Source: an uncultured Planctomycetales bacterium (GTDB taxonomy: Bacteria > Planctomycetota > Phycisphaerae > UBA1845 > PWPN01). Taken from it: a stretch of 64,000 nt of DNA. The notes beneath the pieces are model-generated. The model was not told where the DNA came from and ran no database searches. It saw only the letters and a program-made list of their open reading frames with translations. The stretch covers positions 1,160 to 65,159 of the forward strand of contig CAZEEJ010000004.1 of the NCBI GenBank assembly GCA_964511155.1, given 5' to 3'. The position numbers were made by a program, and so were the translations under genes. Shown one piece after another: positions 1-64,000 of this stretch. How positions within the stretch are numbered: position 1 is the stretch's first letter; every line of letters starts with the position of its first letter.

Positions 1-740
1 CCACTCCAGGCAATCTGCAGGTTCATCCAGGAAGGCATGCGGCCTTCGCCGACCTCGACGAGGAAGCGAGACCAGTCGCCAACCATGCTGATTTCCTTGT
101 TGGGCAGGAGCGAGTGCCCGCCGGGCGGATAGTTCAGCGGGTAGATGTCGAGGGTGAGCATGTCGGCACAGGCGTTGTACGGGCGCAGGTCCTCGATCGT
201 ACCCCGCGGGGCGTGCGTCTGGATCACGGGATGGCGACGGTCGATCTCGCGGATGACGTGGTAACCGCGGACCAGATCCTCGGCCGGGTGGCCGTTCCAG
301 AAGGCTTCATCGTAGTTCTTCCACGCCAGCAGGCCGGGGTGGTCCTTGAAACGGGTGATAAGGCTGCGGAGCAGGGCCTCCTTCTCGGCTTCGTCGGGCT
401 TGAGGCTGGAGGTTTTCCACAGGTTGATCCAGCAGTAGAGGCCGTGTGCGGCGGCGGCGTCCAGCCAGCGCTGCTGCTCGGCGATGACTGGCTCGGTCCA
501 ACCCTCGTTCGTGGCCCCGGTGCGCAGGAAATGCGTCCCCGCCGCGCGCAGCTCGTCGAAGGCGTGCTTGCCGTCGGGCGTGCGGCCGTCATAGGGCGGG
601 CCGTTACTGAAACCGATGGGGAAGACCTTCCGTCCGTCGATGAGCAGCACGCCGTCCGCGTTCACCTCCACGTGCGTGCCCGCAGCAAGCGCTGTCCCGG
701 CCGCCAGCATCAACCCGGCCGCCAGCACCGCGAGATACAT
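1..740 (-). CDS. Secreted TIM-barrel glycoside-hydrolase-like protein; N-terminal part only, since the gene runs off the window start
   Basis: Absent from the ORF track because it has no stop in the window. My minus-strand translation from the ATG at 740-738 gives MYLAVLAAGLMLAAGTALAAG (signal peptide) then FPIGFSNGPPY...HPGLLAWKNYDEAFW. This is paralogous to the C-terminal domain of the next gene (FPLGMFNN...HPGLLAWDEEEG). The listed + ORF 114..893 is its antisense shadow. Confidence 0.7.
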   Translation of the reverse strand, partial: MYLAVLAAGLMLAAGTALAAGTHVEVNADGVLLIDGRKVFPIGFSNGPPYDGRTPDGKHAFDELRAAGTHFLRTGATNEGWTEPVIAEQQRWLDAAAAHGLYCWINLWKTSSLKPDEAEKEALLRSLITRFKDHPGLLAWKNYDEAFWNGHPAEDLVRGYHVIREIDRRHPVIQTHAPRGTIEDLRPYNACADMLTLDIYPLNYPPGGHSLLPNKEISMVGDWSRFLVEVGEGRMPSWMNLQIAWS

Positions 741-768
741 CGTATGTGTCCCGCCTCGCAAGCACCGC

Positions 769-812
769 TCTCTCACTTCTCACCTCTCACTTCTAACTTC
801 TCAACCTCTGTC
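769..812. repeat. Solo pyrimidine arm of repeat family A (CTCACTTCTCAC-type)
   Basis: tctctcacttctcacctctcacttctaacttctcaacc matches the right arms of the full family-A elements at 6879..7058 and 19636..19819. Confidence 0.6.
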
Positions 813-825
813 AACTGTGTGCCGT

Positions 826-928
826 ATTCATCGGCGTTCATCGGCGTCTATCGGCGGTTCGTCACCTCCTCGATCCCCAGAATGAGAGGATAACGAACCG
901 CCGATGCACGCCGATGAACGCCGATAAG
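826..928. repeat. Palindromic element: three TCATCGGCG-type 10-mers, a 32-nt spacer, then the inverted copy
   Basis: The left arm 826..861 (attcatcggcgttcatcggcgtctatcggcggttcg) is the approximate reverse complement of 894..928 (cgaaccgccgatgcacgccgatgaacgccgataag), with about 4 mismatches by hand. It lies between two minus-strand GH paralogues. Confidence 0.7.
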
Positions 929-996
929 AGAGGAACAGGAGGAGAAGGAAGATCTGACGGAGGAAGCCAAGATCGCTTCCTCCGTTTCCTCCCTGT

Positions 997-3282
997 TCAA
1001 CCACCATCCAGTTCATACACATGCACCGCCAGCGGCTCGAAGCGGTCGCGCAGTCTTCCGCCGGCCGCCCGCACCGTTCGGTCTTCGCCGAAGACCGTGA
1101 CCGCCGCATCGCACAGGCCGGGCACGACCAGTTCGGTATCGGCCGCAGCATAGCTACTGTTGGCGGCGAACAGCAGACGCCGTCCGCCGCCGCGCTTGAT
1201 CGCCGCCGCCACGGGCGATCCCGCCGGCAGCACCTCCGGCGGTGGGTCGCCGTCGCCCATCAGCACCGCCGACATCGCCGCCAACTCGCCGACCACGCGC
1301 TTGAGATCCTCCCAGTGCCCTTCCGCAGGAGCCAGGAACAACCCGCCGGTCACCGAGCCGCCATACCACATCAGTCCCTTCGCTCCGTGGATCACCGCCA
1401 GATACGCCTGCACGCGGTACTCCTGCGGGGTCGGGTAACGGCCCGTGGGGCCGGGTTTCTTGTAGGCCTGCAAGCCCACCCACAGCGGCTGACTGATCCG
1501 CGCCTGCGTCAGGAACGTGGGAGATTCGAGGATCATGCCGCTGCCGCCCTGCTCGCCCTGCAAGTCGTCGCCCGGGCCGGCCCGCAACGGGAAAGGGTAC
1601 CACCACCACATGCCCAGATCCATGAACTCGGCAGGGAAGAACCGGCTGCGGTCGGTCACCCGTGTGATCAGGTCGCGGGCGTCGCCGACCATGAAGGGAT
1701 GATGTGGGTCCTCCTCCCGCAGGATCGCGCGGATCCTGGCCAGCGTCTCGGGCTTCATGTCCCCGCGGGCCAGCCCCTCCTCTTCGTCCCAGGCCAGCAG
1801 CCCGGGGTGATTGCGGAACATGCGGATACGCCGCGTGAACGCCTCCCATTCGCCGCTGTTGGCGAAGGCCATCGGCACGAGCAGCAGACAGCGCATGCCG
1901 GCCTGATGCGTGCGATCCAGCACGTCCTTGAGCCGTTGATCATCGGGCCGACGGCCGGGGAATACACGCGAAGCGTTATAGACGTGCACGACGTTGAACC
2001 CCGCCGCCGCCGACTCCTCCATCCGCCCCGCGTTGTTGAACATGCCCAACGGAAAGGTCGCTTGCCCGTCGACCTCGGGGAAGCCGCCCGCATTCAGGGT
2101 GACCTTCGCCTGCCGCCGAGGAATCACTGCCCAGGTCTGCTCCACGGTGATCGGTGGCCGCCCCTCGCGACGAACCTCCGCAACCAGCCGGTACTCGCCC
2201 GCCGTCGCATCCGGCAGGTGCATCACAAAGGGGACGAGGCCGGCGGCGGTCACCGCGTCGCCGCTCGGCCGCCACGCCGCCCGCTCGCCGCCCTGCTGAT
2301 CCAGCAACCGCACCAGCACCTCGCTACCTTGACGATCCGCCTCATCCAGGGCAAGCTCCAACTCGCCCGCCAATCGCGGCGGCCCGTCCTCAATCACCCA
2401 GTGCGTCGGAATCGGCGGCAGCAGATCGAGGGCCGGCGGTACCATGACGCGGACCGGGCCCGACGAGAAGACCTGCTGCCCCGCATCATCGACCAGGCGG
2501 ATCTCCACAACGACCCGGCCGCGCGTCTTGACCGCAGCGGGAACCGCCGCTTGCTGGATCGGCCGGCCGTCCAGCGGGAGCGCGTGCGTGTGTGACTGCC
2601 CACCCACGTCAACCCGCACGGTGACGGGCCGCTGCCGTTCTTCGCGGTTGAGGATCACGATGGGCAATCGCGATGCGGGATAGAGGCGATCATCCTGCAT
2701 GTCCAAGCGGGCCGACACCGGCACCCGCGCATGCACAAAGGCGTCATCCCACCAGACCGTGCCCATGCAGTAGGAAAAGCCCATCCGCAGCCGCAGATGG
2801 CTCGCCCCGGCAGGCACCTGCACCGCTCCCCGGACAAGCTGCCAGCCCTCGCGGGCCTCCGCCACGCCGACCTTCTTGATATCCTCCGCCCGACCCGCGC
2901 CGCTGTCGAACTCGGCGATGACGATGACCGTGCCCTTGTCGGGCGGAACGTCGTGCAGCCGCACCCAAGCCCCGGCCTCAAGGGTCTCGCCCGCCGCGAC
3001 CGGGATCGGCCCGCTGCGAATGTAGGCCCGGGCGATCTCGGAAGTCGTGATCCGCAGACTCGACCTGCCGTCTCGCAACACGGCCTCATCCATGCCGAAC
3101 TGGGCCGGCGCACCGATCACCACTGTGTCCCACCCGGCCGGCAGCCCTTCCCCGCCCGCCTGCTCGAATCCCGGGTTCGCCAGCAGGTTGATCGCCGACG
3201 CGACCGCGGCATCAGCCGGAATCGTCTGACTGCTCAAGCTGAGCCATATCAGAGGAACAACGACCGCACAGACTCGAATCAT
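997..3282 (-). CDS. Secreted carbohydrate-active enzyme: N-terminal CBM4/9-like module plus C-terminal TIM-barrel glycoside-hydrolase-like domain
   Basis: ORF 997..3489 trimmed to the ATG at 3282, where a signal peptide starts (MIRVCAVVVPLIWLSLSSQTIPADAAVA). NLLANPGFEQ...GWD resembles CBM4/9-type modules. The C-terminal half is paralogous to the gene at 1..740. The GH family cannot be assigned by eye. Confidence 0.75.
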   Translation of the reverse strand: MIRVCAVVVPLIWLSLSSQTIPADAAVASAINLLANPGFEQAGGEGLPAGWDTVVIGAPAQFGMDEAVLRDGRSSLRITTSEIARAYIRSGPIPVAAGETLEAGAWVRLHDVPPDKGTVIVIAEFDSGAGRAEDIKKVGVAEAREGWQLVRGAVQVPAGASHLRLRMGFSYCMGTVWWDDAFVHARVPVSARLDMQDDRLYPASRLPIVILNREERQRPVTVRVDVGGQSHTHALPLDGRPIQQAAVPAAVKTRGRVVVEIRLVDDAGQQVFSSGPVRVMVPPALDLLPPIPTHWVIEDGPPRLAGELELALDEADRQGSEVLVRLLDQQGGERAAWRPSGDAVTAAGLVPFVMHLPDATAGEYRLVAEVRREGRPPITVEQTWAVIPRRQAKVTLNAGGFPEVDGQATFPLGMFNNAGRMEESAAAGFNVVHVYNASRVFPGRRPDDQRLKDVLDRTHQAGMRCLLLVPMAFANSGEWEAFTRRIRMFRNHPGLLAWDEEEGLARGDMKPETLARIRAILREEDPHHPFMVGDARDLITRVTDRSRFFPAEFMDLGMWWWYPFPLRAGPGDDLQGEQGGSGMILESPTFLTQARISQPLWVGLQAYKKPGPTGRYPTPQEYRVQAYLAVIHGAKGLMWYGGSVTGGLFLAPAEGHWEDLKRVVGELAAMSAVLMGDGDPPPEVLPAGSPVAAAIKRGGGRRLLFAANSSYAAADTELVVPGLCDAAVTVFGEDRTVRAAGGRLRDRFEPLAVHVYELDGG

Positions 3283-3589
3283 GGGTGGTGCAGAGTTGTC
3301 TGAGGTGGGCACGCAGTTGCTCCCGATTCCGGTCGCGGGCGGCCAGGGCTCGGCGGCGACGCTCCTCGGCTTCCGGACCTCGCGGCGCCATTGCGCGGAC
3401 CGTATCCAGCAGGTCACACAATGCTTCCATCCGTTCCGTGGGCGTACGGGCCTGGTTGAGCAGGATCTGCTCGCGAACGCTCCTCGCAAAAGCGTCGGCT
3501 TGAACGGCCATACGCCAATATGCTATCAGGTCCACGTCCGCCCGTCCAACCTGCCACGTCTCTTCCGCTTGCCGCTTGCGGCGGCGCAC
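3212..3589 (-). CDS. Hypothetical small protein; start uncertain (GTG at 3589 or ATG at 3511)
   Basis: 125-aa ORF with a non-degenerate composition (…LIAYWRMAVQADAFARSVREQILLNQARTPTERMEALCDLLDTVRAM…). I see no convincing RBS. The 3' end overlaps the start of the GH gene by 71 nt in another frame. It could be real or a chance ORF in the GH leader. Confidence 0.3.
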   Translation of the reverse strand: MRRRKRQAEETWQVGRADVDLIAYWRMAVQADAFARSVREQILLNQARTPTERMEALCDLLDTVRAMAPRGPEAEERRRRALAARDRNREQLRAHLRQLCTTHDSSLCGRCSSDMAQLEQSDDSG

Positions 3590-3686
3590 CTCGCGAACAC
3601 GATCGCCGATACCCCTTAAATACTTCTATCACGGACGATACCGGTTGACGCGCCGCCCCATCCACGTTAGCCTGCAACCGACAGTC

Positions 3687-3870
3687 GGGTGGCCCATCCT
3701 TGCGCAGCAAGGGTGGGCTCGCGATGATCGAAGGCGTGACGGGTGGCATGGGTCGGTACTCCGACCCGTGGTTGCCCCGCGAGAGGTCACGGGCCTGAGT
3801 ACAGGCCCATGCCACCCATCCGCATCATCGTGAGCCCACCCATCGCGTTGCGATGGATGGACCACCCGCC
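3687..3870. repeat. Repeat family F, full copy 1: nested-palindrome element, MITE-like or a structured RNA
   Basis: Left arm gggtggcccatccttgcgcagcaagggtgggctcgcgatgatcg (3687..3730). Inverted right arm catcatcgtgagcccacccatcgcgttgcgatggatggaccacccgcc (3823..3870). The interior holds a further inverted pair, gggtggcatggg / cccatgccaccc. The same architecture occurs at 21074..21210 and 61686..61823. Confidence 0.75.
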
Positions 3871-3914
3871 CGACCACCGCCGGCCAGCCCGGCTCAACAG
3901 AAAGGACCAACGCC

Positions 3915-5963
3915 ATGCTTTCACAGTACCCGACTCGTAAGCTCCGGGCTTTTCTTGCCGCTTGGTTCGTGATCGCTGCGGTATCGAGCGCCGGCCCGGC
4001 CTGGGCCGCCGACCTCAAACCCCCGGCAGCGTCCGCGGGCGTTGCCCTGGACGGCAAGACCGCGTTCGCCGTACCCGCCGACGCGCTCAAGCTCAACCCC
4101 GAGGCCCTCTCCGTCGCCGCCTGGGTCCAGGTCCGGAATCCATCCGCGGCCCAGGTCTTCCTCAACTGCGGCCAAGCCGGCTCCGTCTTCACCTTCTACC
4201 TCTACAACAACAACGTCCGCATGTTGGTCGCCCCTGAAAGCGGGCCGTACCGCTATGCCCTCGCGCCGCCGCCCGCGCCCGACACCTGGACCCACTACGC
4301 CGGCACCTACGACGGCAAGGCCATCCGCGTGTACATGAACGGCGAGTTGAAGGCCACCACCGAAGCCCCCGGCAGGATGCAGAAACCTGCCGGCCGGATC
4401 TTCATCGGTTCGATCGACGAACACGAACGGTTGCTCGACGGCCGGCTTGAGGACGTGCGCATCTGGCGGCGAGTACTCAGTGATGGCGACGTCGCCGCGC
4501 TGGCCGCTGATCGCCCCGTCGCCGACTTGGCCCTTGACCTGGCCGCCTCGTGGAACGGTCGCGGGCTCACCGCCGACGGCTGGAAGTGCGCCGTCCCCGA
4601 CTCGCTCGTCGCCGCCCGCGTTGACTCCCAGCCCGCCGAGATCCTCATCAACGCAAAGGACGAGGGCTACCGCGGCATCTGGTACATGAACCAGCCGTCC
4701 GGCGACGAATACGTCTACAAATACAGCGGCGGCCTGGGGACCTACTGCGCCAACCACATCCCCCACGCCTGGTACGCCAAAGAGGTCAACAAGACCTTCT
4801 TCACCTACGGCGGCACCACCACCGACTCCAACACCCGGCTCATCCACATGGTGTCGTACTACGACCACCAGACCGGCATGGTCCCGCGACCGACCATCCT
4901 GCTCGACAAGCAGACCAGTGACGCCCACGACAACCCGGTGATCAACCTCGACGACAAGGGCACCATCTGGATCTTCTCCAGCAGCCACGGCACCGGCCGG
5001 CCGTCGTACATCTCTCGCAGCAAGAAGCCCTACGCCATCGACGAGTTCGAGCTGGTCTGGACCGGCAACTTCTCCTACCCGCAGCCGTGGTACATCCCCG
5101 GCCACGGCTTCCTCTTCATGCACACGCACTACACCGGCGGGCGAACCAACTCCATGATGACCAGTCCGGACGGCGCCAACTGGACGGAGCGCGTCTTCCT
5201 CTCGCGGATCGACCAGGGCCATTACCAGATCAGCAGCCCCTGGCAAAACAAGAAGGTCGGCACGGCCTTCAACTACCACCCCCGCGGCCTGGGCCTCAAC
5301 TACCGCACCAACCTCTACTACATGGAAACCCACGACTTCGGCAAGACCTGGCAGAACGTCCGCGGCGAGCCGCTCGAGATCATGCTCACCGAGGTGCAGA
5401 ACCCCGCCTTAGTCCACGATTACGAGAGTGAGGGTCTCAAGGTCTACACCCAGGACATCACCTACGACGCCCAGGGCCGCCCGATCATCATGTACGTCAC
5501 CACCAAGGGCTACGAACCCGGGCCGGCCAACGCCCCGCGCACCTGGACCGTCGCCCGCTGGACCGGGTCCGAATGGGAGATCCACGGCGGCGACATCGTC
5601 TCCGACAACGCCTACGACTTCGGATCACTGTACATTGAGTCTGAGAACTTGTGGCGGGTCATCGGCCCCACCGAGGTCGGGCCGCAGCCTTACAACCCCG
5701 GCGGCGAGATTGCCATGTGGACCAGCCGCGACCAGGGCCGCTCCTGGCAGAAGATCCGTCAGATGACCGCCGACAGCCCCTACAACCACACCTTCGTCCG
5801 CCGACCGGTCAACGCCCACCCGGACTTCTACGGCTTCTGGGCCGACGGCCACGGCCGCCAACCCTCCGACTCGCGGCTTTACTTCTGCAACCAGGCCGGC
5901 GACGTCTTCCGCCTCCCCGTCAAGATGGACGCCGACTTCGTCAAACCGCAACGGGCGAACTGA
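3915..5963 (+). CDS. Secreted LamG (concanavalin-A-like lectin) domain plus BNR_4-like beta-propeller protein
   Basis: 682 aa. Signal peptide (AAWFVIAAVSSAGPAWA). LamG-like segment (ALSVAAWV...IRVYMNGEL...GRLEDVRIWRRVLS). The C-terminal region with DAHDNPVINLDDKGTIWIFSSSHG resembles my recollection of the BNR_4 family. Confidence 0.8.
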   Translation: MLSQYPTRKLRAFLAAWFVIAAVSSAGPAWAADLKPPAASAGVALDGKTAFAVPADALKLNPEALSVAAWVQVRNPSAAQVFLNCGQAGSVFTFYLYNNNVRMLVAPESGPYRYALAPPPAPDTWTHYAGTYDGKAIRVYMNGELKATTEAPGRMQKPAGRIFIGSIDEHERLLDGRLEDVRIWRRVLSDGDVAALAADRPVADLALDLAASWNGRGLTADGWKCAVPDSLVAARVDSQPAEILINAKDEGYRGIWYMNQPSGDEYVYKYSGGLGTYCANHIPHAWYAKEVNKTFFTYGGTTTDSNTRLIHMVSYYDHQTGMVPRPTILLDKQTSDAHDNPVINLDDKGTIWIFSSSHGTGRPSYISRSKKPYAIDEFELVWTGNFSYPQPWYIPGHGFLFMHTHYTGGRTNSMMTSPDGANWTERVFLSRIDQGHYQISSPWQNKKVGTAFNYHPRGLGLNYRTNLYYMETHDFGKTWQNVRGEPLEIMLTEVQNPALVHDYESEGLKVYTQDITYDAQGRPIIMYVTTKGYEPGPANAPRTWTVARWTGSEWEIHGGDIVSDNAYDFGSLYIESENLWRVIGPTEVGPQPYNPGGEIAMWTSRDQGRSWQKIRQMTADSPYNHTFVRRPVNAHPDFYGFWADGHGRQPSDSRLYFCNQAGDVFRLPVKMDADFVKPQRAN

Positions 5964-5982
5964 CCATCAACAAAGCGGATCT

Positions 5983-6003
5983 GCCTCCCGCCATCCGGGA
6001 GGC
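5983..6003 (+). terminator. Hairpin 20 nt after the LamG/BNR gene stop
   Basis: gcctcccg-ccatc-cgggaggc: perfect 8-bp GC-rich stem followed by ttcatc, a weak T tract. Confidence 0.4.
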
Positions 6004-6076
6004 TTCATCAATGAGAGCGGCATGCAACGATCCGCGCGGTTGCATTCGATCTTCCATAGCCACCTGATCGGCGATC

Positions 6077-6637
6077 TCAGCTCGGCGAGACGTTGCTTCG
6101 AAGCTGTTCGACCAGTTCGAGCGTACCATGCTGACCGCACCAGCGCTGGATGTAAGCCCAGTCAAGAGTGGCCCCCTGCACGGCCAGCACATTCCTGACA
6201 TCGTCCACGTCTTTATGCCGTTTGCCTCGTTGCGACCAGCATAGCTTGGTCACCACCACGTCCTCGGCCGAGGGCAGCCAGACCCGGTGACCCAGCATGT
6301 TAACCTCCCGCCGTCGAGAAAAGCGTTCCCGGTCGTACGGGTCGTCACTGATGAGGAAGAACTCGACCTTGAAGCCGGTGTCCCGCGCGGTGGCCACGTA
6401 ACACGAGGTACCCATGATCGTCTTGAACGACATCTGTGGGTCAAACTGGATCTCGGGCTGAAGGCCGGCAATCAGGGCGGACGGGCCTTGGCCGCCAAAC
6501 TCAACCACGAAATCCGCATCCAGGCTTAACCGCGCAATGCCGTAGAAGCTGCTGGAGAAGGAACCGACCAGCATGTAGGGCAGTTTCAGCGCGTTGAGCG
6601 CGTCTACCACCTTGACGACAAAGTCTTCGGCTGTCAC
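6077..6637 (-). CDS. Minimal nucleotidyltransferase-fold (MNT-like) protein
   Basis: 186 aa. The G-S-x(n)-D-x-D pattern (LVGSFSSSFYGIARLSLDADFVVEF) is typical of the pol-beta superfamily of minimal NTases. Its start overlaps the stop of the upstream small gene by 4 nt. Confidence 0.65.
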   Translation of the reverse strand: MTAEDFVVKVVDALNALKLPYMLVGSFSSSFYGIARLSLDADFVVEFGGQGPSALIAGLQPEIQFDPQMSFKTIMGTSCYVATARDTGFKVEFFLISDDPYDRERFSRRREVNMLGHRVWLPSAEDVVVTKLCWSQRGKRHKDVDDVRNVLAVQGATLDWAYIQRWCGQHGTLELVEQLRSNVSPS

Positions 6638-6864
6638 GAGCGCTGCTCCAATTCACGAGCCAGCCGCAGCCGATCACGAATCACGCCCAGCACTTCTTCT
6701 TCGCTGAGCTCCGGAGACTGGGCCCGGATACCATCCGCCATCACGCGACAGGAGAGATCGAAGAGCCGAGCGGGAGCAATCAGCTTCTGCTCGGCTGGCA
6801 TTCGCCGGGCTCCTTCTACCTCCTCCTGGTAAAGCCGGTCGATGAGCGCCTGTGTAGGTTTCAT
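6634..6864 (-). CDS. Small helical partner protein of the NTase; putative antitoxin or adaptor
   Basis: ORF 6634..6891 trimmed to the ATG at 6864 (MKPTQALIDRLYQEEVEGARRMPAEQKL…EEEVLGVIRDRLRLARELEQRS). It is translationally coupled (ATGA-type overlap) to the NTase gene. Confidence 0.55.
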   Translation of the reverse strand: MKPTQALIDRLYQEEVEGARRMPAEQKLIAPARLFDLSCRVMADGIRAQSPELSEEEVLGVIRDRLRLARELEQRS

Positions 6865-6878
6865 CGGGCACCAAGTTT

Positions 6879-7058
6879 CCCCCAGTTGCACTCAGCAGCA
6901 TGGAGGAATAGAGAATGAGAAATGGAGAACTGAGAAAAGGCTGGCTTGGCAGGTGCCCTCCACCCCACCGTCGGTGACGTTGAGCAGCACCTGCCCAAAA
7001 CGCGGTTTCTCACCTCTCACTTCTCACTTCCCCAGCGTTGCGGAATGCAACGCTGGGG
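6879..7058. repeat. Repeat family A, full copy 1 (about 180 bp). The terminal hairpin 7030..7058 sits 33 nt downstream of the gap stop
   Basis: Left end cccccagttgca, then a purine arm ggaatagagaatgagaaatggagaactgagaaa, a spacer, a pyrimidine arm tttctcacctctcacttctcac, and a perfect hairpin ccccagcgttgc-ggaat-gcaacgctgggg. The layout matches 19636..19819. Confidence 0.75.
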
Positions 7059-7090
7059 TTCACAGAGGATGCTGTGCCAGCAGCGTACTG

Positions 7091-8155
<1,065 letters not shown>

Positions 8156-8262
8156 TCACCCACAGCCGGGCGACCGGAAGGATTCAGCCGGGGCGCCGGG
8201 GGTTGAACAACCTGCAGGATAAGGCCTCGTGGCGGAGCGGTCAAGGCCGTCTTAACCCCCGA

Positions 8263-8421
8263 GTCGCCAACGGGTCCGTGACAGAATCGGCGGGGTGCCG
8301 ATTCCCTGAGGACCGAGTCAACTTGTTGATGGACGTGCCCACGCGTAGGTGACGAACAGCAACAAGTTGCCTTGGTCCTGGCAACGGCCCCCGCCGATTC
8401 TGTCACAGACCCGTCGCCAAC
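8263..8421. repeat. Repeat family G, copy 1: about 160-bp nested palindrome
   Basis: Outer arms gtcgccaacgggtccgtgacagaatcggcgggg (8263..8295) and ccccgccgattctgtcacagacccgtcgccaac (8389..8421). Inner inverted pair ggaccgagtcaacttgtt / aacaagttgccttggtcc. It lies between the SPFH gene stop and the gap start. A related copy is at 30064..30170. Confidence 0.75.
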
Positions 8422-8435
8422 CGAGGCCGCTGCGA

Positions 8436-9410
8436 TCATCGGTCGTCAGCGGCGGGCGCCGCGCGGGAATTCTCCGCGTTCGCCAAGGCCGTTAGACCGC
8501 CCAAGGCTCCCAGGTTCATACTGTCTACGGCCGTGCTGGGAACCACGATGATCGCCCCCTTCTTCTTGAGGCCCTCGTACAGCATGTTCATCGCCCGCAG
8601 GTGGACGGCCACGGGGTTGTTCTGGTAGGGCCCGGCAGCCTCGACGAACTTGGCGGCGATCTCCGTCTCGGCCGTGCCGAGGATGATCCGCGCCTGCCGT
8701 TCCCGCTCGGCCTGGGCCTGCTTGCTCATGGCATCCTCCAGTGCCGTCGGGATGGTGATGTCTCGGATCTCGACCGACTGCACGGTGATACCCCAACCAT
8801 TCGTCTTGGCGTCCAGGGCCTCCTGGAGCGCCTTCCCCAGACGATCGCGTTCAGTCAGCATCTCCGCCAGCGTATGCCGACCGATCGAGTCGCGAAGGGC
8901 GGTCTGGGCCGAAAGGGCAATGGCCCGGTAGTAGCTCTCCACCTCCAGCACCGCCTTGCGAGCATCCCAAACCAGCCAGAAACAAATCGCGTTGACGTCG
9001 ACCGGCACGGTATCCCGCGTGAGCGTGCGCTCAGCATCGAAATCGGTTGCACGCACGCGCATGTCAACGTAACGGGCGATGCGGTCGATGATGGGCACGA
9101 GCCAGAAGACCCCCGGACCGGCCAGACGACTGAACCGCCCCAGCCGCAGGACCACCGCCCGGTCCCACTGCAGGGTGATCCGCAGAGAGAGCAGAGCGCC
9201 GGCCGCTACCAGCAGGGCCGACAGGCTGACCAGCCACGGATGGGCCACGCGAATGATGGGCTGCTGGGCATCCCCGATGGACGGGTAAGGCAGCAGGGCC
9301 ACCACGACGGCCATCGCGGCGATGACGGCGTTCACCACGAAGGTTGCCGCCCGCTGCTTCTGCCGCTGTAAATGCTCGTTCTCCAGCTTCATCTCGGGGT
9401 TTTGTGCCAT
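8436..9410 (-). CDS. SPFH/band-7 (stomatin/HflKC-like) membrane protein
   Basis: 324 aa. N-terminal TM segments, then the SPFH core (VVLRLGRF…VQSVEIRDITIP…AMSKQAQAERERQARII). Confidence 0.9.
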   Translation of the reverse strand: MAQNPEMKLENEHLQRQKQRAATFVVNAVIAAMAVVVALLPYPSIGDAQQPIIRVAHPWLVSLSALLVAAGALLSLRITLQWDRAVVLRLGRFSRLAGPGVFWLVPIIDRIARYVDMRVRATDFDAERTLTRDTVPVDVNAICFWLVWDARKAVLEVESYYRAIALSAQTALRDSIGRHTLAEMLTERDRLGKALQEALDAKTNGWGITVQSVEIRDITIPTALEDAMSKQAQAERERQARIILGTAETEIAAKFVEAAGPYQNNPVAVHLRAMNMLYEGLKKKGAIIVVPSTAVDSMNLGALGGLTALANAENSRAAPAADDR

Positions 9411-9416
9411 GATGTG

Positions 9417-9797
9417 TCAGCTCCTCCCGATGAGCGCCCGGATTGCGGTGAGCACTTCCCGGGCTTGGAACCCGTGGCTTCCTGCTTCGGCAAGAAACCC
9501 CCGACAGAGTGTTTCAAGCATGGCCTGCCGTTGGGCTTCGTCCAGCGCCGCCTTGGGATGGGCGGCAACAAAAGTGCCGGTGCCCTGCTCCGTTCGGATC
9601 ACTCCTTCTCGTTCCAGTTCGGTATAAGCCTTGATCACCGTGTTCGGGTTGACGGACAGGTCCACGGCCAGGGCTCGGACGGTGGGAAGCTGGTCTCCGG
9701 GTCTGAGCCGCGCGCAGGCAATGGCGAACCGCACCTGGTCCTGGATCTGGCGGTAGATGGGCACGCCGCTACGGTCGCTGAGGCTGAATTCGATCAT
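9417..9797 (-). CDS. GntR-family transcriptional regulator, short YtrA-like subfamily
   Basis: 126 aa. Winged-helix signature PIYRQI…LRPGDQLPTVRALAVDLSVNPNTVIKAYTELEREGVI. Only 6 nt separate it from the SPFH gene, so they form an operon. Confidence 0.9.
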   Translation of the reverse strand: MIEFSLSDRSGVPIYRQIQDQVRFAIACARLRPGDQLPTVRALAVDLSVNPNTVIKAYTELEREGVIRTEQGTGTFVAAHPKAALDEAQRQAMLETLCRGFLAEAGSHGFQAREVLTAIRALIGRS

Positions 9798-9798
9798 T

Positions 9799-9838
9799 GC
9801 ACTAGCTCACTATATCACTAGTGTACTACATCATTAGA
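9799..9838 (-). promoter_or_regulatory. AT-rich putative promoter/operator directly upstream of the GntR gene
   Basis: gCACTAGCtCACTATAtCACTAGTgTACTACAtCATTAGa: five 8-nt-periodic CACTAG-like units including the palindrome CACTAGTG. This is the only AT-rich tract in the 484-bp divergent region. Confidence 0.35.
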
Positions 9839-9891
9839 CCGCCGTCAAGTCCTTTGGCGGAGTCTCGCCCGCACCGGGTCCCTGACAACAT

Positions 9892-9940
9892 GGGCGGGCG
9901 ACCCATCCATCGCAGCGCGATGGGTGGGCTCACGATGATG
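9892..9940. repeat. Repeat family F, solo arm
   Basis: gggcgggcgacccatccatcgcagcgcgatgggtgggctcacgatgatg is the reverse-complement type of the family-F right arm. Confidence 0.7.
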
Positions 9941-10281
9941 CGTGTGCGGGTAGATCTCCTGGCGAAGGCTGGGTGGCCCAAGTCCTTTGGACTTGAGGGA
10001 GCGATTGCCGGACGTGCTGCGCAACCGGTGCGTGTGCAGGGTCGGCGTGCCCTTGAATCGCTCCCCCAGGTTCAAAGAACGTGGGCCACCCCGTCGATTC
10101 GGCCGCGGCTCCCAGTGCGCGCCACGCCGTACCGCATGATTGTCCCTCATCCGAGACGGCGGTAGAATCAAACGGCAGAAGGCTCGTGCCGTCCTGCCTG
10201 AGGTTCGCCCGCCCTGAAAGCCGTCAGTCATGGGGCCATCCGCGGGCGCGACCAGCGTGCTTGTGGGAGCTTTGAGGCACC

Positions 10282-11145
10282 ATGTACCGTCTGCTGACCG
10301 TAGCCGTGGTACTGCTCTGGCTGGGGGCCATGACGGCCCTCTTCGTGCGCGACGTCTGGCCGAGCTGGAGTGCCCAGGATGCCCCGCCGATGCTGGCGGA
10401 CAGCCTGGCGGACCTGCTGCACCGCCAGGAGCAATACGGGCTGTTCAAGGTGAACCAGGCGGGCGAGCCGGCCGTGCGTGTCGGGACCGCTTGGGCCAGC
10501 ATTCAGCCGGCCGGCCAAGGCAGCGCCATCCGCGGCACGGTCATGGTGAACGGACTGCCCCTGATCCCCCCCGTCCGCATCGAGACCGAGACCGTCTTCG
10601 ACAACGACGGCGGGCTCGACAGCTTCTGGCTGCGCGTCCTGGGCATTCCCAGGACCCGGGTCTTCGTCCGGGGCGAGCGGCACGGGATCTATTTCCCCTG
10701 CGAAATCCACCTCGGACCGATTCATCGCCAGACCAACCTCGAAATGTCCGCCAGTCGGCTCATCGGCGACTCCCTGCGACCCTTCAGCGTGCTGCCCACC
10801 CTGCACGTCGGCCAGAGCTGGCGGATGCAACTGCTTGATCCCCTGTCCGCGGCCCTGACGCGGCGGGTACAGTTCAGGTCCCTGGTCGCCCACGTGACCG
10901 GCATGGAAACCATCGAGCATCGCGGCGAGACGGTGGAATGCTTTGTGGTCGAGACCTCGCCCCAGCAGGTCAAGGCCTGGGTCGACCGGCAAGGCCGCGT
11001 CCTTCTCCAGGAAGCCGAGATGCCCGGCCTCGGCAGGCTCCTGGTGCGACACGAGCCGTATGACGAGGAACTCCGCACCCGGGCTCGCCTGGCCGTCCAG
11101 GACCAGTCCGAACACCCCGATGACCCCGACTACGGCTGGAGATAG
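10282..11145 (+). CDS. Hypothetical membrane-anchored protein
   Basis: 287 aa. Single N-terminal TM (LLTVAVVLLWLGAMTALFV), then a beta-rich-looking domain with no family I recognise. There is a 5-nt gap to the ABC ATPase gene. Confidence 0.6.
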   Translation: MYRLLTVAVVLLWLGAMTALFVRDVWPSWSAQDAPPMLADSLADLLHRQEQYGLFKVNQAGEPAVRVGTAWASIQPAGQGSAIRGTVMVNGLPLIPPVRIETETVFDNDGGLDSFWLRVLGIPRTRVFVRGERHGIYFPCEIHLGPIHRQTNLEMSASRLIGDSLRPFSVLPTLHVGQSWRMQLLDPLSAALTRRVQFRSLVAHVTGMETIEHRGETVECFVVETSPQQVKAWVDRQGRVLLQEAEMPGLGRLLVRHEPYDEELRTRARLAVQDQSEHPDDPDYGWR

Positions 11146-11150
11146 CCCCC

Positions 11151-11960
11151 ATGGCCCAGGCCATCGAACTGCACGAAGTCACCAAACGCTACGGGCACTT
11201 CACCGCCGTGGACCGGCTCAGCCTCGACGTCCACCAGGGCGAGTTGCTCGCCCTGCTCGGCCCCAACGGTGCGGGCAAAACCACGACCATCAAGCTGATC
11301 GCCGGGCTGCTGCTGCCCACCGCCGGTACCGTGACGGTCTGCGGCCAGCCCATGGGCCGCGACGGGCGACTGGCCAAGGCCCAACTCGCCTACGTTCCCG
11401 ACCAGCCGTTTTTGTACGACAAGCTCACCGGCCGCGAGTTCCTCGATTTCGTGACGCAGATGTACGCCCTGCCGTCCGCCGTCGCACGCCAGCGGTCCGC
11501 GGCCCTCATCGAACGGTTGGAGATGGGCAGTTTCCTCGACCAGTTGACCGAGAGCTACTCGCACGGCATGAAACAGCGCACCGTCCTGGCCGCGTCCCTC
11601 CTGCACGATCCGCAGGTGCTGATTATTGACGAGCCCATGGTCGGTCTGGACCCCAAGACCGTGCGTACGGTCAAGGACCTCATGCGCGAGATGACCCGCG
11701 ACGGCCGGACGGTCTTCATGAACACGCATACCCTCGAAGTCGCCGAGGCCCTCGCCGACCGCATCGGCATCATCAATCGCGGCCGCTTGGTCGCCCTCGG
11801 CTCGCTGGCCGACCTCCGCCGCCAGGCCGCCGCCAACAGCTCCCTCGAGGACATCTTCCTCACGCTGACCACCGAAGAACCGGGTGACGACTCGCCCTCC
11901 GCCAATCCGAGGTCGAGCCATGACCCAGGCCGCCCCAGTCATGGACCGCTTGGAGCATAA
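11151..11960 (+). CDS. ABC transporter ATP-binding protein; no permease gene adjacent
   Basis: Walker A GPNGAGKTT, signature-like YSHGMKQR, Walker B LIIDEP. Confidence 0.9.
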   Translation: MAQAIELHEVTKRYGHFTAVDRLSLDVHQGELLALLGPNGAGKTTTIKLIAGLLLPTAGTVTVCGQPMGRDGRLAKAQLAYVPDQPFLYDKLTGREFLDFVTQMYALPSAVARQRSAALIERLEMGSFLDQLTESYSHGMKQRTVLAASLLHDPQVLIIDEPMVGLDPKTVRTVKDLMREMTRDGRTVFMNTHTLEVAEALADRIGIINRGRLVALGSLADLRRQAAANSSLEDIFLTLTTEEPGDDSPSANPRSSHDPGRPSHGPLGA

Positions 11961-12019
11961 TCCGCGCCGCGCCAGTCATGCCGCCCTGCCATTGGCCCCC
12001 ATTTCGCCGTTATGATGGG

Positions 12020-12688
12020 TTACAGAAGCTGAAGGAGTTGCTCCGGCCGGTCGATGAGGTACTGCACGCCGGCGTCGGTGAGATTCTGCCGATCACGGAA
12101 GCCCCAGGTCACGCCGACGGTCATCAGACCGGCCTGGCGACCGGTCAACACGTCGATGCTCGAATCGCCGACCATCACCACCTCGGGCGGACGGAGGCGC
12201 ATCTGCGAGAGAATCGGCCACACGGTGCGCGGGTCCGGCTTTCGCAGACCGTCCGGGCGCGAGCCCTCGATAGCCACCCACGGGTAACGTCCGAACAGCG
12301 CCCCGACCAGCGGCTCCGTGTGCTCGTGCGGCTTGTTGGTCAGCACGGCCAGTTGAATGCGCTGCCCGGTCAGGGCATCCAGCAGCCCGGGGATGCCCGG
12401 GTACGGGCGGGTTTTGTCCAGCCGATGTTGGCGGTAGTGCGCGGTGACGGCCGCCACGACCTGGGCCACGGCGTCGGCGTCAAGCTGTTCGGCGACGGCC
12501 GCGTCCCCGTCGCACATCGCCCGGCGGCACAGGATGGGCAGTCCCTCCCCGATCCAGGCCCGGATCTGCATGGCGGTGCGGGCCGGGTAACCGCCCCCCT
12601 GCAAAGCCGCGTTGACCGCATCGGCGAGGTCGGCGAGGGTATCCGCAAGGGTGCCGTCAAGGTCGAAGATAACGCCCTTGATTCTCAT
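12020..12688 (-). CDS. HAD-superfamily phosphatase (phosphoglycolate-phosphatase-like)
   Basis: The 405-aa track ORF 12020..13237 is trimmed to the ATG at 12688. The resulting 222 aa carry motif I VIFDLDGTLADT and motif IV GDSSIDV. Confidence 0.85.
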   Translation of the reverse strand: MRIKGVIFDLDGTLADTLADLADAVNAALQGGGYPARTAMQIRAWIGEGLPILCRRAMCDGDAAVAEQLDADAVAQVVAAVTAHYRQHRLDKTRPYPGIPGLLDALTGQRIQLAVLTNKPHEHTEPLVGALFGRYPWVAIEGSRPDGLRKPDPRTVWPILSQMRLRPPEVVMVGDSSIDVLTGRQAGLMTVGVTWGFRDRQNLTDAGVQYLIDRPEQLLQLL

Positions 12689-13734
12689 CGGCCGGCCAGT
12701 CCGCCGCCCGTGTGATCGACGAAACGCACCGGGGTGCCCACCCGCACCATCCGGCCGAGGCGCAGGGCGTCCCAGTTGGTCAGCCGAAAGCATCCGTGAG
12801 ACCCGGTCTTGCCGATCAACTCCGGGTTGGGCGTGCCGTGGATGCCATACCCCGGAAGGCTCAGACCGATCCAGAACCGGCCCACCGGGTTGCGCGGACC
12901 GGGCGGGATCTCCAGTCGGCTGGAGACCTTTTCCTTGACCTCCGGCCACATGCGCGGATCGAAGGTGTAGTTGGGATTCTCCGCCACCACGACGACCTCG
13001 GCGTTCTGCCGGGGCAGCTTGGCCTTGGAGGCGGCAATCGAGCAGTGGAACAGAGCGATGAGCTGGCGGTCGGAGCCCACGGCCCGGATCACTTTCTCGG
13101 CGAGGTTGACTTCGAGATGCGCCGCTTGCGGCCAGGAGGCGCGCTCGGTCACGTTCGGGACAACGACCTTGTCGCCGGCCCGAAGCTGGTTGATCGACTT
13201 GCCGGGGTTCAGCGTGCTCAGCAGGTGGCGGGCACAATGGAACTTCTCGGCCAGCACCCAGTCGAGGGATTCATGCCCCAGCCGGCTGAGCTTGCTCTTG
13301 GCCACCCAGCTCTGCGGCACCGGCCCGACCTCGGCCAAGTCGGCCGCCTCGATCGTGTAGCGACCGAAAATTGTGTCCGGCGATAGCTTGAGTGCCGCCG
13401 CCGTGGCCGCGTCCAGTTCACCCGTGACCGGCAGGCCGCGCACCCGCTGGAACTCACGCGTGGCCAGGATAGTCTTCGGCCCGATGCGGCCGTCGATGAG
13501 CCCCGGCGAGAAACCGATGCCGTCCAGGGCCGCCTGCCAGGCGACCTGGCGGCGGAGGGCCGCTTCGCCGGCGGGCGCCTGAGCGAATGCCCCCGGGGTG
13601 GCCATCACGAGCAGAAGCGTCAGCCCACCCCGCGCGGCCGCCCAAACGGCTGCACGCCGCCCTCTGCTTCTCACACACGCATTTGGCCCGGTTCCCCGCT
13701 GCTCAACGATTCCGGCGATCCGTCGCGGCATCAT
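12685..13734 (-). CDS. L,D-transpeptidase (YkuD domain) with a peptidoglycan-binding domain
   Basis: ORF 12685..14001 trimmed to the ATG at 13734 (MMPRR…, signal-like LTLLLVMATPGAFAQA). Motifs GRIGPKTILATREFQRVRGLPVTGELD and IHGTP…GSHGCFRLTN. The upstream part of the ORF is translated repeat DNA. It overlaps the HAD gene by 4 nt. Confidence 0.85.
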   Translation of the reverse strand: MMPRRIAGIVEQRGTGPNACVRSRGRRAAVWAAARGGLTLLLVMATPGAFAQAPAGEAALRRQVAWQAALDGIGFSPGLIDGRIGPKTILATREFQRVRGLPVTGELDAATAAALKLSPDTIFGRYTIEAADLAEVGPVPQSWVAKSKLSRLGHESLDWVLAEKFHCARHLLSTLNPGKSINQLRAGDKVVVPNVTERASWPQAAHLEVNLAEKVIRAVGSDRQLIALFHCSIAASKAKLPRQNAEVVVVAENPNYTFDPRMWPEVKEKVSSRLEIPPGPRNPVGRFWIGLSLPGYGIHGTPNPELIGKTGSHGCFRLTNWDALRLGRMVRVGTPVRFVDHTGGGLAGR

Positions 13735-13834
13735 GTCGACCTCCTGTCCGGCCGGCTCCATCCGTGGCCGTTGACACAAGGACATCTTGCACCCACAACC
13801 ATGATACCTCCCGCATGACGTAACGCAATACGGA

Positions 13835-14094
13835 CAGTGAGCGAGGCAGCGAGACAGCGACACAGCAAGGCAGCGACACAGCGAGACAGCGAGGCAGCGA
13901 GACAGCGAGGCAATGCGTCCGTGTGCCACTGCTCTTTGAGCAGTGCTTCGGGTGCGTGGCTTGGACCACGAACAAGTTCGCTTGGTCCCGGACACGAACA
14001 AGTTCGCTCGGTCCTCGCACGAACAAGTTCGCTCGGTCCTGGTACCACGACCGTTTCGCGATCAAGACCCACGATCGGGCTTGCCGCTTCGCGG
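13835..14094. repeat. Composite repeat cluster: 8-mer array, family-B hairpin, three tandem hairpins and a family-H core
   Basis: 13835..13912 is a CAGCGAGA/CAGCGACA 8-mer array. 13923..13946 is gtgccactgctctttgagcagtgc. 13963..14039 holds three copies of ggacc(a)cgaacaagttcgc(t)yggtcc. 14077..14094 is gggcttgccgcttcgcgg. Confidence 0.75.
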
Positions 14095-14171
14095 CGAACA
14101 CGTGCGAACACTCCTCGCGCCGAGCACTCGCCGACCTGATTCACCCAGGATCCAGACACCGTCTGGCCGCG

Positions 14172-15362
14172 TCACCTTCCGTCGCCGGGCAGCGCCGCCA
14201 CCAGATGGGCGAACCCCACAAGTTGTGACATACTGCTCTCGCCCGCTTCCACTTGGCGACGGGCATGGACGAGGATGCGGTCGCGGATCGTGGGGTTATA
14301 GCGGGCCAGCCGAGCCCACACGAAGGGGGCGTACCGGTACTTGTTGCGCCGGCCGGCGGCGCTGAGATGATCCGACACGTCGCCATCCTCCAGTAGCACC
14401 CGCGTCAGGAAGGTCTTTTCGAGCCGGGCCAGATCCTCGCGATCGAATACGATCCCCCGCTCGACGCAGAGCACGATGAAGTCGGCGTTGATCGCGGCGT
14501 GTGAGTTGTCTTCGAAGGTCGTGCCGGGGCCGTCCAGCGGAGGGGCATAGGCCCACACGTACGCCTGGTCTTCCGTAAGCCGCAGTCGATTCTTCAGAAA
14601 GGTCGCCAGGGCCCGGGTGCGCTCGCGATAGCCGGCCTCGCCGGTCAGGTCGCCCAGGTGGACCCAGGTACGGGCCACGGTATTCTGCTGATTGAGCGGC
14701 AGATGCTTCTCCAGGTGCAGGCCGAACAGGTAGCCCTCCTCCCGCCCCGGCCCCTCGCGGTACTGGTCCGCGTGCTCGGCCACGCCTTCCGCGGCAACCG
14801 CCAAGAAGCGCTCCGCGTCGGCGGCGTACCGGGTCCGCAGCCGCTCGTCGCGGCGCACCGTCGAGGCGAACTGGGCCATCGGGGCCACGATCATACCCGT
14901 ATGTACGGCCCATACATAATGCCTCCCCTGCGTGTACTTGGTGGAGCCCCAACCCTTGACCACGCGTTCGCGCAGCACGTCGATCCGCTCGTGGCGATCG
15001 TCGCGGGCGGCGATGATCGCGTTGCCGAGCCGCATGAACAGCTCGGCGTAGCGGGCCTCGCGCGTGGCGTCAAGCATCTCGGCCAGGGCGGCCAGCACAT
15101 AACTGTGACCCCAGGCGATGCCGCCCTGGTCGTTGGTCACCGGGCCGGCCAGAGCCGCGTCCACCGCCTGCGTGACCTGTCGGTCGAATTGTTCGATCAG
15201 CCAGGCGCGAGCGGGGCCGGGCTCAAACCCCGCGGGCCGGGTGCCTGCCGCCGCTGTCGCCGGGCTCGCCACCCCCTGGGCGGCCGCGGGCATGGACGCC
15301 CACAGCACCAGCAAGCCCCACGACCCACCGATCCGAAACCGGGACCATCCTGAATCCGTCAT
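14172..15362 (-). CDS. Hypothetical secreted protein, possibly of (alpha/alpha)6-toroid type
   Basis: 396 aa with a signal peptide (LLVLWASMPAAAQG). Helix-rich repeats with W/Y/H-containing loops (GIAWGHSYVLAALAEM…) resemble six-hairpin glycosidase/epimerase folds. This is a weak assignment made by eye. Confidence 0.55.
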   Translation of the reverse strand: MTDSGWSRFRIGGSWGLLVLWASMPAAAQGVASPATAAAGTRPAGFEPGPARAWLIEQFDRQVTQAVDAALAGPVTNDQGGIAWGHSYVLAALAEMLDATREARYAELFMRLGNAIIAARDDRHERIDVLRERVVKGWGSTKYTQGRHYVWAVHTGMIVAPMAQFASTVRRDERLRTRYAADAERFLAVAAEGVAEHADQYREGPGREEGYLFGLHLEKHLPLNQQNTVARTWVHLGDLTGEAGYRERTRALATFLKNRLRLTEDQAYVWAYAPPLDGPGTTFEDNSHAAINADFIVLCVERGIVFDREDLARLEKTFLTRVLLEDGDVSDHLSAAGRRNKYRYAPFVWARLARYNPTIRDRILVHARRQVEAGESSMSQLVGFAHLVAALPGDGR

Positions 15363-15558
15363 CGCTCGTCTGCTCCTGCCTGTAACCCTGATCTCGCAAG
15401 GTATCCTACCCCAAACCCGTCCCCATCGCCTCGACGGGGTTTGCGTCCCGCGGGCAGACGGTTACACTGCTGAGAGCCGGACACCGCTCCGGCATGCAGG
15501 CAGGACCGCGCGGGTGCGGCCACGAACGCCGCCCGGAATCCAGAGGAGGATCAGACCC

Positions 15559-16998
15559 ATGGCAGGCACGAGATGGACCCGACGGCAATTGATGCAGAAT
15601 GGAGTGGTCGGCGTTGCGGCGCTGGCGACGGCCGGCCTGCCCAAGGCCGCCCGCGGAGCGCTGGGGGCCAACGAGCGTATCCGCGTCGCGGTGGCCGGTA
15701 TCAACGGCCGCGGCTCAGCACACATCAACGGATTCGCGGGCCTGGAGAACGTCGAGATCGCCTATCTGATCGATCCGGACCGCCGCCTCTTCGACAAGCG
15801 CATCAAGCAGGTGCAGGAAAAGGGCGGCAGGGCGCCCCGGGTGGTCCAGGACCTGCGCCAGGCCCTCGAGGACAAGAACGTCCACGTGCTTTCGGTCGCG
15901 GCGCAGAACCATTGGCATTCGCTGATGACCATCTGGGCCTGCCAGGCGGGCAAGGATGTGTACGTCGAAAAACCGCTGAGCCACGACGTGCACGAGGGCC
16001 GTATCGCCGTCGAGGCAGCCCGCAAGTACAACCGCATCGTCCAGCACGGCACCCAGAGCCGCAGTAGCGGCGGTTTGGCCAACGTCATGGCGGTCATCCG
16101 GTCGGGGCAACTGGGCAAGCTGCTGGTCGCCCGCGGGCTGTGCTACAAGAAGCGCGACAGTATCGGCGTCAAGTCGCCCACCCTGCCGCCGCCGGAGGTG
16201 GACTTCAACCTCTGGCTCGGGCCGGCCGCGAACAGGCCCTACCACGAGAACCTCGTCCACTACAACTGGCACTGGTTCTGGGACTTCGGCAACGGCGACA
16301 TCGGTAACCAGGGCGTCCACGAGATGGACATCGCCCGATGGGGGATCGAGGGAGCGACCCTTCCGCGAAGCGTCATCAGCCTGGGCGGGCGGTTCGGCTA
16401 CGAGGACCAGGGCCAGACCGCCAACACCCAGATCGCCGTCATGGACTTCGGGCAGACCCAGTTGATCTTCGAAGTCCGCGGCCTCAAGACCGACCGCTAC
16501 ATGGACACCGGCGTGGGCAACATCTTCCACCTGGAAGGTGGTACAATCGTCGGCCAGAAGCTCTACCCGGCGGGCAGCAACGAAGCCGCCCCCCTGCCGA
16601 AGGTGGACGACTCTCGTGGACCGGGATCAGGCCCCTTCGAAAACTTCATCGCCGCCGTCCGCAGCCGCAAGGTCAACGACCTCAACGCCGACGTGCTCGA
16701 GGGCCACTACTCCAGCGCTCTGTGCCACTTGGCCAATATCTCCTATCGGCTCGGCGAGGAAGTCCCGTTCGAGCCGCGCACCGGGGCCTTCGGTGACAAC
16801 CAGGACGCCTACGAGACCCTCGCGCGGATGCAGGACCACCTCAAGGGCAACGGACTGAACCTCGAAGCGCTCAAGTACCGGCTCGGGCGCAAGATCGAGG
16901 TGGACGCCAAGGCAGAGAAGATCACCAACGACGCCGAGGCCGACCGCATGCTCACCGGCAGTTACCGACAGCCGTTCGTGGTGCCTGAGACGATATGA
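15559..16998 (+). CDS. TAT-exported Gfo/Idh/MocA-family oxidoreductase
   Basis: ORF 15118..16998 trimmed to the ATG at 15559, which is preceded by aggagga. Twin-arginine signal TRWTRRQLMQNGVVGVAALATAGL, Rossmann segment IRVAVAGINGRGSAHI, and a YVEKPLSH motif. Confidence 0.85.
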   Translation: MAGTRWTRRQLMQNGVVGVAALATAGLPKAARGALGANERIRVAVAGINGRGSAHINGFAGLENVEIAYLIDPDRRLFDKRIKQVQEKGGRAPRVVQDLRQALEDKNVHVLSVAAQNHWHSLMTIWACQAGKDVYVEKPLSHDVHEGRIAVEAARKYNRIVQHGTQSRSSGGLANVMAVIRSGQLGKLLVARGLCYKKRDSIGVKSPTLPPPEVDFNLWLGPAANRPYHENLVHYNWHWFWDFGNGDIGNQGVHEMDIARWGIEGATLPRSVISLGGRFGYEDQGQTANTQIAVMDFGQTQLIFEVRGLKTDRYMDTGVGNIFHLEGGTIVGQKLYPAGSNEAAPLPKVDDSRGPGSGPFENFIAAVRSRKVNDLNADVLEGHYSSALCHLANISYRLGEEVPFEPRTGAFGDNQDAYETLARMQDHLKGNGLNLEALKYRLGRKIEVDAKAEKITNDAEADRMLTGSYRQPFVVPETI

Positions 16999-17732
16999 CC
17001 ACAGTTGACGCCGCTGTGCCGTTTTCGTGGCGCCTGGCATGGGCTCTGGGGGCCGGCTGCCTCGTGGCCCTGCCCGTCGGATGGCTGCTGGCCACGCTGG
17101 TCCTGTTGCCGTTCTTCCTCGGGCTGTTCTTTTGCATGTTGCTGGGCCTGCTGGTCGGGGCCGTCATCTTCCGCATCGCCGCCCCGACCATGCCCATCGC
17201 CCGGCCCGCGCTGTGGGCGGCGGGATTACTCGTCACCGCCCTCGTCTGCTTCGTGAGTCTGGTCGGCGAATACTACAACGTGCGCGGCTACGATCTCCCG
17301 GTGCCCGGGGCCGGCGGATGGAGCCGCCACTCGGTCGATGGCGATGCCACGACCTGCGTGCGGGAGTCCTTTCCGCATCAATCCTTCGGGCCCGAGCAGG
17401 TCGCCCGACTGCGATCCGAAACCCGCGAGAACTTCCTGAAGCTGCTGGCCACGCACTATCCGCCGGGCGGCCTCCTGGGCTTTGCCCGCTGGAGTCTGAG
17501 CGGTCAACCGCTCGATTGCCCACGGGTTTTCAGCCCGCACACCGAGTCGCTGGCTCCCAAGCAGGGCGGCGTCAAGTGGGTGATCCGGCTGGTGCTGGCC
17601 TTCGTTCTGACGGCCGGAGCGATCCTGTCGCAGGTGCTCGGCCTGGCCCGCATACCACGGGCACCCGGCACCGATGATCCTGCCGAAACCGAGCCCCAAC
17701 CCGACGCGGAGGCTCGGAAAATCGCCCCCTGA
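16995..17732 (+). CDS. Hypothetical polytopic membrane protein, translationally coupled to the oxidoreductase
   Basis: 245 aa with about 4 hydrophobic segments in the N-terminal half. Its ATG overlaps the upstream TGA (ATGA). Confidence 0.6.
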   Translation: MTTVDAAVPFSWRLAWALGAGCLVALPVGWLLATLVLLPFFLGLFFCMLLGLLVGAVIFRIAAPTMPIARPALWAAGLLVTALVCFVSLVGEYYNVRGYDLPVPGAGGWSRHSVDGDATTCVRESFPHQSFGPEQVARLRSETRENFLKLLATHYPPGGLLGFARWSLSGQPLDCPRVFSPHTESLAPKQGGVKWVIRLVLAFVLTAGAILSQVLGLARIPRAPGTDDPAETEPQPDAEARKIAP

Positions 17733-17783
17733 TCCGCCTTTGCAGGCTCCGCGGATTCGCATACACTTACGATGTAGCAGAAA

Positions 17784-17878
17784 CCCACGGGGTGCCACCC
17801 GTGGGCTTGGAGTTGCGAGCAGCCCACGGGTTGCAAAGCCCACGGGTTGCAAAGCCCACGGGTTGCAACCCGTGGGCT
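17784..17878. repeat. Hairpin plus 3 tandem 16-mers (AGCCCACGGGTTGCAA) ending in a perfect hairpin
   Basis: cccacggg-gtgcca-cccgtggg at 17784..17805. Units at 17821-36, 17837-52 and 17853-68. The last unit pairs with cccgtgggct, giving a 10-bp stem at 17853..17878, 21 nt before the tsaC start. Confidence 0.75.
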
Positions 17879-17898
17879 CGGCCCGCACATGCGAGGTG

Positions 17899-19032
17899 AT
17901 GTACCGCCATATGCCCGCCGCGATCCACAAGCTCGACCCGATCGACACCCACGCGGATGCGATCCGCGAGGGGGTAGCCTGCCTTGCCGCCGGCGGGCTG
18001 GTCATCTTCCCGACCGAGACCGTTTACGGGGTCGGAGCCAACGCTGCCGACCCGCGGGCGCTGGCCCGCCTTCGCGAGGTCAAAGGCCGGGCGGAGACCA
18101 AGCCGTTCACCGTGCACATCGGCTCACGCTCGGCCGTGGGACGGTTCGTGCCGGACCTGTCTGGCGTCGGCCGCCGCCTGGTCGAGAAGGCGTGGCCAGG
18201 CCCCCTGACCCTCGTGTTTCAGGTGCCCGAACCCGGCGCGGCGCCCGTTATTCGCGACACCTCCACCACGCACATCGAGGCCATGTATCACGAGGGCACC
18301 ATCGGCATCCGCTGCCCGGATGATACCGTCGCCGCTCAACTGCTCAGTGGCTGCACCTTCCCGGTGGTCGCCGCCAGCGCGAATCCTGTCGGCGAGCCCC
18401 CCCCGGTCGACGGCGACCAGGCCCGGGAAGCACTCGGCGGACACGTGGACCTGGTCCTCGACGCCGGCCGATGCCGTTACGGCAAGGCTTCCACCATCGT
18501 GCGCGTGAACCACAACGGCTGCGAAGTCCTCCGCGAAGGCGTATTCGACGCCCGGACCATCCGCCGCCTGGCCCGCTTGAACTTTCTGCTCGTCTGCTCC
18601 GGAAACACCTGCCGAAGTGCCATGGGCGAAGCCATTCTCAGACGCCTCCTGGCCGAACGGCTCGGCTGCGAAGAAGCCGCCCTCGCGGAGCGTGGCTATC
18701 ACGTCGAGTCCGCCGGCACGATGGCCTCCCCGGGAGCACCCGCCTCCGTCGGAGCCGTCGCCGCCCTGATGGGCCGAGGCATCGACCTCGCCCGCCACCG
18801 CTCCACCCCGCTGACCCTTGAAGCCCTGCACCGTGCGGACTACATTCTCGCCATGACCGCCGGCCACCGCAGCAGCGTCGGGGCCCTCCTGCCCGCCGCC
18901 CTGGATCGCTGCCGACTGGTCGATGAAACCGACGTCGAGGATCCCATGGGCGGCGACGCGGCAACCTATACACAATGCGCCCAACGCATCGAGCGAGCCC
19001 TGCGGCGCCAACTGGAGGAGATACCACTTTGA
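17899..19032 (+). CDS. tsaC: Fusion protein: L-threonylcarbamoyladenylate synthase (YrdC/TsaC domain) plus low-molecular-weight protein tyrosine/arginine phosphatase
   Basis: ORF 17674..19032 trimmed to the ATG at 17899 (RBS gaggtg). N-terminal YrdC domain (FPTETVYGVGANA…KGRAETKPFTVHI…ASTIV). C-terminal LMW-PTP with the P-loop VCSGNTCRS and a DP motif (VEDPMGG). Confidence 0.85.
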   Translation: MYRHMPAAIHKLDPIDTHADAIREGVACLAAGGLVIFPTETVYGVGANAADPRALARLREVKGRAETKPFTVHIGSRSAVGRFVPDLSGVGRRLVEKAWPGPLTLVFQVPEPGAAPVIRDTSTTHIEAMYHEGTIGIRCPDDTVAAQLLSGCTFPVVAASANPVGEPPPVDGDQAREALGGHVDLVLDAGRCRYGKASTIVRVNHNGCEVLREGVFDARTIRRLARLNFLLVCSGNTCRSAMGEAILRRLLAERLGCEEAALAERGYHVESAGTMASPGAPASVGAVAALMGRGIDLARHRSTPLTLEALHRADYILAMTAGHRSSVGALLPAALDRCRLVDETDVEDPMGGDAATYTQCAQRIERALRRQLEEIPL

Positions 19033-19514
19033 AGAAAATCGCCCTCGGAGCCGACCACCGGGGCTACCAGGCCAAGGAGAAGGTCAAGACCCTGCTCGCA
19101 TCCATGGGCTACGAGGTCCTGGACTTCGGGACCGACTCGCCCAATAGCTTCGACTACCCGGATGCGGCCTACCCGGCCTGTCAGGCAGTCGTCGCCGGTG
19201 AAGCCATCTGCGGAATCCTGATGTGCGGCACGGGAATCGGCATGTCCATCACCGCCAACAAGGTGCGGGGCATCCGTGCGGCCGTGTGCCACGACGAGGT
19301 CACCACCGAGCTGTCCCGCCGTCACAACGATGCCAACGTCCTCTGCCTGCCCGCGGACCTGATCGGCGAGGAACTCACCCGCCGCATTGTCGATGTCTGG
19401 CTGAAGGCCCGGTTCGAGGGCGGCCGGCACGAACGCCGCCTCCGCAAGATCTCCGACATCGAGGGCGACCAGGGCACCTGTTCGCCCCCGGATCAGCCCG
19501 AGGAGGGTTCGTGA
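19029..19514 (+). CDS. rpiB: Ribose-5-phosphate isomerase B
   Basis: GADHRGYQ…MCGTGIGMSITANK…RHNDANVLCLPA. I place the start at the in-frame TTG at 19029, overlapping the upstream TGA (TTGA). The track ORF starts at 18975. Confidence 0.9.
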   Translation: MKKIALGADHRGYQAKEKVKTLLASMGYEVLDFGTDSPNSFDYPDAAYPACQAVVAGEAICGILMCGTGIGMSITANKVRGIRAAVCHDEVTTELSRRHNDANVLCLPADLIGEELTRRIVDVWLKARFEGGRHERRLRKISDIEGDQGTCSPPDQPEEGS

Positions 19515-19635
19515 CTTTCAGGCAGGGTTCGGGAGCCGTGACCAGGATTCGGAAGCCGTGACGCGGCCGGTGCGAAGCCGCAAGCGGCCGCACTGCGTCA
19601 AGCGCAGTGGCCCACGCCCCCACCCCCGCTCAGTA

Positions 19636-19819
19636 CCCCCCAGTTGCATTCTGCGACCGGGGGGAATGGAGAATGAGGAATGGAGAATTGAGAAAAAGCC
19701 GCCTTCTATGCCTGCCGCCCCACCTCACCACCAGTGAGGTTCACCGGCTGTCCACGGGAGACACGGTTTCTCACTTCTCACTTCTCACTTTTTCCGCGTT
19801 GCGCAATGCAATGTTGGGG
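19636..19819. repeat. Repeat family A, full copy 2 (184 bp), between convergent rpiB and an oxidoreductase gene
   Basis: Left hairpin cccccc-agttgca-ttc-tgcgacc-gggggg (19636..19664). Purine arm gaatggagaatgaggaatggagaattgagaaa, a spacer, then the pyrimidine arm tttctcacttctcacttctcac. Right hairpin ccgcgttgcgcaatgcaatgttgggg ends 20 nt before the minus-strand stop at 19839. Confidence 0.75.
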
Positions 19820-19838
19820 AGTACTCAGTACTCATCAC

Positions 19839-20873
19839 TCACAACTGAATGACCACCCGCGCATCGGTACAGGCACTCTCTTTCTCAGCCAGCGCGATCG
19901 CAACCGAATGCCGGCTCTCCTCGGGCGTACTCCGCGTGGGTCGTTCGTTCCGCTCGATACAGCCCAGAAAGTAGTCGATCTCGTTGAAGTACCCGTCGCC
20001 GCCCGGGGGCATCTCCGGCGTTTCCGGCTGCTGGCCCGACCGATAGAGGGTCACCGGCTTCCCCGAGGACAGATCCCAGAGTATGGCCGCCTGCTCGAAA
20101 ACGGCGGTATAGCCCATGTTGAAGCCGAAGCCGGTCGGCAGGTCCCAGCATCCCTCGAGTTGCACCACCGGTGTACCGGCGTAGTGCCACAGAGCATGCA
20201 CACGGTCGGCGGCTCCGTTCGGCAGAATGCAGGCCTGGGCCGTGACGGCTTGGGGTGGACCGAGCAGGCCGAGCACGTAGTCCACGTCGTGCACGTGCAG
20301 GTCGAGGATCGCCCCGCCGCTCAACTCGGGGTTTAACGCCCAACTGTTCAGCGAGTAAGCAGGCGCCTCCGCCTGCCGTCGCAGATGCAACGCCTGCAGG
20401 GCACCGAAACGCTGGTCCGTAATCGCCTTCGCGAGGTAGACGTACTCCGGCCAGAAGCGAATGCACTGGGCGATCATGAACCGGCCCGGCGCCCCGTCCG
20501 CAGCCACGAGCATCTCGTCACAATCCGCGAGGTTCAGTGCCATGGGCTTCTCGCAGAGCACGTGTTTCCCCGCGCGCAACGCGGCGGTGACGATCTCGCG
20601 ATGCGTGAACGTGGGCGTGCAGATATCCACCAGCTCGACTCGCGGGTCGGCCACCAGATCCTGCCATGCGGTATAGGGTTTGATACTCCCCAGATCCCGC
20701 TTGGTACCCTGGGCATCCCCCAGATTCCCGCCGACCTTCGACCAGTCCCCTGCCCTCCGGTCGGCATCCTTGTCGCACAGGGCCACGACCTGAGCCCGGC
20801 CGCTCAGCTTCTCATACTGGTTGAAGTGATTCCGCCCAATGAATCCCGCACCGATCAGCCCCACTCGGATCAT
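19839..20873 (-). CDS. Gfo/Idh/MocA-family oxidoreductase (cytoplasmic)
   Basis: ORF trimmed to the ATG at 20873 (RBS gggagga). IRVGLIGAGFIGRNH Rossmann segment and a CEKPMAL motif. 344 aa. Confidence 0.85.
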   Translation of the reverse strand: MIRVGLIGAGFIGRNHFNQYEKLSGRAQVVALCDKDADRRAGDWSKVGGNLGDAQGTKRDLGSIKPYTAWQDLVADPRVELVDICTPTFTHREIVTAALRAGKHVLCEKPMALNLADCDEMLVAADGAPGRFMIAQCIRFWPEYVYLAKAITDQRFGALQALHLRRQAEAPAYSLNSWALNPELSGGAILDLHVHDVDYVLGLLGPPQAVTAQACILPNGAADRVHALWHYAGTPVVQLEGCWDLPTGFGFNMGYTAVFEQAAILWDLSSGKPVTLYRSGQQPETPEMPPGGDGYFNEIDYFLGCIERNERPTRSTPEESRHSVAIALAEKESACTDARVVIQL

Positions 20874-20890
20874 AAACTTTCCTCCCGTAT

Positions 20891-20994
20891 GGCGGTGTGC
20901 CACCGCTCCTCGAGCCGTTCGCGGTGTGCCACCGCTCTTTGAGCAGTGCGCCGTGTGCAACCGCTCTTTGAGCAGTGCGAACGCGTGCAACGCC
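20891..20994. repeat. Three degenerate tandem copies of the family-B hairpin
   Basis: ggtgtgccaccgctcctcgagccgttcg / cggtgtgccaccgctctttgagcagtgcg / ccgtgtgcaaccgctctttgagcagtgcg. Confidence 0.7.
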
Positions 20995-21073
20995 CCCGTC
21001 TCTCGGACCCTTGGGCGGCCCGGGGAGCGCGGCCACCATGACGCAACCATTCCGCCGGACATCGTACACTGGT

Positions 21074-21210
21074 GGGTGGCCCATTCTTGCGCAGCAAGGG
21101 TGGGCTCGCGATGATCGAACGCGTAAGAAAGCCTGCGTGACCAAGCAGCCGTTCTGCATTCGTATCATCGCGAGCCCACCCATCGCGTTGCGATGGATGG
21201 GCCACCCGCC
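21074..21210. repeat. Repeat family F, full copy 2
   Basis: gggtggcccattcttgcgcagcaagggtgggctcgcgatgatcg … tatcatcgcgagcccacccatcgcgttgcgatggatgggccacccgcc, with a 46-nt unrelated interior. Confidence 0.75.
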
Positions 21211-21311
21211 CTCATACCTGTGGCGCCGGTTCGTAACCGGTGCTCCCCGGCCACATCGTACACCGGGCGGCAGTCTTGCGGAAGAGCCGACCTCGCGTAT
21301 CATGGTCGCCC

Positions 21312-24300
21312 ATGATGAGCACCATTACTTTGTTCGCAACCATCGGATGCATGACCATGCTGACGGCCGACAATGTGCCCTGGCCCGAACACCCCCGCCC
21401 GGACTTCAAACGCGACCCCTGGGTCAACCTCAACGGCCCGTGGGCCTTCGCATTCGACCCCCAGGACAAGGGCGAAAAGGACCAATGGTTCGTCCCCGGG
21501 CGCCACGCGTTTGAGCGTCAGATCGTGGTGCCCTTCCCCTGGGAGAGTCGGCTCAGCGGCATCGGCGACACGGAGTACAAGGGAGTCGCCTGGTACTCAC
21601 GGGATGTGACGCTGCCCGACGGGCCGCAGTGGGCCGGCCGCAACGCCTGGCTGGTCGTCGGGGCCTGCGACTTCGAGGCCAAGGTCTGGGTCAACGGGCA
21701 ACCCGCCGCCGAGCATGTCGGCGGCTACACCCCCTTCGAGGTCAATCTCGCCCCCTTCGCCAAACCGGGCGACAAGGTGTCGATCGTCATTCGCGCGGTC
21801 GACCGGACCAACGACCAACAGCCGACCGGCAAGCAGATCGGCTGGTACACCCGAACCAGCGGCATCTGGCAGACCGTCTACCTGGAACCGCGCGGGCCGG
21901 GCTTCATCCGGGCCCTCCGCGGCCGCGCCGACATCCACGCCGGCACAATGTCCTACGAAATCACGACTTCCGAACGACCGGCGGGCCGACTCACCCTGCG
22001 CAGTCCCCATGACGCCTTTGCTCCCGTGGAAGTCGCCGTACCCGCCGGAACAGCGCCGCTCGTCGGCTCGATCACCGTCAAAGAGCCCAAGCTGTGGTCC
22101 CCCGACACGCCGGTACTCTACGACCTCCTCGTGGAACTCGCCGACGGCGGGGGCCAGGTCACCGATCGCGTCGAAAGCTACTTCGGACTGCGCGAAGTCT
22201 CCGTCGGCAAGGCCCCCGGCCGCGATTACCAGTACATCTTGCTCAACGGCAAGCCCATCTACCTCCTCGGGGCCCTGCACCAGTCCTTCCATCCTGACTC
22301 CATCCACCAATACCCCGACGACGCCGTCATGCGCAGCGACTACGAGCTCTGCAAACGCGTCGGCCTCAACTTCCTCCGCATCCACATCAAGACCCCCGTC
22401 CCCCGCGAACTCTACTGGGCGGACCGGCTCGGCGTGCTCATCATGCAGGACATGCCCAACTACTGGGCGCACACGCCCCAGGCCCAGAAGTGGTGGCAGG
22501 AGATGGCCGAGGCGGCTATCGAGCGCGACTACAACCACCCCGCCGTCTTCTCCTGGTGCCTGTTCAACGAGACCTGGGGCATCGGCTCCGGCGGGTACGC
22601 GCCCGATCGGCAACAGTGGGTCACCGACATGTACCACTTCGCCAAGAAACTCGACCCCACCCGTCTTATCGAGGACAACTCGCCCTGCAACTACGACCAC
22701 GTCATCACCGACATCAACTCCTGGCATTTCTACATCAACGATTACGGTGCAGCCCGCACCCACATCCAGGACGTCGTGGACAAGACGTTCCCCGGCTCGA
22801 CGTTCAACTACATCGGAGGCCACAAACAGACCGACGCCCCGCTCATCAACAGCGAGTACGGCGGCATCGGGGCCGGCAGCGGCGACATGGACGTAAGCTG
22901 GTGTTTCAAGTACCTGACCAACGAACTGCGGCGCCACGACAAAATCTGCGGGTACATTTACACTGAGCTGTCGGACATCGAGTGGGAGCACAACGGCTTC
23001 GTCAATTACGACCGCTCCCCCAAGGAGTTCGGCTACCAGGCCTGGCACCCGGGCTTCTCGCTCAAGGACCTCAACAACCCCGACTTCGTCGTGCTCGACG
23101 CCCCCCCGCTGGTGGACCTGAAGCCCGGCGAAACGCGTTCCATCCCCGTGCTCATCAGCCACTTCTCCGGGCGGCAGGCCCGCGATCTGAAACTCTGCTG
23201 GCGCGTCGATTGGCAGGACCCCCTGCTGCCCGAGGAGACCGAAGCCACGCTCAAAAGCTGGTACTGCGAACCGGCCGCCTGGGAGGATTACCGCGTCGTC
23301 GACTTCAAACCGCTGGAGGTCCGGGCCGACGAGGTCGCAACCCTGGGCGCCCTGCTGGTCGAGCTGCGCGACGGCGATGAAGTCCTGACCCGCAACTACC
23401 TGAACCTCCGCGTGGACCACGGCCCCGCCCCGCGGCTTGAGATCGACGAACACGGGATGGTGATGCTGCGGTTCGAGCCCGCCGATTTCGCCGTCTGGAG
23501 CTTTGGCAACGAAGTCCCCTTCCTGGGCGGTCCTGATCTTCAGAAGGTCAGCGGTCACGGAGCCGGCGCCGTCGAGTACCACCTTCGGTTGCCGGACGGC
23601 CTGCAGACCGACAACGTGGCCGGCCTCGTCCTCATGGCGGAACTCTCCAGCAAAGCGGATAAGGAGCGGCTCGACTGGCCCGCCCGTCCGCGGGGACATA
23701 CCCGCACCCACCACCCGCAAACTGACGGACGCAAGTGGCCCACGGACCTCGCCGTCCAGATCAATGGTGTCCCCATCGCCACACAGACCCTCCCGGACGA
23801 TCCCGCCGACGCCCGCGGCGTGCTGTCGCATCATCGCGGCCATCACCCCGGTTCCTATGGCCAACTGTTGACCCTGCTGGCCGAAGGCGACTCGCTCGCC
23901 CGGATCATGCGGGCCGCCGAAAGCGACCGGATCCTCCGCGTGCGGTTCGAAGTCCCCGGATCGAGTACCCGAAGCGGTGGGCTGGCCGTCTTCGGCGAGA
24001 CCATGGGGCGGTACGCGGTCGAACCGACCTGCCTGCTGGCCCTTCGTTCGCCGCAGGGTCTCAATGTGGGTGAAGCCTCCGCTCAGCCCGTCGCCGTCAA
24101 CCGCCTCCGTGACCAGTGGAAAGCCCCCCTGCCCTCCGCCGAGACGGGCACCCAGGAGTGGCACTACACCACGGACAAACCGCCGGACAACTGGACCCAC
24201 CCCGACTTCAGCACCGTCACCTGGAAAGCGGGAGCCGGCGGCTTTGGCAGCCCCGGAACTCCCGGCGCCATCGTGAAGACCCCATGGCTCACGCCGGAGA

Positions 24301-24578
24301 TCTGGCTCCGTACCGAGGTGTTCATCGAGAACCCCGATGCCATCCGCAGCGCCCACTGGCGGCTCCACCACGACGAGGACGTGGTCATCTACCTCAACGG
24401 CCAGAAGGTGCAGGAACGCAAGGGCCACACCCAGCACTACGTCACCGTGCCCCTGAGCCCGGAGGCCCGCAAGGCCCTGCGTTCCGGACGCAACGTCGTA
24501 GCCGTCCACTGCCGCCAGACCGGCGGAGGACAGAACATCGACGTCGGCATCCGCCTCCTGCTCCACGCCGACCGCTGA
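21312..24578 (+). CDS. Glycoside hydrolase family 2-like enzyme with a C-terminal jelly-roll/galactose-binding-like domain
   Basis: Start trimmed to the ATG at 21312 (uncertain; no signal peptide seen). GH2-like N-terminal sugar-binding region (GVAWYSRDVTLP…). TIM barrel with NHPAVFSWCLFNETWG (acid/base NE) and INSEYGGIG (nucleophile E). Confidence 0.8.
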   Translation: MMSTITLFATIGCMTMLTADNVPWPEHPRPDFKRDPWVNLNGPWAFAFDPQDKGEKDQWFVPGRHAFERQIVVPFPWESRLSGIGDTEYKGVAWYSRDVTLPDGPQWAGRNAWLVVGACDFEAKVWVNGQPAAEHVGGYTPFEVNLAPFAKPGDKVSIVIRAVDRTNDQQPTGKQIGWYTRTSGIWQTVYLEPRGPGFIRALRGRADIHAGTMSYEITTSERPAGRLTLRSPHDAFAPVEVAVPAGTAPLVGSITVKEPKLWSPDTPVLYDLLVELADGGGQVTDRVESYFGLREVSVGKAPGRDYQYILLNGKPIYLLGALHQSFHPDSIHQYPDDAVMRSDYELCKRVGLNFLRIHIKTPVPRELYWADRLGVLIMQDMPNYWAHTPQAQKWWQEMAEAAIERDYNHPAVFSWCLFNETWGIGSGGYAPDRQQWVTDMYHFAKKLDPTRLIEDNSPCNYDHVITDINSWHFYINDYGAARTHIQDVVDKTFPGSTFNYIGGHKQTDAPLINSEYGGIGAGSGDMDVSWCFKYLTNELRRHDKICGYIYTELSDIEWEHNGFVNYDRSPKEFGYQAWHPGFSLKDLNNPDFVVLDAPPLVDLKPGETRSIPVLISHFSGRQARDLKLCWRVDWQDPLLPEETEATLKSWYCEPAAWEDYRVVDFKPLEVRADEVATLGALLVELRDGDEVLTRNYLNLRVDHGPAPRLEIDEHGMVMLRFEPADFAVWSFGNEVPFLGGPDLQKVSGHGAGAVEYHLRLPDGLQTDNVAGLVLMAELSSKADKERLDWPARPRGHTRTHHPQTDGRKWPTDLAVQINGVPIATQTLPDDPADARGVLSHHRGHHPGSYGQLLTLLAEGDSLARIMRAAESDRILRVRFEVPGSSTRSGGLAVFGETMGRYAVEPTCLLALRSPQGLNVGEASAQPVAVNRLRDQWKAPLPSAETGTQEWHYTTDKPPDNWTHPDFSTVTWKAGAGGFGSPGTPGAIVKTPWLTPEIWLRTEVFIENPDAIRSAHWRLHHDEDVVIYLNGQKVQERKGHTQHYVTVPLSPEARKALRSGRNVVAVHCRQTGGGQNIDVGIRLLLHADR

Positions 24579-24580
24579 CG

Positions 24581-24700
24581 AGTCGGGAATCGGGGGTCGG
24601 AGGTCGGGGCTCGGGGATCGGGGGTCGGGGCGACCGGCCGCTTGCGGCTTCGCACGGCCGCGTGCAGGTCCCCCGTGTGCCACTGCTCTTGGAGCAGTGC
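24581..24700 (+). repeat. Composite module D+C+B starting 3 nt after the GH2 stop
   Basis: Heptads agtcggg aatcggg ggtcgga ggtcggg gctcggg gatcggg ggtcggg, then ccgcttgcggcttcgcacggccgcgtgcaggtcccccgtgtgccactgctcttggagcagtgc. Confidence 0.8.
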
Positions 24701-24882
24701 CGAACGCGCGTCACGCCCCGTTGCCCCCGGAACCGGCGGCCTCGAAAACCGCTCCCCGGTGGGCTATAGTCTCTTTGTATCGCAGTCTCTTTGTACCGCG
24801 GCATGTACCCGATGCGACGCCGCTTTGCGGCTTCGCACGGGACTGGAAAACATCCGCCTTCGGATAGCAAGGGAGTCCACTC

Positions 24883-26718
24883 ATGATGCGAAGTGATCTG
24901 ATCAAGCGCGGCGTTGAACGCGCCCCCCACCGCAGCCTGCTCAAAGGCACGGGCAATTACACCGATGCCGATCTGGACAAGCCGTTCATCGCCGTCGTCA
25001 ACTCCTTCGTCGAGATCATCCCCGGGCACGCCCACCTGGACAAGGTCGGCTATTACATCAAGGACGCGGTCCGCGCCGCCGGCGGCGTGCCCTTCATCTT
25101 CAACACCATCGGCATCGACGATGGCATCGCCATGGGCCACCTGGGGATGAAGTTCTCCCTGCCCAGCCGCGAGCTGATCGCCGACTGCGTCGAGTCGATG
25201 ATCGAGGCCCACCGCTTCGACGCCATGATCTGCATCCCCAACTGCGACAAGATCGTCCCCGGCATGATGATGGCCGCCGCCCGATGCAACATCCCCATGA
25301 TCTTCGTCAGCGGCGGGCCCATGGAAGCCGGGCGGACCTCCAGCGGCCAGAAGGTCGACCTCATCAGTGCCTTCTACGCCGTCAGCCAGCACACCGCCGG
25401 CCGCATGAGCGACTCCGAACTCGCCGATATCGAAAACCACGCCTGCCCGACCTGCGGAAGCTGCTCCGGCATGTTCACCGCCAACAGCATGAACTGCCTG
25501 GCCGAGGCCCTCGGCATCGCTCTGCCCGGCAACGGCACCATGCTGGCCACCAGCGAGGACCGCAAGCGGCTCTACCAGGCGGCCGCCCGCAGGATCGTCG
25601 AGCTGGCCAAGGCCGGCGGCCCCCTGCCGCGCCAGATCCTGACCCGCGGGGCCTTCGAGAACGCCATGATCCTCGACATGGCCATGGGCGGCTCGACCAA
25701 CACCGTCCTGCACATCCTGGCCATCGCCCACGAGGCCGGCGTGCCGTTCACCATGAAGGATATCGACGCCCTCTCTCGAAGAACGCCGAACCTGTGCAAA
25801 CTGGCTCCATCCGCCGGCGACGAAGGCCGCATGTACCACATCGAGGACTGCCAGGCCGCCGGCGGGATCATGACCATCCTCGGCGAACTCATGCGCGGCA
25901 AGCCGGGCCTGCTCAACGAGGACTGCGTCACCGTCACCGGCCGCACCATCGCCGAGAATATCCGGGAGCACGACATCCGCGCCCGCGGCGAGAAGATCCG
26001 CGTCGACGGCATCAGCACCGCCGCCCGCAGCGAACTGAGCAAGTACACCGCCAACGCCGGCAGCGGCGGCGCCGCCGTGCTCACGGTGCTCGATGAAAAC
26101 ATGTTCGACCCCGACGACTGCATCCGCTCCGTCGAGCGGGCCTACTCCCCCGAGGGCGGGCTGAGCATTCTGTACGGCAACATCGCCCAGGAAGGCGCGG
26201 TCGTCAAAACCGCCGGCGTGGACAAGAAAATGCTCGTGCACACCGGCCCGGCGGTGATCTTCGAGAGCCAGGAGGAGGCCTGTGAAGGCATCCTGGCCGG
26301 CAAGGTGAAGCCCGGTGACGTGGTGGTCATCCGCTACGAAGGCCCCCGGGGCGGCCCCGGCATGCAGGAGATGCTCGCCCCGACCAGCTATATCAAGGGT
26401 TTTCCCGAGCTGGCCAACTCCGTGGCCCTCATCACCGACGGGCGCTTCAGCGGCGGAACCGCCGGGGCGTGCATCGGGCACGTCAGCCCCGAGGCCGCCC
26501 GCGGCGGGGCCATCGGGCTCCTCCAGGCCGGCGACGTCATCGAAATCGACATCCCCGGCCGCAAGCTCAACGCCCGGCTGTCCGATGCTGAACTGGCCCA
26601 GCGCCGCAAGGCCTGGACACCGCCCGCCCCACGCTTCAAAACCGGCTACCTGGCCAAGTACACCAGCATGGCCACCAGCGCCGCCACGGGAGCAGTCCTC
26701 AAGTGGGACCAGGCGTAA
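24883..26718 (+). CDS. ilvD: Dihydroxy-acid dehydratase
   Basis: 611 aa. RSLLKGTG…, [29 protein letters not shown] and the C-terminal [10 protein letters not shown] motifs. Confidence 0.95.
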
Positions 26719-26765
26719 CCGCCGCAGATAACGAGCCCCAAGCGCAAGCGCGGGGTTTCGCGTGG

Positions 26766-26855
26766 AAGGTCGGGGATCGGGGGCAACCAGCCGCTTGCGG
26801 CTTCGCACGACAGCGTGCAGATCCCCCAGTGTGCCACTGCTCTTTTGAGCAGTGC
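26766..26855 (+). repeat. Composite module D+C+B (short heptad part) between ilvD and the thioredoxin-like gene
   Basis: aaggtcggggatcgggggcaaccagccgcttgcggcttcgcacgacagcgtgcagatcccccagtgtgccactgctcttttgagcagtgc. Confidence 0.8.
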
Positions 26856-26893
26856 GGCGAGCGAACAACGCCGCCAAGCCGAGGAATGACACG

Positions 26894-27394
26894 ATGAGCA
26901 CCGATCCGGAAACCAACGACCCGCGGCCTTCCTGTGCCACCGGCAGTTGCGGCGGCAGATCATGGATGGTATGGCTCGGCCTGCTGGCCGTGATCGTCCT
27001 CTACACCGTGCTGGATCACCGCAGTAACCAGACCACCCCGGCCGCCTTCACCTGGGTCGAAGACTTCGACGCCGGTCTGGCCGAGGCCCGGCGCACCAAC
27101 CGCCCGGTCCTCCTCAAGTTCTACGCCACCTGGTGCGCCCCCTGCCGCATTCTCGACCGGGAGGTCTTCAGTCGCCAGGACGTCGCCGAGGCCTTGGCCG
27201 GCTGGGTCCCCATCAGTATCGACGTGGACAAGCAGGAGCCGATCGCGGATCGCTATGAGATATCCAGCATCCCCGTGATGCTGGCCCTGAGCCCCACTGG
27301 CGAGGTGCTCGCCCGGGTTAACGGGACCCTCTCCGCCGAAGAGTTCATCCGCTTCGTCCGTGACCACCAACCCGCCGTCCCGGCCGGCAAGTGA
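26894..27394 (+). CDS. Membrane-anchored thioredoxin-fold protein
   Basis: Start trimmed to the ATG at 26894. One TM (WMVWLGLLAVIVLYTVL). Active site WCAPC. Confidence 0.8.
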   Translation: MSTDPETNDPRPSCATGSCGGRSWMVWLGLLAVIVLYTVLDHRSNQTTPAAFTWVEDFDAGLAEARRTNRPVLLKFYATWCAPCRILDREVFSRQDVAEALAGWVPISIDVDKQEPIADRYEISSIPVMLALSPTGEVLARVNGTLSAEEFIRFVRDHQPAVPAGK

Positions 27395-27397
27395 CCA

Positions 27398-27556
27398 CGG
27401 GTCGCGGATCGGGAATCGGGGATCGGGAGTCGGGGATCGGGAGTCGGGAGTCGGGGGTCGAAGATCGGGGATCGGGGATCGGGGATCGGGGATCAGGGGT
27501 CGGGGATCGGGGGTCGGAGATCGGGGTCGAAGATCGGGGATCGAGGATTGGGGATC
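27398..27556 (+). repeat. Family D: about 160-bp tandem heptad array (GGGGATC / GGGAGTC variants), G-rich on the + strand
   Basis: It starts 4 nt after the thioredoxin-like gene stop. It has more than 20 G-runs of at least 3 separated by 3-4 nt, and about a dozen GATC tetranucleotides by my count. Confidence 0.9.
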
Positions 27557-27563
27557 AAGCAAG

Positions 27564-27634
27564 CCCAGGGATAACCGGCCCGGCGGAGGTCGTCCCGATG
27601 ATGCGGGATTACTGGCGGGCCGGTTATCCCTGGG
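27564..27634. repeat. Family E copy 1: perfect 19-bp inverted repeat with a 33-nt spacer
   Basis: cccagggataaccggcccg (27564..27582) and cggccggttatccctggg with a leading c (27616..27634). The same arms occur at 52861..52932, with the spacer in the opposite orientation. Confidence 0.9.
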
Positions 27635-27675
27635 TTTCGGGATCAGGGATTATGGATCGGGGATCTGCGGACGAC

Positions 27676-27968
27676 CCGCCGCTTGCGGCTTCGCACGACA
27701 GCGTGCAGATTCCCCGTGTGCCACTGCTCTTTGAGCAGTGTCGAGCGCGCCCAACGCCACTGCGTATCCGTGCAGCACCCCGTGCGCCATTGCTCTGTGC
27801 AAGCTTGTTCGTGGACAGAACCGAGTCAACTTGTTCGTGGTCGAGACCGCCCCCCGAAGCACTGCTCAAAGAGCAGTGGCACACGGACCGCGAAGCGGCA
27901 AGCCGGCAGCAAAGCTCATCCCGCTATCCCGCCAACTCACTTGCTAACTCGCGAACTCGCTAACTCGC
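27676..27968. repeat. Repeat-only DNA: a C+B module, an inverted family-B hairpin, a family-H core and an 8-mer array
   Basis: 27676..27740 is ccgccgcttgcggcttcgcacgacagcgtgcagattccccgtgtgccactgctctttgagcagtg. 27860..27883 is cactgctcaaagagcagtggcac (inverted). 27888..27905 is cgcgaagcggcaagccgg. 27934..27968 is aactcacttgctaactcgcgaactcgctaactcgc. Confidence 0.8.
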
Positions 27969-28898
27969 TCACTCCTCCGACTTCGCCGCCGGGCAAAGCT
28001 CGCTCATCGTCTTATGGAAGAAGCTCACGCACTGGGCCACTTCCGGCATCGAGTTCTCCCAGTTGTGCTCGTACTCGACCATCACGCCGCCGCTGAATCC
28101 TTGCCGGTGCAGCTCAGCCAGCAGCGCTCGGGCATTCCCCACCCCCGTGCCCCAGGGCACGTCATGGCTGTCCTTCTTCTTCTCCTTCAGGTCCTTGAAG
28201 TGCGACCAGAGGATGCGCCCTTCCAGCTTCTTCAGGCACTCGAGCGGGTTCAGCCCCGAACGGACCCAGTGCCCGGTATCCGCACACGCCCCGATCCGCT
28301 TGCTCCGCCCCTCGATGGCCTTCAGTACCGTGTCCGGGTTCCAGTACCGCGACGGGGCCGGGTGATTGTGGATGGCCACGTTGATCCGGTACTCGTTGGC
28401 CAGCCGATCGATCATCTCCAGGGTTGCCGGATCCGGTTCCGAAGTAATCGTGGTCACCCCCAGCACCTTGGCGAAGTCAAAGACCTTGCGGGCTGATGCT
28501 TCGTCCTCCCCAAAACCCACGACACCGAACCCCAGAATCCGTACCTGGGCCTCATCGAGTTTGTTCTTGAGCTGGGCGATCAACGCGACCGGCAGGTCAG
28601 GGTTGAACTTCACACCTTCGTGGTCCTTGCTGAACGCCTGCCCCGGGAACGCCTCCATCGTGCGCAACCCCAGCGCCTGGGCCTTCTCGATCGCCTCGAA
28701 CAGCGTGAACAACCGGAATGTATAGGCTTGCGTCCCGACCATCATGCATGGCCCCTCCGGGCAGGCAGCGGGAGCCGCCGCCGCCACCGTACGTGCACAG
28801 CACGGCGCCGCCGCCTGCGCCGCACCGGCAACCATCAGACTCACCAACGCCCCCGCACCCATCATCGTCACCCATGTCCGCATGGTCATCGCCCTCAT
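27969..28898 (-). CDS. Secreted sugar-phosphate isomerase/epimerase-like protein (xylose-isomerase-like TIM barrel)
   Basis: Start placed at the ATG at 28898 (MRAMTMRTWVTMMGAGALVSLMVAGAAQA signal). The core contains INVAIHNHP…, CADTGHW… and VMVEYEH metal-ligand-like motifs. Confidence 0.8.
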   Translation of the reverse strand: MRAMTMRTWVTMMGAGALVSLMVAGAAQAAAPCCARTVAAAAPAACPEGPCMMVGTQAYTFRLFTLFEAIEKAQALGLRTMEAFPGQAFSKDHEGVKFNPDLPVALIAQLKNKLDEAQVRILGFGVVGFGEDEASARKVFDFAKVLGVTTITSEPDPATLEMIDRLANEYRINVAIHNHPAPSRYWNPDTVLKAIEGRSKRIGACADTGHWVRSGLNPLECLKKLEGRILWSHFKDLKEKKKDSHDVPWGTGVGNARALLAELHRQGFSGGVMVEYEHNWENSMPEVAQCVSFFHKTMSELCPAAKSEE

Positions 28899-29138
28899 CT
28901 GCACCCCACGCTCCTGCGCCCGGCACACGCGTGCCCCGGCAACCTCGCACTGCTTGGCGCCCGCCTCAGCGGCACCGTGGGGATTGTAACACGCCCCACC
29001 ACCCGCCGAAAGCCACGAATCGCGATCAACGCGAAGCCATGGTTCACGATCAAAACGCAGTCACCCGTCGCGGGCAAAACCCACGACCCGGCTTGCCTCT
29101 TCGCGGGCAAACCACATCACAAGGCCGCACCGCGGCCC

Positions 29139-30032
29139 TTACGGTCCCAGCACGCCCGCCTCGCCCAGGAATTGTGCGATACGCCGCCAGTAATCCGCCT
29201 CCTCCTCGCCCGATCGCGGCAGGTCGTTGTGCCCAGACGCGTACTCGACGTACACCGCTCGCGGAGCGACCTCTTTCAACCACCTTCCGTGCCTGACGGG
29301 GATGATGGTGTCGCGTGCACCGTGAAAAATCAGCACCGGCACGTCCAGCTCCGCCAGCACGCGGTCGTTGCGGAACGGGTGCCGTGCCAGGAACTGCGGC
29401 ACCCCGTATCCGTACGCCATGCTCGCCAGGCTGGCGAACGTCGACTGCACAATCAAGGCCGCGGGCGGACGCTCCCGGGCCACGTCGCAGGCCACGCCCC
29501 CGCCCAACGACCGCCCATGAAATACGATCCTGGAGCCGTCGACCTCCGGCCGCTCACGCAGCGCATCGACGAAACGGACGCTGTCCTCACGCAAGGCGGC
29601 CTGCGACGGCCGGCCACCCGAAGCCCCGTACCCACGGTACTCCGGCAGCAGCACCGACACGCCCAGCCGGTGATAGCCCGCCACGATGTCGTCCAGGTAA
29701 TCGATGATCTCCGCGTTGCCGTGAAAGAAGACCGCCACCGGCCCCGGTCGCTCGGAACCTACGCCCGGCGCCGGCCGGAACCACGATTCGACCTCAACCC
29801 CCTCCCCCACCGCCAAACGCGTAACCACCACCGACCCGACCGGCGGCCGGGGCAGCGGCGCCGGAGCCATGTCCGCCGGAAAAATCAACCGATCCTGCTG
29901 AAGGTACATCACACCGCACCACGCCGCATACCCGCCCAGCGCATAAACCGCCACCCGAAACCACAGCCGCCGCAGCCTGCGCCTGCCGCCCCCGTCGTAG
30001 GCCTCCAGCCGTTCAGAATCACCTTCCGCCAT
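29139..30032 (-). CDS. Alpha/beta hydrolase, membrane-anchored
   Basis: 297 aa. N-terminal TM. Nucleophile elbow HGRSLGGG. Later D and H residues (HGARDTIIP…SGHND). Confidence 0.8.
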   Translation of the reverse strand: MAEGDSERLEAYDGGGRRRLRRLWFRVAVYALGGYAAWCGVMYLQQDRLIFPADMAPAPLPRPPVGSVVVTRLAVGEGVEVESWFRPAPGVGSERPGPVAVFFHGNAEIIDYLDDIVAGYHRLGVSVLLPEYRGYGASGGRPSQAALREDSVRFVDALRERPEVDGSRIVFHGRSLGGGVACDVARERPPAALIVQSTFASLASMAYGYGVPQFLARHPFRNDRVLAELDVPVLIFHGARDTIIPVRHGRWLKEVAPRAVYVEYASGHNDLPRSGEEEADYWRRIAQFLGEAGVLGP

Positions 30033-30063
30033 ATTGCACCTCCTGCCGGCGGCGTCCCTACCA

Positions 30064-30170
30064 AGTCCAAGGCAACTTGTTGCCGCTCATCAGATACGCT
30101 TGGGCACGTCCATCGACAGGTTGGCTCGGTCCTTGGTGAATCGACACCCCGCCGATTCTGTCGCAGACCC
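30064..30170. repeat. Repeat family G, copy 2 (inverted relative to copy 1; left outer arm missing)
   Basis: gtccaaggcaacttgttgcc…gggcacgtccatcgacaggttggctcggtcc…ccccgccgattctgtcgcagaccc aligns with the reverse complement of 8296..8410. It lies in the divergent hydrolase/cdsA intergenic region. Confidence 0.7.
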
Positions 30171-30256
30171 AATCCGTCCGGCGAACTCACGCTCCCGTAG
30201 ACGGAGCCCGCACCCTCGCATAGCATAACCGCTCCCCGTAACGGAGACCGTCGCTT

Positions 30257-31219
30257 ATGCTTTTCGAGAGAGTGCTCTTCGGCAGTCTGATGATCGGTGC
30301 CCTGGTCGGCCTCATCATCCTCGATACCTGGCTATCGAGCCCCACCGTGCCACAAGCCACGGCCCCGGTCTCCGGCGCCCCGGTTGGGCTGCGGACCAGT
30401 GCGCTCCCGGTCCTGCTCGTTTTGACCGCGTTGACCGTCTTGGCCACTTATGAGCTGGGGGGCCTCCTGACCAAAGGAGGCTATCGGCCGGCCACGCACT
30501 GGGCAGCATTCGTCGGGGCCGGCCTCGTGGCCATCCCCTGGGCCGTTCGCCAACAGGCCGCCCGCGCCGACGCCGCCTGGCTCGACCTTACCGACGTCAG
30601 CCTCTCCATGACCGCCTTCTGGCTCGCTGGAGGCGTCATCGGCGCCGCCCTCGCCGTCTTGGCCCGCAAGAAAACCGAGCAAGCCTTCGCCCACATGGCG
30701 GCGACGGTCTTCATGTTCATTTACCTCGGCCTGCTCGCCTCCTTCATCATGCGCATCCGATGTCTGGATCCCGGCCCGGCCGGAGCCATCCTCGTGCTCT
30801 ACTGCATCCTGGTGATTAAGGTCGGCGACATCGGCGCTTATTTCACGGGAAGGTTTCTAGGCAAGCACCCCCTCGCCCCGTGGCTGAGCCCCAAAAAGAC
30901 AGTGGAGGGCTTCTTCGGCGCCGTGGTGGCCGCGGCCGCCTTCGCCGCCGCCGTCATGCCCCTCTGGGCTGCCAAAGGGGGTACGGCCTTTGGAGCTGCA
31001 CCCTTCAAAATGTCGCAAGCTATTGTATTCGGGATACTTATGGCCACCATGGGGCATCTGGGCGACCTGACCGAATCCGCTCTCAAACGCGACATCGGAG
31101 TGAAGCACTCCGGGGGGGCCAGCGCATCCTTCGGCGGACTGCTGGATATTCTCGATTCTCCGCTCTTTGCGGCCCCGGTCGCCTGGTGGGCGCTGACAAT
31201 TCTGGCCGAAGCGCGATAA
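30257..31219 (+). CDS. cdsA: Phosphatidate cytidylyltransferase
   Basis: 320 aa, polytopic. SPKKTVEGFFGA and GDLTESALKRDIGVKH motifs. Confidence 0.85.
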   Translation: MLFERVLFGSLMIGALVGLIILDTWLSSPTVPQATAPVSGAPVGLRTSALPVLLVLTALTVLATYELGGLLTKGGYRPATHWAAFVGAGLVAIPWAVRQQAARADAAWLDLTDVSLSMTAFWLAGGVIGAALAVLARKKTEQAFAHMAATVFMFIYLGLLASFIMRIRCLDPGPAGAILVLYCILVIKVGDIGAYFTGRFLGKHPLAPWLSPKKTVEGFFGAVVAAAAFAAAVMPLWAAKGGTAFGAAPFKMSQAIVFGILMATMGHLGDLTESALKRDIGVKHSGGASASFGGLLDILDSPLFAAPVAWWALTILAEAR

Positions 31220-31244
31220 AATAGAGGATGTCGGGCGTACGCTG

Positions 31245-32255
31245 TTGGCGGGACGGGTTCCGTCGCGGGATTCGCGGGCCGGCGCTGCCCCTGGACGGGA
31301 GACGACGAAGACGTTGGAACTCACCATCACGCTGGACGACTCCAGCAAACGTGCGGCCCTGTTCGGGTCGGGCGACCGGCACCTGCGTCTGATCCGCGGA
31401 GCCCTCGGCGTGCAGATCACGGCGCGGGACTCGTCGGTCAAGCTATCCGGCAGTGCCCAGGCCGTCGGACAGGCGGCAACCGTTCTGGAGGAACTCCAGC
31501 GACTCCTGCGTGGGCGCAACGACCTCATGGATGACCAGGTGATCGAAGTCCTGCAATACGCCAGTCAGGTCGGGGAAACGAAGAACGGCAACGGCGACGC
31601 CATTGACGTCTATACGCGCCACGCGGTCATCCGCCCACGGACGGACGGGCAGCGGTTGTACATTGACGCCATCCGCGAACACGACCTCGTGGTATGCGTG
31701 GGGCCGGCCGGCTCGGGCAAAACCTACCTGGCCGTGGCGATGGCCGTCTCGATGCTCAAGGCCGGCCTGATCCAGCGTGTGATCCTGGTCCGCCCGGCAG
31801 TCGAGGCCGGCGAGAAGCTGGGCTATCTGCCGGGCGACATGCAGGCCAAAGTCAACCCCTACCTGCGACCGATTTTCGACGCCATGCACGACATGATGGG
31901 CTTCGACCAGATCAAGCGGTTCATCGCCAACGACGTGATCGAGGTGGCCCCGCTGGCGTTCATGCGCGGGCGGACGTTGAACAACAGTGCCATCATCCTG
32001 GACGAAGCCCAGAACACGACCTGCGCCCAGATGCTCATGTTCCTCACCCGGCTGGGGCACCGGAGCAAGATGATCGTGACCGGAGACGACAGCCAGATTG
32101 ACCTGGAACAGCCGGAGAAGTCCGGCGTGACGGACGCCCTGCGGCGGTTGAAGGGCGTAGCGGGTGTGTCGATCATCCGGCTGAGCCACCAGGATATCGT
32201 GCGGCATCCGCTGGTTCAGGATATCGTAACCGCCTATGCAAGGCGGGAGGAATGA
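31245..32255 (+). CDS. phoH: PhoH-like ATPase
   Basis: TTG start as given in the track. Walker A GPAGSGKTYLAVA, then GYLPGDMQAKVNPYLRP and LDEAQNTT. Confidence 0.9.
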   Translation: MAGRVPSRDSRAGAAPGRETTKTLELTITLDDSSKRAALFGSGDRHLRLIRGALGVQITARDSSVKLSGSAQAVGQAATVLEELQRLLRGRNDLMDDQVIEVLQYASQVGETKNGNGDAIDVYTRHAVIRPRTDGQRLYIDAIREHDLVVCVGPAGSGKTYLAVAMAVSMLKAGLIQRVILVRPAVEAGEKLGYLPGDMQAKVNPYLRPIFDAMHDMMGFDQIKRFIANDVIEVAPLAFMRGRTLNNSAIILDEAQNTTCAQMLMFLTRLGHRSKMIVTGDDSQIDLEQPEKSGVTDALRRLKGVAGVSIIRLSHQDIVRHPLVQDIVTAYARREE

Positions 32256-32281
32256 TATTAAAGGCGGGAGGAATGATATTA
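32240..32281 (+). repeat. Perfect 21-bp tandem duplication spanning the phoH stop codon
   Basis: aaggcgggaggaatgatatta occurs twice (32240..32260 and 32261..32281). The first copy contains the last 13 coding nt plus the TGA of phoH. Confidence 0.9.
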
Positions 32282-32483
32282 TCGGACGCCGGCTGTGGCA
32301 GTGGCGCACCGCGGCCGGGTTGACGATGATGTAGGAGCACGCGCCGTCCCGGGATCCGAGGAGCGGCACTCCCGACGGAACGGCCGGTGGGGTCGCCCTT
32401 GGCGTGAAGCCGGCGCCGCCCGGAACCGGCAGCCGGATCAAACCCGTGGGGCAGCGCTCCGCGGCTCGTTCGGACGATGAGCA

Positions 32484-34937
32484 GTGAAACAGAAACCCAC
32501 CACACGACAGGAGGCCCGGCGACAGGACGCCCGACGCCGGCTCAGCCAGCAGCGGACGACGCTGTGGCAACAGTTCATCCATCCCCGCCACCCGGCAGGG
32601 TTCCTGGTGTGGGCCGGCTTTTACGTCGCGGTGGTCGTCATCATGCAGGCGGGCAGCAAGTCCATGCCCCGCCGCCTGGGCGAACTGGTTGACAACGACA
32701 TCACCGCACGGGTGGCCTTCGAGATCGTGGACACGGTTGCGACGCAGGACCAACGGCAGGTAGCCGCCGCCGCCGCACCGGACGTTTACCTCCGCAACCC
32801 GGTTCCCCTGGCCTCCATCCGCGGCAAGCTGACGGAGCTGCTGGCCCTCGCGAAGGCATCGGCGGGCGATCAGGCCCAGTTCACTGAGCAGGCGACCGCC
32901 AAGGGCTGGGCGATTACCGAGGAGGGCTTCGAGGCCCTCAAGCCCTTCTGCGAGGAAGGTCGGGGCAGCGCGTATGAGGCCCTGGTCAACGCGCTGGTGG
33001 CCGACTTCGGCCGGACGTACATCGTCCACAAACCGGACACGTCCGACCGCGAAACCACGCCCCGGACCTCGATCCTGCGCAGCAAGGAACAGGACCGGAC
33101 GATGGAGACGGAGATCCTCACCAACCAGCTCCGGTACATCACCGACGCGCGGGCGGTCCGGCAACTCGCCGAGCAGGCAGCGGCACGGCACTTCCCCGTC
33201 CCCCTGCACACCCCGGTAGCCAGCCTGATCGCCCAGACCCTGCTGGGCTCGCCGGGCAAGGATCCGCCGACGCTGACCCCGCTGTGGCGCTACGATGCGC
33301 CGGCGACCGCGGAAGCCATCAAGGAGGCCCAGGAGGGCGTCCGCCCGATCACCATCCGCAAGCAGCCGGGCGACCTGCTGGTCCGGGCGGGAACGATTCT
33401 ATCGAGCCCGGAGTTCGAGTTGCTCCATACCGAACACGAGGAATACCTGCGAGCGGAGAAGAGCGTCCCCGAACTGTATCGCAAGAAACTGCTGACCGAA
33501 CTGGGGATGGCGGTACTGCTGCTGATGGTGACGGTGGGGCTGGCGGCGTACACCGCCGCGTACCAGGACCGGATCTTCGAGAAACCGGCACGGACGCTGG
33601 CCCTGGCGGCCCTGCTAGCGGCAGTCATTCTGGGCAGTCGGCTGCTGGACCAGGTGCAGTTCCCTTCTCACCCGCCGGCCGAGTTCGCCGCCGGGCTGAT
33701 CGTGATCGCAGCCATGCTGTTGACGATCGCCTACAACCAGCGGTTCGCCTTCGGGTGCGGGGCGGGACTGGCCATCCTGGTGACGCTGGCCTGCCGGGGC
33801 GACTTCGAGCTCTTCCTGACGCTGATGGTCGGGATGTCGGTGGCCGTCTTCGCGCTGAATGAAATCCGCACGCGCAGCAAGGTTGTGGCGGTGGGGGCGA
33901 TGGCCGGGGCCGGTGCGTTGTTGGCGTCGCTGGCCACCGGGCTGCTCGCCGGCCAGGATCTCAAGTACGTGGTGGCCCACGCCCTGGCGGCGGGGGGCAC
34001 GGCCTTGTTCGCCGGGTTTATCGTACAGGGCATTCTGCCGCATTTCGAGCGGTTGTTCAGTATCGCCACAAGCATGACCCTGCTGGAATGGTGCGATGCG
34101 AGCCGGCCACTGCTTCGCCGCCTCGCACAGGAGGCCCCTGGCACTTACAGCCACTCCCTGATCATCAGCCAAATGGCCGAGGAGGCCGCCGAGTCCATCG
34201 GGGCCAACGGCCTGCTGGCCCGCGTCGGAGCCCTCTACCACGACATCGGCAAGACGCAGAAGGCCGCCTATTTCGTCGAGAACCAGGAAGCGCGGATGAA
34301 CCGCCACGATCGGCTCTCGCCGACCATGAGCCTGCTGGTCATCACCGGGCACGTCAAGGACGGGCTGGAGATGGCCAGGGCGTACGGGCTGCCTCGGGCC
34401 CTGCACCAGTTCATTCTGGAACATCACGGAACGACGGTGGTGAAGTACTTCCACCACGCGGCCACCGAGGCTGCCGCGCGCAACACGGGCCGGCACGACC
34501 GCGAGGTATCCGAGAGCGAGTTCCGTTACCCGGGACCGCGGCCGCGGACGCGCGAGTCGGCCATCCTGATGCTCTGTGACGGCTGCGAAGGAGCGGTGCG
34601 GGCCCTGGCGGAGCCGACCCCCGGACGCATCGAAAGCACCGTACACATGGTGGTCATGGACCGGCTCACGGACGGGCAATTCGACGATTGCGACATCACC
34701 ATGCGCGATCTGAGCATGGTCGAGCAGTCGATCGTGAAGAGCCTGTGCGCGATCCACCACGGCCGCATCAAGTACCCCAAGGACACGCGTGAGTCGTCGG
34801 GGGAAGCCCGGCGGCCCCCGACGGCCCCTGAGCCGGCGGGGACTGGGCTGCGTCCCGCGGCGCCGCCCGAGGAGGATCCGGCTTCGGCGTCGCCCTCCCC
34901 CGCGCCTCGTACTCGGGAGGTTGCACGCCAGGCGTGA
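32484..34937 (+). CDS. pgpH: 7TM-HD membrane phosphohydrolase (PgpH/YqfF-like)
   Basis: 817 aa. Large N-terminal extracytoplasmic region, a multi-TM block, then an HD domain (ALYHDIGK…EHHGT). Confidence 0.8.
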   Translation: MKQKPTTRQEARRQDARRRLSQQRTTLWQQFIHPRHPAGFLVWAGFYVAVVVIMQAGSKSMPRRLGELVDNDITARVAFEIVDTVATQDQRQVAAAAAPDVYLRNPVPLASIRGKLTELLALAKASAGDQAQFTEQATAKGWAITEEGFEALKPFCEEGRGSAYEALVNALVADFGRTYIVHKPDTSDRETTPRTSILRSKEQDRTMETEILTNQLRYITDARAVRQLAEQAAARHFPVPLHTPVASLIAQTLLGSPGKDPPTLTPLWRYDAPATAEAIKEAQEGVRPITIRKQPGDLLVRAGTILSSPEFELLHTEHEEYLRAEKSVPELYRKKLLTELGMAVLLLMVTVGLAAYTAAYQDRIFEKPARTLALAALLAAVILGSRLLDQVQFPSHPPAEFAAGLIVIAAMLLTIAYNQRFAFGCGAGLAILVTLACRGDFELFLTLMVGMSVAVFALNEIRTRSKVVAVGAMAGAGALLASLATGLLAGQDLKYVVAHALAAGGTALFAGFIVQGILPHFERLFSIATSMTLLEWCDASRPLLRRLAQEAPGTYSHSLIISQMAEEAAESIGANGLLARVGALYHDIGKTQKAAYFVENQEARMNRHDRLSPTMSLLVITGHVKDGLEMARAYGLPRALHQFILEHHGTTVVKYFHHAATEAAARNTGRHDREVSESEFRYPGPRPRTRESAILMLCDGCEGAVRALAEPTPGRIESTVHMVVMDRLTDGQFDDCDITMRDLSMVEQSIVKSLCAIHHGRIKYPKDTRESSGEARRPPTAPEPAGTGLRPAAPPEEDPASASPSPAPRTREVARQA

Positions 34938-35422
34938 ACGAACCGAAGGACAGTTCCGGCGACGACGACGGTCCAGGTCGCGTGACCGTGCGCAGTCTGG
35001 TCCGCGTGAAAGGCCTCACCGCCAGACGGCTGGCTCGGGCGGTGCGTGCCGCGATGGGTGACCGGGTCATTCGATCCGTGAGCGTGGCCGTGGTCAACGA
35101 TGCCACGATCGCCGACCTGCACCAGCGTTTCCTGGGCGATCCCGCCCCCACCGACGTACTGAGTTTCGATCTGAGGGATGATCCTTCCGCGGAGGCCATC
35201 GACGGTGAGATCGTGGTCTCAGCGGAGACGGCGGCCCGTCAGGCCCAGCAACTCGGAATCGCTCTGGACCAGGAGATTCTCCGTTACGTTGTCCATGGCG
35301 CGCTCCATCTGGTAGGCTACGACGACGCGACGGCGGCACAGCGCCGGCAAATGCGGGCGCGGGAGGATCGGGTGCTGGCACATTTGGCGGCAACCGGTCG
35401 CCCGAAAGCCCGCCGGCAATAA
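34934..35422 (+). CDS. ybeY: Endoribonuclease YbeY
   Basis: The GTG overlaps the pgpH TGA (GTGA). The H-x3-H-x5-H motif appears as VVHGALHLVGYDD. Confidence 0.9.
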   Translation: MNEPKDSSGDDDGPGRVTVRSLVRVKGLTARRLARAVRAAMGDRVIRSVSVAVVNDATIADLHQRFLGDPAPTDVLSFDLRDDPSAEAIDGEIVVSAETAARQAQQLGIALDQEILRYVVHGALHLVGYDDATAAQRRQMRAREDRVLAHLAATGRPKARRQ

Positions 35423-35427
35423 CACCT

Positions 35428-36723
35428 GTGACTGGAGGAATCCACGACGTGTTTCAAACCGAACTGTGGGCCGCCCTGGCACTCACCGCCCTGATCACCC
35501 TCTCTACGACCGCTCACGTCGCCATTCGCCATTGTTCGCGCGTGCGGCTTTCCGAGCGGCTGGATCGCGTGGGCCGGGGCGCTCGGCTTCAACAGTTCAT
35601 CGACCACCGCGCCACGCTGATCTTCTGCTCGTCGGTCGTGCGGATCGCCGCGATCCTGGCTCTGGCGCTGCTGATTACCCACATGCTCGCCCCTGCCGGC
35701 GGCCGTGAAACCCTGGCACAGTATCTGGGCGCCTTCAGCATCTCCGTGGTCGTCGTGCTCGTCTTCGGCGTGGCCATTCCCAACGCCTGGGCCCAATACG
35801 GAGACGACGCGTTCCTGGTGGCCACGTTGCCCGTGCTGCTGGGCTTGCGCTATGTGTTCACGCCCCTGTTGGCGTTCGAGCGGTTGGCCGACGGCCTGGT
35901 GCGCCGACTGGCCGGCGTGCCCAAGAGCGACGCGAAGCAGGACGAAGCCGACCAGATCGAAAAGGAGATCCTCGGGGCGGTCAGCGAAGGCGAGTTGGCC
36001 GGCGCCGTCCACGAGCAGGACGCCGAGATGATCGAGTCCGTCATGGCCTTCCGCGACAAGGACGTGGCGGACATCATGACCCCCCGGACCGAAATCGCCG
36101 CCCTACCGGCCACCGCCACGCTGATCGAGGCCAAGGAGTTCATCACCCGCGTCGGGCACTCGCGCATACCGGTCTACGCGGAGAGCCTCGACGACGTGCG
36201 CGGCGTGCTCTACGCCAAGGACTTGCTCATGCTCGAGGATCGCGACTTCTTCGATCCCACCGAGGTGATGCGCAAGGTGCCGTTCGTACCGGAGACCAAG
36301 AAGGTCTCGGACCTGCTGGCGGAGATGCGCGAGAAACAGGTCCACCTGGCCATCGTGGTGGACGAGTACGGCGGGACCGCGGGGCTGGTCAGCATCGAGG
36401 ACATCGTCGAGGAGATCATCGGGGACATTGCCGACGAGTACGAGCCGCCCGAGCCCGAGCCGATGCGTCGAATCGACCCGCACACCCTGGAGATCGACGC
36501 CCGGGTACACATCGACGAGCTGAACGAGGAGCTCGACGTCGAGCTGCCCGAGGGCCCGGACTACGACACGGTCGGCGGATTCCTGTTCAGCGAGATGGGC
36601 AAGATCCCGATCGCCGGCGAGGAGCTGCGTTATCAGAACGTACGGTTCCACGTCCTGGACGCCGAGGAGCGCAAGATCAACCGCCTGCGGGTCGAGGTCT
36701 TGCCGGAAGAGCCGGGAGAGTGA
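35428..36723 (+). CDS. CNNM/CorC-family (hemolysin-like) protein: DUF21 TM domain, CBS pair and CorC_HlyC domain
   Basis: 431 aa. An N-terminal 4-TM domain, a CBS region (DIMTPRTEI…GHSRIPVY) and a C-terminal transporter-associated domain. Confidence 0.9.
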   Translation: MTGGIHDVFQTELWAALALTALITLSTTAHVAIRHCSRVRLSERLDRVGRGARLQQFIDHRATLIFCSSVVRIAAILALALLITHMLAPAGGRETLAQYLGAFSISVVVVLVFGVAIPNAWAQYGDDAFLVATLPVLLGLRYVFTPLLAFERLADGLVRRLAGVPKSDAKQDEADQIEKEILGAVSEGELAGAVHEQDAEMIESVMAFRDKDVADIMTPRTEIAALPATATLIEAKEFITRVGHSRIPVYAESLDDVRGVLYAKDLLMLEDRDFFDPTEVMRKVPFVPETKKVSDLLAEMREKQVHLAIVVDEYGGTAGLVSIEDIVEEIIGDIADEYEPPEPEPMRRIDPHTLEIDARVHIDELNEELDVELPEGPDYDTVGGFLFSEMGKIPIAGEELRYQNVRFHVLDAEERKINRLRVEVLPEEPGE

Positions 36724-36775
36724 GCAACGAACGTGGCGGTCGCGCGGTGCGGTATCTTGCCTTTAGGCGATATGA

Positions 36776-36799
36776 AGTGTATACTCATAGTGTATACTC
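36776..36799 (+). promoter_or_regulatory. Putative operator of TA module 1: two direct 11-mers, each containing the palindrome GTATAC
   Basis: AGTGTATACTC at AGTGTATACTC lies 45 nt upstream of the antitoxin ATG. Confidence 0.45.
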
Positions 36800-36843
36800 T
36801 GGTCAGTCCTTGGCCAAGGGATGCTGACCCAGGAGTGCCCGAC

Positions 36844-37098
36844 ATGAAGGCCTCATTTGTCGACTTGCGGAAGAAATCGAGTGAGATCATCCGTGCATTG
36901 GACCGCAATGAACGGGTAACCGTTCTCTATCGCGGCCGCCCCAAGGCGGTCATGCATCCCGTTGGAGCGGAAGACGGCTCCGCGGTTTCCCGCGTCACAG
37001 GCCATCCTGCTTTCGGTCTGTGGGCAGGCCGACAGGATATAACAGACGTGGCTGACCATGTCCGCAAGCTACGACAAGGGCGGTTCCTTGATCTTTGA
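36844..37098 (+). CDS. Type II antitoxin, Phd/YefM-like
   Basis: ORF trimmed to the ATG at 36844 (MKASFVDLRKKSSEIIRALDRNERVTVLYRGRPKAVMHPV). It overlaps the PIN gene. Confidence 0.7.
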   Translation: MKASFVDLRKKSSEIIRALDRNERVTVLYRGRPKAVMHPVGAEDGSAVSRVTGHPAFGLWAGRQDITDVADHVRKLRQGRFLDL

Positions 37099-37465
37099 TA
37101 CTGACGTGTTGATCTGGGTGCTGCGCGGCAATGCGAAAGCCGCCCGGGCCGTGGGGAAGGCCGATGCCCGGGCCATCTCCGTGGTGTCATATATGGAGCT
37201 GCTTCAAGGGGCGCGCGACAAGCGTGAGGTGAAGGTGATCAGGGGCTTCTTGGTCGACCTGGGCTTCCAGACACTCCCATTGACGGAGAACATCGGGCAT
37301 CGGGCGTCCGTCTACGTGGAGGAGTACGGTCTTGCGGTCGCGATGAGCGTGGCCGATGCGTTGATTGCCGCCACGGCCGTCGATTATCGTAGCGCACTGT
37401 TCACCGGGAACCGCAGACACTACAAGCATATCAAGGAGCTTGAACTGAAGCTCTTTCGGCCGTAG
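37058..37465 (+). CDS. vapC: PIN-domain toxin (VapC-like)
   Basis: Acidic residues in PIN spacing: FDTDV, YMELLQG, VADALIAATA, TGNRRHY. The start could instead be the in-frame TTG at 37088. Confidence 0.8.
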   Translation: MSASYDKGGSLIFDTDVLIWVLRGNAKAARAVGKADARAISVVSYMELLQGARDKREVKVIRGFLVDLGFQTLPLTENIGHRASVYVEEYGLAVAMSVADALIAATAVDYRSALFTGNRRHYKHIKELELKLFRP

Positions 37466-37558
37466 GCCCACGCCCGTGATCCGCTCAGCGGTTTCTTGCT
37501 GAAAGCGTCCCACTGCGCGGGCCTGCGAAGCCGCAAGCGGCACGGTGACGCGGCTTGA

Positions 37559-38626
<1,068 letters not shown>

Positions 38627-38722
38627 CCCCGAGCGTCAAGCCCCACGAGCCCGAAGCGCCAGCGCCGGGGCCGCGGAGCGTAGCGACGTACCCCAAGGAG
38701 CCCGCCCCGGCGGACAAGCTGT

Positions 38723-38750
38723 AGTGGTGACGTTTTGCCTCGTCACCACT
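38723..38750 (+). terminator. Strong hairpin downstream of mdh
   Basis: agtggtgacg-ttttgcct-cgtcaccact: perfect 10-bp stem, 97 nt after the mdh stop, with no clear U tract. Confidence 0.4.
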
Positions 38751-38814
38751 GTTCGATGGCTGGCATAGGAGCGTTTCTGCGGAATAGCCGAATAGCGCGA
38801 TCCATCTTGGGCGA

Positions 38815-38843
38815 TTGACTTACCGCTAGTGACTTCGGATAAT
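38815..38843 (+). promoter_or_regulatory. Sigma-70-like promoter in front of the islet operon
   Basis: TTGACT (38815-20), a 17-nt spacer, then GATAAT (38838-43), 33 nt upstream of the ATG at 38876. Confidence 0.4.
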
Positions 38844-38875
38844 GTTTGGGGGAGTCGGCACAAAGGGAGACGATC

Positions 38876-39070
38876 ATGAAGGGTATCAAGAAGGGTCAGG
38901 TGATCCTCCTGGAGCACGAGCCTGAGGTGCCGGATGGTACCGAGGTGGAGATTGTCCTGCCCACCGAGTGGGAAGCGCAGCGAAACAGCCTGCTCTCCGT
39001 GGGCTACCACCCGGACTTCGGCCGCGAAGTCGAGGAGGCCCAAAGGGCATGGAACCCACCCAAGTTCTGA
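38876..39070 (+). CDS. Putative antitoxin (small beta-rich protein, DUF104/AF2212-like by recollection)
   Basis: 64 aa from the ATG at 38876 (RBS gggaga): MKGIKKGQVILLEHEPEVPDGTEVEIVLP… It overlaps the PIN gene by 22 nt. Confidence 0.55.
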   Translation: MKGIKKGQVILLEHEPEVPDGTEVEIVLPTEWEAQRNSLLSVGYHPDFGREVEEAQRAWNPPKF

Positions 39071-39447
39071 TCGACACGAACCTCTTTATCGAGCATATCC
39101 GGGCCAAGCAGAAAGAAACCACCTCGCTGGCCCGCATCCAGGAACAACGCCACCGGTTGGTCACATCCAGTATCGTCGTGGCCGAGCTCTGCTATGGGGC
39201 TCGATCAGACCTGCTGCGTGCCGAGGTTGAGAAGGTTCTTTACGGTGTCGAGATTCTACCCTTCACGGTCCAGATCGCCTGGCAGATTGCCGCCGAAGCG
39301 GAGCGACAGAAGAGCGCGGGGGGGGTCATCGGCTTTCGTGACCTGGCCATCGCCTGCACGGCACTCATCGAACACCTCCCGGTTGCGACACATAACCGGG
39401 CAGAGTTTACTCGCGTGCAGAACCTTCGGCTGTTTGACTGGCGGTGA
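39049..39447 (+). CDS. vapC: PIN-domain toxin (VapC-like), second copy
   Basis: MEPTQVLIDTNLFIEHI…VVAELCYG…FRDLAIACTAL…THNRAEF. Confidence 0.8.
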   Translation: MEPTQVLIDTNLFIEHIRAKQKETTSLARIQEQRHRLVTSSIVVAELCYGARSDLLRAEVEKVLYGVEILPFTVQIAWQIAAEAERQKSAGGVIGFRDLAIACTALIEHLPVATHNRAEFTRVQNLRLFDWR

Positions 39448-39500
39448 CCTTATTCCGGGGGGATCGGGCCTCTCGCCGGCCGGACGCAGAGAGGATCATC

Positions 39501-40364
39501 ATGCGAATACCACGTTATTGGGCGAAGGCGGAGCAGTCCGGCGCGGATCACCGTGGGGGGCAGGTGCGTTTTCGCGTATGGGGATGGTCCTTCGACAGCC
39601 TCGCCGAGGCCACGCGTCATGCGGCCGCGAGGGCCAGATCGATCTGCGATCTGGTTGCCACCGGCGAAAAACGCGATGCGTACGACTACCTCGAGCATCC
39701 GCTGAGAGAGGAGATTGTGCAGTCCGTCGGGGCACCCGGCGAGGAATCGGCGATCATCACGCGTAACCGCTACGGCGTTCTGGTGCTCAATTGCCGCTCG
39801 GTGTGCTTCGCGGACGTCGATCATGCACGAACCGGTTCGGGCGGCATCATCGATGCATTGCGGTGCCTCTTCTCCGCCCGCCACCGACGGGAGAAGGCAC
39901 AGGCGAACCGGCAGGCCACGCTTCAGAGGGTCCGTCACTGGTTGCAGCAGCATCCGGATCATTCCTGCCGAGTCTATGAAACGGCCGCGGGCCTCCGCCT
40001 GCTTTTCACGGACCGGCACTACGACCCGGTTTCCGAGGAGGTCTCATCGCTGCTTTCCCATCTGGGCAGCGATGCGCTATATCGGAGGTTGACGCTGCGG
40101 CAGGAATGCTTCCGTGCCCGCCTCACTCCCAAGCCTTGGCGCTGCGGGTGCCGTCAGCCGCCGAACCGCTACCCATGGGAGCGCGTTGAGGATGAGCGCA
40201 GGTATCGCGCATGGCAGCAGGAGTACGAAGCCAAGGCCCAAGGATACGCCGTCTGCCGTCTGCTGGAGATCCTGGGCAACGGGCTGCTTGATGAGGACTT
40301 GGCCCGGATTGTTGAGTTGCACGATCAGTACGCCTGTCGCCCCGACGACGCCCAACTGGCGTGA
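39501..40364 (+). CDS. Hypothetical protein, 287 aa, unassigned family
   Basis: The ATG at 39501 is preceded by gagagga; the track ORF starts at a GTG at 39444 overlapping the PIN stop. Motifs seen: RYWAKAE…FRVWGWS; ITRNRYGVLVLN…VCFADVDH; RVYETAAGLRLLFTD; CFRARLTPKPWRCGC. Confidence 0.6.
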   Translation: MRIPRYWAKAEQSGADHRGGQVRFRVWGWSFDSLAEATRHAAARARSICDLVATGEKRDAYDYLEHPLREEIVQSVGAPGEESAIITRNRYGVLVLNCRSVCFADVDHARTGSGGIIDALRCLFSARHRREKAQANRQATLQRVRHWLQQHPDHSCRVYETAAGLRLLFTDRHYDPVSEEVSSLLSHLGSDALYRRLTLRQECFRARLTPKPWRCGCRQPPNRYPWERVEDERRYRAWQQEYEAKAQGYAVCRLLEILGNGLLDEDLARIVELHDQYACRPDDAQLA

Positions 40365-40444
40365 GGGTTGGTAAGCTGGGTATCCTCCGAGGTAGTCCCC
40401 GGCGGATGTTGTGTGTGGCGTGGTATTGACCGGAGCGAACCGAC

Positions 40445-40828
40445 ATGTGCTGGATTTGCCTGATTGTGCTCCTCCTCCTGCTGGTGGGGCTGCCTGTCGC
40501 ATGGCTTGTGTCCGAGTTCAAGTCGCAACGGCTATGGGTACGCTGTGTGCTCGGATCACTGGCCATTTTGTGTTGTTTCGTAATCACTTGGCCTGCTGTT
40601 CGCCTCATTTCTGTGTTTGAATACAATGCCTGGTACGGATCAGCGTCCCATGAGCTGATCGAGGCGGCCATTTCAGGAATCGAAGCGGGCCAAACGGACG
40701 TCGTGTTGAAGGAGCTCAAGCATCTGCGGGAGCAATTCGAGCCGACCTACGAGAATCGAGGTCGCTACGACCGGTTGGTGGAGGCCGCGGTACAGAACAT
40801 GACGGTAGCACGAGCTACAAGCCCTTGA
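40445..40828 (+). CDS. Hypothetical small membrane protein (2 TM plus a helical tail)
   Basis: 127 aa with a GGAG RBS 9 nt upstream. TM1 is CLIVLLLLLVGLPVAWLV and TM2 is VLGSLAILCCFVITWPAV. Confidence 0.5.
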   Translation: MCWICLIVLLLLLVGLPVAWLVSEFKSQRLWVRCVLGSLAILCCFVITWPAVRLISVFEYNAWYGSASHELIEAAISGIEAGQTDVVLKELKHLREQFEPTYENRGRYDRLVEAAVQNMTVARATSP

Positions 40829-40957
40829 CCAGGATGGGAGGGCAGCCCCTCGAGAGGTGTAGAGGAGACCAGCGATCTTCGCGATACGAGCCGCAATGCT
40901 CCTTATAGGAGTGATACGAGTCGGTTGGCTGCCGGACACGTGGAATGGAGACGCCCC

Positions 40958-41266
40958 ATGGACTGCCCACACTGTCGAGTTCTGATGAGCGAGGGTTCGT
41001 GCCGGATTCATGGCACGCTGTTCGGTTTCCTGGCCGTCGGTGTATCATACATGAAGCTCTTCTTCACCGACGCCATCAGTTATAGAAAGGTCGAAGTCCT
41101 CCAGCCATGGGTGATGCAGAAGAGCCATTATTGCCCGCGATGTGGCTCGCTCGTGATCAAGGGAGACCTGGATCCGGATGGTGACATCGCCTGTTTGGGA
41201 TGCGGCGCAGTGATACCGGCTGGTCAATCAACGTGCGAGAAATGCGGCTGGACGTTTGAGGCATAG
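40958..41266 (+). CDS. Hypothetical double zinc-ribbon protein
   Basis: 102 aa from the ATG at 40958 (GGAG 8 nt upstream). CPHC…(about 60 aa)…CPRC, then CLGC…CEKC. Confidence 0.55.
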   Translation: MDCPHCRVLMSEGSCRIHGTLFGFLAVGVSYMKLFFTDAISYRKVEVLQPWVMQKSHYCPRCGSLVIKGDLDPDGDIACLGCGAVIPAGQSTCEKCGWTFEA

Positions 41267-41278
41267 CGGATCGCAGGC

Positions 41279-41340
41279 GCGATCATCAAGGACAAGCGTC
41301 GCAACCTGCCCTGTGCAGCTTGCTGTGAGCAGGAGTACGG
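41279..41340 (+). pseudogene. Displaced fragment of an mdh 3' coding region
   Basis: By hand alignment, 62 nt match mdh 38405..38466 with 6 mismatches ([21 protein letters not shown] vs [21 protein letters not shown]). The frame stays open to 41468, with only faint similarity beyond the match. Confidence 0.65.
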
Positions 41341-41474
41341 GGGATGGTGGGAGCTTGTCGAATTCGTGTTCGGTGGTTCCGCGCGGCAGCGATCCGTGTC
41401 GCAAGCGACACGGCTAAACAGAGCCGACGGTCATTGCGTTTTGGCGCTGAGGGGAGTGGGCTTACAATGACCGC

Positions 41475-42230
41475 ATGGCTGACGCGAGCATGATGAGTCG
41501 TGTGCGGGTGGTGCTGGTGCGGCCGCAGATTGCGGGGAACGTCGGGGCGGTGGCGCGGGTCATGGAGAACTTCGACGCGGGAGCGCTGTACGTGGTGGCG
41601 CCCGAGGTCGACGTGCTCTCGCGCGACGCGCTGCAGCGGAGCACGCGGGGGGAGCATCGGCTGCACGAGGCCTGCGTCGTCGCGACGCTCGCCGAAGCCC
41701 TGGAAGGGGCCGTTTACGCGGTGGGCACCAGCCGGCGGACCGGGCCGGTGCACCAGGCGGACGACCGCTTCCCGCGCGACCTGGGCGGGTTGCTGCGGCC
41801 GCACCTGGACGCCGGCTACGCGGCCCTGCTGTTCGGCTCCGAGGACAACGGCCTGTCGCGCGAGGAGTTGCTCCGCTGTGATGCCGTGGTGCAGATTCCC
41901 GCTCAGCCGGCGTATCCGACGTTGAACCTCTCCCATGCCGTGGCCGTCTGCCTCTATGAGTGTTTCCTCGCCCTGGCCGACGTCCGTCATACCGACGCCA
42001 ACCTCCACCCCGTCGGCCAACCCGCCGACCTGGCCCTCATGTCCCGCCTGCTGGATCGGCTTCAGCAGGCCCTGGGCACCATCGGCTATCTGAACCCCGA
42101 CAAGCCGGACCACCTGATGTTCCCCATCCGCGGCATCCTCTCGCGGGCCGGCCTGACCCGCACGGAAGCTCAGATCCTCATGGGCTTGGCTCAGCAGATC
42201 GAGGAGTTTGCGGGGAGAGTGAGCGAGTGA
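41475..42230 (+). CDS. trmJ: SpoU/TrmH-family tRNA 2'-O-methyltransferase (TrmJ-like)
   Basis: VVLVRPQIAGNVGAVARVMENF…LLFGSEDNGLS…IPAQPAYPTLNLSHAVAV plus a TrmJ-type C-terminal extension. Confidence 0.8.
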   Translation: MADASMMSRVRVVLVRPQIAGNVGAVARVMENFDAGALYVVAPEVDVLSRDALQRSTRGEHRLHEACVVATLAEALEGAVYAVGTSRRTGPVHQADDRFPRDLGGLLRPHLDAGYAALLFGSEDNGLSREELLRCDAVVQIPAQPAYPTLNLSHAVAVCLYECFLALADVRHTDANLHPVGQPADLALMSRLLDRLQQALGTIGYLNPDKPDHLMFPIRGILSRAGLTRTEAQILMGLAQQIEEFAGRVSE

Positions 42231-42326
42231 GCAAGTTAGCGAGTTAGCGAGTTAGCAAGTGAGCGAGTTAGCACGGCGGCGAGGGAGCACAGGCCCTGGT
42301 CTCGGCTTGCCGCTTCGCGGTCCGCA
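42217..42326. repeat. Family H module (8-mer GCGAGTKA array plus a 49-nt core), left copy
   Basis: The array 42217..42272 starts inside the last trmJ codons. The core 42272..42320 is cacggcggcgagggagcacaggccctggtctcggcttgccgcttcgcgg. Confidence 0.8.
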
Positions 42327-43667
42327 CTACTCCTCATCGAACGGTTCGTACGGCTCCATGCGCATGGCCAGGTAACGCTGGTCCTGGCGGGCGTTCCAGG
42401 CTCGCCAGCCCTCCTCGGCCGCCCAAGCGACCACCAGCGGCACCCAGATCAGGACCTGCGAGGTGACCGGCATGTGCCAAACGTCCGTGCGGGCATGGGC
42501 ACCCCACACATCAAAGTAGAAAAGCATGGCGCCGCACAGCACCACCCATCGCCAGCGCAGGCCCAGCACCGCGAACAGCAAGACCCAACTGACGTACCAG
42601 TACCGCACGGCCGGCAGCAGAATGAGCATGACCCCGAAGGCCCGGGCTCCGAACTCGTGCATCTCCAACTGGCGACAAGTCGCCAGCCACAAGACATAGC
42701 AGCACAGGGCGACCATGCACAGGGCCGCCGCCGACCAGGCACCCATCACCGGCGCCAGGCACTGGGGAACCAGGCTGTTGAACAACGGCCCGCTGGTGAA
42801 TTCATGGAAGGAGCCCAGCAGCCCCGGCCCGGCGGCTGAGTATGGCAGGTACCCGATGAGGATGACCGCCAGGGCCATCAGTGCCCCCCGCGGATTGCGG
42901 ACCAGCAGCCACACCAGCAGCACCACCGCCACGGCTTTGGACAGCACGGCGAGCCCCAGGCACGCCCCGCACGCATACCACCGCCGCCGCAACGATGCCC
43001 ACCCCGCCAGTGCGATCCACAGCAGCATCAACCCGTCGGGATGCCCCTCCATGGCAAAAGCCACCAGCGTCAGCGGCGCCAGGCCGTAGACCCCCACCCA
43101 GGCCGCGCTCCGCCCTACCGCTCGCGCCCACCCCGCCAGGGCCAGCAGCGCCGCCACCTCGCTCCCCAGCAGCGCCAGCTTGATCGACCCGCAGGCCGGG
43201 TAAACCCACGCCACCGCCGCGAACACCATCTCCAGCAGCGGAGGCTGGGTCGCCGTCGCGGCCGGGTGAGCCACCGCCGCCCAGCGCTCGTCGCGCAGAT
43301 GGGCCATCCGATCATCGTTCGGCGGTGCCGCGTACGGGTTCCAGCCGTCCAACTGGACCCGGCCTTCCCACAGGTAACGGTAAAGCTGCTCCGAACTCGG
43401 CCCGCTAAAGGCCAGCAGACGCAGCGCGATCGCCGCCGTCAGCAGTACCACCGCTTCCTGCGGATGATCCCGCCCGCGCGTGACCGCACGCGACCACACC
43501 AGCCACACGTATCCTGCGAACGCCAAGCCATAAAAGAGTTGAAACGCCGCGAGATGGCGTACCAGAGCCTCGGCGGAATCGATCAGGCCGGCCACCAGGG
43601 CAAAAAGCACCACGCCGGCCAACGCGAGCCACCACAAACCCCGCCGCACTGCCTGAGCCGCGCTCAT
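42327..43667 (-). CDS. Polytopic GT-C-type glycosyltransferase (DUF2029/GT87/PIG-M-like)
   Basis: 446 aa with more than 10 TM segments. The YRYLWEGRV…GWNPY loop motif resembles polyprenol-phosphate-sugar-dependent mannosyltransferases. Confidence 0.65.
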   Translation of the reverse strand: MSAAQAVRRGLWWLALAGVVLFALVAGLIDSAEALVRHLAAFQLFYGLAFAGYVWLVWSRAVTRGRDHPQEAVVLLTAAIALRLLAFSGPSSEQLYRYLWEGRVQLDGWNPYAAPPNDDRMAHLRDERWAAVAHPAATATQPPLLEMVFAAVAWVYPACGSIKLALLGSEVAALLALAGWARAVGRSAAWVGVYGLAPLTLVAFAMEGHPDGLMLLWIALAGWASLRRRWYACGACLGLAVLSKAVAVVLLVWLLVRNPRGALMALAVILIGYLPYSAAGPGLLGSFHEFTSGPLFNSLVPQCLAPVMGAWSAAALCMVALCCYVLWLATCRQLEMHEFGARAFGVMLILLPAVRYWYVSWVLLFAVLGLRWRWVVLCGAMLFYFDVWGAHARTDVWHMPVTSQVLIWVPLVVAWAAEEGWRAWNARQDQRYLAMRMEPYEPFDEE

Positions 43668-43817
43668 GGTTGGTTAGAAAGGTTCACTGAGCCTCAGAAC
43701 GCTGCCTGGTTGCCCCGCTGCCGCTGCTCCGCTGCCTACCGCGGGGGCCACCATAGGTTGGCCCCCCGGCACTGTCAACAGTGGACGACCGGCCGGCGCG
43801 GTGCTAACTTCGTCGCC

Positions 43818-44984
43818 ATGCATCCGGAACTTTTCAGGATACCCGTCATCAACTTGGCCGTACCCAGCTACGGCTTCATCGTCATGGTTTCCTTCCTGGC
43901 AGCGACCTGGTGGACCGCACGGCGCTGCATGAAGGTCAAGGTCGATCCCAACATCGCCCTGAACCTCGGGCTCATCAGCCTGATTGCCAGCATCGCGGGT
44001 GCCCGGGCCTTCTACGTCATCCACTACTGGGAGTCGCAGTTCGCCCAGGACCCGAAGCGGGTGCTGAACCTGTCGGCCGGCGGAGCGGAACTGTACGGTG
44101 GGCTCATCGGGGCCTTTGTCGCCTGCCTTGTGTATCTTCTGCTCAAGCGAGCCTCGCTTCGCCTGTGGGCCGACCTGACGGCACCCGGCATCCTCCTGGG
44201 CATGGGGATCGGCCGCTTCGGCTGCTTCGCGGTAGGCTGTTGCTGGGGCGGGCCTTGCCCTGAGCAACTTCCCTGGGCCGTCAGCTTCCCTTTCGGCAGC
44301 CCACCCCACCAACGGCAATGGGAGAACCGCCTGGTCACCGTGCCCGACCGCCTGATCTTTGTCGAACCTGGCGGTCAGGGCACCCTCCTGAATCATACCG
44401 TGCTCAAGCTCCCGCGGCAGACGCTCCAGAGCGCCGTCCGCCATGCGGAGCAGGGTCTCAAGAAGGCCCGCCGAGCCGGTGACCCGGAGGCCCTGGCCAA
44501 GGCCGAAGAGAACCAGCGGCTAGCTCAACAGGGCATCGGCCTGTTGCTCGAACACTTCGACGACTACGACACCGGCCCCGAGGAACTGCTCGCTTTCAGC
44601 GAGGCGCCCGACCTGCGCAGCCGACTCGTGCACCCGGCCCAGGTGTACGCCGCCATGGGGCCGATCCTCCTCGCCTTGCTGACCAGTGCCTACTTCTACC
44701 GGCGAACACGGCACGGCACCGTGATGCCGCTGGGGTTCGGCCTCTACGCCGTCCAGCGCTTCATCGAGGAGGCCATCCGCGTCGACAACCCGCACGACAC
44801 GCTTGGCCTGACCGTCTCGCAGTCGATCAGCATCGTGATCCTGCTCATCGCCGTCTCCTGCTATTACCTTCTTCAGCGGCTCCCCCTGCGTTCGCCGCGG
44901 GCCGTCGCCTTCGTGCCCCCGACCACGGACGTGCCGGCTCCGCCCGCGAGCGGTCAGACGCAGGCGCCCTCGGCCACGCCGTAG
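43818..44984 (+). CDS. lgt: Prolipoprotein diacylglyceryl transferase with an enlarged periplasmic insert
   Basis: ORF 43041..44984 trimmed to the ATG at 43818. YGFIVMVSFL, GRFGCFAVGCCWG, HPAQVY. There are about 110 aa between PWAVSF and HPAQVY, versus a few tens in the Lgt proteins I remember. Confidence 0.88.
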   Translation: MHPELFRIPVINLAVPSYGFIVMVSFLAATWWTARRCMKVKVDPNIALNLGLISLIASIAGARAFYVIHYWESQFAQDPKRVLNLSAGGAELYGGLIGAFVACLVYLLLKRASLRLWADLTAPGILLGMGIGRFGCFAVGCCWGGPCPEQLPWAVSFPFGSPPHQRQWENRLVTVPDRLIFVEPGGQGTLLNHTVLKLPRQTLQSAVRHAEQGLKKARRAGDPEALAKAEENQRLAQQGIGLLLEHFDDYDTGPEELLAFSEAPDLRSRLVHPAQVYAAMGPILLALLTSAYFYRRTRHGTVMPLGFGLYAVQRFIEEAIRVDNPHDTLGLTVSQSISIVILLIAVSCYYLLQRLPLRSPRAVAFVPPTTDVPAPPASGQTQAPSATP

Positions 44985-45015
44985 CCGCCGTGCGGGAGCG
45001 GTTGGTACGCCTGCG

Positions 45016-45185
45016 CCGCGAAGCGGCAAGCCGGGACCGGAGCCTGTGCTCCCTCGCCGCCGTGCTCCCTCGCTCACTTGCTCACTCGCTCACTCGCTAA
45101 CTCGCTCACTTGCTAACTCGCTCACTTGCTAACTCGCTCACTCGCTGACTCGCTCACTTGCTCCCTTGCTCACTCGCTGACTCGT
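45016..45185. repeat. Family H module, right copy, inverted relative to 42217..42326
   Basis: By hand alignment, the core 45016..45064 is the reverse complement of 42272..42320 with 3 mismatches in 49. It is followed by a CTCACTYGCT 8-mer array running to about 45185. Confidence 0.8.
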
Positions 45186-45292
45186 TGCCTTGCCGCCCTG
45201 CTGCCTCCTCTTGACTTGCCGCCGACGCGTTCCTACGTTGACGGTTTACCGCGGACCGGAGATTCCCGCGGGACAGGCGAGGTGGCGTACCC

Positions 45293-46168
45293 GTGCAGGA
45301 AGCAATCAACAAAGCGTCGGTGCTCATCGAGGCCCTGCCCTACATCCAGGGCTACGACCGCAAAATCGTGGTGGTCAAGCTCGGCGGGTCGGTGATGGAC
45401 GATCCGGTAGCGGAGCGGGACTTGCTCCGCGACGTGGTCTTCATGAACAGCGTGGGGATGCAGCCGATCATCGTTCACGGCGGCGGGAAGGAAATCTCCA
45501 AGGCCATGGACGAGGCGGGCCTGGAGCCCGTTTTCGTGCAGGGGCTGCGGTACACCGACGAACGCACCCTGGCCATCGCCGAGCAGGCCCTGTGTGCCCG
45601 GATCAACCATCGCATCGTGGACACGTTGACGTCGATGGGCGTCGCGGCGCTCGGCCTGCACAGCCTGACGAGCTGCGTGCTCTTCGCCGAGCGGCTCTTC
45701 CTCAGCGGCGAGCACGGCCGGCGGATCGACATCGGGTACGTCGGGCAAGTCCAGGAGGTCAACGCCAAGATCCTGCGGCTGCTCTGCCAGGCGGACACCA
45801 TCCCGGTCATCGCCCCCATCGCCCGGGACCACAGCGGGGGCAAGCTCAACGTCAACGCCGACACCGCCGCCGGCCACGTCGCCGCCGCCATCCAGGCCGA
45901 GAAGCTGGTCATGGTTTCCGATACTCACGGCATCCGCACCGAGAAGGATAACCCCGACTCCTTCTGCACGTCGCTCAATCGGCAGGAAATCGCCGACCTC
46001 ATGCAGCGCGGCATCATCGACCGGGGCATGATCCCCAAGGTGGAGGCCTGTCTGCGGGCCCTCGACGCCGGCACGCGCAAGGCTCACATCATCGACGGCC
46101 GCATCCCTCATTCGCTGCTCCTGGAGATCTTCACCGACAAGGGCGTCGGCACGCAGATCCAGCCGTGA
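45293..46168 (+). CDS. argB: Acetylglutamate kinase
   Basis: GTG start. LPYIQGYDRKIVVVKLGGS…, GGGKEI, NVNADTAAG. Confidence 0.93.
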   Translation: MQEAINKASVLIEALPYIQGYDRKIVVVKLGGSVMDDPVAERDLLRDVVFMNSVGMQPIIVHGGGKEISKAMDEAGLEPVFVQGLRYTDERTLAIAEQALCARINHRIVDTLTSMGVAALGLHSLTSCVLFAERLFLSGEHGRRIDIGYVGQVQEVNAKILRLLCQADTIPVIAPIARDHSGGKLNVNADTAAGHVAAAIQAEKLVMVSDTHGIRTEKDNPDSFCTSLNRQEIADLMQRGIIDRGMIPKVEACLRALDAGTRKAHIIDGRIPHSLLLEIFTDKGVGTQIQP

Positions 46169-46221
46169 AATGACAGAAGCGGGGGGAGCGGCCGCCCCCT
46201 GTGGCGGCCGAGGCCAGTATG

Positions 46222-46269
46222 CCCCCCAGTTGCATTCGGCGACCGGGGAAGTGGAGAACGAGGAATGGG
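46222..46269 (+). repeat. Repeat family A, left half only (hairpin plus purine arm), 54 nt after the argB stop
   Basis: ccccccagttgcattcggcgaccgggg aagtggagaacgaggaatggg. Confidence 0.65.
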
Positions 46270-46321
46270 CCGGAACGCGCAATGGCCGCGGCCGCCGGTC
46301 CGCCTCGCGGGAGGAGTATGC

Positions 46322-47764
46322 ATGATGCCCCGTTTACTTTCCTTTGCAGCCACCCTGGTTGTCGTGGTCGTTTCGATCCAGCCCGCGCAGGCGACGAAGC
46401 CCGCCAAGCCGAACATCGTGTTCATCTTCGCCGACGATCAGTGCTTCGACACCATCCGGGCATGGGGCAATCGCGAGATCCAGACGCCAAGCCTGGACCG
46501 GCTGGTTGAGTCGGGCGTCAGCTTTACCCACACCTACAATATGGGCGCATGGTCGCCGGCCGTCTGCATGCCGAGTCGGGCCATGATCAATACCGGCCGG
46601 TTCCTGTGGCGCACCGAGCCGCGAGACGGGCAGCGCGAAGACCTGCGCTTCTTCCAGGAAGGCAAGCTCTGGTCGCAGCTCCTCGCGCAGGGCGGTTACG
46701 ACACGTACTTCACCGGCAAGTGGCACATCGCGCCCGACCCGTCCAAGGCATTCCGGTTCACGCGACACGTCCGTCCGGGCATGCCCAAGGACGCGCCGCA
46801 AGGCTACAACCGCCCGCTGGAGAATGAGCCGGATCCGTGGACGCCGTGGGACCCCGAGTTCGGCGGGTTCTGGGAGGGAGGCAAGCACTGGAGCGAGGTG
46901 CTGCGCGAGGATGCGTGTGCCTTCCTCGATCAGGCCGCCGGGCGCGACCAGCCGTTTTTCATGTACCTGGCCTTCAACGCCCCCCACGACCCGCGACAAT
47001 CGCCACGGGAGTATGTCGAGCGCTATCCGGTGGACCACATCAGCCTGCCGGTGAACTTCCTGCCGGCCTACCCGTTCGCGGCAGACATCGGCTGCGGCCC
47101 GGACCTTCGTGACGAGCGACTGGCCCCGTTCCCGCGCACGCCCCGGGCCGTGCGGGTCCATCGGCGCGAGTATTACGCGATTATCACGCACCTGGACACG
47201 CAGATCGGCCTGATTCTCGACCACCTCGAGCGGCTCGGCCTGCGCGAGCGCACCTATGTGCTCTTCACCGCCGATCACGGGCTGGCGGTGGGCCAGCATG
47301 GGCTGATCGGCAAGCAGAACCTCTTCGAGCACAGCATGCGCGCCCCGCTGATGATCGCCGGTCCCGGCATCCCCGCCGGGCGGCGCATCGACACGCCCGT
47401 GTACCTGCAGGATGTGATGCCCACCTCGCTCGAACTGGCCGGCGTCAGCCCACCCGAGCACGTCGAGTTCAAGAGCCTGCTGCCGCTGGTGGACGGCCGG
47501 CACGAGCGCTCGTACGAGGCCATCTACGGCGCGTACCTGGATCTGCAGCGCGCGGTCATCCAGGATCACCACAAGCTCATCCTGTATCCCGGGATCGGCA
47601 AGACGCTGCTGTTCGACCTGGCCAACGATCCGCACGAGATGAACAACCTGGCCGATGATCCCGCCCAGAGAATGACCATCCAACGTCTCTTCGCGACCCT
47701 GCGAGAGCTGCAGCCGGAAACGGGTGACCGTCTCGACCTGAAGACCGCGTACCCGGACCTGTGA
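46322..47764 (+). CDS. Secreted formylglycine-dependent sulfatase
   Basis: Start at the ATG at 46322 (RBS gggaggag). Signal peptide. PNIVFIFADDQ and the CMPSR (C-x-P-x-R) motif. Confidence 0.9.
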   Translation: MMPRLLSFAATLVVVVVSIQPAQATKPAKPNIVFIFADDQCFDTIRAWGNREIQTPSLDRLVESGVSFTHTYNMGAWSPAVCMPSRAMINTGRFLWRTEPRDGQREDLRFFQEGKLWSQLLAQGGYDTYFTGKWHIAPDPSKAFRFTRHVRPGMPKDAPQGYNRPLENEPDPWTPWDPEFGGFWEGGKHWSEVLREDACAFLDQAAGRDQPFFMYLAFNAPHDPRQSPREYVERYPVDHISLPVNFLPAYPFAADIGCGPDLRDERLAPFPRTPRAVRVHRREYYAIITHLDTQIGLILDHLERLGLRERTYVLFTADHGLAVGQHGLIGKQNLFEHSMRAPLMIAGPGIPAGRRIDTPVYLQDVMPTSLELAGVSPPEHVEFKSLLPLVDGRHERSYEAIYGAYLDLQRAVIQDHHKLILYPGIGKTLLFDLANDPHEMNNLADDPAQRMTIQRLFATLRELQPETGDRLDLKTAYPDL

Positions 47765-47806
47765 GAAGCGGCAGAGGAAGGGAAATGTAAGCGTACACGC
47801 GGTCCG

Positions 47807-47940
47807 CACTGCTCAAAGAGCAGTGGCACACCGTAGCGGCCGCCCCCTGCGGCGGCCGGGCACCGGCGAGACGCCGGTGCCACACCGCCCGCTGCCACAC
47901 CGCCCGCTGCCACACCGCACTGCTCAAGGAGCAGTGGCAC
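47807..47940. repeat. Two family-B hairpins (inverted orientation) flanking a perfect 10-bp hairpin and GCCACACCGCCCGCT 15-mer repeats
   Basis: cactgctcaaagagcagtg (47807..47825). ggcaccggcg-aga-cgccggtgcc (47859..47881). Tandem gccacaccgcccgct. gcactgctcaaggagcagtggcac (47917..47940). Confidence 0.75.
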
Positions 47941-48094
47941 ACGGTGGCGGCCGGGCACCGGCGGGACGCGGTTCGACCGAGCTCGCCGAGGTCCGGTGCC
48001 ACACCGCCGGGGCCACACCACGGTCCCCTATTCGCCGCCCGGAAAGTCGGCTACACTGACCGGCCGACATGAAAACCGGAGACCGACCAACGCG

Positions 48095-49897
<1,803 letters not shown>

Positions 49898-49909
49898 GGA
49901 TCAAGAGCG

Positions 49910-50287
49910 TCACGGCTCCACGATCACCGTGGCGTCGCGCATCTCCACCGGGTGCTCGCGGCAGAAGTACGTGAACGTGCCCTCGTCCTCGAATGTGTGC
50001 TCGAAGCTGCCGCCCCAGAACAACGTCGGCGAGTTGAACGCGCTGCCGGCATCCGCATCCTCCGGGTTGCCCGAGCTCACCGAATGCAAGAGCAGGTCCT
50101 CGTTCACCCAGCGGACCTTCTCACCCACGCGGATGGTGACCGACGCGGGACTGAAAGCCATACCCCTCATGCGAACGGTCGCGGCCGCGTCCCCGTCGTC
50201 GGGAGGGCCTTCGGGGCAACCCACCAGCAGGACAGACAAAACAGCCATGACCGCCATGGACATCCATCCACTGCGTCTTTTCAACAT
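49910..50287 (-). CDS. Cupredoxin (plastocyanin/azurin-like type-1 copper) lipoprotein
   Basis: Lipobox LLVGC (RBS ggagga). Copper ligand pattern H…C-x2-H-x4-M (LLHSV… YFCREHPVEM). Confidence 0.8.
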   Translation of the reverse strand: MLKRRSGWMSMAVMAVLSVLLVGCPEGPPDDGDAAATVRMRGMAFSPASVTIRVGEKVRWVNEDLLLHSVSSGNPEDADAGSAFNSPTLFWGGSFEHTFEDEGTFTYFCREHPVEMRDATVIVEP

Positions 50288-50355
50288 GGGATTCCTCCAT
50301 TCCGTGTTGCGGCGGATGCATCGGGCGGGTGCCCTGCTCCGCCTGGAATTTGGCG

Positions 50356-51687
50356 TCAGGGCGGCACAACCCGCAGAACCTCGCCCGTAACCCCTGACGG
50401 TCCGCTCATCATCGAGGTGAGCAAATAGACCTCACCCGCGGCATCCTGCCCGAATCCCAGAAGGTACCGACCCAAACGCTCGCCGGCAGCACCGGCGATG
50501 CCGACGAAGGCCATTTCCCAACTCCCGTCCAGTTGCTCGGTGGCCAGGAAGAGCGAGCCATCCGGTTCGGGAAACGACGTGGACCAATCCCCGAAGATGT
50601 ACGCGCCGTCGAGGTCCGGCAACGCCGCCCCCCGGTAGACGTAACCGCCGATCACGGCCACGCCGATCAGGTTGGCGGCCTCGTCCACATGACGGTAGAC
50701 GATGATCGGATCGATCAGCGGCTCGCCCTCCGCCCCCGTGGTCGGGCACTCGTCGGGCGGCTCCGTCGGCGAATCAGGGTCGAAGCAGCGGCGGCCTTCT
50801 CGGATGTTCCAGCCATAGTTGCCCCCCGCCGTGATCAGGTTGACCTCTTCGAACAGCGCCTGCCCCACGTCGGCGCAGAACAGCCGCTCCGGTCGCCCCA
50901 CATCGAACGAGAAGCGCCACGGATTCCGCAGGCCGAATGCGTAGACCGCCGCCGCGTCCCCGCCCTCGCCCACGAAGGGATTATCCGCGGCCGGGGTCAA
51001 CTCCCCGACGTCGCCGAGCTCGTAACGGAGGATCGTGCCCAGCAGGTTGCTGCGATCCTGGCCGTTGCCGAGCCCGGGGGTATGGCCGAAGCCCGTGTCG
51101 TTGGCTCCTCCGCCGTCCCCGAGGCTGACGTATAGCCTGCCCTCGGCATCAAAAGCCAGTTGCCCGCCGTTGTGTGTGGCCTGGGGCTTGAGAACCTCCA
51201 GGAGAATCGTCTCGCTGGCCGAATCGGCCAGGTCCGGATCGTCACCCGAGACCGTGAACTCCGACAGCCGCCAGCGGCAGTTGAAGCCGGCGGGATCGTC
51301 ATCCCGCAGCGGGGCGTTGTAGACCACGAAGAATCGCGCATTTTCCGCGTAGTCGGGATGGAAGGCCATCGACAGCAGACCACGCTCGTCAAAGAAGGGG
51401 TTGATCGCGACCATCCGATCACGAACATCCAGGAACGGCTCCGCCAGAAGCCCGGCTGGCCCGATGATCCGGATCACGCCGATCTGGTCGACGACGAAGA
51501 GCCGTCCCGAAGCATCCGGCGGAACGGCCAAACCCACCGGACTGGACAGGCCGTCCGCGACCACCTCCACGCCCAGGATCATATCCGGCGGCGGGGGCGT
51601 TAACAGAGGACAGCCCGCCAGCAGGCCAAGGATCGCCAGGCAGCAGCCCCCTTTCAACGCATGGTCGGTAATCCCATAGAGAGGCAT
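50356..51687 (-). CDS. PQQ-dependent sugar (glucose/sorbosone) dehydrogenase-like beta-propeller lipoprotein
   Basis: ORF trimmed to the ATG at 51687 (lipobox LLAGC). ERGLLSMAFHPDY, HNGGQLAFDAEGRLYVSLGDGG, GLRNPWRFSFD. Confidence 0.85.
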   Translation of the reverse strand: MPLYGITDHALKGGCCLAILGLLAGCPLLTPPPPDMILGVEVVADGLSSPVGLAVPPDASGRLFVVDQIGVIRIIGPAGLLAEPFLDVRDRMVAINPFFDERGLLSMAFHPDYAENARFFVVYNAPLRDDDPAGFNCRWRLSEFTVSGDDPDLADSASETILLEVLKPQATHNGGQLAFDAEGRLYVSLGDGGGANDTGFGHTPGLGNGQDRSNLLGTILRYELGDVGELTPAADNPFVGEGGDAAAVYAFGLRNPWRFSFDVGRPERLFCADVGQALFEEVNLITAGGNYGWNIREGRRCFDPDSPTEPPDECPTTGAEGEPLIDPIIVYRHVDEAANLIGVAVIGGYVYRGAALPDLDGAYIFGDWSTSFPEPDGSLFLATEQLDGSWEMAFVGIAGAAGERLGRYLLGFGQDAAGEVYLLTSMMSGPSGVTGEVLRVVPP

Positions 51688-52122
51688 GATTCGGCTCCGG
51701 TTACGAGAAAGAGCACACCGGCTCGCACGTTGCCAAGATTGTAGCGCCACCGTGGCCTATGACCGCCTCGATTGTCACGAGAGAATTCAGCTCACGAAGC
51801 GTGCACTCCGACCGATCCGAGCCACAACCGCGGCTCGGGTGCAGTCTTCTTCTGCCCGCCCGGCCCTCGTCTGTTAAATCACCGGTCTCAGGGCTTGCCC
51901 GGCCACACGGGCTGAGGTACAATCCCATGTGATTGGGAGTTTCCTCTGCCGTACCCGCCGGGTTTCGCCGGCCTCCCCAGCGGTCAACACTGCCTGGCTG
52001 AGGGTTGTCATCGTGTGTCCCGACCACCCGCCTGGCATAGCCTCCCCGCTGTTGACCCCGCCGACTGAGAACCGGTGCCACAGAGGGAAGCTCGGAATAC
52101 TTTCTTACCGGGAGTTGTCCTC

Positions 52123-52785
52123 GTGGCTCGCGTATTGCTTATCCATCACGACGCGCTGATCCTCCGCAGCCTTGCTGCCACCCTCCAACACCGGCACGAG
52201 TTCGCCGCGATTGACAACCTGGTGAAGGGTGTCAAGGCCATCGCCACGCTCAAACCGGATGTCATCATCGTCGGCCATGACCGCAAGAAGCAGGAGGGCG
52301 CACGCCTGCTGCACTTTTTACGCGAGAATACGATTCGTATTCCGGTCATCGTCGTGGTTTCGGCCGGCGGCGGCGTCGCCCAGCCCTTGCTGACCAAGCT
52401 CGGCGCCAGGGGCCTGCTGGAGTACCCGGTCAGCGAACACGAGATGAACCAGGCCATCGAGGCCGCCCTCCAGGCCCGCGCGACCGAGCTGCTGGGCCCC
52501 CGCCCCATCACGCAAGAAGAACTCAACAGCAACCTCTCCATGCTCGAAAGTTCCCTCAACCGCGACATGAAGTGCTTCGCCGGCCGGAACCAGGTCTACC
52601 TGCAGTCGACCATCCTGGGGGTCGGGGTCCGAACCCGACCGCGGATTGCCCTCCGCTGTGCCCTGCGGGCCGAGTACGGGCTGGATCGCGACGTCTACTA
52701 CGAATACATCCGCGACGTCTGTTGCCGCGACCCGGACCAGTGCGAAGCCGTCCAGCGATTCAAAGCCGGCCGGGAGAGCGCTTGA
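52123..52785 (+). CDS. Degenerate receiver-domain (pseudo-response-regulator) protein with an unassigned C-terminal domain
   Basis: Start tentatively at the GTG at 52123 (gggag 8 nt upstream). It is CheY-like in layout (VLLIHHD…DVIIVGHD…IPVIVVVSAG…) but the usual DD, phospho-acceptor D and K positions are not all conserved. Confidence 0.55.
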   Translation: MARVLLIHHDALILRSLAATLQHRHEFAAIDNLVKGVKAIATLKPDVIIVGHDRKKQEGARLLHFLRENTIRIPVIVVVSAGGGVAQPLLTKLGARGLLEYPVSEHEMNQAIEAALQARATELLGPRPITQEELNSNLSMLESSLNRDMKCFAGRNQVYLQSTILGVGVRTRPRIALRCALRAEYGLDRDVYYEYIRDVCCRDPDQCEAVQRFKAGRESA

Positions 52786-52860
52786 AACCAGCGGTCCACC
52801 AGGCCCCTCGAAGACCCTTAAACCCAGAGCATACAAAGGATTACATCCGCGGAAAGCGAA

Positions 52861-52932
52861 CCCAGGGATAACCGGCCCGCCAGCACTGCCCGCATGATCC
52901 GGACGACCCCTGCCGGGCCGGTTATCCCTGGG
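52861..52932. repeat. Family E copy 2 (19-bp perfect arms, 34-nt spacer)
   Basis: cccagggataaccggcccg (52861..52879) and cgggccggttatccctggg (52914..52932). The spacer is approximately the reverse complement of the copy-1 spacer. Confidence 0.9.
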
Positions 52933-52940
52933 CTTGCCCG

Positions 52941-53048
52941 ACTCCTGATCCCCGACCCCCGATTCCCGGAAACCCGGGGGACTTGCGTCCCCGGCTCGTG
53001 CGTCCCGATGCCCGATCGCCGATCCGCGACTCCCAATCCCCGATTCCA
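52941..53048 (-). repeat. Family D heptad array, C-rich on the + strand (G-rich strand is minus), degenerate
   Basis: actcctgatccccgacccccgattcccgg…cccgatgcccgatcgccgatccgcgactcccaatccccgattcc. It is adjacent to family E, as in the 27.4-kb copy, but the whole unit is inverted. Confidence 0.75.
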
Positions 53049-53078
53049 GGCCCCCTGGTCGCACCCCGTTCCCGCCGC

Positions 53079-53107
53079 TTGACAGGCAATGCTAAGGTCG
53101 CTATGTT
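53079..53107 (+). promoter_or_regulatory. Sigma-70-like promoter candidate for the rpmF-plsX-fab operon
   Basis: TTGACA (53079-84), a 17-nt spacer, then TATGTT (53102-07), about 175 nt upstream of the rpmF ATG. Confidence 0.35.
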
Positions 53108-53281
53108 TCGCGGGTTGCGCCAAGAGGCTTGCATTAGCGGCTCCCCGCGCGGCGCCGATCATTGCAAGCCTCTTCTTTGATGGCCAACGGCCGGCAGACC
53201 CGGCGTACTTACGTGAGCTTCCTGTCCGGCGGCAACGGCGCCGTCGGCGGTGAGGGCTCTTATCGCTTACTGGGGAATCGC

Positions 53282-53467
53282 ATGTTACCGGTTCGTAAGA
53301 CCCCCAAGGCCCGCAAGCGACAACGTCGCTCGCATCACGCATTGAGCAGGCCCAACCTGGTGGCCTGTCCCAAATGCGGCGTCGCCAAGCGGCCCCACGC
53401 AGCCTGCGAGAACTGCGGCTACGTCACCAGCCGAGTCGCCCTGCCTCTCAAGGAGCAGGAGAGCTAA
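53282..53467 (+). CDS. rpmF: 50S ribosomal protein L32
   Basis: ORF trimmed to the ATG at 53282. 61 aa. [10 protein letters not shown]…CPKCG…H..C..CG zinc ribbon. Confidence 0.93.
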
Positions 53468-53472
53468 CAGCC

Positions 53473-54489
53473 ATGCGTATCGGCGTCGATGCCATGGGCG
53501 GGGACTACGCGCCGCGGGAGATCGTCCGCGGCGTGGTTGAAGCTCTGCCCGCGCTCAACGGCCACGAGGTAGTGCTCGTCGGCGACCAGCAGGCCATCCA
53601 GGCAGAGCTGTCCCGGCTCCCCCCGTATGACGGCCCCCTGAGCATCGTGCACGCGGCGGAAGTCATCGGGATGAATGAGTCCCCGGTCGAGGCCGTCCGC
53701 ACCAAGAAGGACTCCTCGATCTGCCGCATGGTCAAAATGGCCGGCGACGGCGAGCTGGACGCGGTGATCAGTGCCGGGAATACCGGGGCATTCGCCGCCG
53801 CCTCGCAGTTACGCATGAAGCTCCTGCCGGGCATCTCGCGCCCCGGCGTAGCGGTGGTGCTGCCATCCTTCTACGGGCCCATCGTGCTGTGCGACGCCGG
53901 CGCCAACATCGCCCCCAAGCCGCACCACCTGCTGCAGTACGCGATCACCGCCGGGGCCTACGCCCGATACGTGCTGAAAGTGGATCGCCCCCGCGTGGCC
54001 TTGTTGTCCGTCGGTGAGGAAGACGCCAAGGGCACCACCCTCGTCAAACAGGCCCACGAGTTGCTGCGGGTCAGCCCAAGCATCAACTTCGTCGGCAACT
54101 TCGAGGGCCGCGACCTGTTCCGCGGCGGGTGTGACGTGGTGATTTGTGACGGCTTTGTCGGGAACATCGCCCTCAAGCTCATCGAAGGCCTGGCCGAGGG
54201 CCTCTTCAAGATCATCTCGAAGGAGATCTTCCTGGCCAGCCCGGAACTGGCCAAGAGCTTCGAGCCGGTCGTCAAGCGTGTCTGGGCCAACCACGATTAC
54301 GCCGAGTACGGTGGAGCCCCCCTGCTGGGAGTGGACGGAACCTGCATTATTTGTCACGGCAGCAGCAATTATTTCGCCATCCGCAACGCGGTCCGGGTGG
54401 CTACTGAATATCTCGAGAGCGATCTGAACGCGATCATTGCCGCGGAGCTGGCCAAGGAACCCGCCGCCGTCAGCCAGGCGAGCCCGTAA
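53473..54489 (+). CDS. plsX: Phosphate acyltransferase
   Basis: MRIGVDAMGGDYAP…SAGNTGA…ICHGSS. Confidence 0.95.
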   Translation: MRIGVDAMGGDYAPREIVRGVVEALPALNGHEVVLVGDQQAIQAELSRLPPYDGPLSIVHAAEVIGMNESPVEAVRTKKDSSICRMVKMAGDGELDAVISAGNTGAFAAASQLRMKLLPGISRPGVAVVLPSFYGPIVLCDAGANIAPKPHHLLQYAITAGAYARYVLKVDRPRVALLSVGEEDAKGTTLVKQAHELLRVSPSINFVGNFEGRDLFRGGCDVVICDGFVGNIALKLIEGLAEGLFKIISKEIFLASPELAKSFEPVVKRVWANHDYAEYGGAPLLGVDGTCIICHGSSNYFAIRNAVRVATEYLESDLNAIIAAELAKEPAAVSQASP

Positions 54490-54499
54490 GAAGCTTTTC

Positions 54500-55495
54500 A
54501 TGATGAAACAGCGATTGCCCTTTGTTATCCGGGGTTTGGGCACCGCCCTACCCGACCGGGTCATGACCAATGCCGACTTCGAGAAGTTCCTCGATACCTC
54601 GGATGAGTGGATCCAGACACGGACCGGCATCCGCGAGCGGCGGATCTGCGGGGAAGGGGAGAACACCCTGACCCTGGCGGTCACCGCCTCGCGCAGGGCC
54701 CTCGAGCGGGCGAAGCTCACGCCCGGTGACCTGGACCTGATCATCGTGGCTACGAGTACGCCTTATGCCCCGATCCCGGCCACCGCCTGCTTCCTGCAGC
54801 GCGAGCTGGGTTGCCGGCACATCCCCGCCTTCGACCTGGCCGCCGCGTGCAGCGGGTTCGTCTACGCTTACGTCTGCGCAGTGCAGATGATGACCTCCGG
54901 GCAGTACCGCCACGTGCTGGTCATCGGGGCGGAGGCCATGTCCGCGGTCACCGATTTCCAGGATCGTGGGATCTGCATCCTGCTGGGGGATGGCGCCGGA
55001 GCAGCCGTCCTCGGACCTGCCGACGACAATGTCGGGGGTCTTTACGATCATCTGCTCGGGGCGGACGGCGGCGGAGCGGAGTTGATCTGGATTCCGGCCG
55101 GCGGCTCACGGCAGCCCGCCACCGCGGCGACGGTGGATGATCGGCTGCACTACCTCAAAATGCAGGGCCGCGAGGTCTACAAGTTCGCCGTCACGAAGAT
55201 GCAGGAGGTCATCCAGGGAGCGATCTCGCGGGTCGGCTTGCCGATCGAGGATCTCGCCTTGGTCGTTCCCCATCAGTCCAATGCCCGCATCATCGAGTCG
55301 GCCGCCCAAAAGCTCAGGATTCCCATGGAGAAAGTGGCCCTGAACATCGACCGGTGCGGGAACACCTCGGCGGCTTCGATTCCTCTGGCTCTCGAGGAGG
55401 CCGTCAGCCGGGGGCAGGTCCGCAAAGGCGACTGGGTGCTCCTGGCGGGGTTTGGCGGAGGACTGACGTGGGCTTCGGCGCTGCTGCGCCTGTGA
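54500..55495 (+). CDS. fabH: 3-oxoacyl-ACP synthase III
   Basis: TSDEWIQTRTGIRERR, active-site Cys in DLAAACSGFVYA, HQSNARI, GNTSAASIP. Confidence 0.95.
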   Translation: MMKQRLPFVIRGLGTALPDRVMTNADFEKFLDTSDEWIQTRTGIRERRICGEGENTLTLAVTASRRALERAKLTPGDLDLIIVATSTPYAPIPATACFLQRELGCRHIPAFDLAAACSGFVYAYVCAVQMMTSGQYRHVLVIGAEAMSAVTDFQDRGICILLGDGAGAAVLGPADDNVGGLYDHLLGADGGGAELIWIPAGGSRQPATAATVDDRLHYLKMQGREVYKFAVTKMQEVIQGAISRVGLPIEDLALVVPHQSNARIIESAAQKLRIPMEKVALNIDRCGNTSAASIPLALEEAVSRGQVRKGDWVLLAGFGGGLTWASALLRL

Positions 55496-55557
55496 GTTGG
55501 AGTAGCTTGGGGGCCTCGGCCTTGGCCGGGCCCTTCACGAGAGTAGGACGACCAGCG

Positions 55558-56508
55558 ATGCCTCAAACCGCCATCCTGTTCACCGGGCAAGGCGCCCAGT
55601 CCGTGGGCATGGGCCGAGAGTTCGCCGAGCGTTGGCCGGCGGCCGCTCAGACCTTTGACCAGGCCAACGACCTCCTGGGATACGACCTGCGCCAGCTTTG
55701 CTTCGAGGGGCCCGCCGACCAGCTCGAGCGGACGGATATCCAGCAGCCCGCGATTTACACCACCAGCGTCGCCATCTGGCGGGCCATGAACGAGGGCCGC
55801 GACCTGCCCGAGGTCCCGGTCGCGATGGCCGGCCTGAGCCTCGGCGAGTACACCGCCCTGTACGCGGCCGGGGCGATGACCTTCGAGGCGGGCCTGCAAC
55901 TGGTGCGACGGCGGGGCGAACTCATGCAGGCCGCCGCCCAGGCCATCCCCAGCGGCATGGTCAGCATCATGGGCCTGAGCCCCGAAGACGTCGACGCCCT
56001 CTGCAAGGCCGTGATCGAGGGAGCACCCGCCGGGGCCGTGCTCGTGCCCGCCAACTACAATTGTCCGGGCCAGATCGTGGTGTCCGGCACCCGGGACGCC
56101 TGCGAGCAGGTCGTTCCCCTGATCGACAAGGCCGGCGGGCGGGCCATCCCCCTCAAGGTAGCCGGGGCGTTCCATTCTCCGATCATGCGGCCTGCCGCCG
56201 AGGGACTCGCCCAGGTTCTGGCCCAGACCGCCCTGGAGGAGCCCCAGGTACCGGTTGTGGCCAACGTTAATTGCAGAAACCACACCGATGCCGGTACTAT
56301 TCGGCAGTGGCTCACCGACCAGTTGACCCATCCGGTCCGCTGGCAGGCCTCCGTTGAGCGACTGCTGGGCGAGGGAGTGGAACGGTTCATCGAAATCGGC
56401 CCGGGCAGGGTGCTGGCCGGCCTGATGAAAAAGATCTCGCGGGCGACGCCGGTGGTGAACGTGAGCACGGCGCCGAGTCTGGAGGAGTGTGTAGCCGCGA
56501 CCCGGTAA
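55558..56508 (+). CDS. fabD: Malonyl-CoA:ACP transacylase
   Basis: ILFTGQGAQSVGMG, GLSLGEY, AGAFHSPIM. Confidence 0.95.
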   Translation: MPQTAILFTGQGAQSVGMGREFAERWPAAAQTFDQANDLLGYDLRQLCFEGPADQLERTDIQQPAIYTTSVAIWRAMNEGRDLPEVPVAMAGLSLGEYTALYAAGAMTFEAGLQLVRRRGELMQAAAQAIPSGMVSIMGLSPEDVDALCKAVIEGAPAGAVLVPANYNCPGQIVVSGTRDACEQVVPLIDKAGGRAIPLKVAGAFHSPIMRPAAEGLAQVLAQTALEEPQVPVVANVNCRNHTDAGTIRQWLTDQLTHPVRWQASVERLLGEGVERFIEIGPGRVLAGLMKKISRATPVVNVSTAPSLEECVAATR

Positions 56509-56572
56509 CCGGAAGCGGCTGGTGATAGCGATGGGAGCCCATGGCACGCAACAGCAGTGGAAGGAAGAGCTC

Positions 56573-57319
56573 ATGCCCCTGGCCAAGCAGATAGCCATCG
56601 TCACGGGTGCCAGCCGCGGCATCGGGCGGGCGATCGCCCTCAAGCTGGCGGAGCAGTCGGCCACGGTCATCGCCGTCGCCCGCTCCGAGCAGAAGCTGGC
56701 GGATCTCGCCGAACAGGCCCGCAAGGCCGAACTGCCCGGGACCATCGTGCCCCGGACCCTTGACCTGACTCAGCGTGGCCTGATCGACGCTTTCGTCGAG
56801 CAGGCGGCGGATGAGTTCACCCGCCTGGATATCCTCGTCAATAACGCGGGCATCACCCGGGACGGCCTGCTGCTGAACATGGAGGACGAGGACTTCGAGA
56901 CGGTTTTGACCACCAACCTCCGGTCCGTCTTCTGGATCACCCGGTCGGTCAGCCGCTACATGGTGCGGGGACGTTACGGCCGTATCATTAACATCGGCAG
57001 CGTTTCCGGTATCATGGGCAACCCGGGCCAGAGCAATTACGCCGCCGCCAAAGCCGCCTTGATGGGCTTCAGCAAGACGGTGGCCAAGGAACTGGCCCGC
57101 CGTAACGTGACCTGTAACGTGGTGGCACCCGGATTCATCACGACGGACATGACCGCCGTGCTGCCGGACAAGTACAAGGAGGGTCTCAAGCCGCTGATCC
57201 CTTGCCAGAAGTTCGGCGAGCCCGACGACATTGCCGCCGCGGTGGCCTTCCTGGCCTCCCCCGCGGCGGGTTACATCACCGGGCAGACCCTGGCCGTGGA
57301 TGGAGGACTGAGCATGTGA
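56573..57319 (+). CDS. fabG: 3-oxoacyl-ACP reductase
   Basis: VTGASRGIGRA, NNAGITRD, SNYAAAKAA. Confidence 0.95.
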   Translation: MPLAKQIAIVTGASRGIGRAIALKLAEQSATVIAVARSEQKLADLAEQARKAELPGTIVPRTLDLTQRGLIDAFVEQAADEFTRLDILVNNAGITRDGLLLNMEDEDFETVLTTNLRSVFWITRSVSRYMVRGRYGRIINIGSVSGIMGNPGQSNYAAAKAALMGFSKTVAKELARRNVTCNVVAPGFITTDMTAVLPDKYKEGLKPLIPCQKFGEPDDIAAAVAFLASPAAGYITGQTLAVDGGLSM

Positions 57320-57440
57320 AGCGGCGGAACGACCGCCCTTCGTCGATCAGATACGCCGGACAGGGTCGTCCTCCCGATCGGGGGGCTCCTCGACGGCTTT
57401 CGCGGGCAACAATACAGGCACAACATAGGAGGAAGTCCTG

Positions 57441-57695
57441 GTGACCCCCGAGGCAATTGAAGACAAAGTGTTTACCATCGTCAGTGAGCAGATGGCCATT
57501 AACAAGGCCGAGATCACGAGAGAAACCTCGTTCATCAACGATTTGAACGCGGATTCCCTCGACATCGTCGAGTTGGTCATGGAGTTCGAAGACAACTTCG
57601 ACATGAGCATACCCGACGAGGAGGCGGAGAAGATCAAAACGGTCGGCCAAGCGATCGATTACATCGCCATGGTCGCCCAGCAAAACAAGGGCTGA
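57441..57695 (+). CDS. acpP: Acyl carrier protein
   Basis: GTG start with the aggagg [19 protein letters not shown] phosphopantetheine site. Confidence 0.95.
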
Positions 57696-57886
57696 AGCGG
57701 ATCAGCCGGCGGAGTTCGGCGGGCTGGGATGCTGATGTGGACCAGCCCCGGTCGAAGCGTGCGACAGGCGAAAGTCCCCGGGCTTTCCCTGCCGCAAGGC
57801 GCGGATGAGTGGGCGGAGGTCGGCCGGCACGGCCCCCGGAAGCCGCCCCGCCATCCGACTGAGTGCTACAGCGGAGAAGGTTGTTC

Positions 57887-59125
57887 ATGGCCAAGCGACG
57901 AGTCGTCATCACGGGCATGGGGGCAATCACGCCCCTGGGGAGTACCGTCGATGAGTACTGGGACGGGCTCGTGTCCGCCCGCTCGGGGATCGGACCGCTC
58001 ACCCAATTCGACACGACCGACTACGACACCAAGATCGCCGGTGAGTGCCGCGACTTCGACCCGACCCGCTGGATTGAGGCCAAAGCCTGCAAACGGATCG
58101 ACCGTTTCGCCCAGTTCGCCCTGGCCGCCGCCATCGACGCCATGCGCGACAGCGGCGTCGACATGGCCGCCGTTGACCCCTTCCGTGTCGGCGTGATCAT
58201 CGGGTCGGGGATCGGCGGCATCTTCGAACTCCAGACCCAGTACCTGCGGCTCATCCGCAAGGGACCGTCCAAGATCTCCGCCTTCACCATCCCCAAGCTC
58301 ATGGTCAACGCCGGCAGCGGCAACATTGCCATCCATTTCGGCATCCGCGGGCCCAGCAGCGCCGTCGCTACCGCCTGCGCCTCCGCTACCAATGCCATGG
58401 GCGACGCCGTTTTCTGCATCCGCCGCGGAGACGCCGACATGGTCATCACCGGCGGCAGTGAGGCCGCCGTCATCGAGATCAGTGTCGGCGCCTTCAACGC
58501 CATGCACGCCCTCAGCACCCGAAACGACGACCCGCTACACGCCAGCCGGCCCTTCGACCGCGGCCGCGACGGGTTCGTCATCAGCGAAGGGGCGGGCGTC
58601 CTCATCTTCGAAGAATACGAACACGCCCGCAAACGCTCCGCACCGATCTATGCCGAGGTCCTGGGCTTCGGCCTCAGCTCCGACGGCGCGCACATTACCC
58701 AGCCGGACGAGACCGGCACCGGCCCCGCCGTGGCCATGCGACAGTGCATCGCCGACGCCGGCATCAATGCGGACGATCTCGATTACATCAACGCCCACGG
58801 AACCAGCACCCCCCTGGGCGACATCGCCGAGACCCGAGCCATCAAGCAGGCCCTCGGCACCGCGGCCACTCACGTCCCCGTCAGCAGCACCAAGTCCGCC
58901 ACCGGCCACCTTCTCGGGGCCAGCGGCGGCATCGAGCTCATCGCCTGCGTCAAGGCCATCCAGCACGGCGTGCTCCCCCCGACCATCAACCTCGAGAGCC
59001 CCGATCCCGAGTGCGACCTGGATTACGTCCCCAATCATGCACGCGATGCCAAGGTCAGCCTGGCCATGAGCAACTCGTTCGGCTTCGGCGGCCACAACGC
59101 CTGCGTCCTCATCGGGCGGGTCTGA
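57887..59125 (+). CDS. fabF: 3-oxoacyl-ACP synthase II
   Basis: ORF trimmed to the ATG at 57887. Active-site ACASATNA, HGTSTPLGD, GHLLGASGG. Confidence 0.95.
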   Translation: MAKRRVVITGMGAITPLGSTVDEYWDGLVSARSGIGPLTQFDTTDYDTKIAGECRDFDPTRWIEAKACKRIDRFAQFALAAAIDAMRDSGVDMAAVDPFRVGVIIGSGIGGIFELQTQYLRLIRKGPSKISAFTIPKLMVNAGSGNIAIHFGIRGPSSAVATACASATNAMGDAVFCIRRGDADMVITGGSEAAVIEISVGAFNAMHALSTRNDDPLHASRPFDRGRDGFVISEGAGVLIFEEYEHARKRSAPIYAEVLGFGLSSDGAHITQPDETGTGPAVAMRQCIADAGINADDLDYINAHGTSTPLGDIAETRAIKQALGTAATHVPVSSTKSATGHLLGASGGIELIACVKAIQHGVLPPTINLESPDPECDLDYVPNHARDAKVSLAMSNSFGFGGHNACVLIGRV

Positions 59126-59257
59126 TCGCCCGGTCAAGTTCGCCACCCGATCGGCCGATAACTCCCAGGGACGGGCTCGATCCCCGCGCCGGAGGCGTCA
59201 CGGCCTTTGCGCCTCTGTGCCTTCGTGCCCCCGGTCTCCGCGCTGGAGCGGTTGCGC

Positions 59258-59755
59258 ATGCCCGAAAGACAAGAAGAGGATATCGACGCCCTGCTGGCCG
59301 AGGTCAACGCCCTCGCCGACGAAGCCGTGGCCGAGATCGTCGGGCAGGAGCCCGCCGGCGACACCTTTGACGCCGACGTCCCCTTCTCCCCCGTGACCGA
59401 GCCACTCTCCCCCGTGACCGAGCCTCTTGCGGCCCACAGCGCACCAACGCCCCCCGCTGACCCGGCCCCGGCCTCAGCCCTGACCACAAAGGTCGAGGAC
59501 CTCGACCGCATCCTCCGGCTTCAGGTCCCGGTCATCGTGCAGCTCGCCTGCCGCACCATGCCCCTCTCGGAGATCATCACCCTCAGCACCGGCGCCATCA
59601 TCGAGTTCGAGAAGCTCGCCGACAGTGACCTCGACCTGGTCATCAACAACAAGTGCATCGGCCAGGGCCAGGCCGTCAAGGTCAGCGAGAACTTCGGCCT
59701 GCGGGTCACCCACATCGGTTCCCTGCGGGCCCGCATCCGCGCCCTGGGCAAGTGA
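59258..59755 (+). CDS. FliN/SpoA-domain protein (flagellar switch / type III sorting-platform family) with an acidic, proline-rich N-terminus
   Basis: Start at the ATG at 59258. The C-terminal about 80 aa (ILRLQVPVIVQLACRTMPLSEIITLSTGAIIEFEKLADSDLDLVINNKCIGQGQAVKVSENFGLRVTHI) match the FliN C-terminal consensus as I remember it. The N-terminal part contains the tandem SPVTEPL SPVTEPL. Confidence 0.75.
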   Translation: MPERQEEDIDALLAEVNALADEAVAEIVGQEPAGDTFDADVPFSPVTEPLSPVTEPLAAHSAPTPPADPAPASALTTKVEDLDRILRLQVPVIVQLACRTMPLSEIITLSTGAIIEFEKLADSDLDLVINNKCIGQGQAVKVSENFGLRVTHIGSLRARIRALGK

Positions 59756-59813
59756 CCCCCGTACCCCCGTCGTGCTTGCGGATCGCCAGCTTCCCCTGTC
59801 GCCTGCCCAGATC

Positions 59814-61451
59814 CTACCCGGCTACCAGATCCGCCGGCGCGCTCGCAAACGGCAAATCGCTGACGGTCACCTCCGGGTTGCGCTCCTGGAAGTACCGCAG
59901 CTTCCAGTTGTCCTGGAACAGCAACACCCGCTGCCCCCGGCCGTCGGTTGCCAGGCGAACCCCGTGCGGCAGGACCATACTTTCAACCCTGGTCGCGGGA
60001 TCGAGCCAGCGAGCCAGCGTCCAGGACGTCCCCTCGATTCGCGAGGCCGCCCCATACTCGGACTCCAGCCGGTACTGCACGATCTCGAACTGAAGCGGGC
60101 CGACCGCTCCCAGCAGCGGGACCTTCCGCGTCGCATCCGCCAGCTCGTACGTCTGCACCACCCCTTCCTGAAGGAGCTGGCTCAGGCCGTCGCGGAACCG
60201 CTTGAAGTTGGCCGGCTCGGGATTCTCCAGATACGCAAAGCACTCCGGGGCAAAACGCGGAATCTCGTCATAGACGATCGAGGCATCTTCCGTCAGCGTA
60301 TCGCCGATCGCGAACTTGGCGTTGCCGACGATGCCCACCACGTCGCCGGGGTAGGCCTCATCCACGGTTTCCCGCTCCTGGCCGAAGAGTTTGGCGGCGT
60401 TCGACAGTCGAATCGTTTTGCCGGTCCGTGCATGCCGAACGGTCATGTCCCGCTCGAATTTGCCCGAGACCACGCGAACGAAAGCGATGCGGTCGCGGTG
60501 GCGCGGGTCCATGTTCGCCTGGATCTTGAAGACAAAACCGGAGAAGAGCGGGTGTGTCGGCTGGATCAGGTCGGCCCCGCTGCGCCGACCGACCGGCGGC
60601 AGCGAGTGCTTCAAAAAGCCGTCCAGCAGCAGTTGCACGCCGAAGTTGTTCAAGGCGCTGCCGAAGTAGACCGGCGTGGTCCGCCCGGCCGCGACCTCGT
60701 CAGGCTGGAACTCGGCCCCCGCCCCCTCAAGCATCTCCACCTCGTCACAGACGGCACGATGGATGGTCTCGTCCAGACGGTCGCGGACCAGCGCGTCGGA
60801 CAGGCCCACCGTCGAGACCGGTGCGCGGTGCGCCCCGCCGGGCGTGCGTTCGTAGAGGTGGGCCATCCGCGTCCGACGATCCCATACCCCCTTGAAGTTG
60901 GTCCCCGTACCGAGCGGCCAGTTCATCGGGTACGCGGAAATGCCCAGGACGCTCTCCAGCTCATCCAGCAGGGCCAGCGGATCCCGAGCCGGGCGATCGA
61001 GCTTGTTCATGAAGGTGAAGATCGGCACGCCTCTGTGCCGGCAGACCTCGAAGAGCTTGCGGGTCTGACTCTCGATGCCCTTGCCGGCATCGATGACCAT
61101 GACCGCCGCGTCCACCGCGGTCAGCACCCGGTACGTATCCTCGGAGAAATCCTTGTGCCCCGGCGTGTCCAGCAGGTTGATGCGGAAGCCACGGTAGTCG
61201 AACTGCAGAACCGTGGAGCTGATCGAGATGCCGCGCTTCTTTTCCAGCTCCATCCAGTCGGAGGTGGTGGCCCGCTGAGTCTTCCGCGCCGTCACCGAAC
61301 CGGCCAGGTTCACCGCTCCGCCGTAGAGCAGGAACTTCTCGGTGAGCGTGGTCTTGCCGGCGTCGGGGTGCGAGACAATGGCGAACGTCCGCCGCCGGGC
61401 AATCTCCTGAAGCGACATGCGCTGTACGCTGGTTGTGGTCATGTCCATCAT
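59814..61451 (-). CDS. prfC: Peptide chain release factor 3
   Basis: RRTFAIVSHPDAGKTTLTEK, DTPGHKDF, NKLD. Start at the ATG at 61451 or one of three in-frame ATGs just downstream. Confidence 0.93.
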   Translation of the reverse strand: MMDMTTTSVQRMSLQEIARRRTFAIVSHPDAGKTTLTEKFLLYGGAVNLAGSVTARKTQRATTSDWMELEKKRGISISSTVLQFDYRGFRINLLDTPGHKDFSEDTYRVLTAVDAAVMVIDAGKGIESQTRKLFEVCRHRGVPIFTFMNKLDRPARDPLALLDELESVLGISAYPMNWPLGTGTNFKGVWDRRTRMAHLYERTPGGAHRAPVSTVGLSDALVRDRLDETIHRAVCDEVEMLEGAGAEFQPDEVAAGRTTPVYFGSALNNFGVQLLLDGFLKHSLPPVGRRSGADLIQPTHPLFSGFVFKIQANMDPRHRDRIAFVRVVSGKFERDMTVRHARTGKTIRLSNAAKLFGQERETVDEAYPGDVVGIVGNAKFAIGDTLTEDASIVYDEIPRFAPECFAYLENPEPANFKRFRDGLSQLLQEGVVQTYELADATRKVPLLGAVGPLQFEIVQYRLESEYGAASRIEGTSWTLARWLDPATRVESMVLPHGVRLATDGRGQRVLLFQDNWKLRYFQERNPEVTVSDLPFASAPADLVAG

Positions 61452-61685
61452 CCAGAGGCCAATTCGTCGTATCCGATCTCCGGCCCTTGCCTGCAGAGTG
61501 GCAACCGACCGACGGTCACCGCGAGCTGGAGCACAAACCAAAGGTTCAAACGAGGGTAATCAGCAGGGAATCAGGGTGGAGTCGTACCCCGCAACGACGG
61601 TAGTGCGAACAAGCTGGACATTCGAATCGCCTGCGTGCTCATCATGGCGGCATTGTACCCGCCCGCCCGCCCAATGAAAAGGGGC

Positions 61686-61823
61686 GGGTGGCCCATCCTT
61701 GAGCAACCGGTTCCGTGACACTTCCTTGCGCAGCAAAGGTGGGTCCACGATGATCCGACACGCGGGAAGGGTTCCTTCACCAAGAGACCCTTCCGCAGCC
61801 GCATCATCGTGAACCCACCCGCC
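61686..61823. repeat. Repeat family F, copy 3 (left arm interrupted, right arm truncated)
   Basis: gggtggcccatccttgagcaaccggttccgtgacacttccttgcgcagcaaaggtgggtccacgatgatccg … gcatcatcgtgaacccacccgcc. Confidence 0.65.
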
Positions 61824-62030
61824 TGAAACAGCGAACAGGTTCCAGAACCCCACACACCAGGGGCGGCGGGGCATGGGCCTCAAGCGTGCGGAGGAGCAGG
61901 GGAATCGCCGGCCGCGCTTGCCCCGAAACCGATGTACCGGGGCGATGGAAAGATCCCTCTCTCACACGCGGGCCGGAGGAGTTTCTCGCACACGCCCTAC
62001 GGACGGCCCCATGCCCTCGCCGCCTCACCG

Positions 62031-63425
62031 TCAGTCTACCGCCGGCTGCTCATCCGGCTGGCGAGGCAGCCGTTCATGGCCGGGGGATTCGGCCGACCAC
62101 AACTCGCTGCCCAGCGCGGCATCGCGCAGTTGCACGGATTGCTCACCCTTGCGAATCTCTGTCGCCAGGATCACGGATCGATCGCCCACCATTGAGTGGG
62201 AGCCGATCACGGTGATCCGGTCACCCTTGGCCAGGCTCAACCCATGCTGCTGGACAAAATCGGCCGGGCCGCCGTGCACGATCGCCACGCTCCCGTCCAA
62301 GCCGCGGAGGTGCAGCTCCTGACACTCGACCGTACTCCCGGTGGCCCGGAAGCTGCCCATGCGGTCAATCGTCCCTTCGATCGTCCGCATGTGTTCCGGA
62401 TCGAAACGCACCGCGTGCCCTGTATCCGGACCCACGTACCCGAACACCTCCCAGTAAGGCTCCTGGTTAAAGCGCTCGTGGATGCGGCGCGCGAAAGTCC
62501 GGTTGGACAGGTCACTGGGCGATTCACCCGACTTGAAAGCCACGGCCTCCAGGGTCTCGCTGGTCGTGGCGACACGGGCGATCTGGTCCTGCTCACGCAA
62601 CTCGACCGAGGACCACGGGACGGCGGCCTGGCTCTGGCCTATACCGAGCAGACCCCCAAAACCCACGATCGCGTAGGCCAGCCGGCCTCTGTACAGATCT
62701 ACCATCACATGCTCGATGGTGCCCAGTTCCTCCTTCTGAGGGTTATCGACCGACAGACCGACCAGCCCGCTGACCTTGCGGCCCCAGAGCTTGTCTGCCG
62801 GAGTCGGCTTGGCCGCCGGTTCGGTCGGCGGCTCAACCGCCTCGCCTTCCGGAGCGGGGGCCGCCTCATGCACGGTCGCCTCCAGGCCACGAGCCATCCT
62901 CTTCCCCCTCATCTCATCGTGCTTGGCTTCCCGCCCCATCCGCTCCTCCTGGCCGTAGAAGCGGTCGATCTCCGAACACCAGCTCCGGTCGTCGAAGTTC
63001 GGGTACCGGTCCTCCGCAAAGCCCGGTGCCGACGCCAGCTTCTGCTTCTCCATATCCAGCACCAGCGTCTTCCGGTCCTCGCTCAGCAGCAGCGCCGACC
63101 AGGGGACGGCGTAAAGCTGATCGCCGGCCTCCGTCACGGGCTTGAAATCCGCAAGCGCATAGATAATGCGATCGCGGTTACGGTTGAGGATCAATTCCTT
63201 CACCTTCCCGTACTTCTCGCCGGAGATCCCCTCGATCTTCGTGCCGATCAGCTTGTTCGCCTCCGTTAGCCGAGGCACAAAGCCGTGGGTCACACCGGGC
63301 TCGGCGGTCCTGGCTTCCGTTCCCTTCGCCCCATACGGTTTCTCTTCGCCCGCGCTGACCGGCAGGCACAGCCCCAACGCCACAAGCCCGGCCAGCGAAC
63401 CTAGAGCGATTCTCGACGTCCGCAT
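62031..63425 (-). CDS. Secreted protein with two PRC-barrel-like domains and an unassigned C-terminal domain
   Basis: ORF trimmed to the ATG at 63425 (RBS aaggag). Signal peptide ALGSLAGLVALGLCLPVSAG. Repeated G.V.…LYAVPWSAL / AAVPWSSVEL segments are typical of PRC barrels. Confidence 0.7.
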   Translation of the reverse strand: MRTSRIALGSLAGLVALGLCLPVSAGEEKPYGAKGTEARTAEPGVTHGFVPRLTEANKLIGTKIEGISGEKYGKVKELILNRNRDRIIYALADFKPVTEAGDQLYAVPWSALLLSEDRKTLVLDMEKQKLASAPGFAEDRYPNFDDRSWCSEIDRFYGQEERMGREAKHDEMRGKRMARGLEATVHEAAPAPEGEAVEPPTEPAAKPTPADKLWGRKVSGLVGLSVDNPQKEELGTIEHVMVDLYRGRLAYAIVGFGGLLGIGQSQAAVPWSSVELREQDQIARVATTSETLEAVAFKSGESPSDLSNRTFARRIHERFNQEPYWEVFGYVGPDTGHAVRFDPEHMRTIEGTIDRMGSFRATGSTVECQELHLRGLDGSVAIVHGGPADFVQQHGLSLAKGDRITVIGSHSMVGDRSVILATEIRKGEQSVQLRDAALGSELWSAESPGHERLPRQPDEQPAVD

Positions 63426-63568
63426 GACATCACTCCTTTTTCCAGACACGCGGCGCTCGAGGGTGCGATTCACTCGATCGCGAAGGTCTACCGCCATCCG
63501 ACGGTCCCGCCTCGAGCGTCAATCGCTTATATTGTGAGTATATGCCCGCCAGGTTCGACGGAAGGCGA

Positions 63569-63626
63569 TGTGAAATCAAAAAAGCTGCAAATCCACAAGG
63601 GCGGCCACTTCGCGCCTGATTTCACA
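63569..63626. promoter_or_regulatory. Inverted repeat TGTGAAATCA-N38-TGATTTCACA in the AT-rich region upstream of the PRC-barrel gene
   Basis: Perfect 10-bp arms at 63569..63578 and 63617..63626, in the only AT-rich stretch of this intergenic region. Confidence 0.3.
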
Positions 63627-63698
63627 ATAGAAGTAACAGGAGCGTAGCGGACTCCGCCGTCCGGATCAGCGGCTCAGGGTTAAGGCACGCGCACCAAT

Positions 63699-64000
63699 TC
63701 AAGGCGCGCCACCTGGCGATTCAACGCTGCCAGCCGCGAGTTGGGGCGATTCAGCCGGTGCAGAGGGAACAACCAGTTGCTCCAAAAACCGCTCCCACGC
63801 GGCCGTCAACGGCTCCCTGGAGCCGAACGCAGCCTCAATCTCGTGCTCGAGCGTCGAGGGATCACGCCAACCCGGATCGGCAGCCGACAGCGCCGCAAGA
63901 TAGCGGCGCAGATCCGCACGCCGATGCGCAAACAAAAAGCGGAATACACCCCACGACTGGGCATACAGGTCGTTAGCCGCGTCCAGCTCGCCGGTGGCCG
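63699..64000 (-). CDS. Hypothetical protein, C-terminal part only (gene continues beyond the window end)
   Basis: The track lists 63699..63935 with a TTG start. My hand translation shows the frame stays open to 64000 (…ATGELDAANDLYAQSWGVFRFLFAHRRADLRRYL…), so the true start is probably outside the window. Confidence 0.45.
   Translation of the reverse strand, partial: ATGELDAANDLYAQSWGVFRFLFAHRRADLRRYLAALSAADPGWRDPSTLEHEIEAAFGSREPLTAAWERFLEQLVVPSAPAESPQLAAGSVESPGGAP

Follow-up and report, generated by a model that had tools for sequence, protein, structure and literature searches.

The window analysed in this work is a stretch of 64 kb from contig CAZEEJ010000004.1 of an uncultured Planctomycetales bacterium of the class Phycisphaerae. 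About 54 kb are coding and include a fab operon, a SpoU/TrmJ-like gene, and a trx (thioredoxin-like) gene that is separated by a long gap from an AP-endonuclease-like gene; the non-coding DNA amounts to ~9.6–10.1 kb. Comparison of the window with itself by BLAST identified 2865 nt of repeated DNA, 2730 nt in non-coding and 135 nt in coding DNA, i.e., 27% of the former versus 0.25% of the latter. Taken together, interspersed repeats, tandem arrays, and long inverted repeats occupy 3419 of the 9561 non-coding nt (36%) and 41% of the gaps of at least 150 nt, both values being lower bounds that come from comparing 64 kb with itself only. Coverage of individual gaps ranges from 0 to 91%. The repeats respect gene boundaries and are absent from the tightly packed gaps of the fab operon. 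A first-pass annotation, made from the nucleotide sequence, had described the intergenic DNA as almost entirely a mosaic of at least eight short repeat families (A to H). The mosaic is real and dense, but "almost entirely" is too strong at this coverage and with no module in 5 of the 25 gaps of at least 150 nt (the other 20 have modules).

The chance baseline was obtained from 60 first-order Markov simulations of the window. The cores of all eight families were found at or near the positions first assigned to them and are far commoner than in the simulations (observed versus simulated mean: A, 3 and 0.05; B, 8 and 0; C, 6 and 0.05; E, 4 and 0; F, 3 and 0; G, 3 and 0; H tail, 5 and 0.02). Separate shuffles also gave an expectation of 0 for B, and the D and H8 arrays yielded 11 and 12 overlapping matches versus 0 simulated. 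Several further families besides these eight recur far above chance. The families are modular and recur in fixed combinations, as had been proposed, but the eight cannot be counted as independent modules. The motifs of A, F, and E represent the two arms of inverted-repeat elements of 70–190 nt, G is the terminal repeat of an element with an interior of family I (CACGAACAAGTTCGCTCGGTCC), which was absent from the earlier list, and C+B and H8+H tail are fixed composite units. Some of the "modules" belong to larger units, whose parts recur in the order purine-rich array, connector, REP, and I array.

Family B has the architecture of a REP, a GTGC tag followed by CACTGCTC-loop-GAGCAGTG, with 23 nt in total and an 8-bp stem. 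Its copies and variants in the window are the following.

13923–13945, + strand: B REP with a 3-nt loop; exact match, its 23-mer identical in at least 22 other genomes
20897–20977, + strand: tandem triplet of B REPs spaced 29 nt, with a degenerate first copy; divergent promoter gap
24677–24699, + strand: B REP at the 3′ end of the first D+C+B unit
26831–26854, + strand: B REP at the 3′ end of the second D+C+B unit, its loop 4 nt long; missed by mismatch search
27718–27740, + strand: B REP at the 3′ end of the third D+C+B unit
27860–27882, − strand: B REP, inverted partner of 27718–27740, preceded on its own strand by an H8 array and H tail
47807–47829, − strand: B REP
47918–47940, − strand: B REP with the loop CTT
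47861–47883, − strand: B-like REP variant of the same architecture, GTGG + CACCGGCG-TCT-CGCCGGTG; fold z = −3.9
19588–19612, − strand: B-like hairpin CCACTGCGC-TTGA-CGCAGTG, adjoining a C module in reversed order

The inverted pair 27718–27740/27860–27882 shows 100% complementarity over 27 nt with the arms 119 nt apart, and the DNA fold of the copy at 27714–27745 has z = −3.5. The ninth B copy (26831–26854) and the two B-like variants had been omitted from the earlier list; the variant at 47861–47883 is also present at two loci of other genomes or metagenomes.

Outside the window, B is found in at least 22 species genomes of Phycisphaerae/Planctomycetota. The identical 23-mer occurs at 32 loci in 22 species-level assemblies, and the flanks are not conserved. 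The GTGC tag is on exactly one side in 75 of 80 exact B hairpins and on both sides in none; in loci not selected on the tag, it is one-sided in 24 of 26. Most tagged copies (78 of 84) are extragenic, and many of those in other species are solitary, without arrays. Inverted B copies flank a RAYT gene in all five loci inspected. In the first, L019, the open reading frame lies between inverted B hairpins, at distances of 16 nt from the ATG and 5 nt from the stop codon. It exceeds the cut-offs of NCBIfam NF047646, "REP-associated tyrosine transposase" (94 bits, cut-off 80), and of Pfam Y1_Tnp (28.8 bits, cut-off 23). This layout is shared by Phycisphaerae bacterium RAS1 and three other loci. The sole PDB relative of this RAYT is 4ER8, TnpArep, with which the HUH and Tyr motifs align. 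There are 2602 relatives of this transposase family at E ≤ 1e-10, and identity to the query is 60–87% among the best 120. No RAYT or other transposase gene is present in the 64-kb window, so the REP–RAYT link rests on relatives. B is a true, ordinary REP with its own RAYT. Across the class, conservation is strong for REP and RAYT alike.

The second group of features comprises purine-rich arrays, connectors, and composite units.

24582–24631, + strand: D heptad array, GGGGATC-like, 7 copies, beginning 4 nt past the stop of the gene ending at 24578
27402–27556, + strand: D heptad array, ~22 copies, beginning 8 nt past the stop codon at 27394
52937–53047, − strand: D heptads in reverse orientation (52937–52968, 53012–53047), adjoining the second E element
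24628–24717, + strand: C+B composite of ~90 nt, with connector CCGCTTGCGGCTTCGCAC, hairpin, REP, and a tail ending in AACGCC
26780–26860 and 27669–27758, + strand: further copies of the C+B composite
13840–13909, + strand: octad array AGCGAGAC, 8.8 copies, 14 nt 5′ of a B REP
42217–42324, + strand: H8 octads (GCGAGTKA), spacer, and H tail CGGCTTGCCGCTTCGCGG, filling a convergent gap
45016–45190, − strand: H tail, spacer, and 15-copy H8 array in reverse orientation
27888–27975, − strand: H8 array and H tail, directly 5′ of the REP at 27860–27882
14077–14094, + strand: H-tail connector
29089–29106: H-tail connector with one mismatch, within a block of ~110 nt

D and H are tandem arrays of 7- or 8-nt units of variable copy number, and C and the H tail are short connectors. 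Between otherwise homologous units, the copy number varies from ~2 to 7 and 22 in D and from 4.5 to 7 and 15 in H8. The C+B copies share 85–90% identity. Several details of the first-pass annotation were borne out: D+C+B follows + strand genes three times (24579–24717, 26770–26857, 27397–27758), D+E occurs twice in opposite orientation, the inverted loop sequence being read directly, and an H8 array runs into the last codons of the SpoU/TrmJ-like gene. This array also provides the stop codon of that gene (42228–42230). The array at 27888–27975 likewise provides the stop codon of the gene ending at 27969. A short continuation of the D array of 27402–27556 lies at 27639–27665, beyond a nested E element. 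Logan contigs from two sequencing runs break inside the H8 array of 45016–45190.

The third group consists of long inverted-repeat elements, some of them single-copy. Target duplications were found at none of the A, E, or F elements.

6874–7058, + strand: A element of ~185 nt; inverted ends CCCCAGTTGCATTC/GAATGCAACGCTGGGG, a variable centre, and GAGAATG-type heptads in sub-terminal position
19632–19819, + strand: second full A copy, its ends 80–85% identical to the first
46222–46268, + strand: solo left end of A
27561–27637, unoriented: E element, a 77-nt near-perfect hairpin with arms CCCAGGGATAACCGGCCCG; z = −8.0
52856–52937, unoriented: second E copy, inverted relative to the first as judged by the loop; z = −6.2
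3687–3871, unoriented: F element of 185 nt with inverted ends of ~45 nt, GGGTGGCCCATCC..GGGTGGGCTCGCGATGATCG, and a nested hairpin at 3738–3820; divergent gap
21074–21211, unoriented: F element of 138 nt in a divergent gap, adjoining the B triplet
61680–61820, unoriented: diverged F element
9892–10091, − strand: solo F end (9892–9968) joined to an unrelated 121-nt hairpin (9971–10091); z = −6.1
815–935, unoriented: single-copy long hairpin of 10-nt repeats, TTCATCGGCG three times plus complement; z = −10.0
17785–17885, unoriented: 16-nt repeat AGCCCACGGGTTGCAA three times plus inverted copies, giving two strong hairpins; z = −6.1

G and I together are a miniature transposon (MITE) of 141–162 nt, with G termini and an I interior, found in the window and in many metagenome contigs. 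The I motif, which has a palindromic core (CGAACAAGTTCG), also forms arrays.

8272–8412, unoriented: G/I MITE of 141 nt with G terminal inverted repeats and an internal inverted I pair; −58 kcal/mol, z = −11.7
30065–30170, + strand: partial G/I element, with the I pair and the right-hand G end only; divergent gap
13967–14042, + strand: three tandem I units of 25-nt period, downstream of a B REP
27800–27852, − strand: two degenerate I units after the REP at 27860–27882 on the minus strand

The complete element is flanked by perfect 9-bp direct repeats, GTCGCCAAC, at 8263–8271 and 8413–8421, and has homologues of 76–82% identity at three other loci. Perfect 9-bp target-site duplications were found at three of the four full G/I copies. 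No autonomous partner or parent insertion sequence was found for any MITE-like family, G/I included. The gap that corresponds to that of the partial element also holds a G/I element in the relative L035, whose thioredoxin-like protein is only 71% identical to that of the window. The comparison of orthologous gaps that had been suggested revealed gain or loss of modules between the window and this relative. The gap between trx and the AP-endonuclease-like gene measures 574 nt in the window versus 139 nt in L035, where it has no D, E, C, or B, and the ~110-nt H-tail block of the window has no counterpart in the orthologous gap of L035. Apart from B, I, J, and the H tail, the families are lineage-specific.

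Intergenic mosaics of several families are known from the BIMEs of E. coli, the NIMEs of Neisseria, and the BOX elements of pneumococci, blocks in which few short motifs follow each other in recurring orders, rich in hairpins and mostly downstream of genes. They are the closest analogues of the window, which shares the small motif vocabulary, the recurring orders, the variable number of internal units (as in boxB), and the hairpin-rich blocks mainly downstream of genes. The motif sequences differ, and the window combines a REP with at least one MITE that has target duplications and with microsatellite-like heptad and octad arrays; the strict alternation of REP orientation that characterizes BIMEs was not observed in it. 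Cyanobacterial STRRs are tandem 7-nt units of variable copy number and no known function that are found only in intergenic DNA. The tandem 7-nt units of the window (e.g., CCCCGAT/GGGGATC) are also intergenic and variable in copy number, but they belong to another phylum, have other unit sequences, and are tied in fixed orientation to a REP hairpin, with 8-nt units as common as 7-nt units. Like the MITEs Correia, ERIC, RPE, and Nezha, G/I is a non-coding element present in multiple copies in several genomes; its terminal inverted repeats measure ~25 nt, the DNA folds into a long hairpin, and it carries 9-bp target-site duplications. It differs in that no parent insertion sequence was found and in its interior, where a 22-nt palindromic motif, known also from free-standing tandem arrays, is repeated. 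In size and inverted-repeat architecture, A, E, and F are likewise similar to MITEs, but no target duplication was seen in them. With the REP/REPIN–RAYT REPtrons of E. coli, Pseudomonas, and Stenotrophomonas (SMAG; GTAG-tagged families, PMC3733652), B shares the 23-nt extragenic palindrome with an unpaired conserved 5′ tetranucleotide on one side only, the presence of multiple copies as singlets, tandems, and inverted pairs, a single RAYT gene flanked by inverted copies in relatives, the bias to convergent and co-directional gaps, and the coexistence with a sibling hairpin type (B3). In contrast to REPtrons, its tag is GTGC and not GTAG or GTRG (the variants listed are GYAG, GYRG, GTRG, GTMG, and GTGG only, PMC3733652), the identical hairpin recurs across a class in at least 22 species-level genomes, purine-rich 7/8-nt arrays and connector motifs are regularly attached to it, and its RAYT is known from relatives, not from the 64 kb of this genome. 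Several REP and TIR families coexisting in one genome have been described before (PMC3733652). Then, the claim that the repeats go well beyond ordinary REP-type elements was only partly right, since the tag and hairpin of B and its own RAYT in relatives take this family no further than an ordinary REP and multi-family mosaics have precedents. The near-identity of the REP over a whole class is unusual for selfish DNA.

The window offers a dense and hitherto undescribed case of a known phenomenon rather than a novel type of element. It is probably core Phycisphaerae chromosome whose intergenic DNA was colonized by several small non-coding repeat families of known kinds. The B REPs would be the single-strand DNA substrate of the HUH tyrosine transposase RAYT, which may have been inherited together with the repeat across Phycisphaerae, and the G/I MITE would be moved in trans by a transposase making 9-bp target duplications. 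A, E, F, and a few single-copy hairpins are long inverted-repeat elements. The D heptads, H/O octads, and 25-nt I units may expand and contract by replication slippage, as suggested by array copy numbers that differ between otherwise homologous units, and C and the H tail would travel with the REP within composite units. Insertions would persist, as neutral accumulation, only at sites of low harm, chiefly just downstream of genes, a view consistent with repeats making up 27–36% of non-coding versus less than 0.3% of coding DNA and with the empty fab gaps. New copies landing in or beside old ones could then generate nested blocks that resemble a combinatorial mosaic. The presence of G/I in the same gap of the window and of a relative with a 71%-identical thioredoxin could mean selection rather than neutral persistence.

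An alternative that we regard as unlikely is that the repeats are RNA elements selected by the host, with hairpins acting as U-tract-independent terminators or as protectors of mRNA 3′ ends, which would account for their location at stop codons. Many modules overlap a stop codon, as had been noted, or begin 0–40 nt from one, but 4 of the 6 divergent (promoter–promoter) gaps, where transcripts do not end, hold modules too (3490–3914, 9798–10281, 20874–21311, 30033–30256). D+C+B is sense-oriented after its three + strand genes, whereas B over all loci shows no orientation bias in co-directional gaps (17 sense, 12 antisense). The hairpins are strong, and no T-run (U-tract) follows them; canonical terminator-like sites are not enriched in the window (14 versus 10.6 ± 3.3 expected), so something else may serve. 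Across all loci, B is commoner in convergent (14) than in divergent (5) gaps, which suits this alternative and also agrees with preferential insertion or survival at gene ends. REPs in general show the same positional bias, and RNA-level roles have been proposed for them (PMC3733652). However, orthologous gaps of the relative lack the modules and retain a simple hairpin instead, all families but B, I, J, and the H tail are lineage-specific, and the target duplications and the RAYT linkage show insertion and not evolution in situ. A dedicated role as terminators or 3′-UTR stabilizers, as first suggested, is therefore not supported; side effects of the modules on RNA ends are possible.

Colonization by several families, the reading we prefer, predicts less regularity than was observed in the order and strand of the sub-parts if insertion was random and nested. 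The purine-rich arrays lie 5′ on the tag side of the REP, the purine strand being the tag strand, in eight of eight cases from five species (the window and four other loci). This hints that the composite may itself be a unit, possibly a functional one. Accordingly, the purine-rich 7/8-nt array, CTTCGC connector, GTGC REP, and I array could form one element, either mobilized and maintained whole by RAYT, with the arrays arising on the tag side as a by-product when RAYT cleaves and rejoins DNA, or domesticated by the host as a chromosomal punctuation signal. The block 13888–14015 aligns at 74% to four contigs from relatives, two other loci have octads, H tail, and I in this order directly after a stop codon, and the class-wide conservation of REP and RAYT would also fit. 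Nevertheless, this explanation seems to us improbable: many B copies of other species stand alone, the array unit sequences vary between lineages, the order is reversed at 19570–19612, and the four cases in the window are not mutually independent. We know of no biochemical case in which a Y1 transposase has formed arrays.

It is very improbable that the repeats are transcription-factor binding arrays of a regulon, with I as operators and G as promoters (−35/−10-like). The 12-bp palindromic I core is conserved in contigs of 53–66% GC, two of the three G motifs of the window point at a gene start 90–160 nt away, and G motifs hold a −10-like hexamer (TAAACT, TATACT, GATTCT). Yet the element built from G and I has terminal inverted repeats and 9-bp target duplications, its G motifs point outward at either end regardless of the neighbouring genes, and I arrays also directly follow stop codons and REPs. 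Finally, although the contig probably comes from a metagenome-assembled genome, an assembly or binning artefact confined to it can practically be dismissed, as two independent Logan assemblies match 45113–47141 at 100%, ending inside repeats, the repeats keep to gene boundaries, and the same families, far from being restricted to the window, occur in dozens of other genomes and metagenomes.

The window has a G+C content of 66% and carries about 50 ordinary chromosomal genes, as judged by third-position GC and Pfam/NCBIfam matches. These include gap, ilvD, mdh, ybeY, an amino-acid kinase gene, lepA, prfC, plsX-fabH-fabD-fabG-acpP-fabF, lgt and a SpoU/TrmJ-like methylase gene; no transposase gene was recognized among them by Pfam/NCBIfam. 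The nearest named relatives of the window GAPDH are "Phycisphaerae bacterium" bins. The stretch 45113-47141 was reproduced exactly by two Logan assemblies from different sequencing runs, both of which stop inside repeats, and, in a megablast comparison with all loci fetched, only these two contigs carried a further copy of the window region. Scans of the window detected no tRNA and, using the Rfam 15 covariance models, no match at gathering thresholds and three chance-level ones at E <= 1. Comparison of the window with itself identified 2865 repeated bases, 2730 of them non-coding and 135 coding, which is an approximately hundred-fold enrichment. At least one module was present in 20 of the 25 gaps of 150 nt or more, with a per-gap coverage of 0 to 0.91. 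The repeats are real, intergenic and modular. The first-pass annotation, which described the gaps as almost entirely a mosaic of at least eight modules, overstated their extent: repeats, tandem arrays and long inverted repeats together occupy 3419 of 9561 non-coding bases (36%), a floor value, the comparison being of 64 kb against itself. Every core motif that it named recurs well above the Markov expectation, B also by a shuffle control; several are parts of larger units, and the motif I was not listed. The units are as follows.

Repeat units of the window and the stop codons they supply
A element, about 185 nt: inverted ends with sub-terminal heptads; present as two full copies, a solo end and an arm-like fragment
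F element, 138-185 nt: inverted ends of about 45 nt; three copies, and in addition a solo end joined to another hairpin
E element, 77-82 nt: near-perfect hairpin; two copies in opposite orientation, each beside D heptads
C+B unit, 90 nt: short connector C with hairpin B; three copies of 85-90% identity, each preceded by D heptads
H8 octads, spacer and H tail: one unit, found on both strands of the window
8272-8412, 141 nt: G/I element, with G terminal repeats and an inverted I pair as its interior; -58 kcal/mol, z = -11.7
13967-14042: tandem array of I in 25-nt units
42228-42230: stop codon of the SpoU/TrmJ-like gene, inside an H8 unit (GCGAGTGA, TGA within)
27969-27971: stop codon of an AP-endonuclease-like gene, also inside an H8 unit of this kind

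Two fixed combinations proposed earlier were recovered: D+C+B, with D heptads before each of the three C+B copies, and D+E as an invertible unit occurring twice, with heptads beside each of the oppositely oriented E copies. The proposal that a module lies within the last codons of trmJ also held, and extends to the AP-endonuclease-like gene. Since these stop codons lie inside H8 units, the repeat has replaced the original gene ends. Inspection by eye of the window copies of A, E and F revealed no convincing target duplications; an AGTAC repeat at the second A copy, considered as one, belongs to the inverted end.

Family B is a REP. It is a short palindrome (8-bp stem, 3-nt loop; -7.7 kcal/mol, z = -3.5) present in the window as nine copies and two variants per 64 kb, all of them extragenic. 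A scan with GTGCCACYGCTCTTKGAGCAGTG, which covered one genome per species, located it at at least 32 loci in at least 22 assemblies, and nearly all of those listed are labelled Phycisphaerae or Planctomycetota. Across these loci the hairpin and the bases just 5' of it are conserved while the flanks are unrelated. The hairpin is symmetric, yet in 75 of 80 hairpins the tetranucleotide GTGC was present on a single side, and in none on both; the tag was also one-sided in 24 of 26 hairpins from loci that had not been selected through it. GTGC is absent from the REP tag variants listed in PMC3733652. Tagged hairpins are extragenic in 78 of 84 instances over all loci. In locus L019, a 185-amino acid ORF lies between two inverted B hairpins, the first 16 nt upstream of the ATG and the second 5 nt downstream of the stop codon. 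Its product scored 94 bits against the NCBIfam equivalog NF047646 (REP-associated tyrosine transposase, RAYT; cut-off 80) and also passed Pfam Y1_Tnp. Its sole PDB relative is the E. coli TnpArep (4ER8), to which the HUH and tyrosine motifs could be aligned. A total of 2602 relatives were found at E <= 1e-10, and the best 120 of the 2602 are 60-87% identical to it. Inverted B copies flank the RAYT gene in five of five loci, which belong to other Phycisphaerae/Planctomycetota including the cultured strain RAS1; in the four of these other than L019, too, the tagged hairpin is upstream on the gene strand and downstream on the opposite strand. The five loci match the REPtron arrangement (PMC3733652, PMC6006769). 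The window itself contains no RAYT gene. From the homology of the RAYT to NF047646 and 4ER8, B is a putative substrate that the enzyme would bind and cleave as single-stranded DNA. Strain RAS1 has at least three distinct RAYT paralogues (P0072, P0093, P0104), so that the transposase is not always single-copy. One B-bearing locus labelled Rokuibacteriota (L007) is nearly identical around the hairpin to a Planctomycetota locus (L020), so that its label probably reflects an error of binning or labelling. An interpretation of B as a sigma-54 promoter, considered because its complement ends in TGGCAC, was rejected, as the -12 region that should follow shows no conservation.

A second component, the G/I element, is a miniature transposon (MITE). 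It combines G-type ends (GGGNCYGTGACAG-type) with the I motif, CACGAACAAGTTCGCTCGGTCC. A metagenome scan with the I core yielded 52 loci (278 kb in total, 53-66% GC), many of which have the inverted I pair within a 162-nt element with G-type motifs outward at both ends, the latter arrangement being seen at 8272-8412 in the window and in L044, L058 and L077. The copies are 141-162 nt long and non-coding; two are in the window and about 20 distinct ones in the metagenome loci. Of the four full-length copies, three are bordered by perfect 9-bp direct repeats, which read GTCGCCAAC for the window copy, CAAAGGAGG for that of L044 and CCGGACACC for that of L058. These repeats, for which we estimate a chance of about 1e-5 per site, are a signature of transposition. 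The element thus shares with MITEs its terminal inverted repeats, a target duplication of fixed length and its small, non-coding, multi-copy nature. A pattern search for a parent element, with paired G-type ends 0.7-3 kb apart, yielded so many chance matches in GC-rich DNA that no such element could be picked out. The I core was also considered as a LexA-type box and rejected on spacing and copy number. The MITE is located just beyond a 98-nt block upstream of gap (8111-8208) that is about 89% conserved with positions 9903-10000 of the close relative L098; the neighbouring genes are not shared, and synteny around gap is absent in a relative with a 97%-identical GAPDH. The block presumably represents the promoter and leader of gap.

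The arrays vary in length within otherwise homologous units: the GGGGATC-like D heptads are present in about 2, 7 and 22 copies and the H8 octads in 4.5, 7 and 15. Replication slippage is the inferred source of this variation. D resembles the cyanobacterial STRR in being made of intergenic tandem 7-nt units in about 2 to 22 copies, an analogy that implies no homology. Similar arrays of 7-8-nt units that differ in sequence are common elsewhere among Phycisphaerae loci. Lineage-specific intergenic arrays, such as those of (AGGGAGTG)n, (AGGCACGA)n or (GGTGTTG)n, occur frequently in many Phycisphaerae bins, with up to five in one 8-kb locus (array-bearing bins or loci include L008, L009, L010, L013, L025 and L028). 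In eight of eight cases, of which the window contributes four and L005, L018, L023 and L025 a single one apiece, purine-rich arrays near B were on the tag side, with the purine-rich strand being the tag strand. The window has the order array, H tail, B, I on both of its strands, and relatives show it too. The octads-B-I block at 13888-14015 aligned at 74% to contigs of one relative, and in another the octads, H tail and I directly follow a stop codon. This recurring order of sub-parts indicates that pure random nesting is not the full explanation. A bolder reading, to which we assign little probability, is that the REP, instead of standing alone, forms the core of one conserved unit, which would run from a purine-rich 7/8-nt array on the tag side through the CTTCGC connector and the GTGC hairpin to an array of the 25-nt I palindromes. 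Under it, the class-wide and strongly conserved transposase would build and maintain the whole unit, the arrays would be footprints of its repeated cleavage and rejoining and not of polymerase slippage, and the host might use the unit as punctuation, for example of transcript ends or chromosome structure. The array at 27402-27556 fits the canonical G-quadruplex pattern (G4 runs, 3-nt loops) and has GATC in each unit; in three of four (GGGGATC)n arrays the G-rich strand coincides with the sense strand of the gene upstream. Two further motifs were noted. The first, J (CCCCAAGCGCAAGCGCGGGG), is at 26736-26755 and in the Phycisphaerae contigs L003, L012, L018, L058 and L082; in L018 two copies lie directly upstream of a B hairpin, the same layout as in the window, and its folding is not significantly better than that of shuffled sequence. 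The second is a hairpin family, GGCCGCCCCCTGYGGCGGCC, at 46187-46210 and 47835-47858, which in L098 (6470-6684) is repeated in tandem about every 50 nt.

The modules had been proposed to act as terminators or 3'-UTR stabilizers. Several results argue against this role: modules occupy four of the six divergent gaps of the window; B occurs in both orientations in co-directional gaps (17 sense and 12 antisense over all loci), that is, with no orientation preference; and no T-run follows the B hairpins, which differ from intrinsic terminators in these last two respects. Terminator-like sites in the window numbered 14 against 10.6 +/- 3.3 expected, which is no enrichment, and a promoter consensus scan of the window showed none either. 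The expected bias toward gene 3' ends was borne out in part, as B hairpins lay 14 times in convergent and five times in divergent gaps over all loci, in agreement with the general REP pattern (PMC3733652). Comparison of orthologous gaps detected gain or loss: a relative with a 71%-identical thioredoxin-like protein and the same gene order has a 139-nt gap containing a plain hairpin, against 574 nt of D, E, C, B, I and H modules in the window, and its next gap is without the H-tail block of about 110 nt. The lack of modules in these gaps also speaks against the proposed role. By-product effects of the modules on RNA ends are possible.

The motifs are not confined to the window, as B, the sibling hairpin B3, J, I, the H tail and C all occur outside this genome. 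At strict thresholds neither 235 kb of B-bearing loci nor 278 kb of I-bearing loci contained A, C, D, E, F, G or H8; with looser BLAST, C and B3 were detected in one close relative. About 600 kb of relatives yielded no A, D, E or F, which on these comparisons look lineage-specific.

Intergenic mosaics of several families are known, such as BIMEs, NIMEs and BOX elements. As in BIMEs, REPs here join other motifs in recurring arrangements (D+C+B three times; array, H tail, B and I). The alternating orientation of successive REPs in BIMEs was not seen: there is one inverted pair (27718 and 27882), in contrast to direct copies at 20897-20977 (three) and at 47807 with 47918. All the components are of known kinds, namely REP/RAYT, MITE and tandem heptamer arrays. 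The repeat sequences of the window had no match in the literature searched, and these particular sequences, the GTGC tag and the rule for array-to-REP orientation appear to be undescribed. The recurrence of one hairpin in at least 22 species genomes seems unusual in our own assessment. An earlier study (PMC3733652) described REP families from the planctomycete R. baltica and from the verrucomicrobium O. terrae. For the Phycisphaerae, poorly studied and represented mostly by metagenome bins, a REP/RAYT pair and a MITE are now defined, along with a set of array motifs. This REP, together with the level of identity between its RAYT and the best relatives of that enzyme, offers a test case for whether RAYTs have been domesticated to serve the host, and the fixed orientation of purine arrays relative to the tag is a concrete, testable oddity. 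Repeats of this kind break short-read assemblies, with contigs ending inside them, and knowing them aids assembly, binning and annotation, including that of genes with a repeat-derived stop codon.

Other duplications were observed in the window. Part of the mdh coding sequence (62-72 nt, at 38395-38466) recurs with 86-90% identity at 41269-41340, in non-coding DNA 2.9 kb downstream. The DNA between the two pieces has a lower GC content and the opposite GC skew, and contains a PIN-domain gene and three ORFs without Pfam assignment. This block looks like a small island that was inserted toward the 3' end of mdh and duplicated its target. Two PIN-domain (VapC-like) genes, at 37058-37465 and 38968-39447, flank mdh, and the small ORF that precedes each of them could be an antitoxin gene. 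Perfect 21-nt tandem duplications are located at 32240-32281, spanning the end of a phoH-like gene, and at 59385-59424, inside a coding region.
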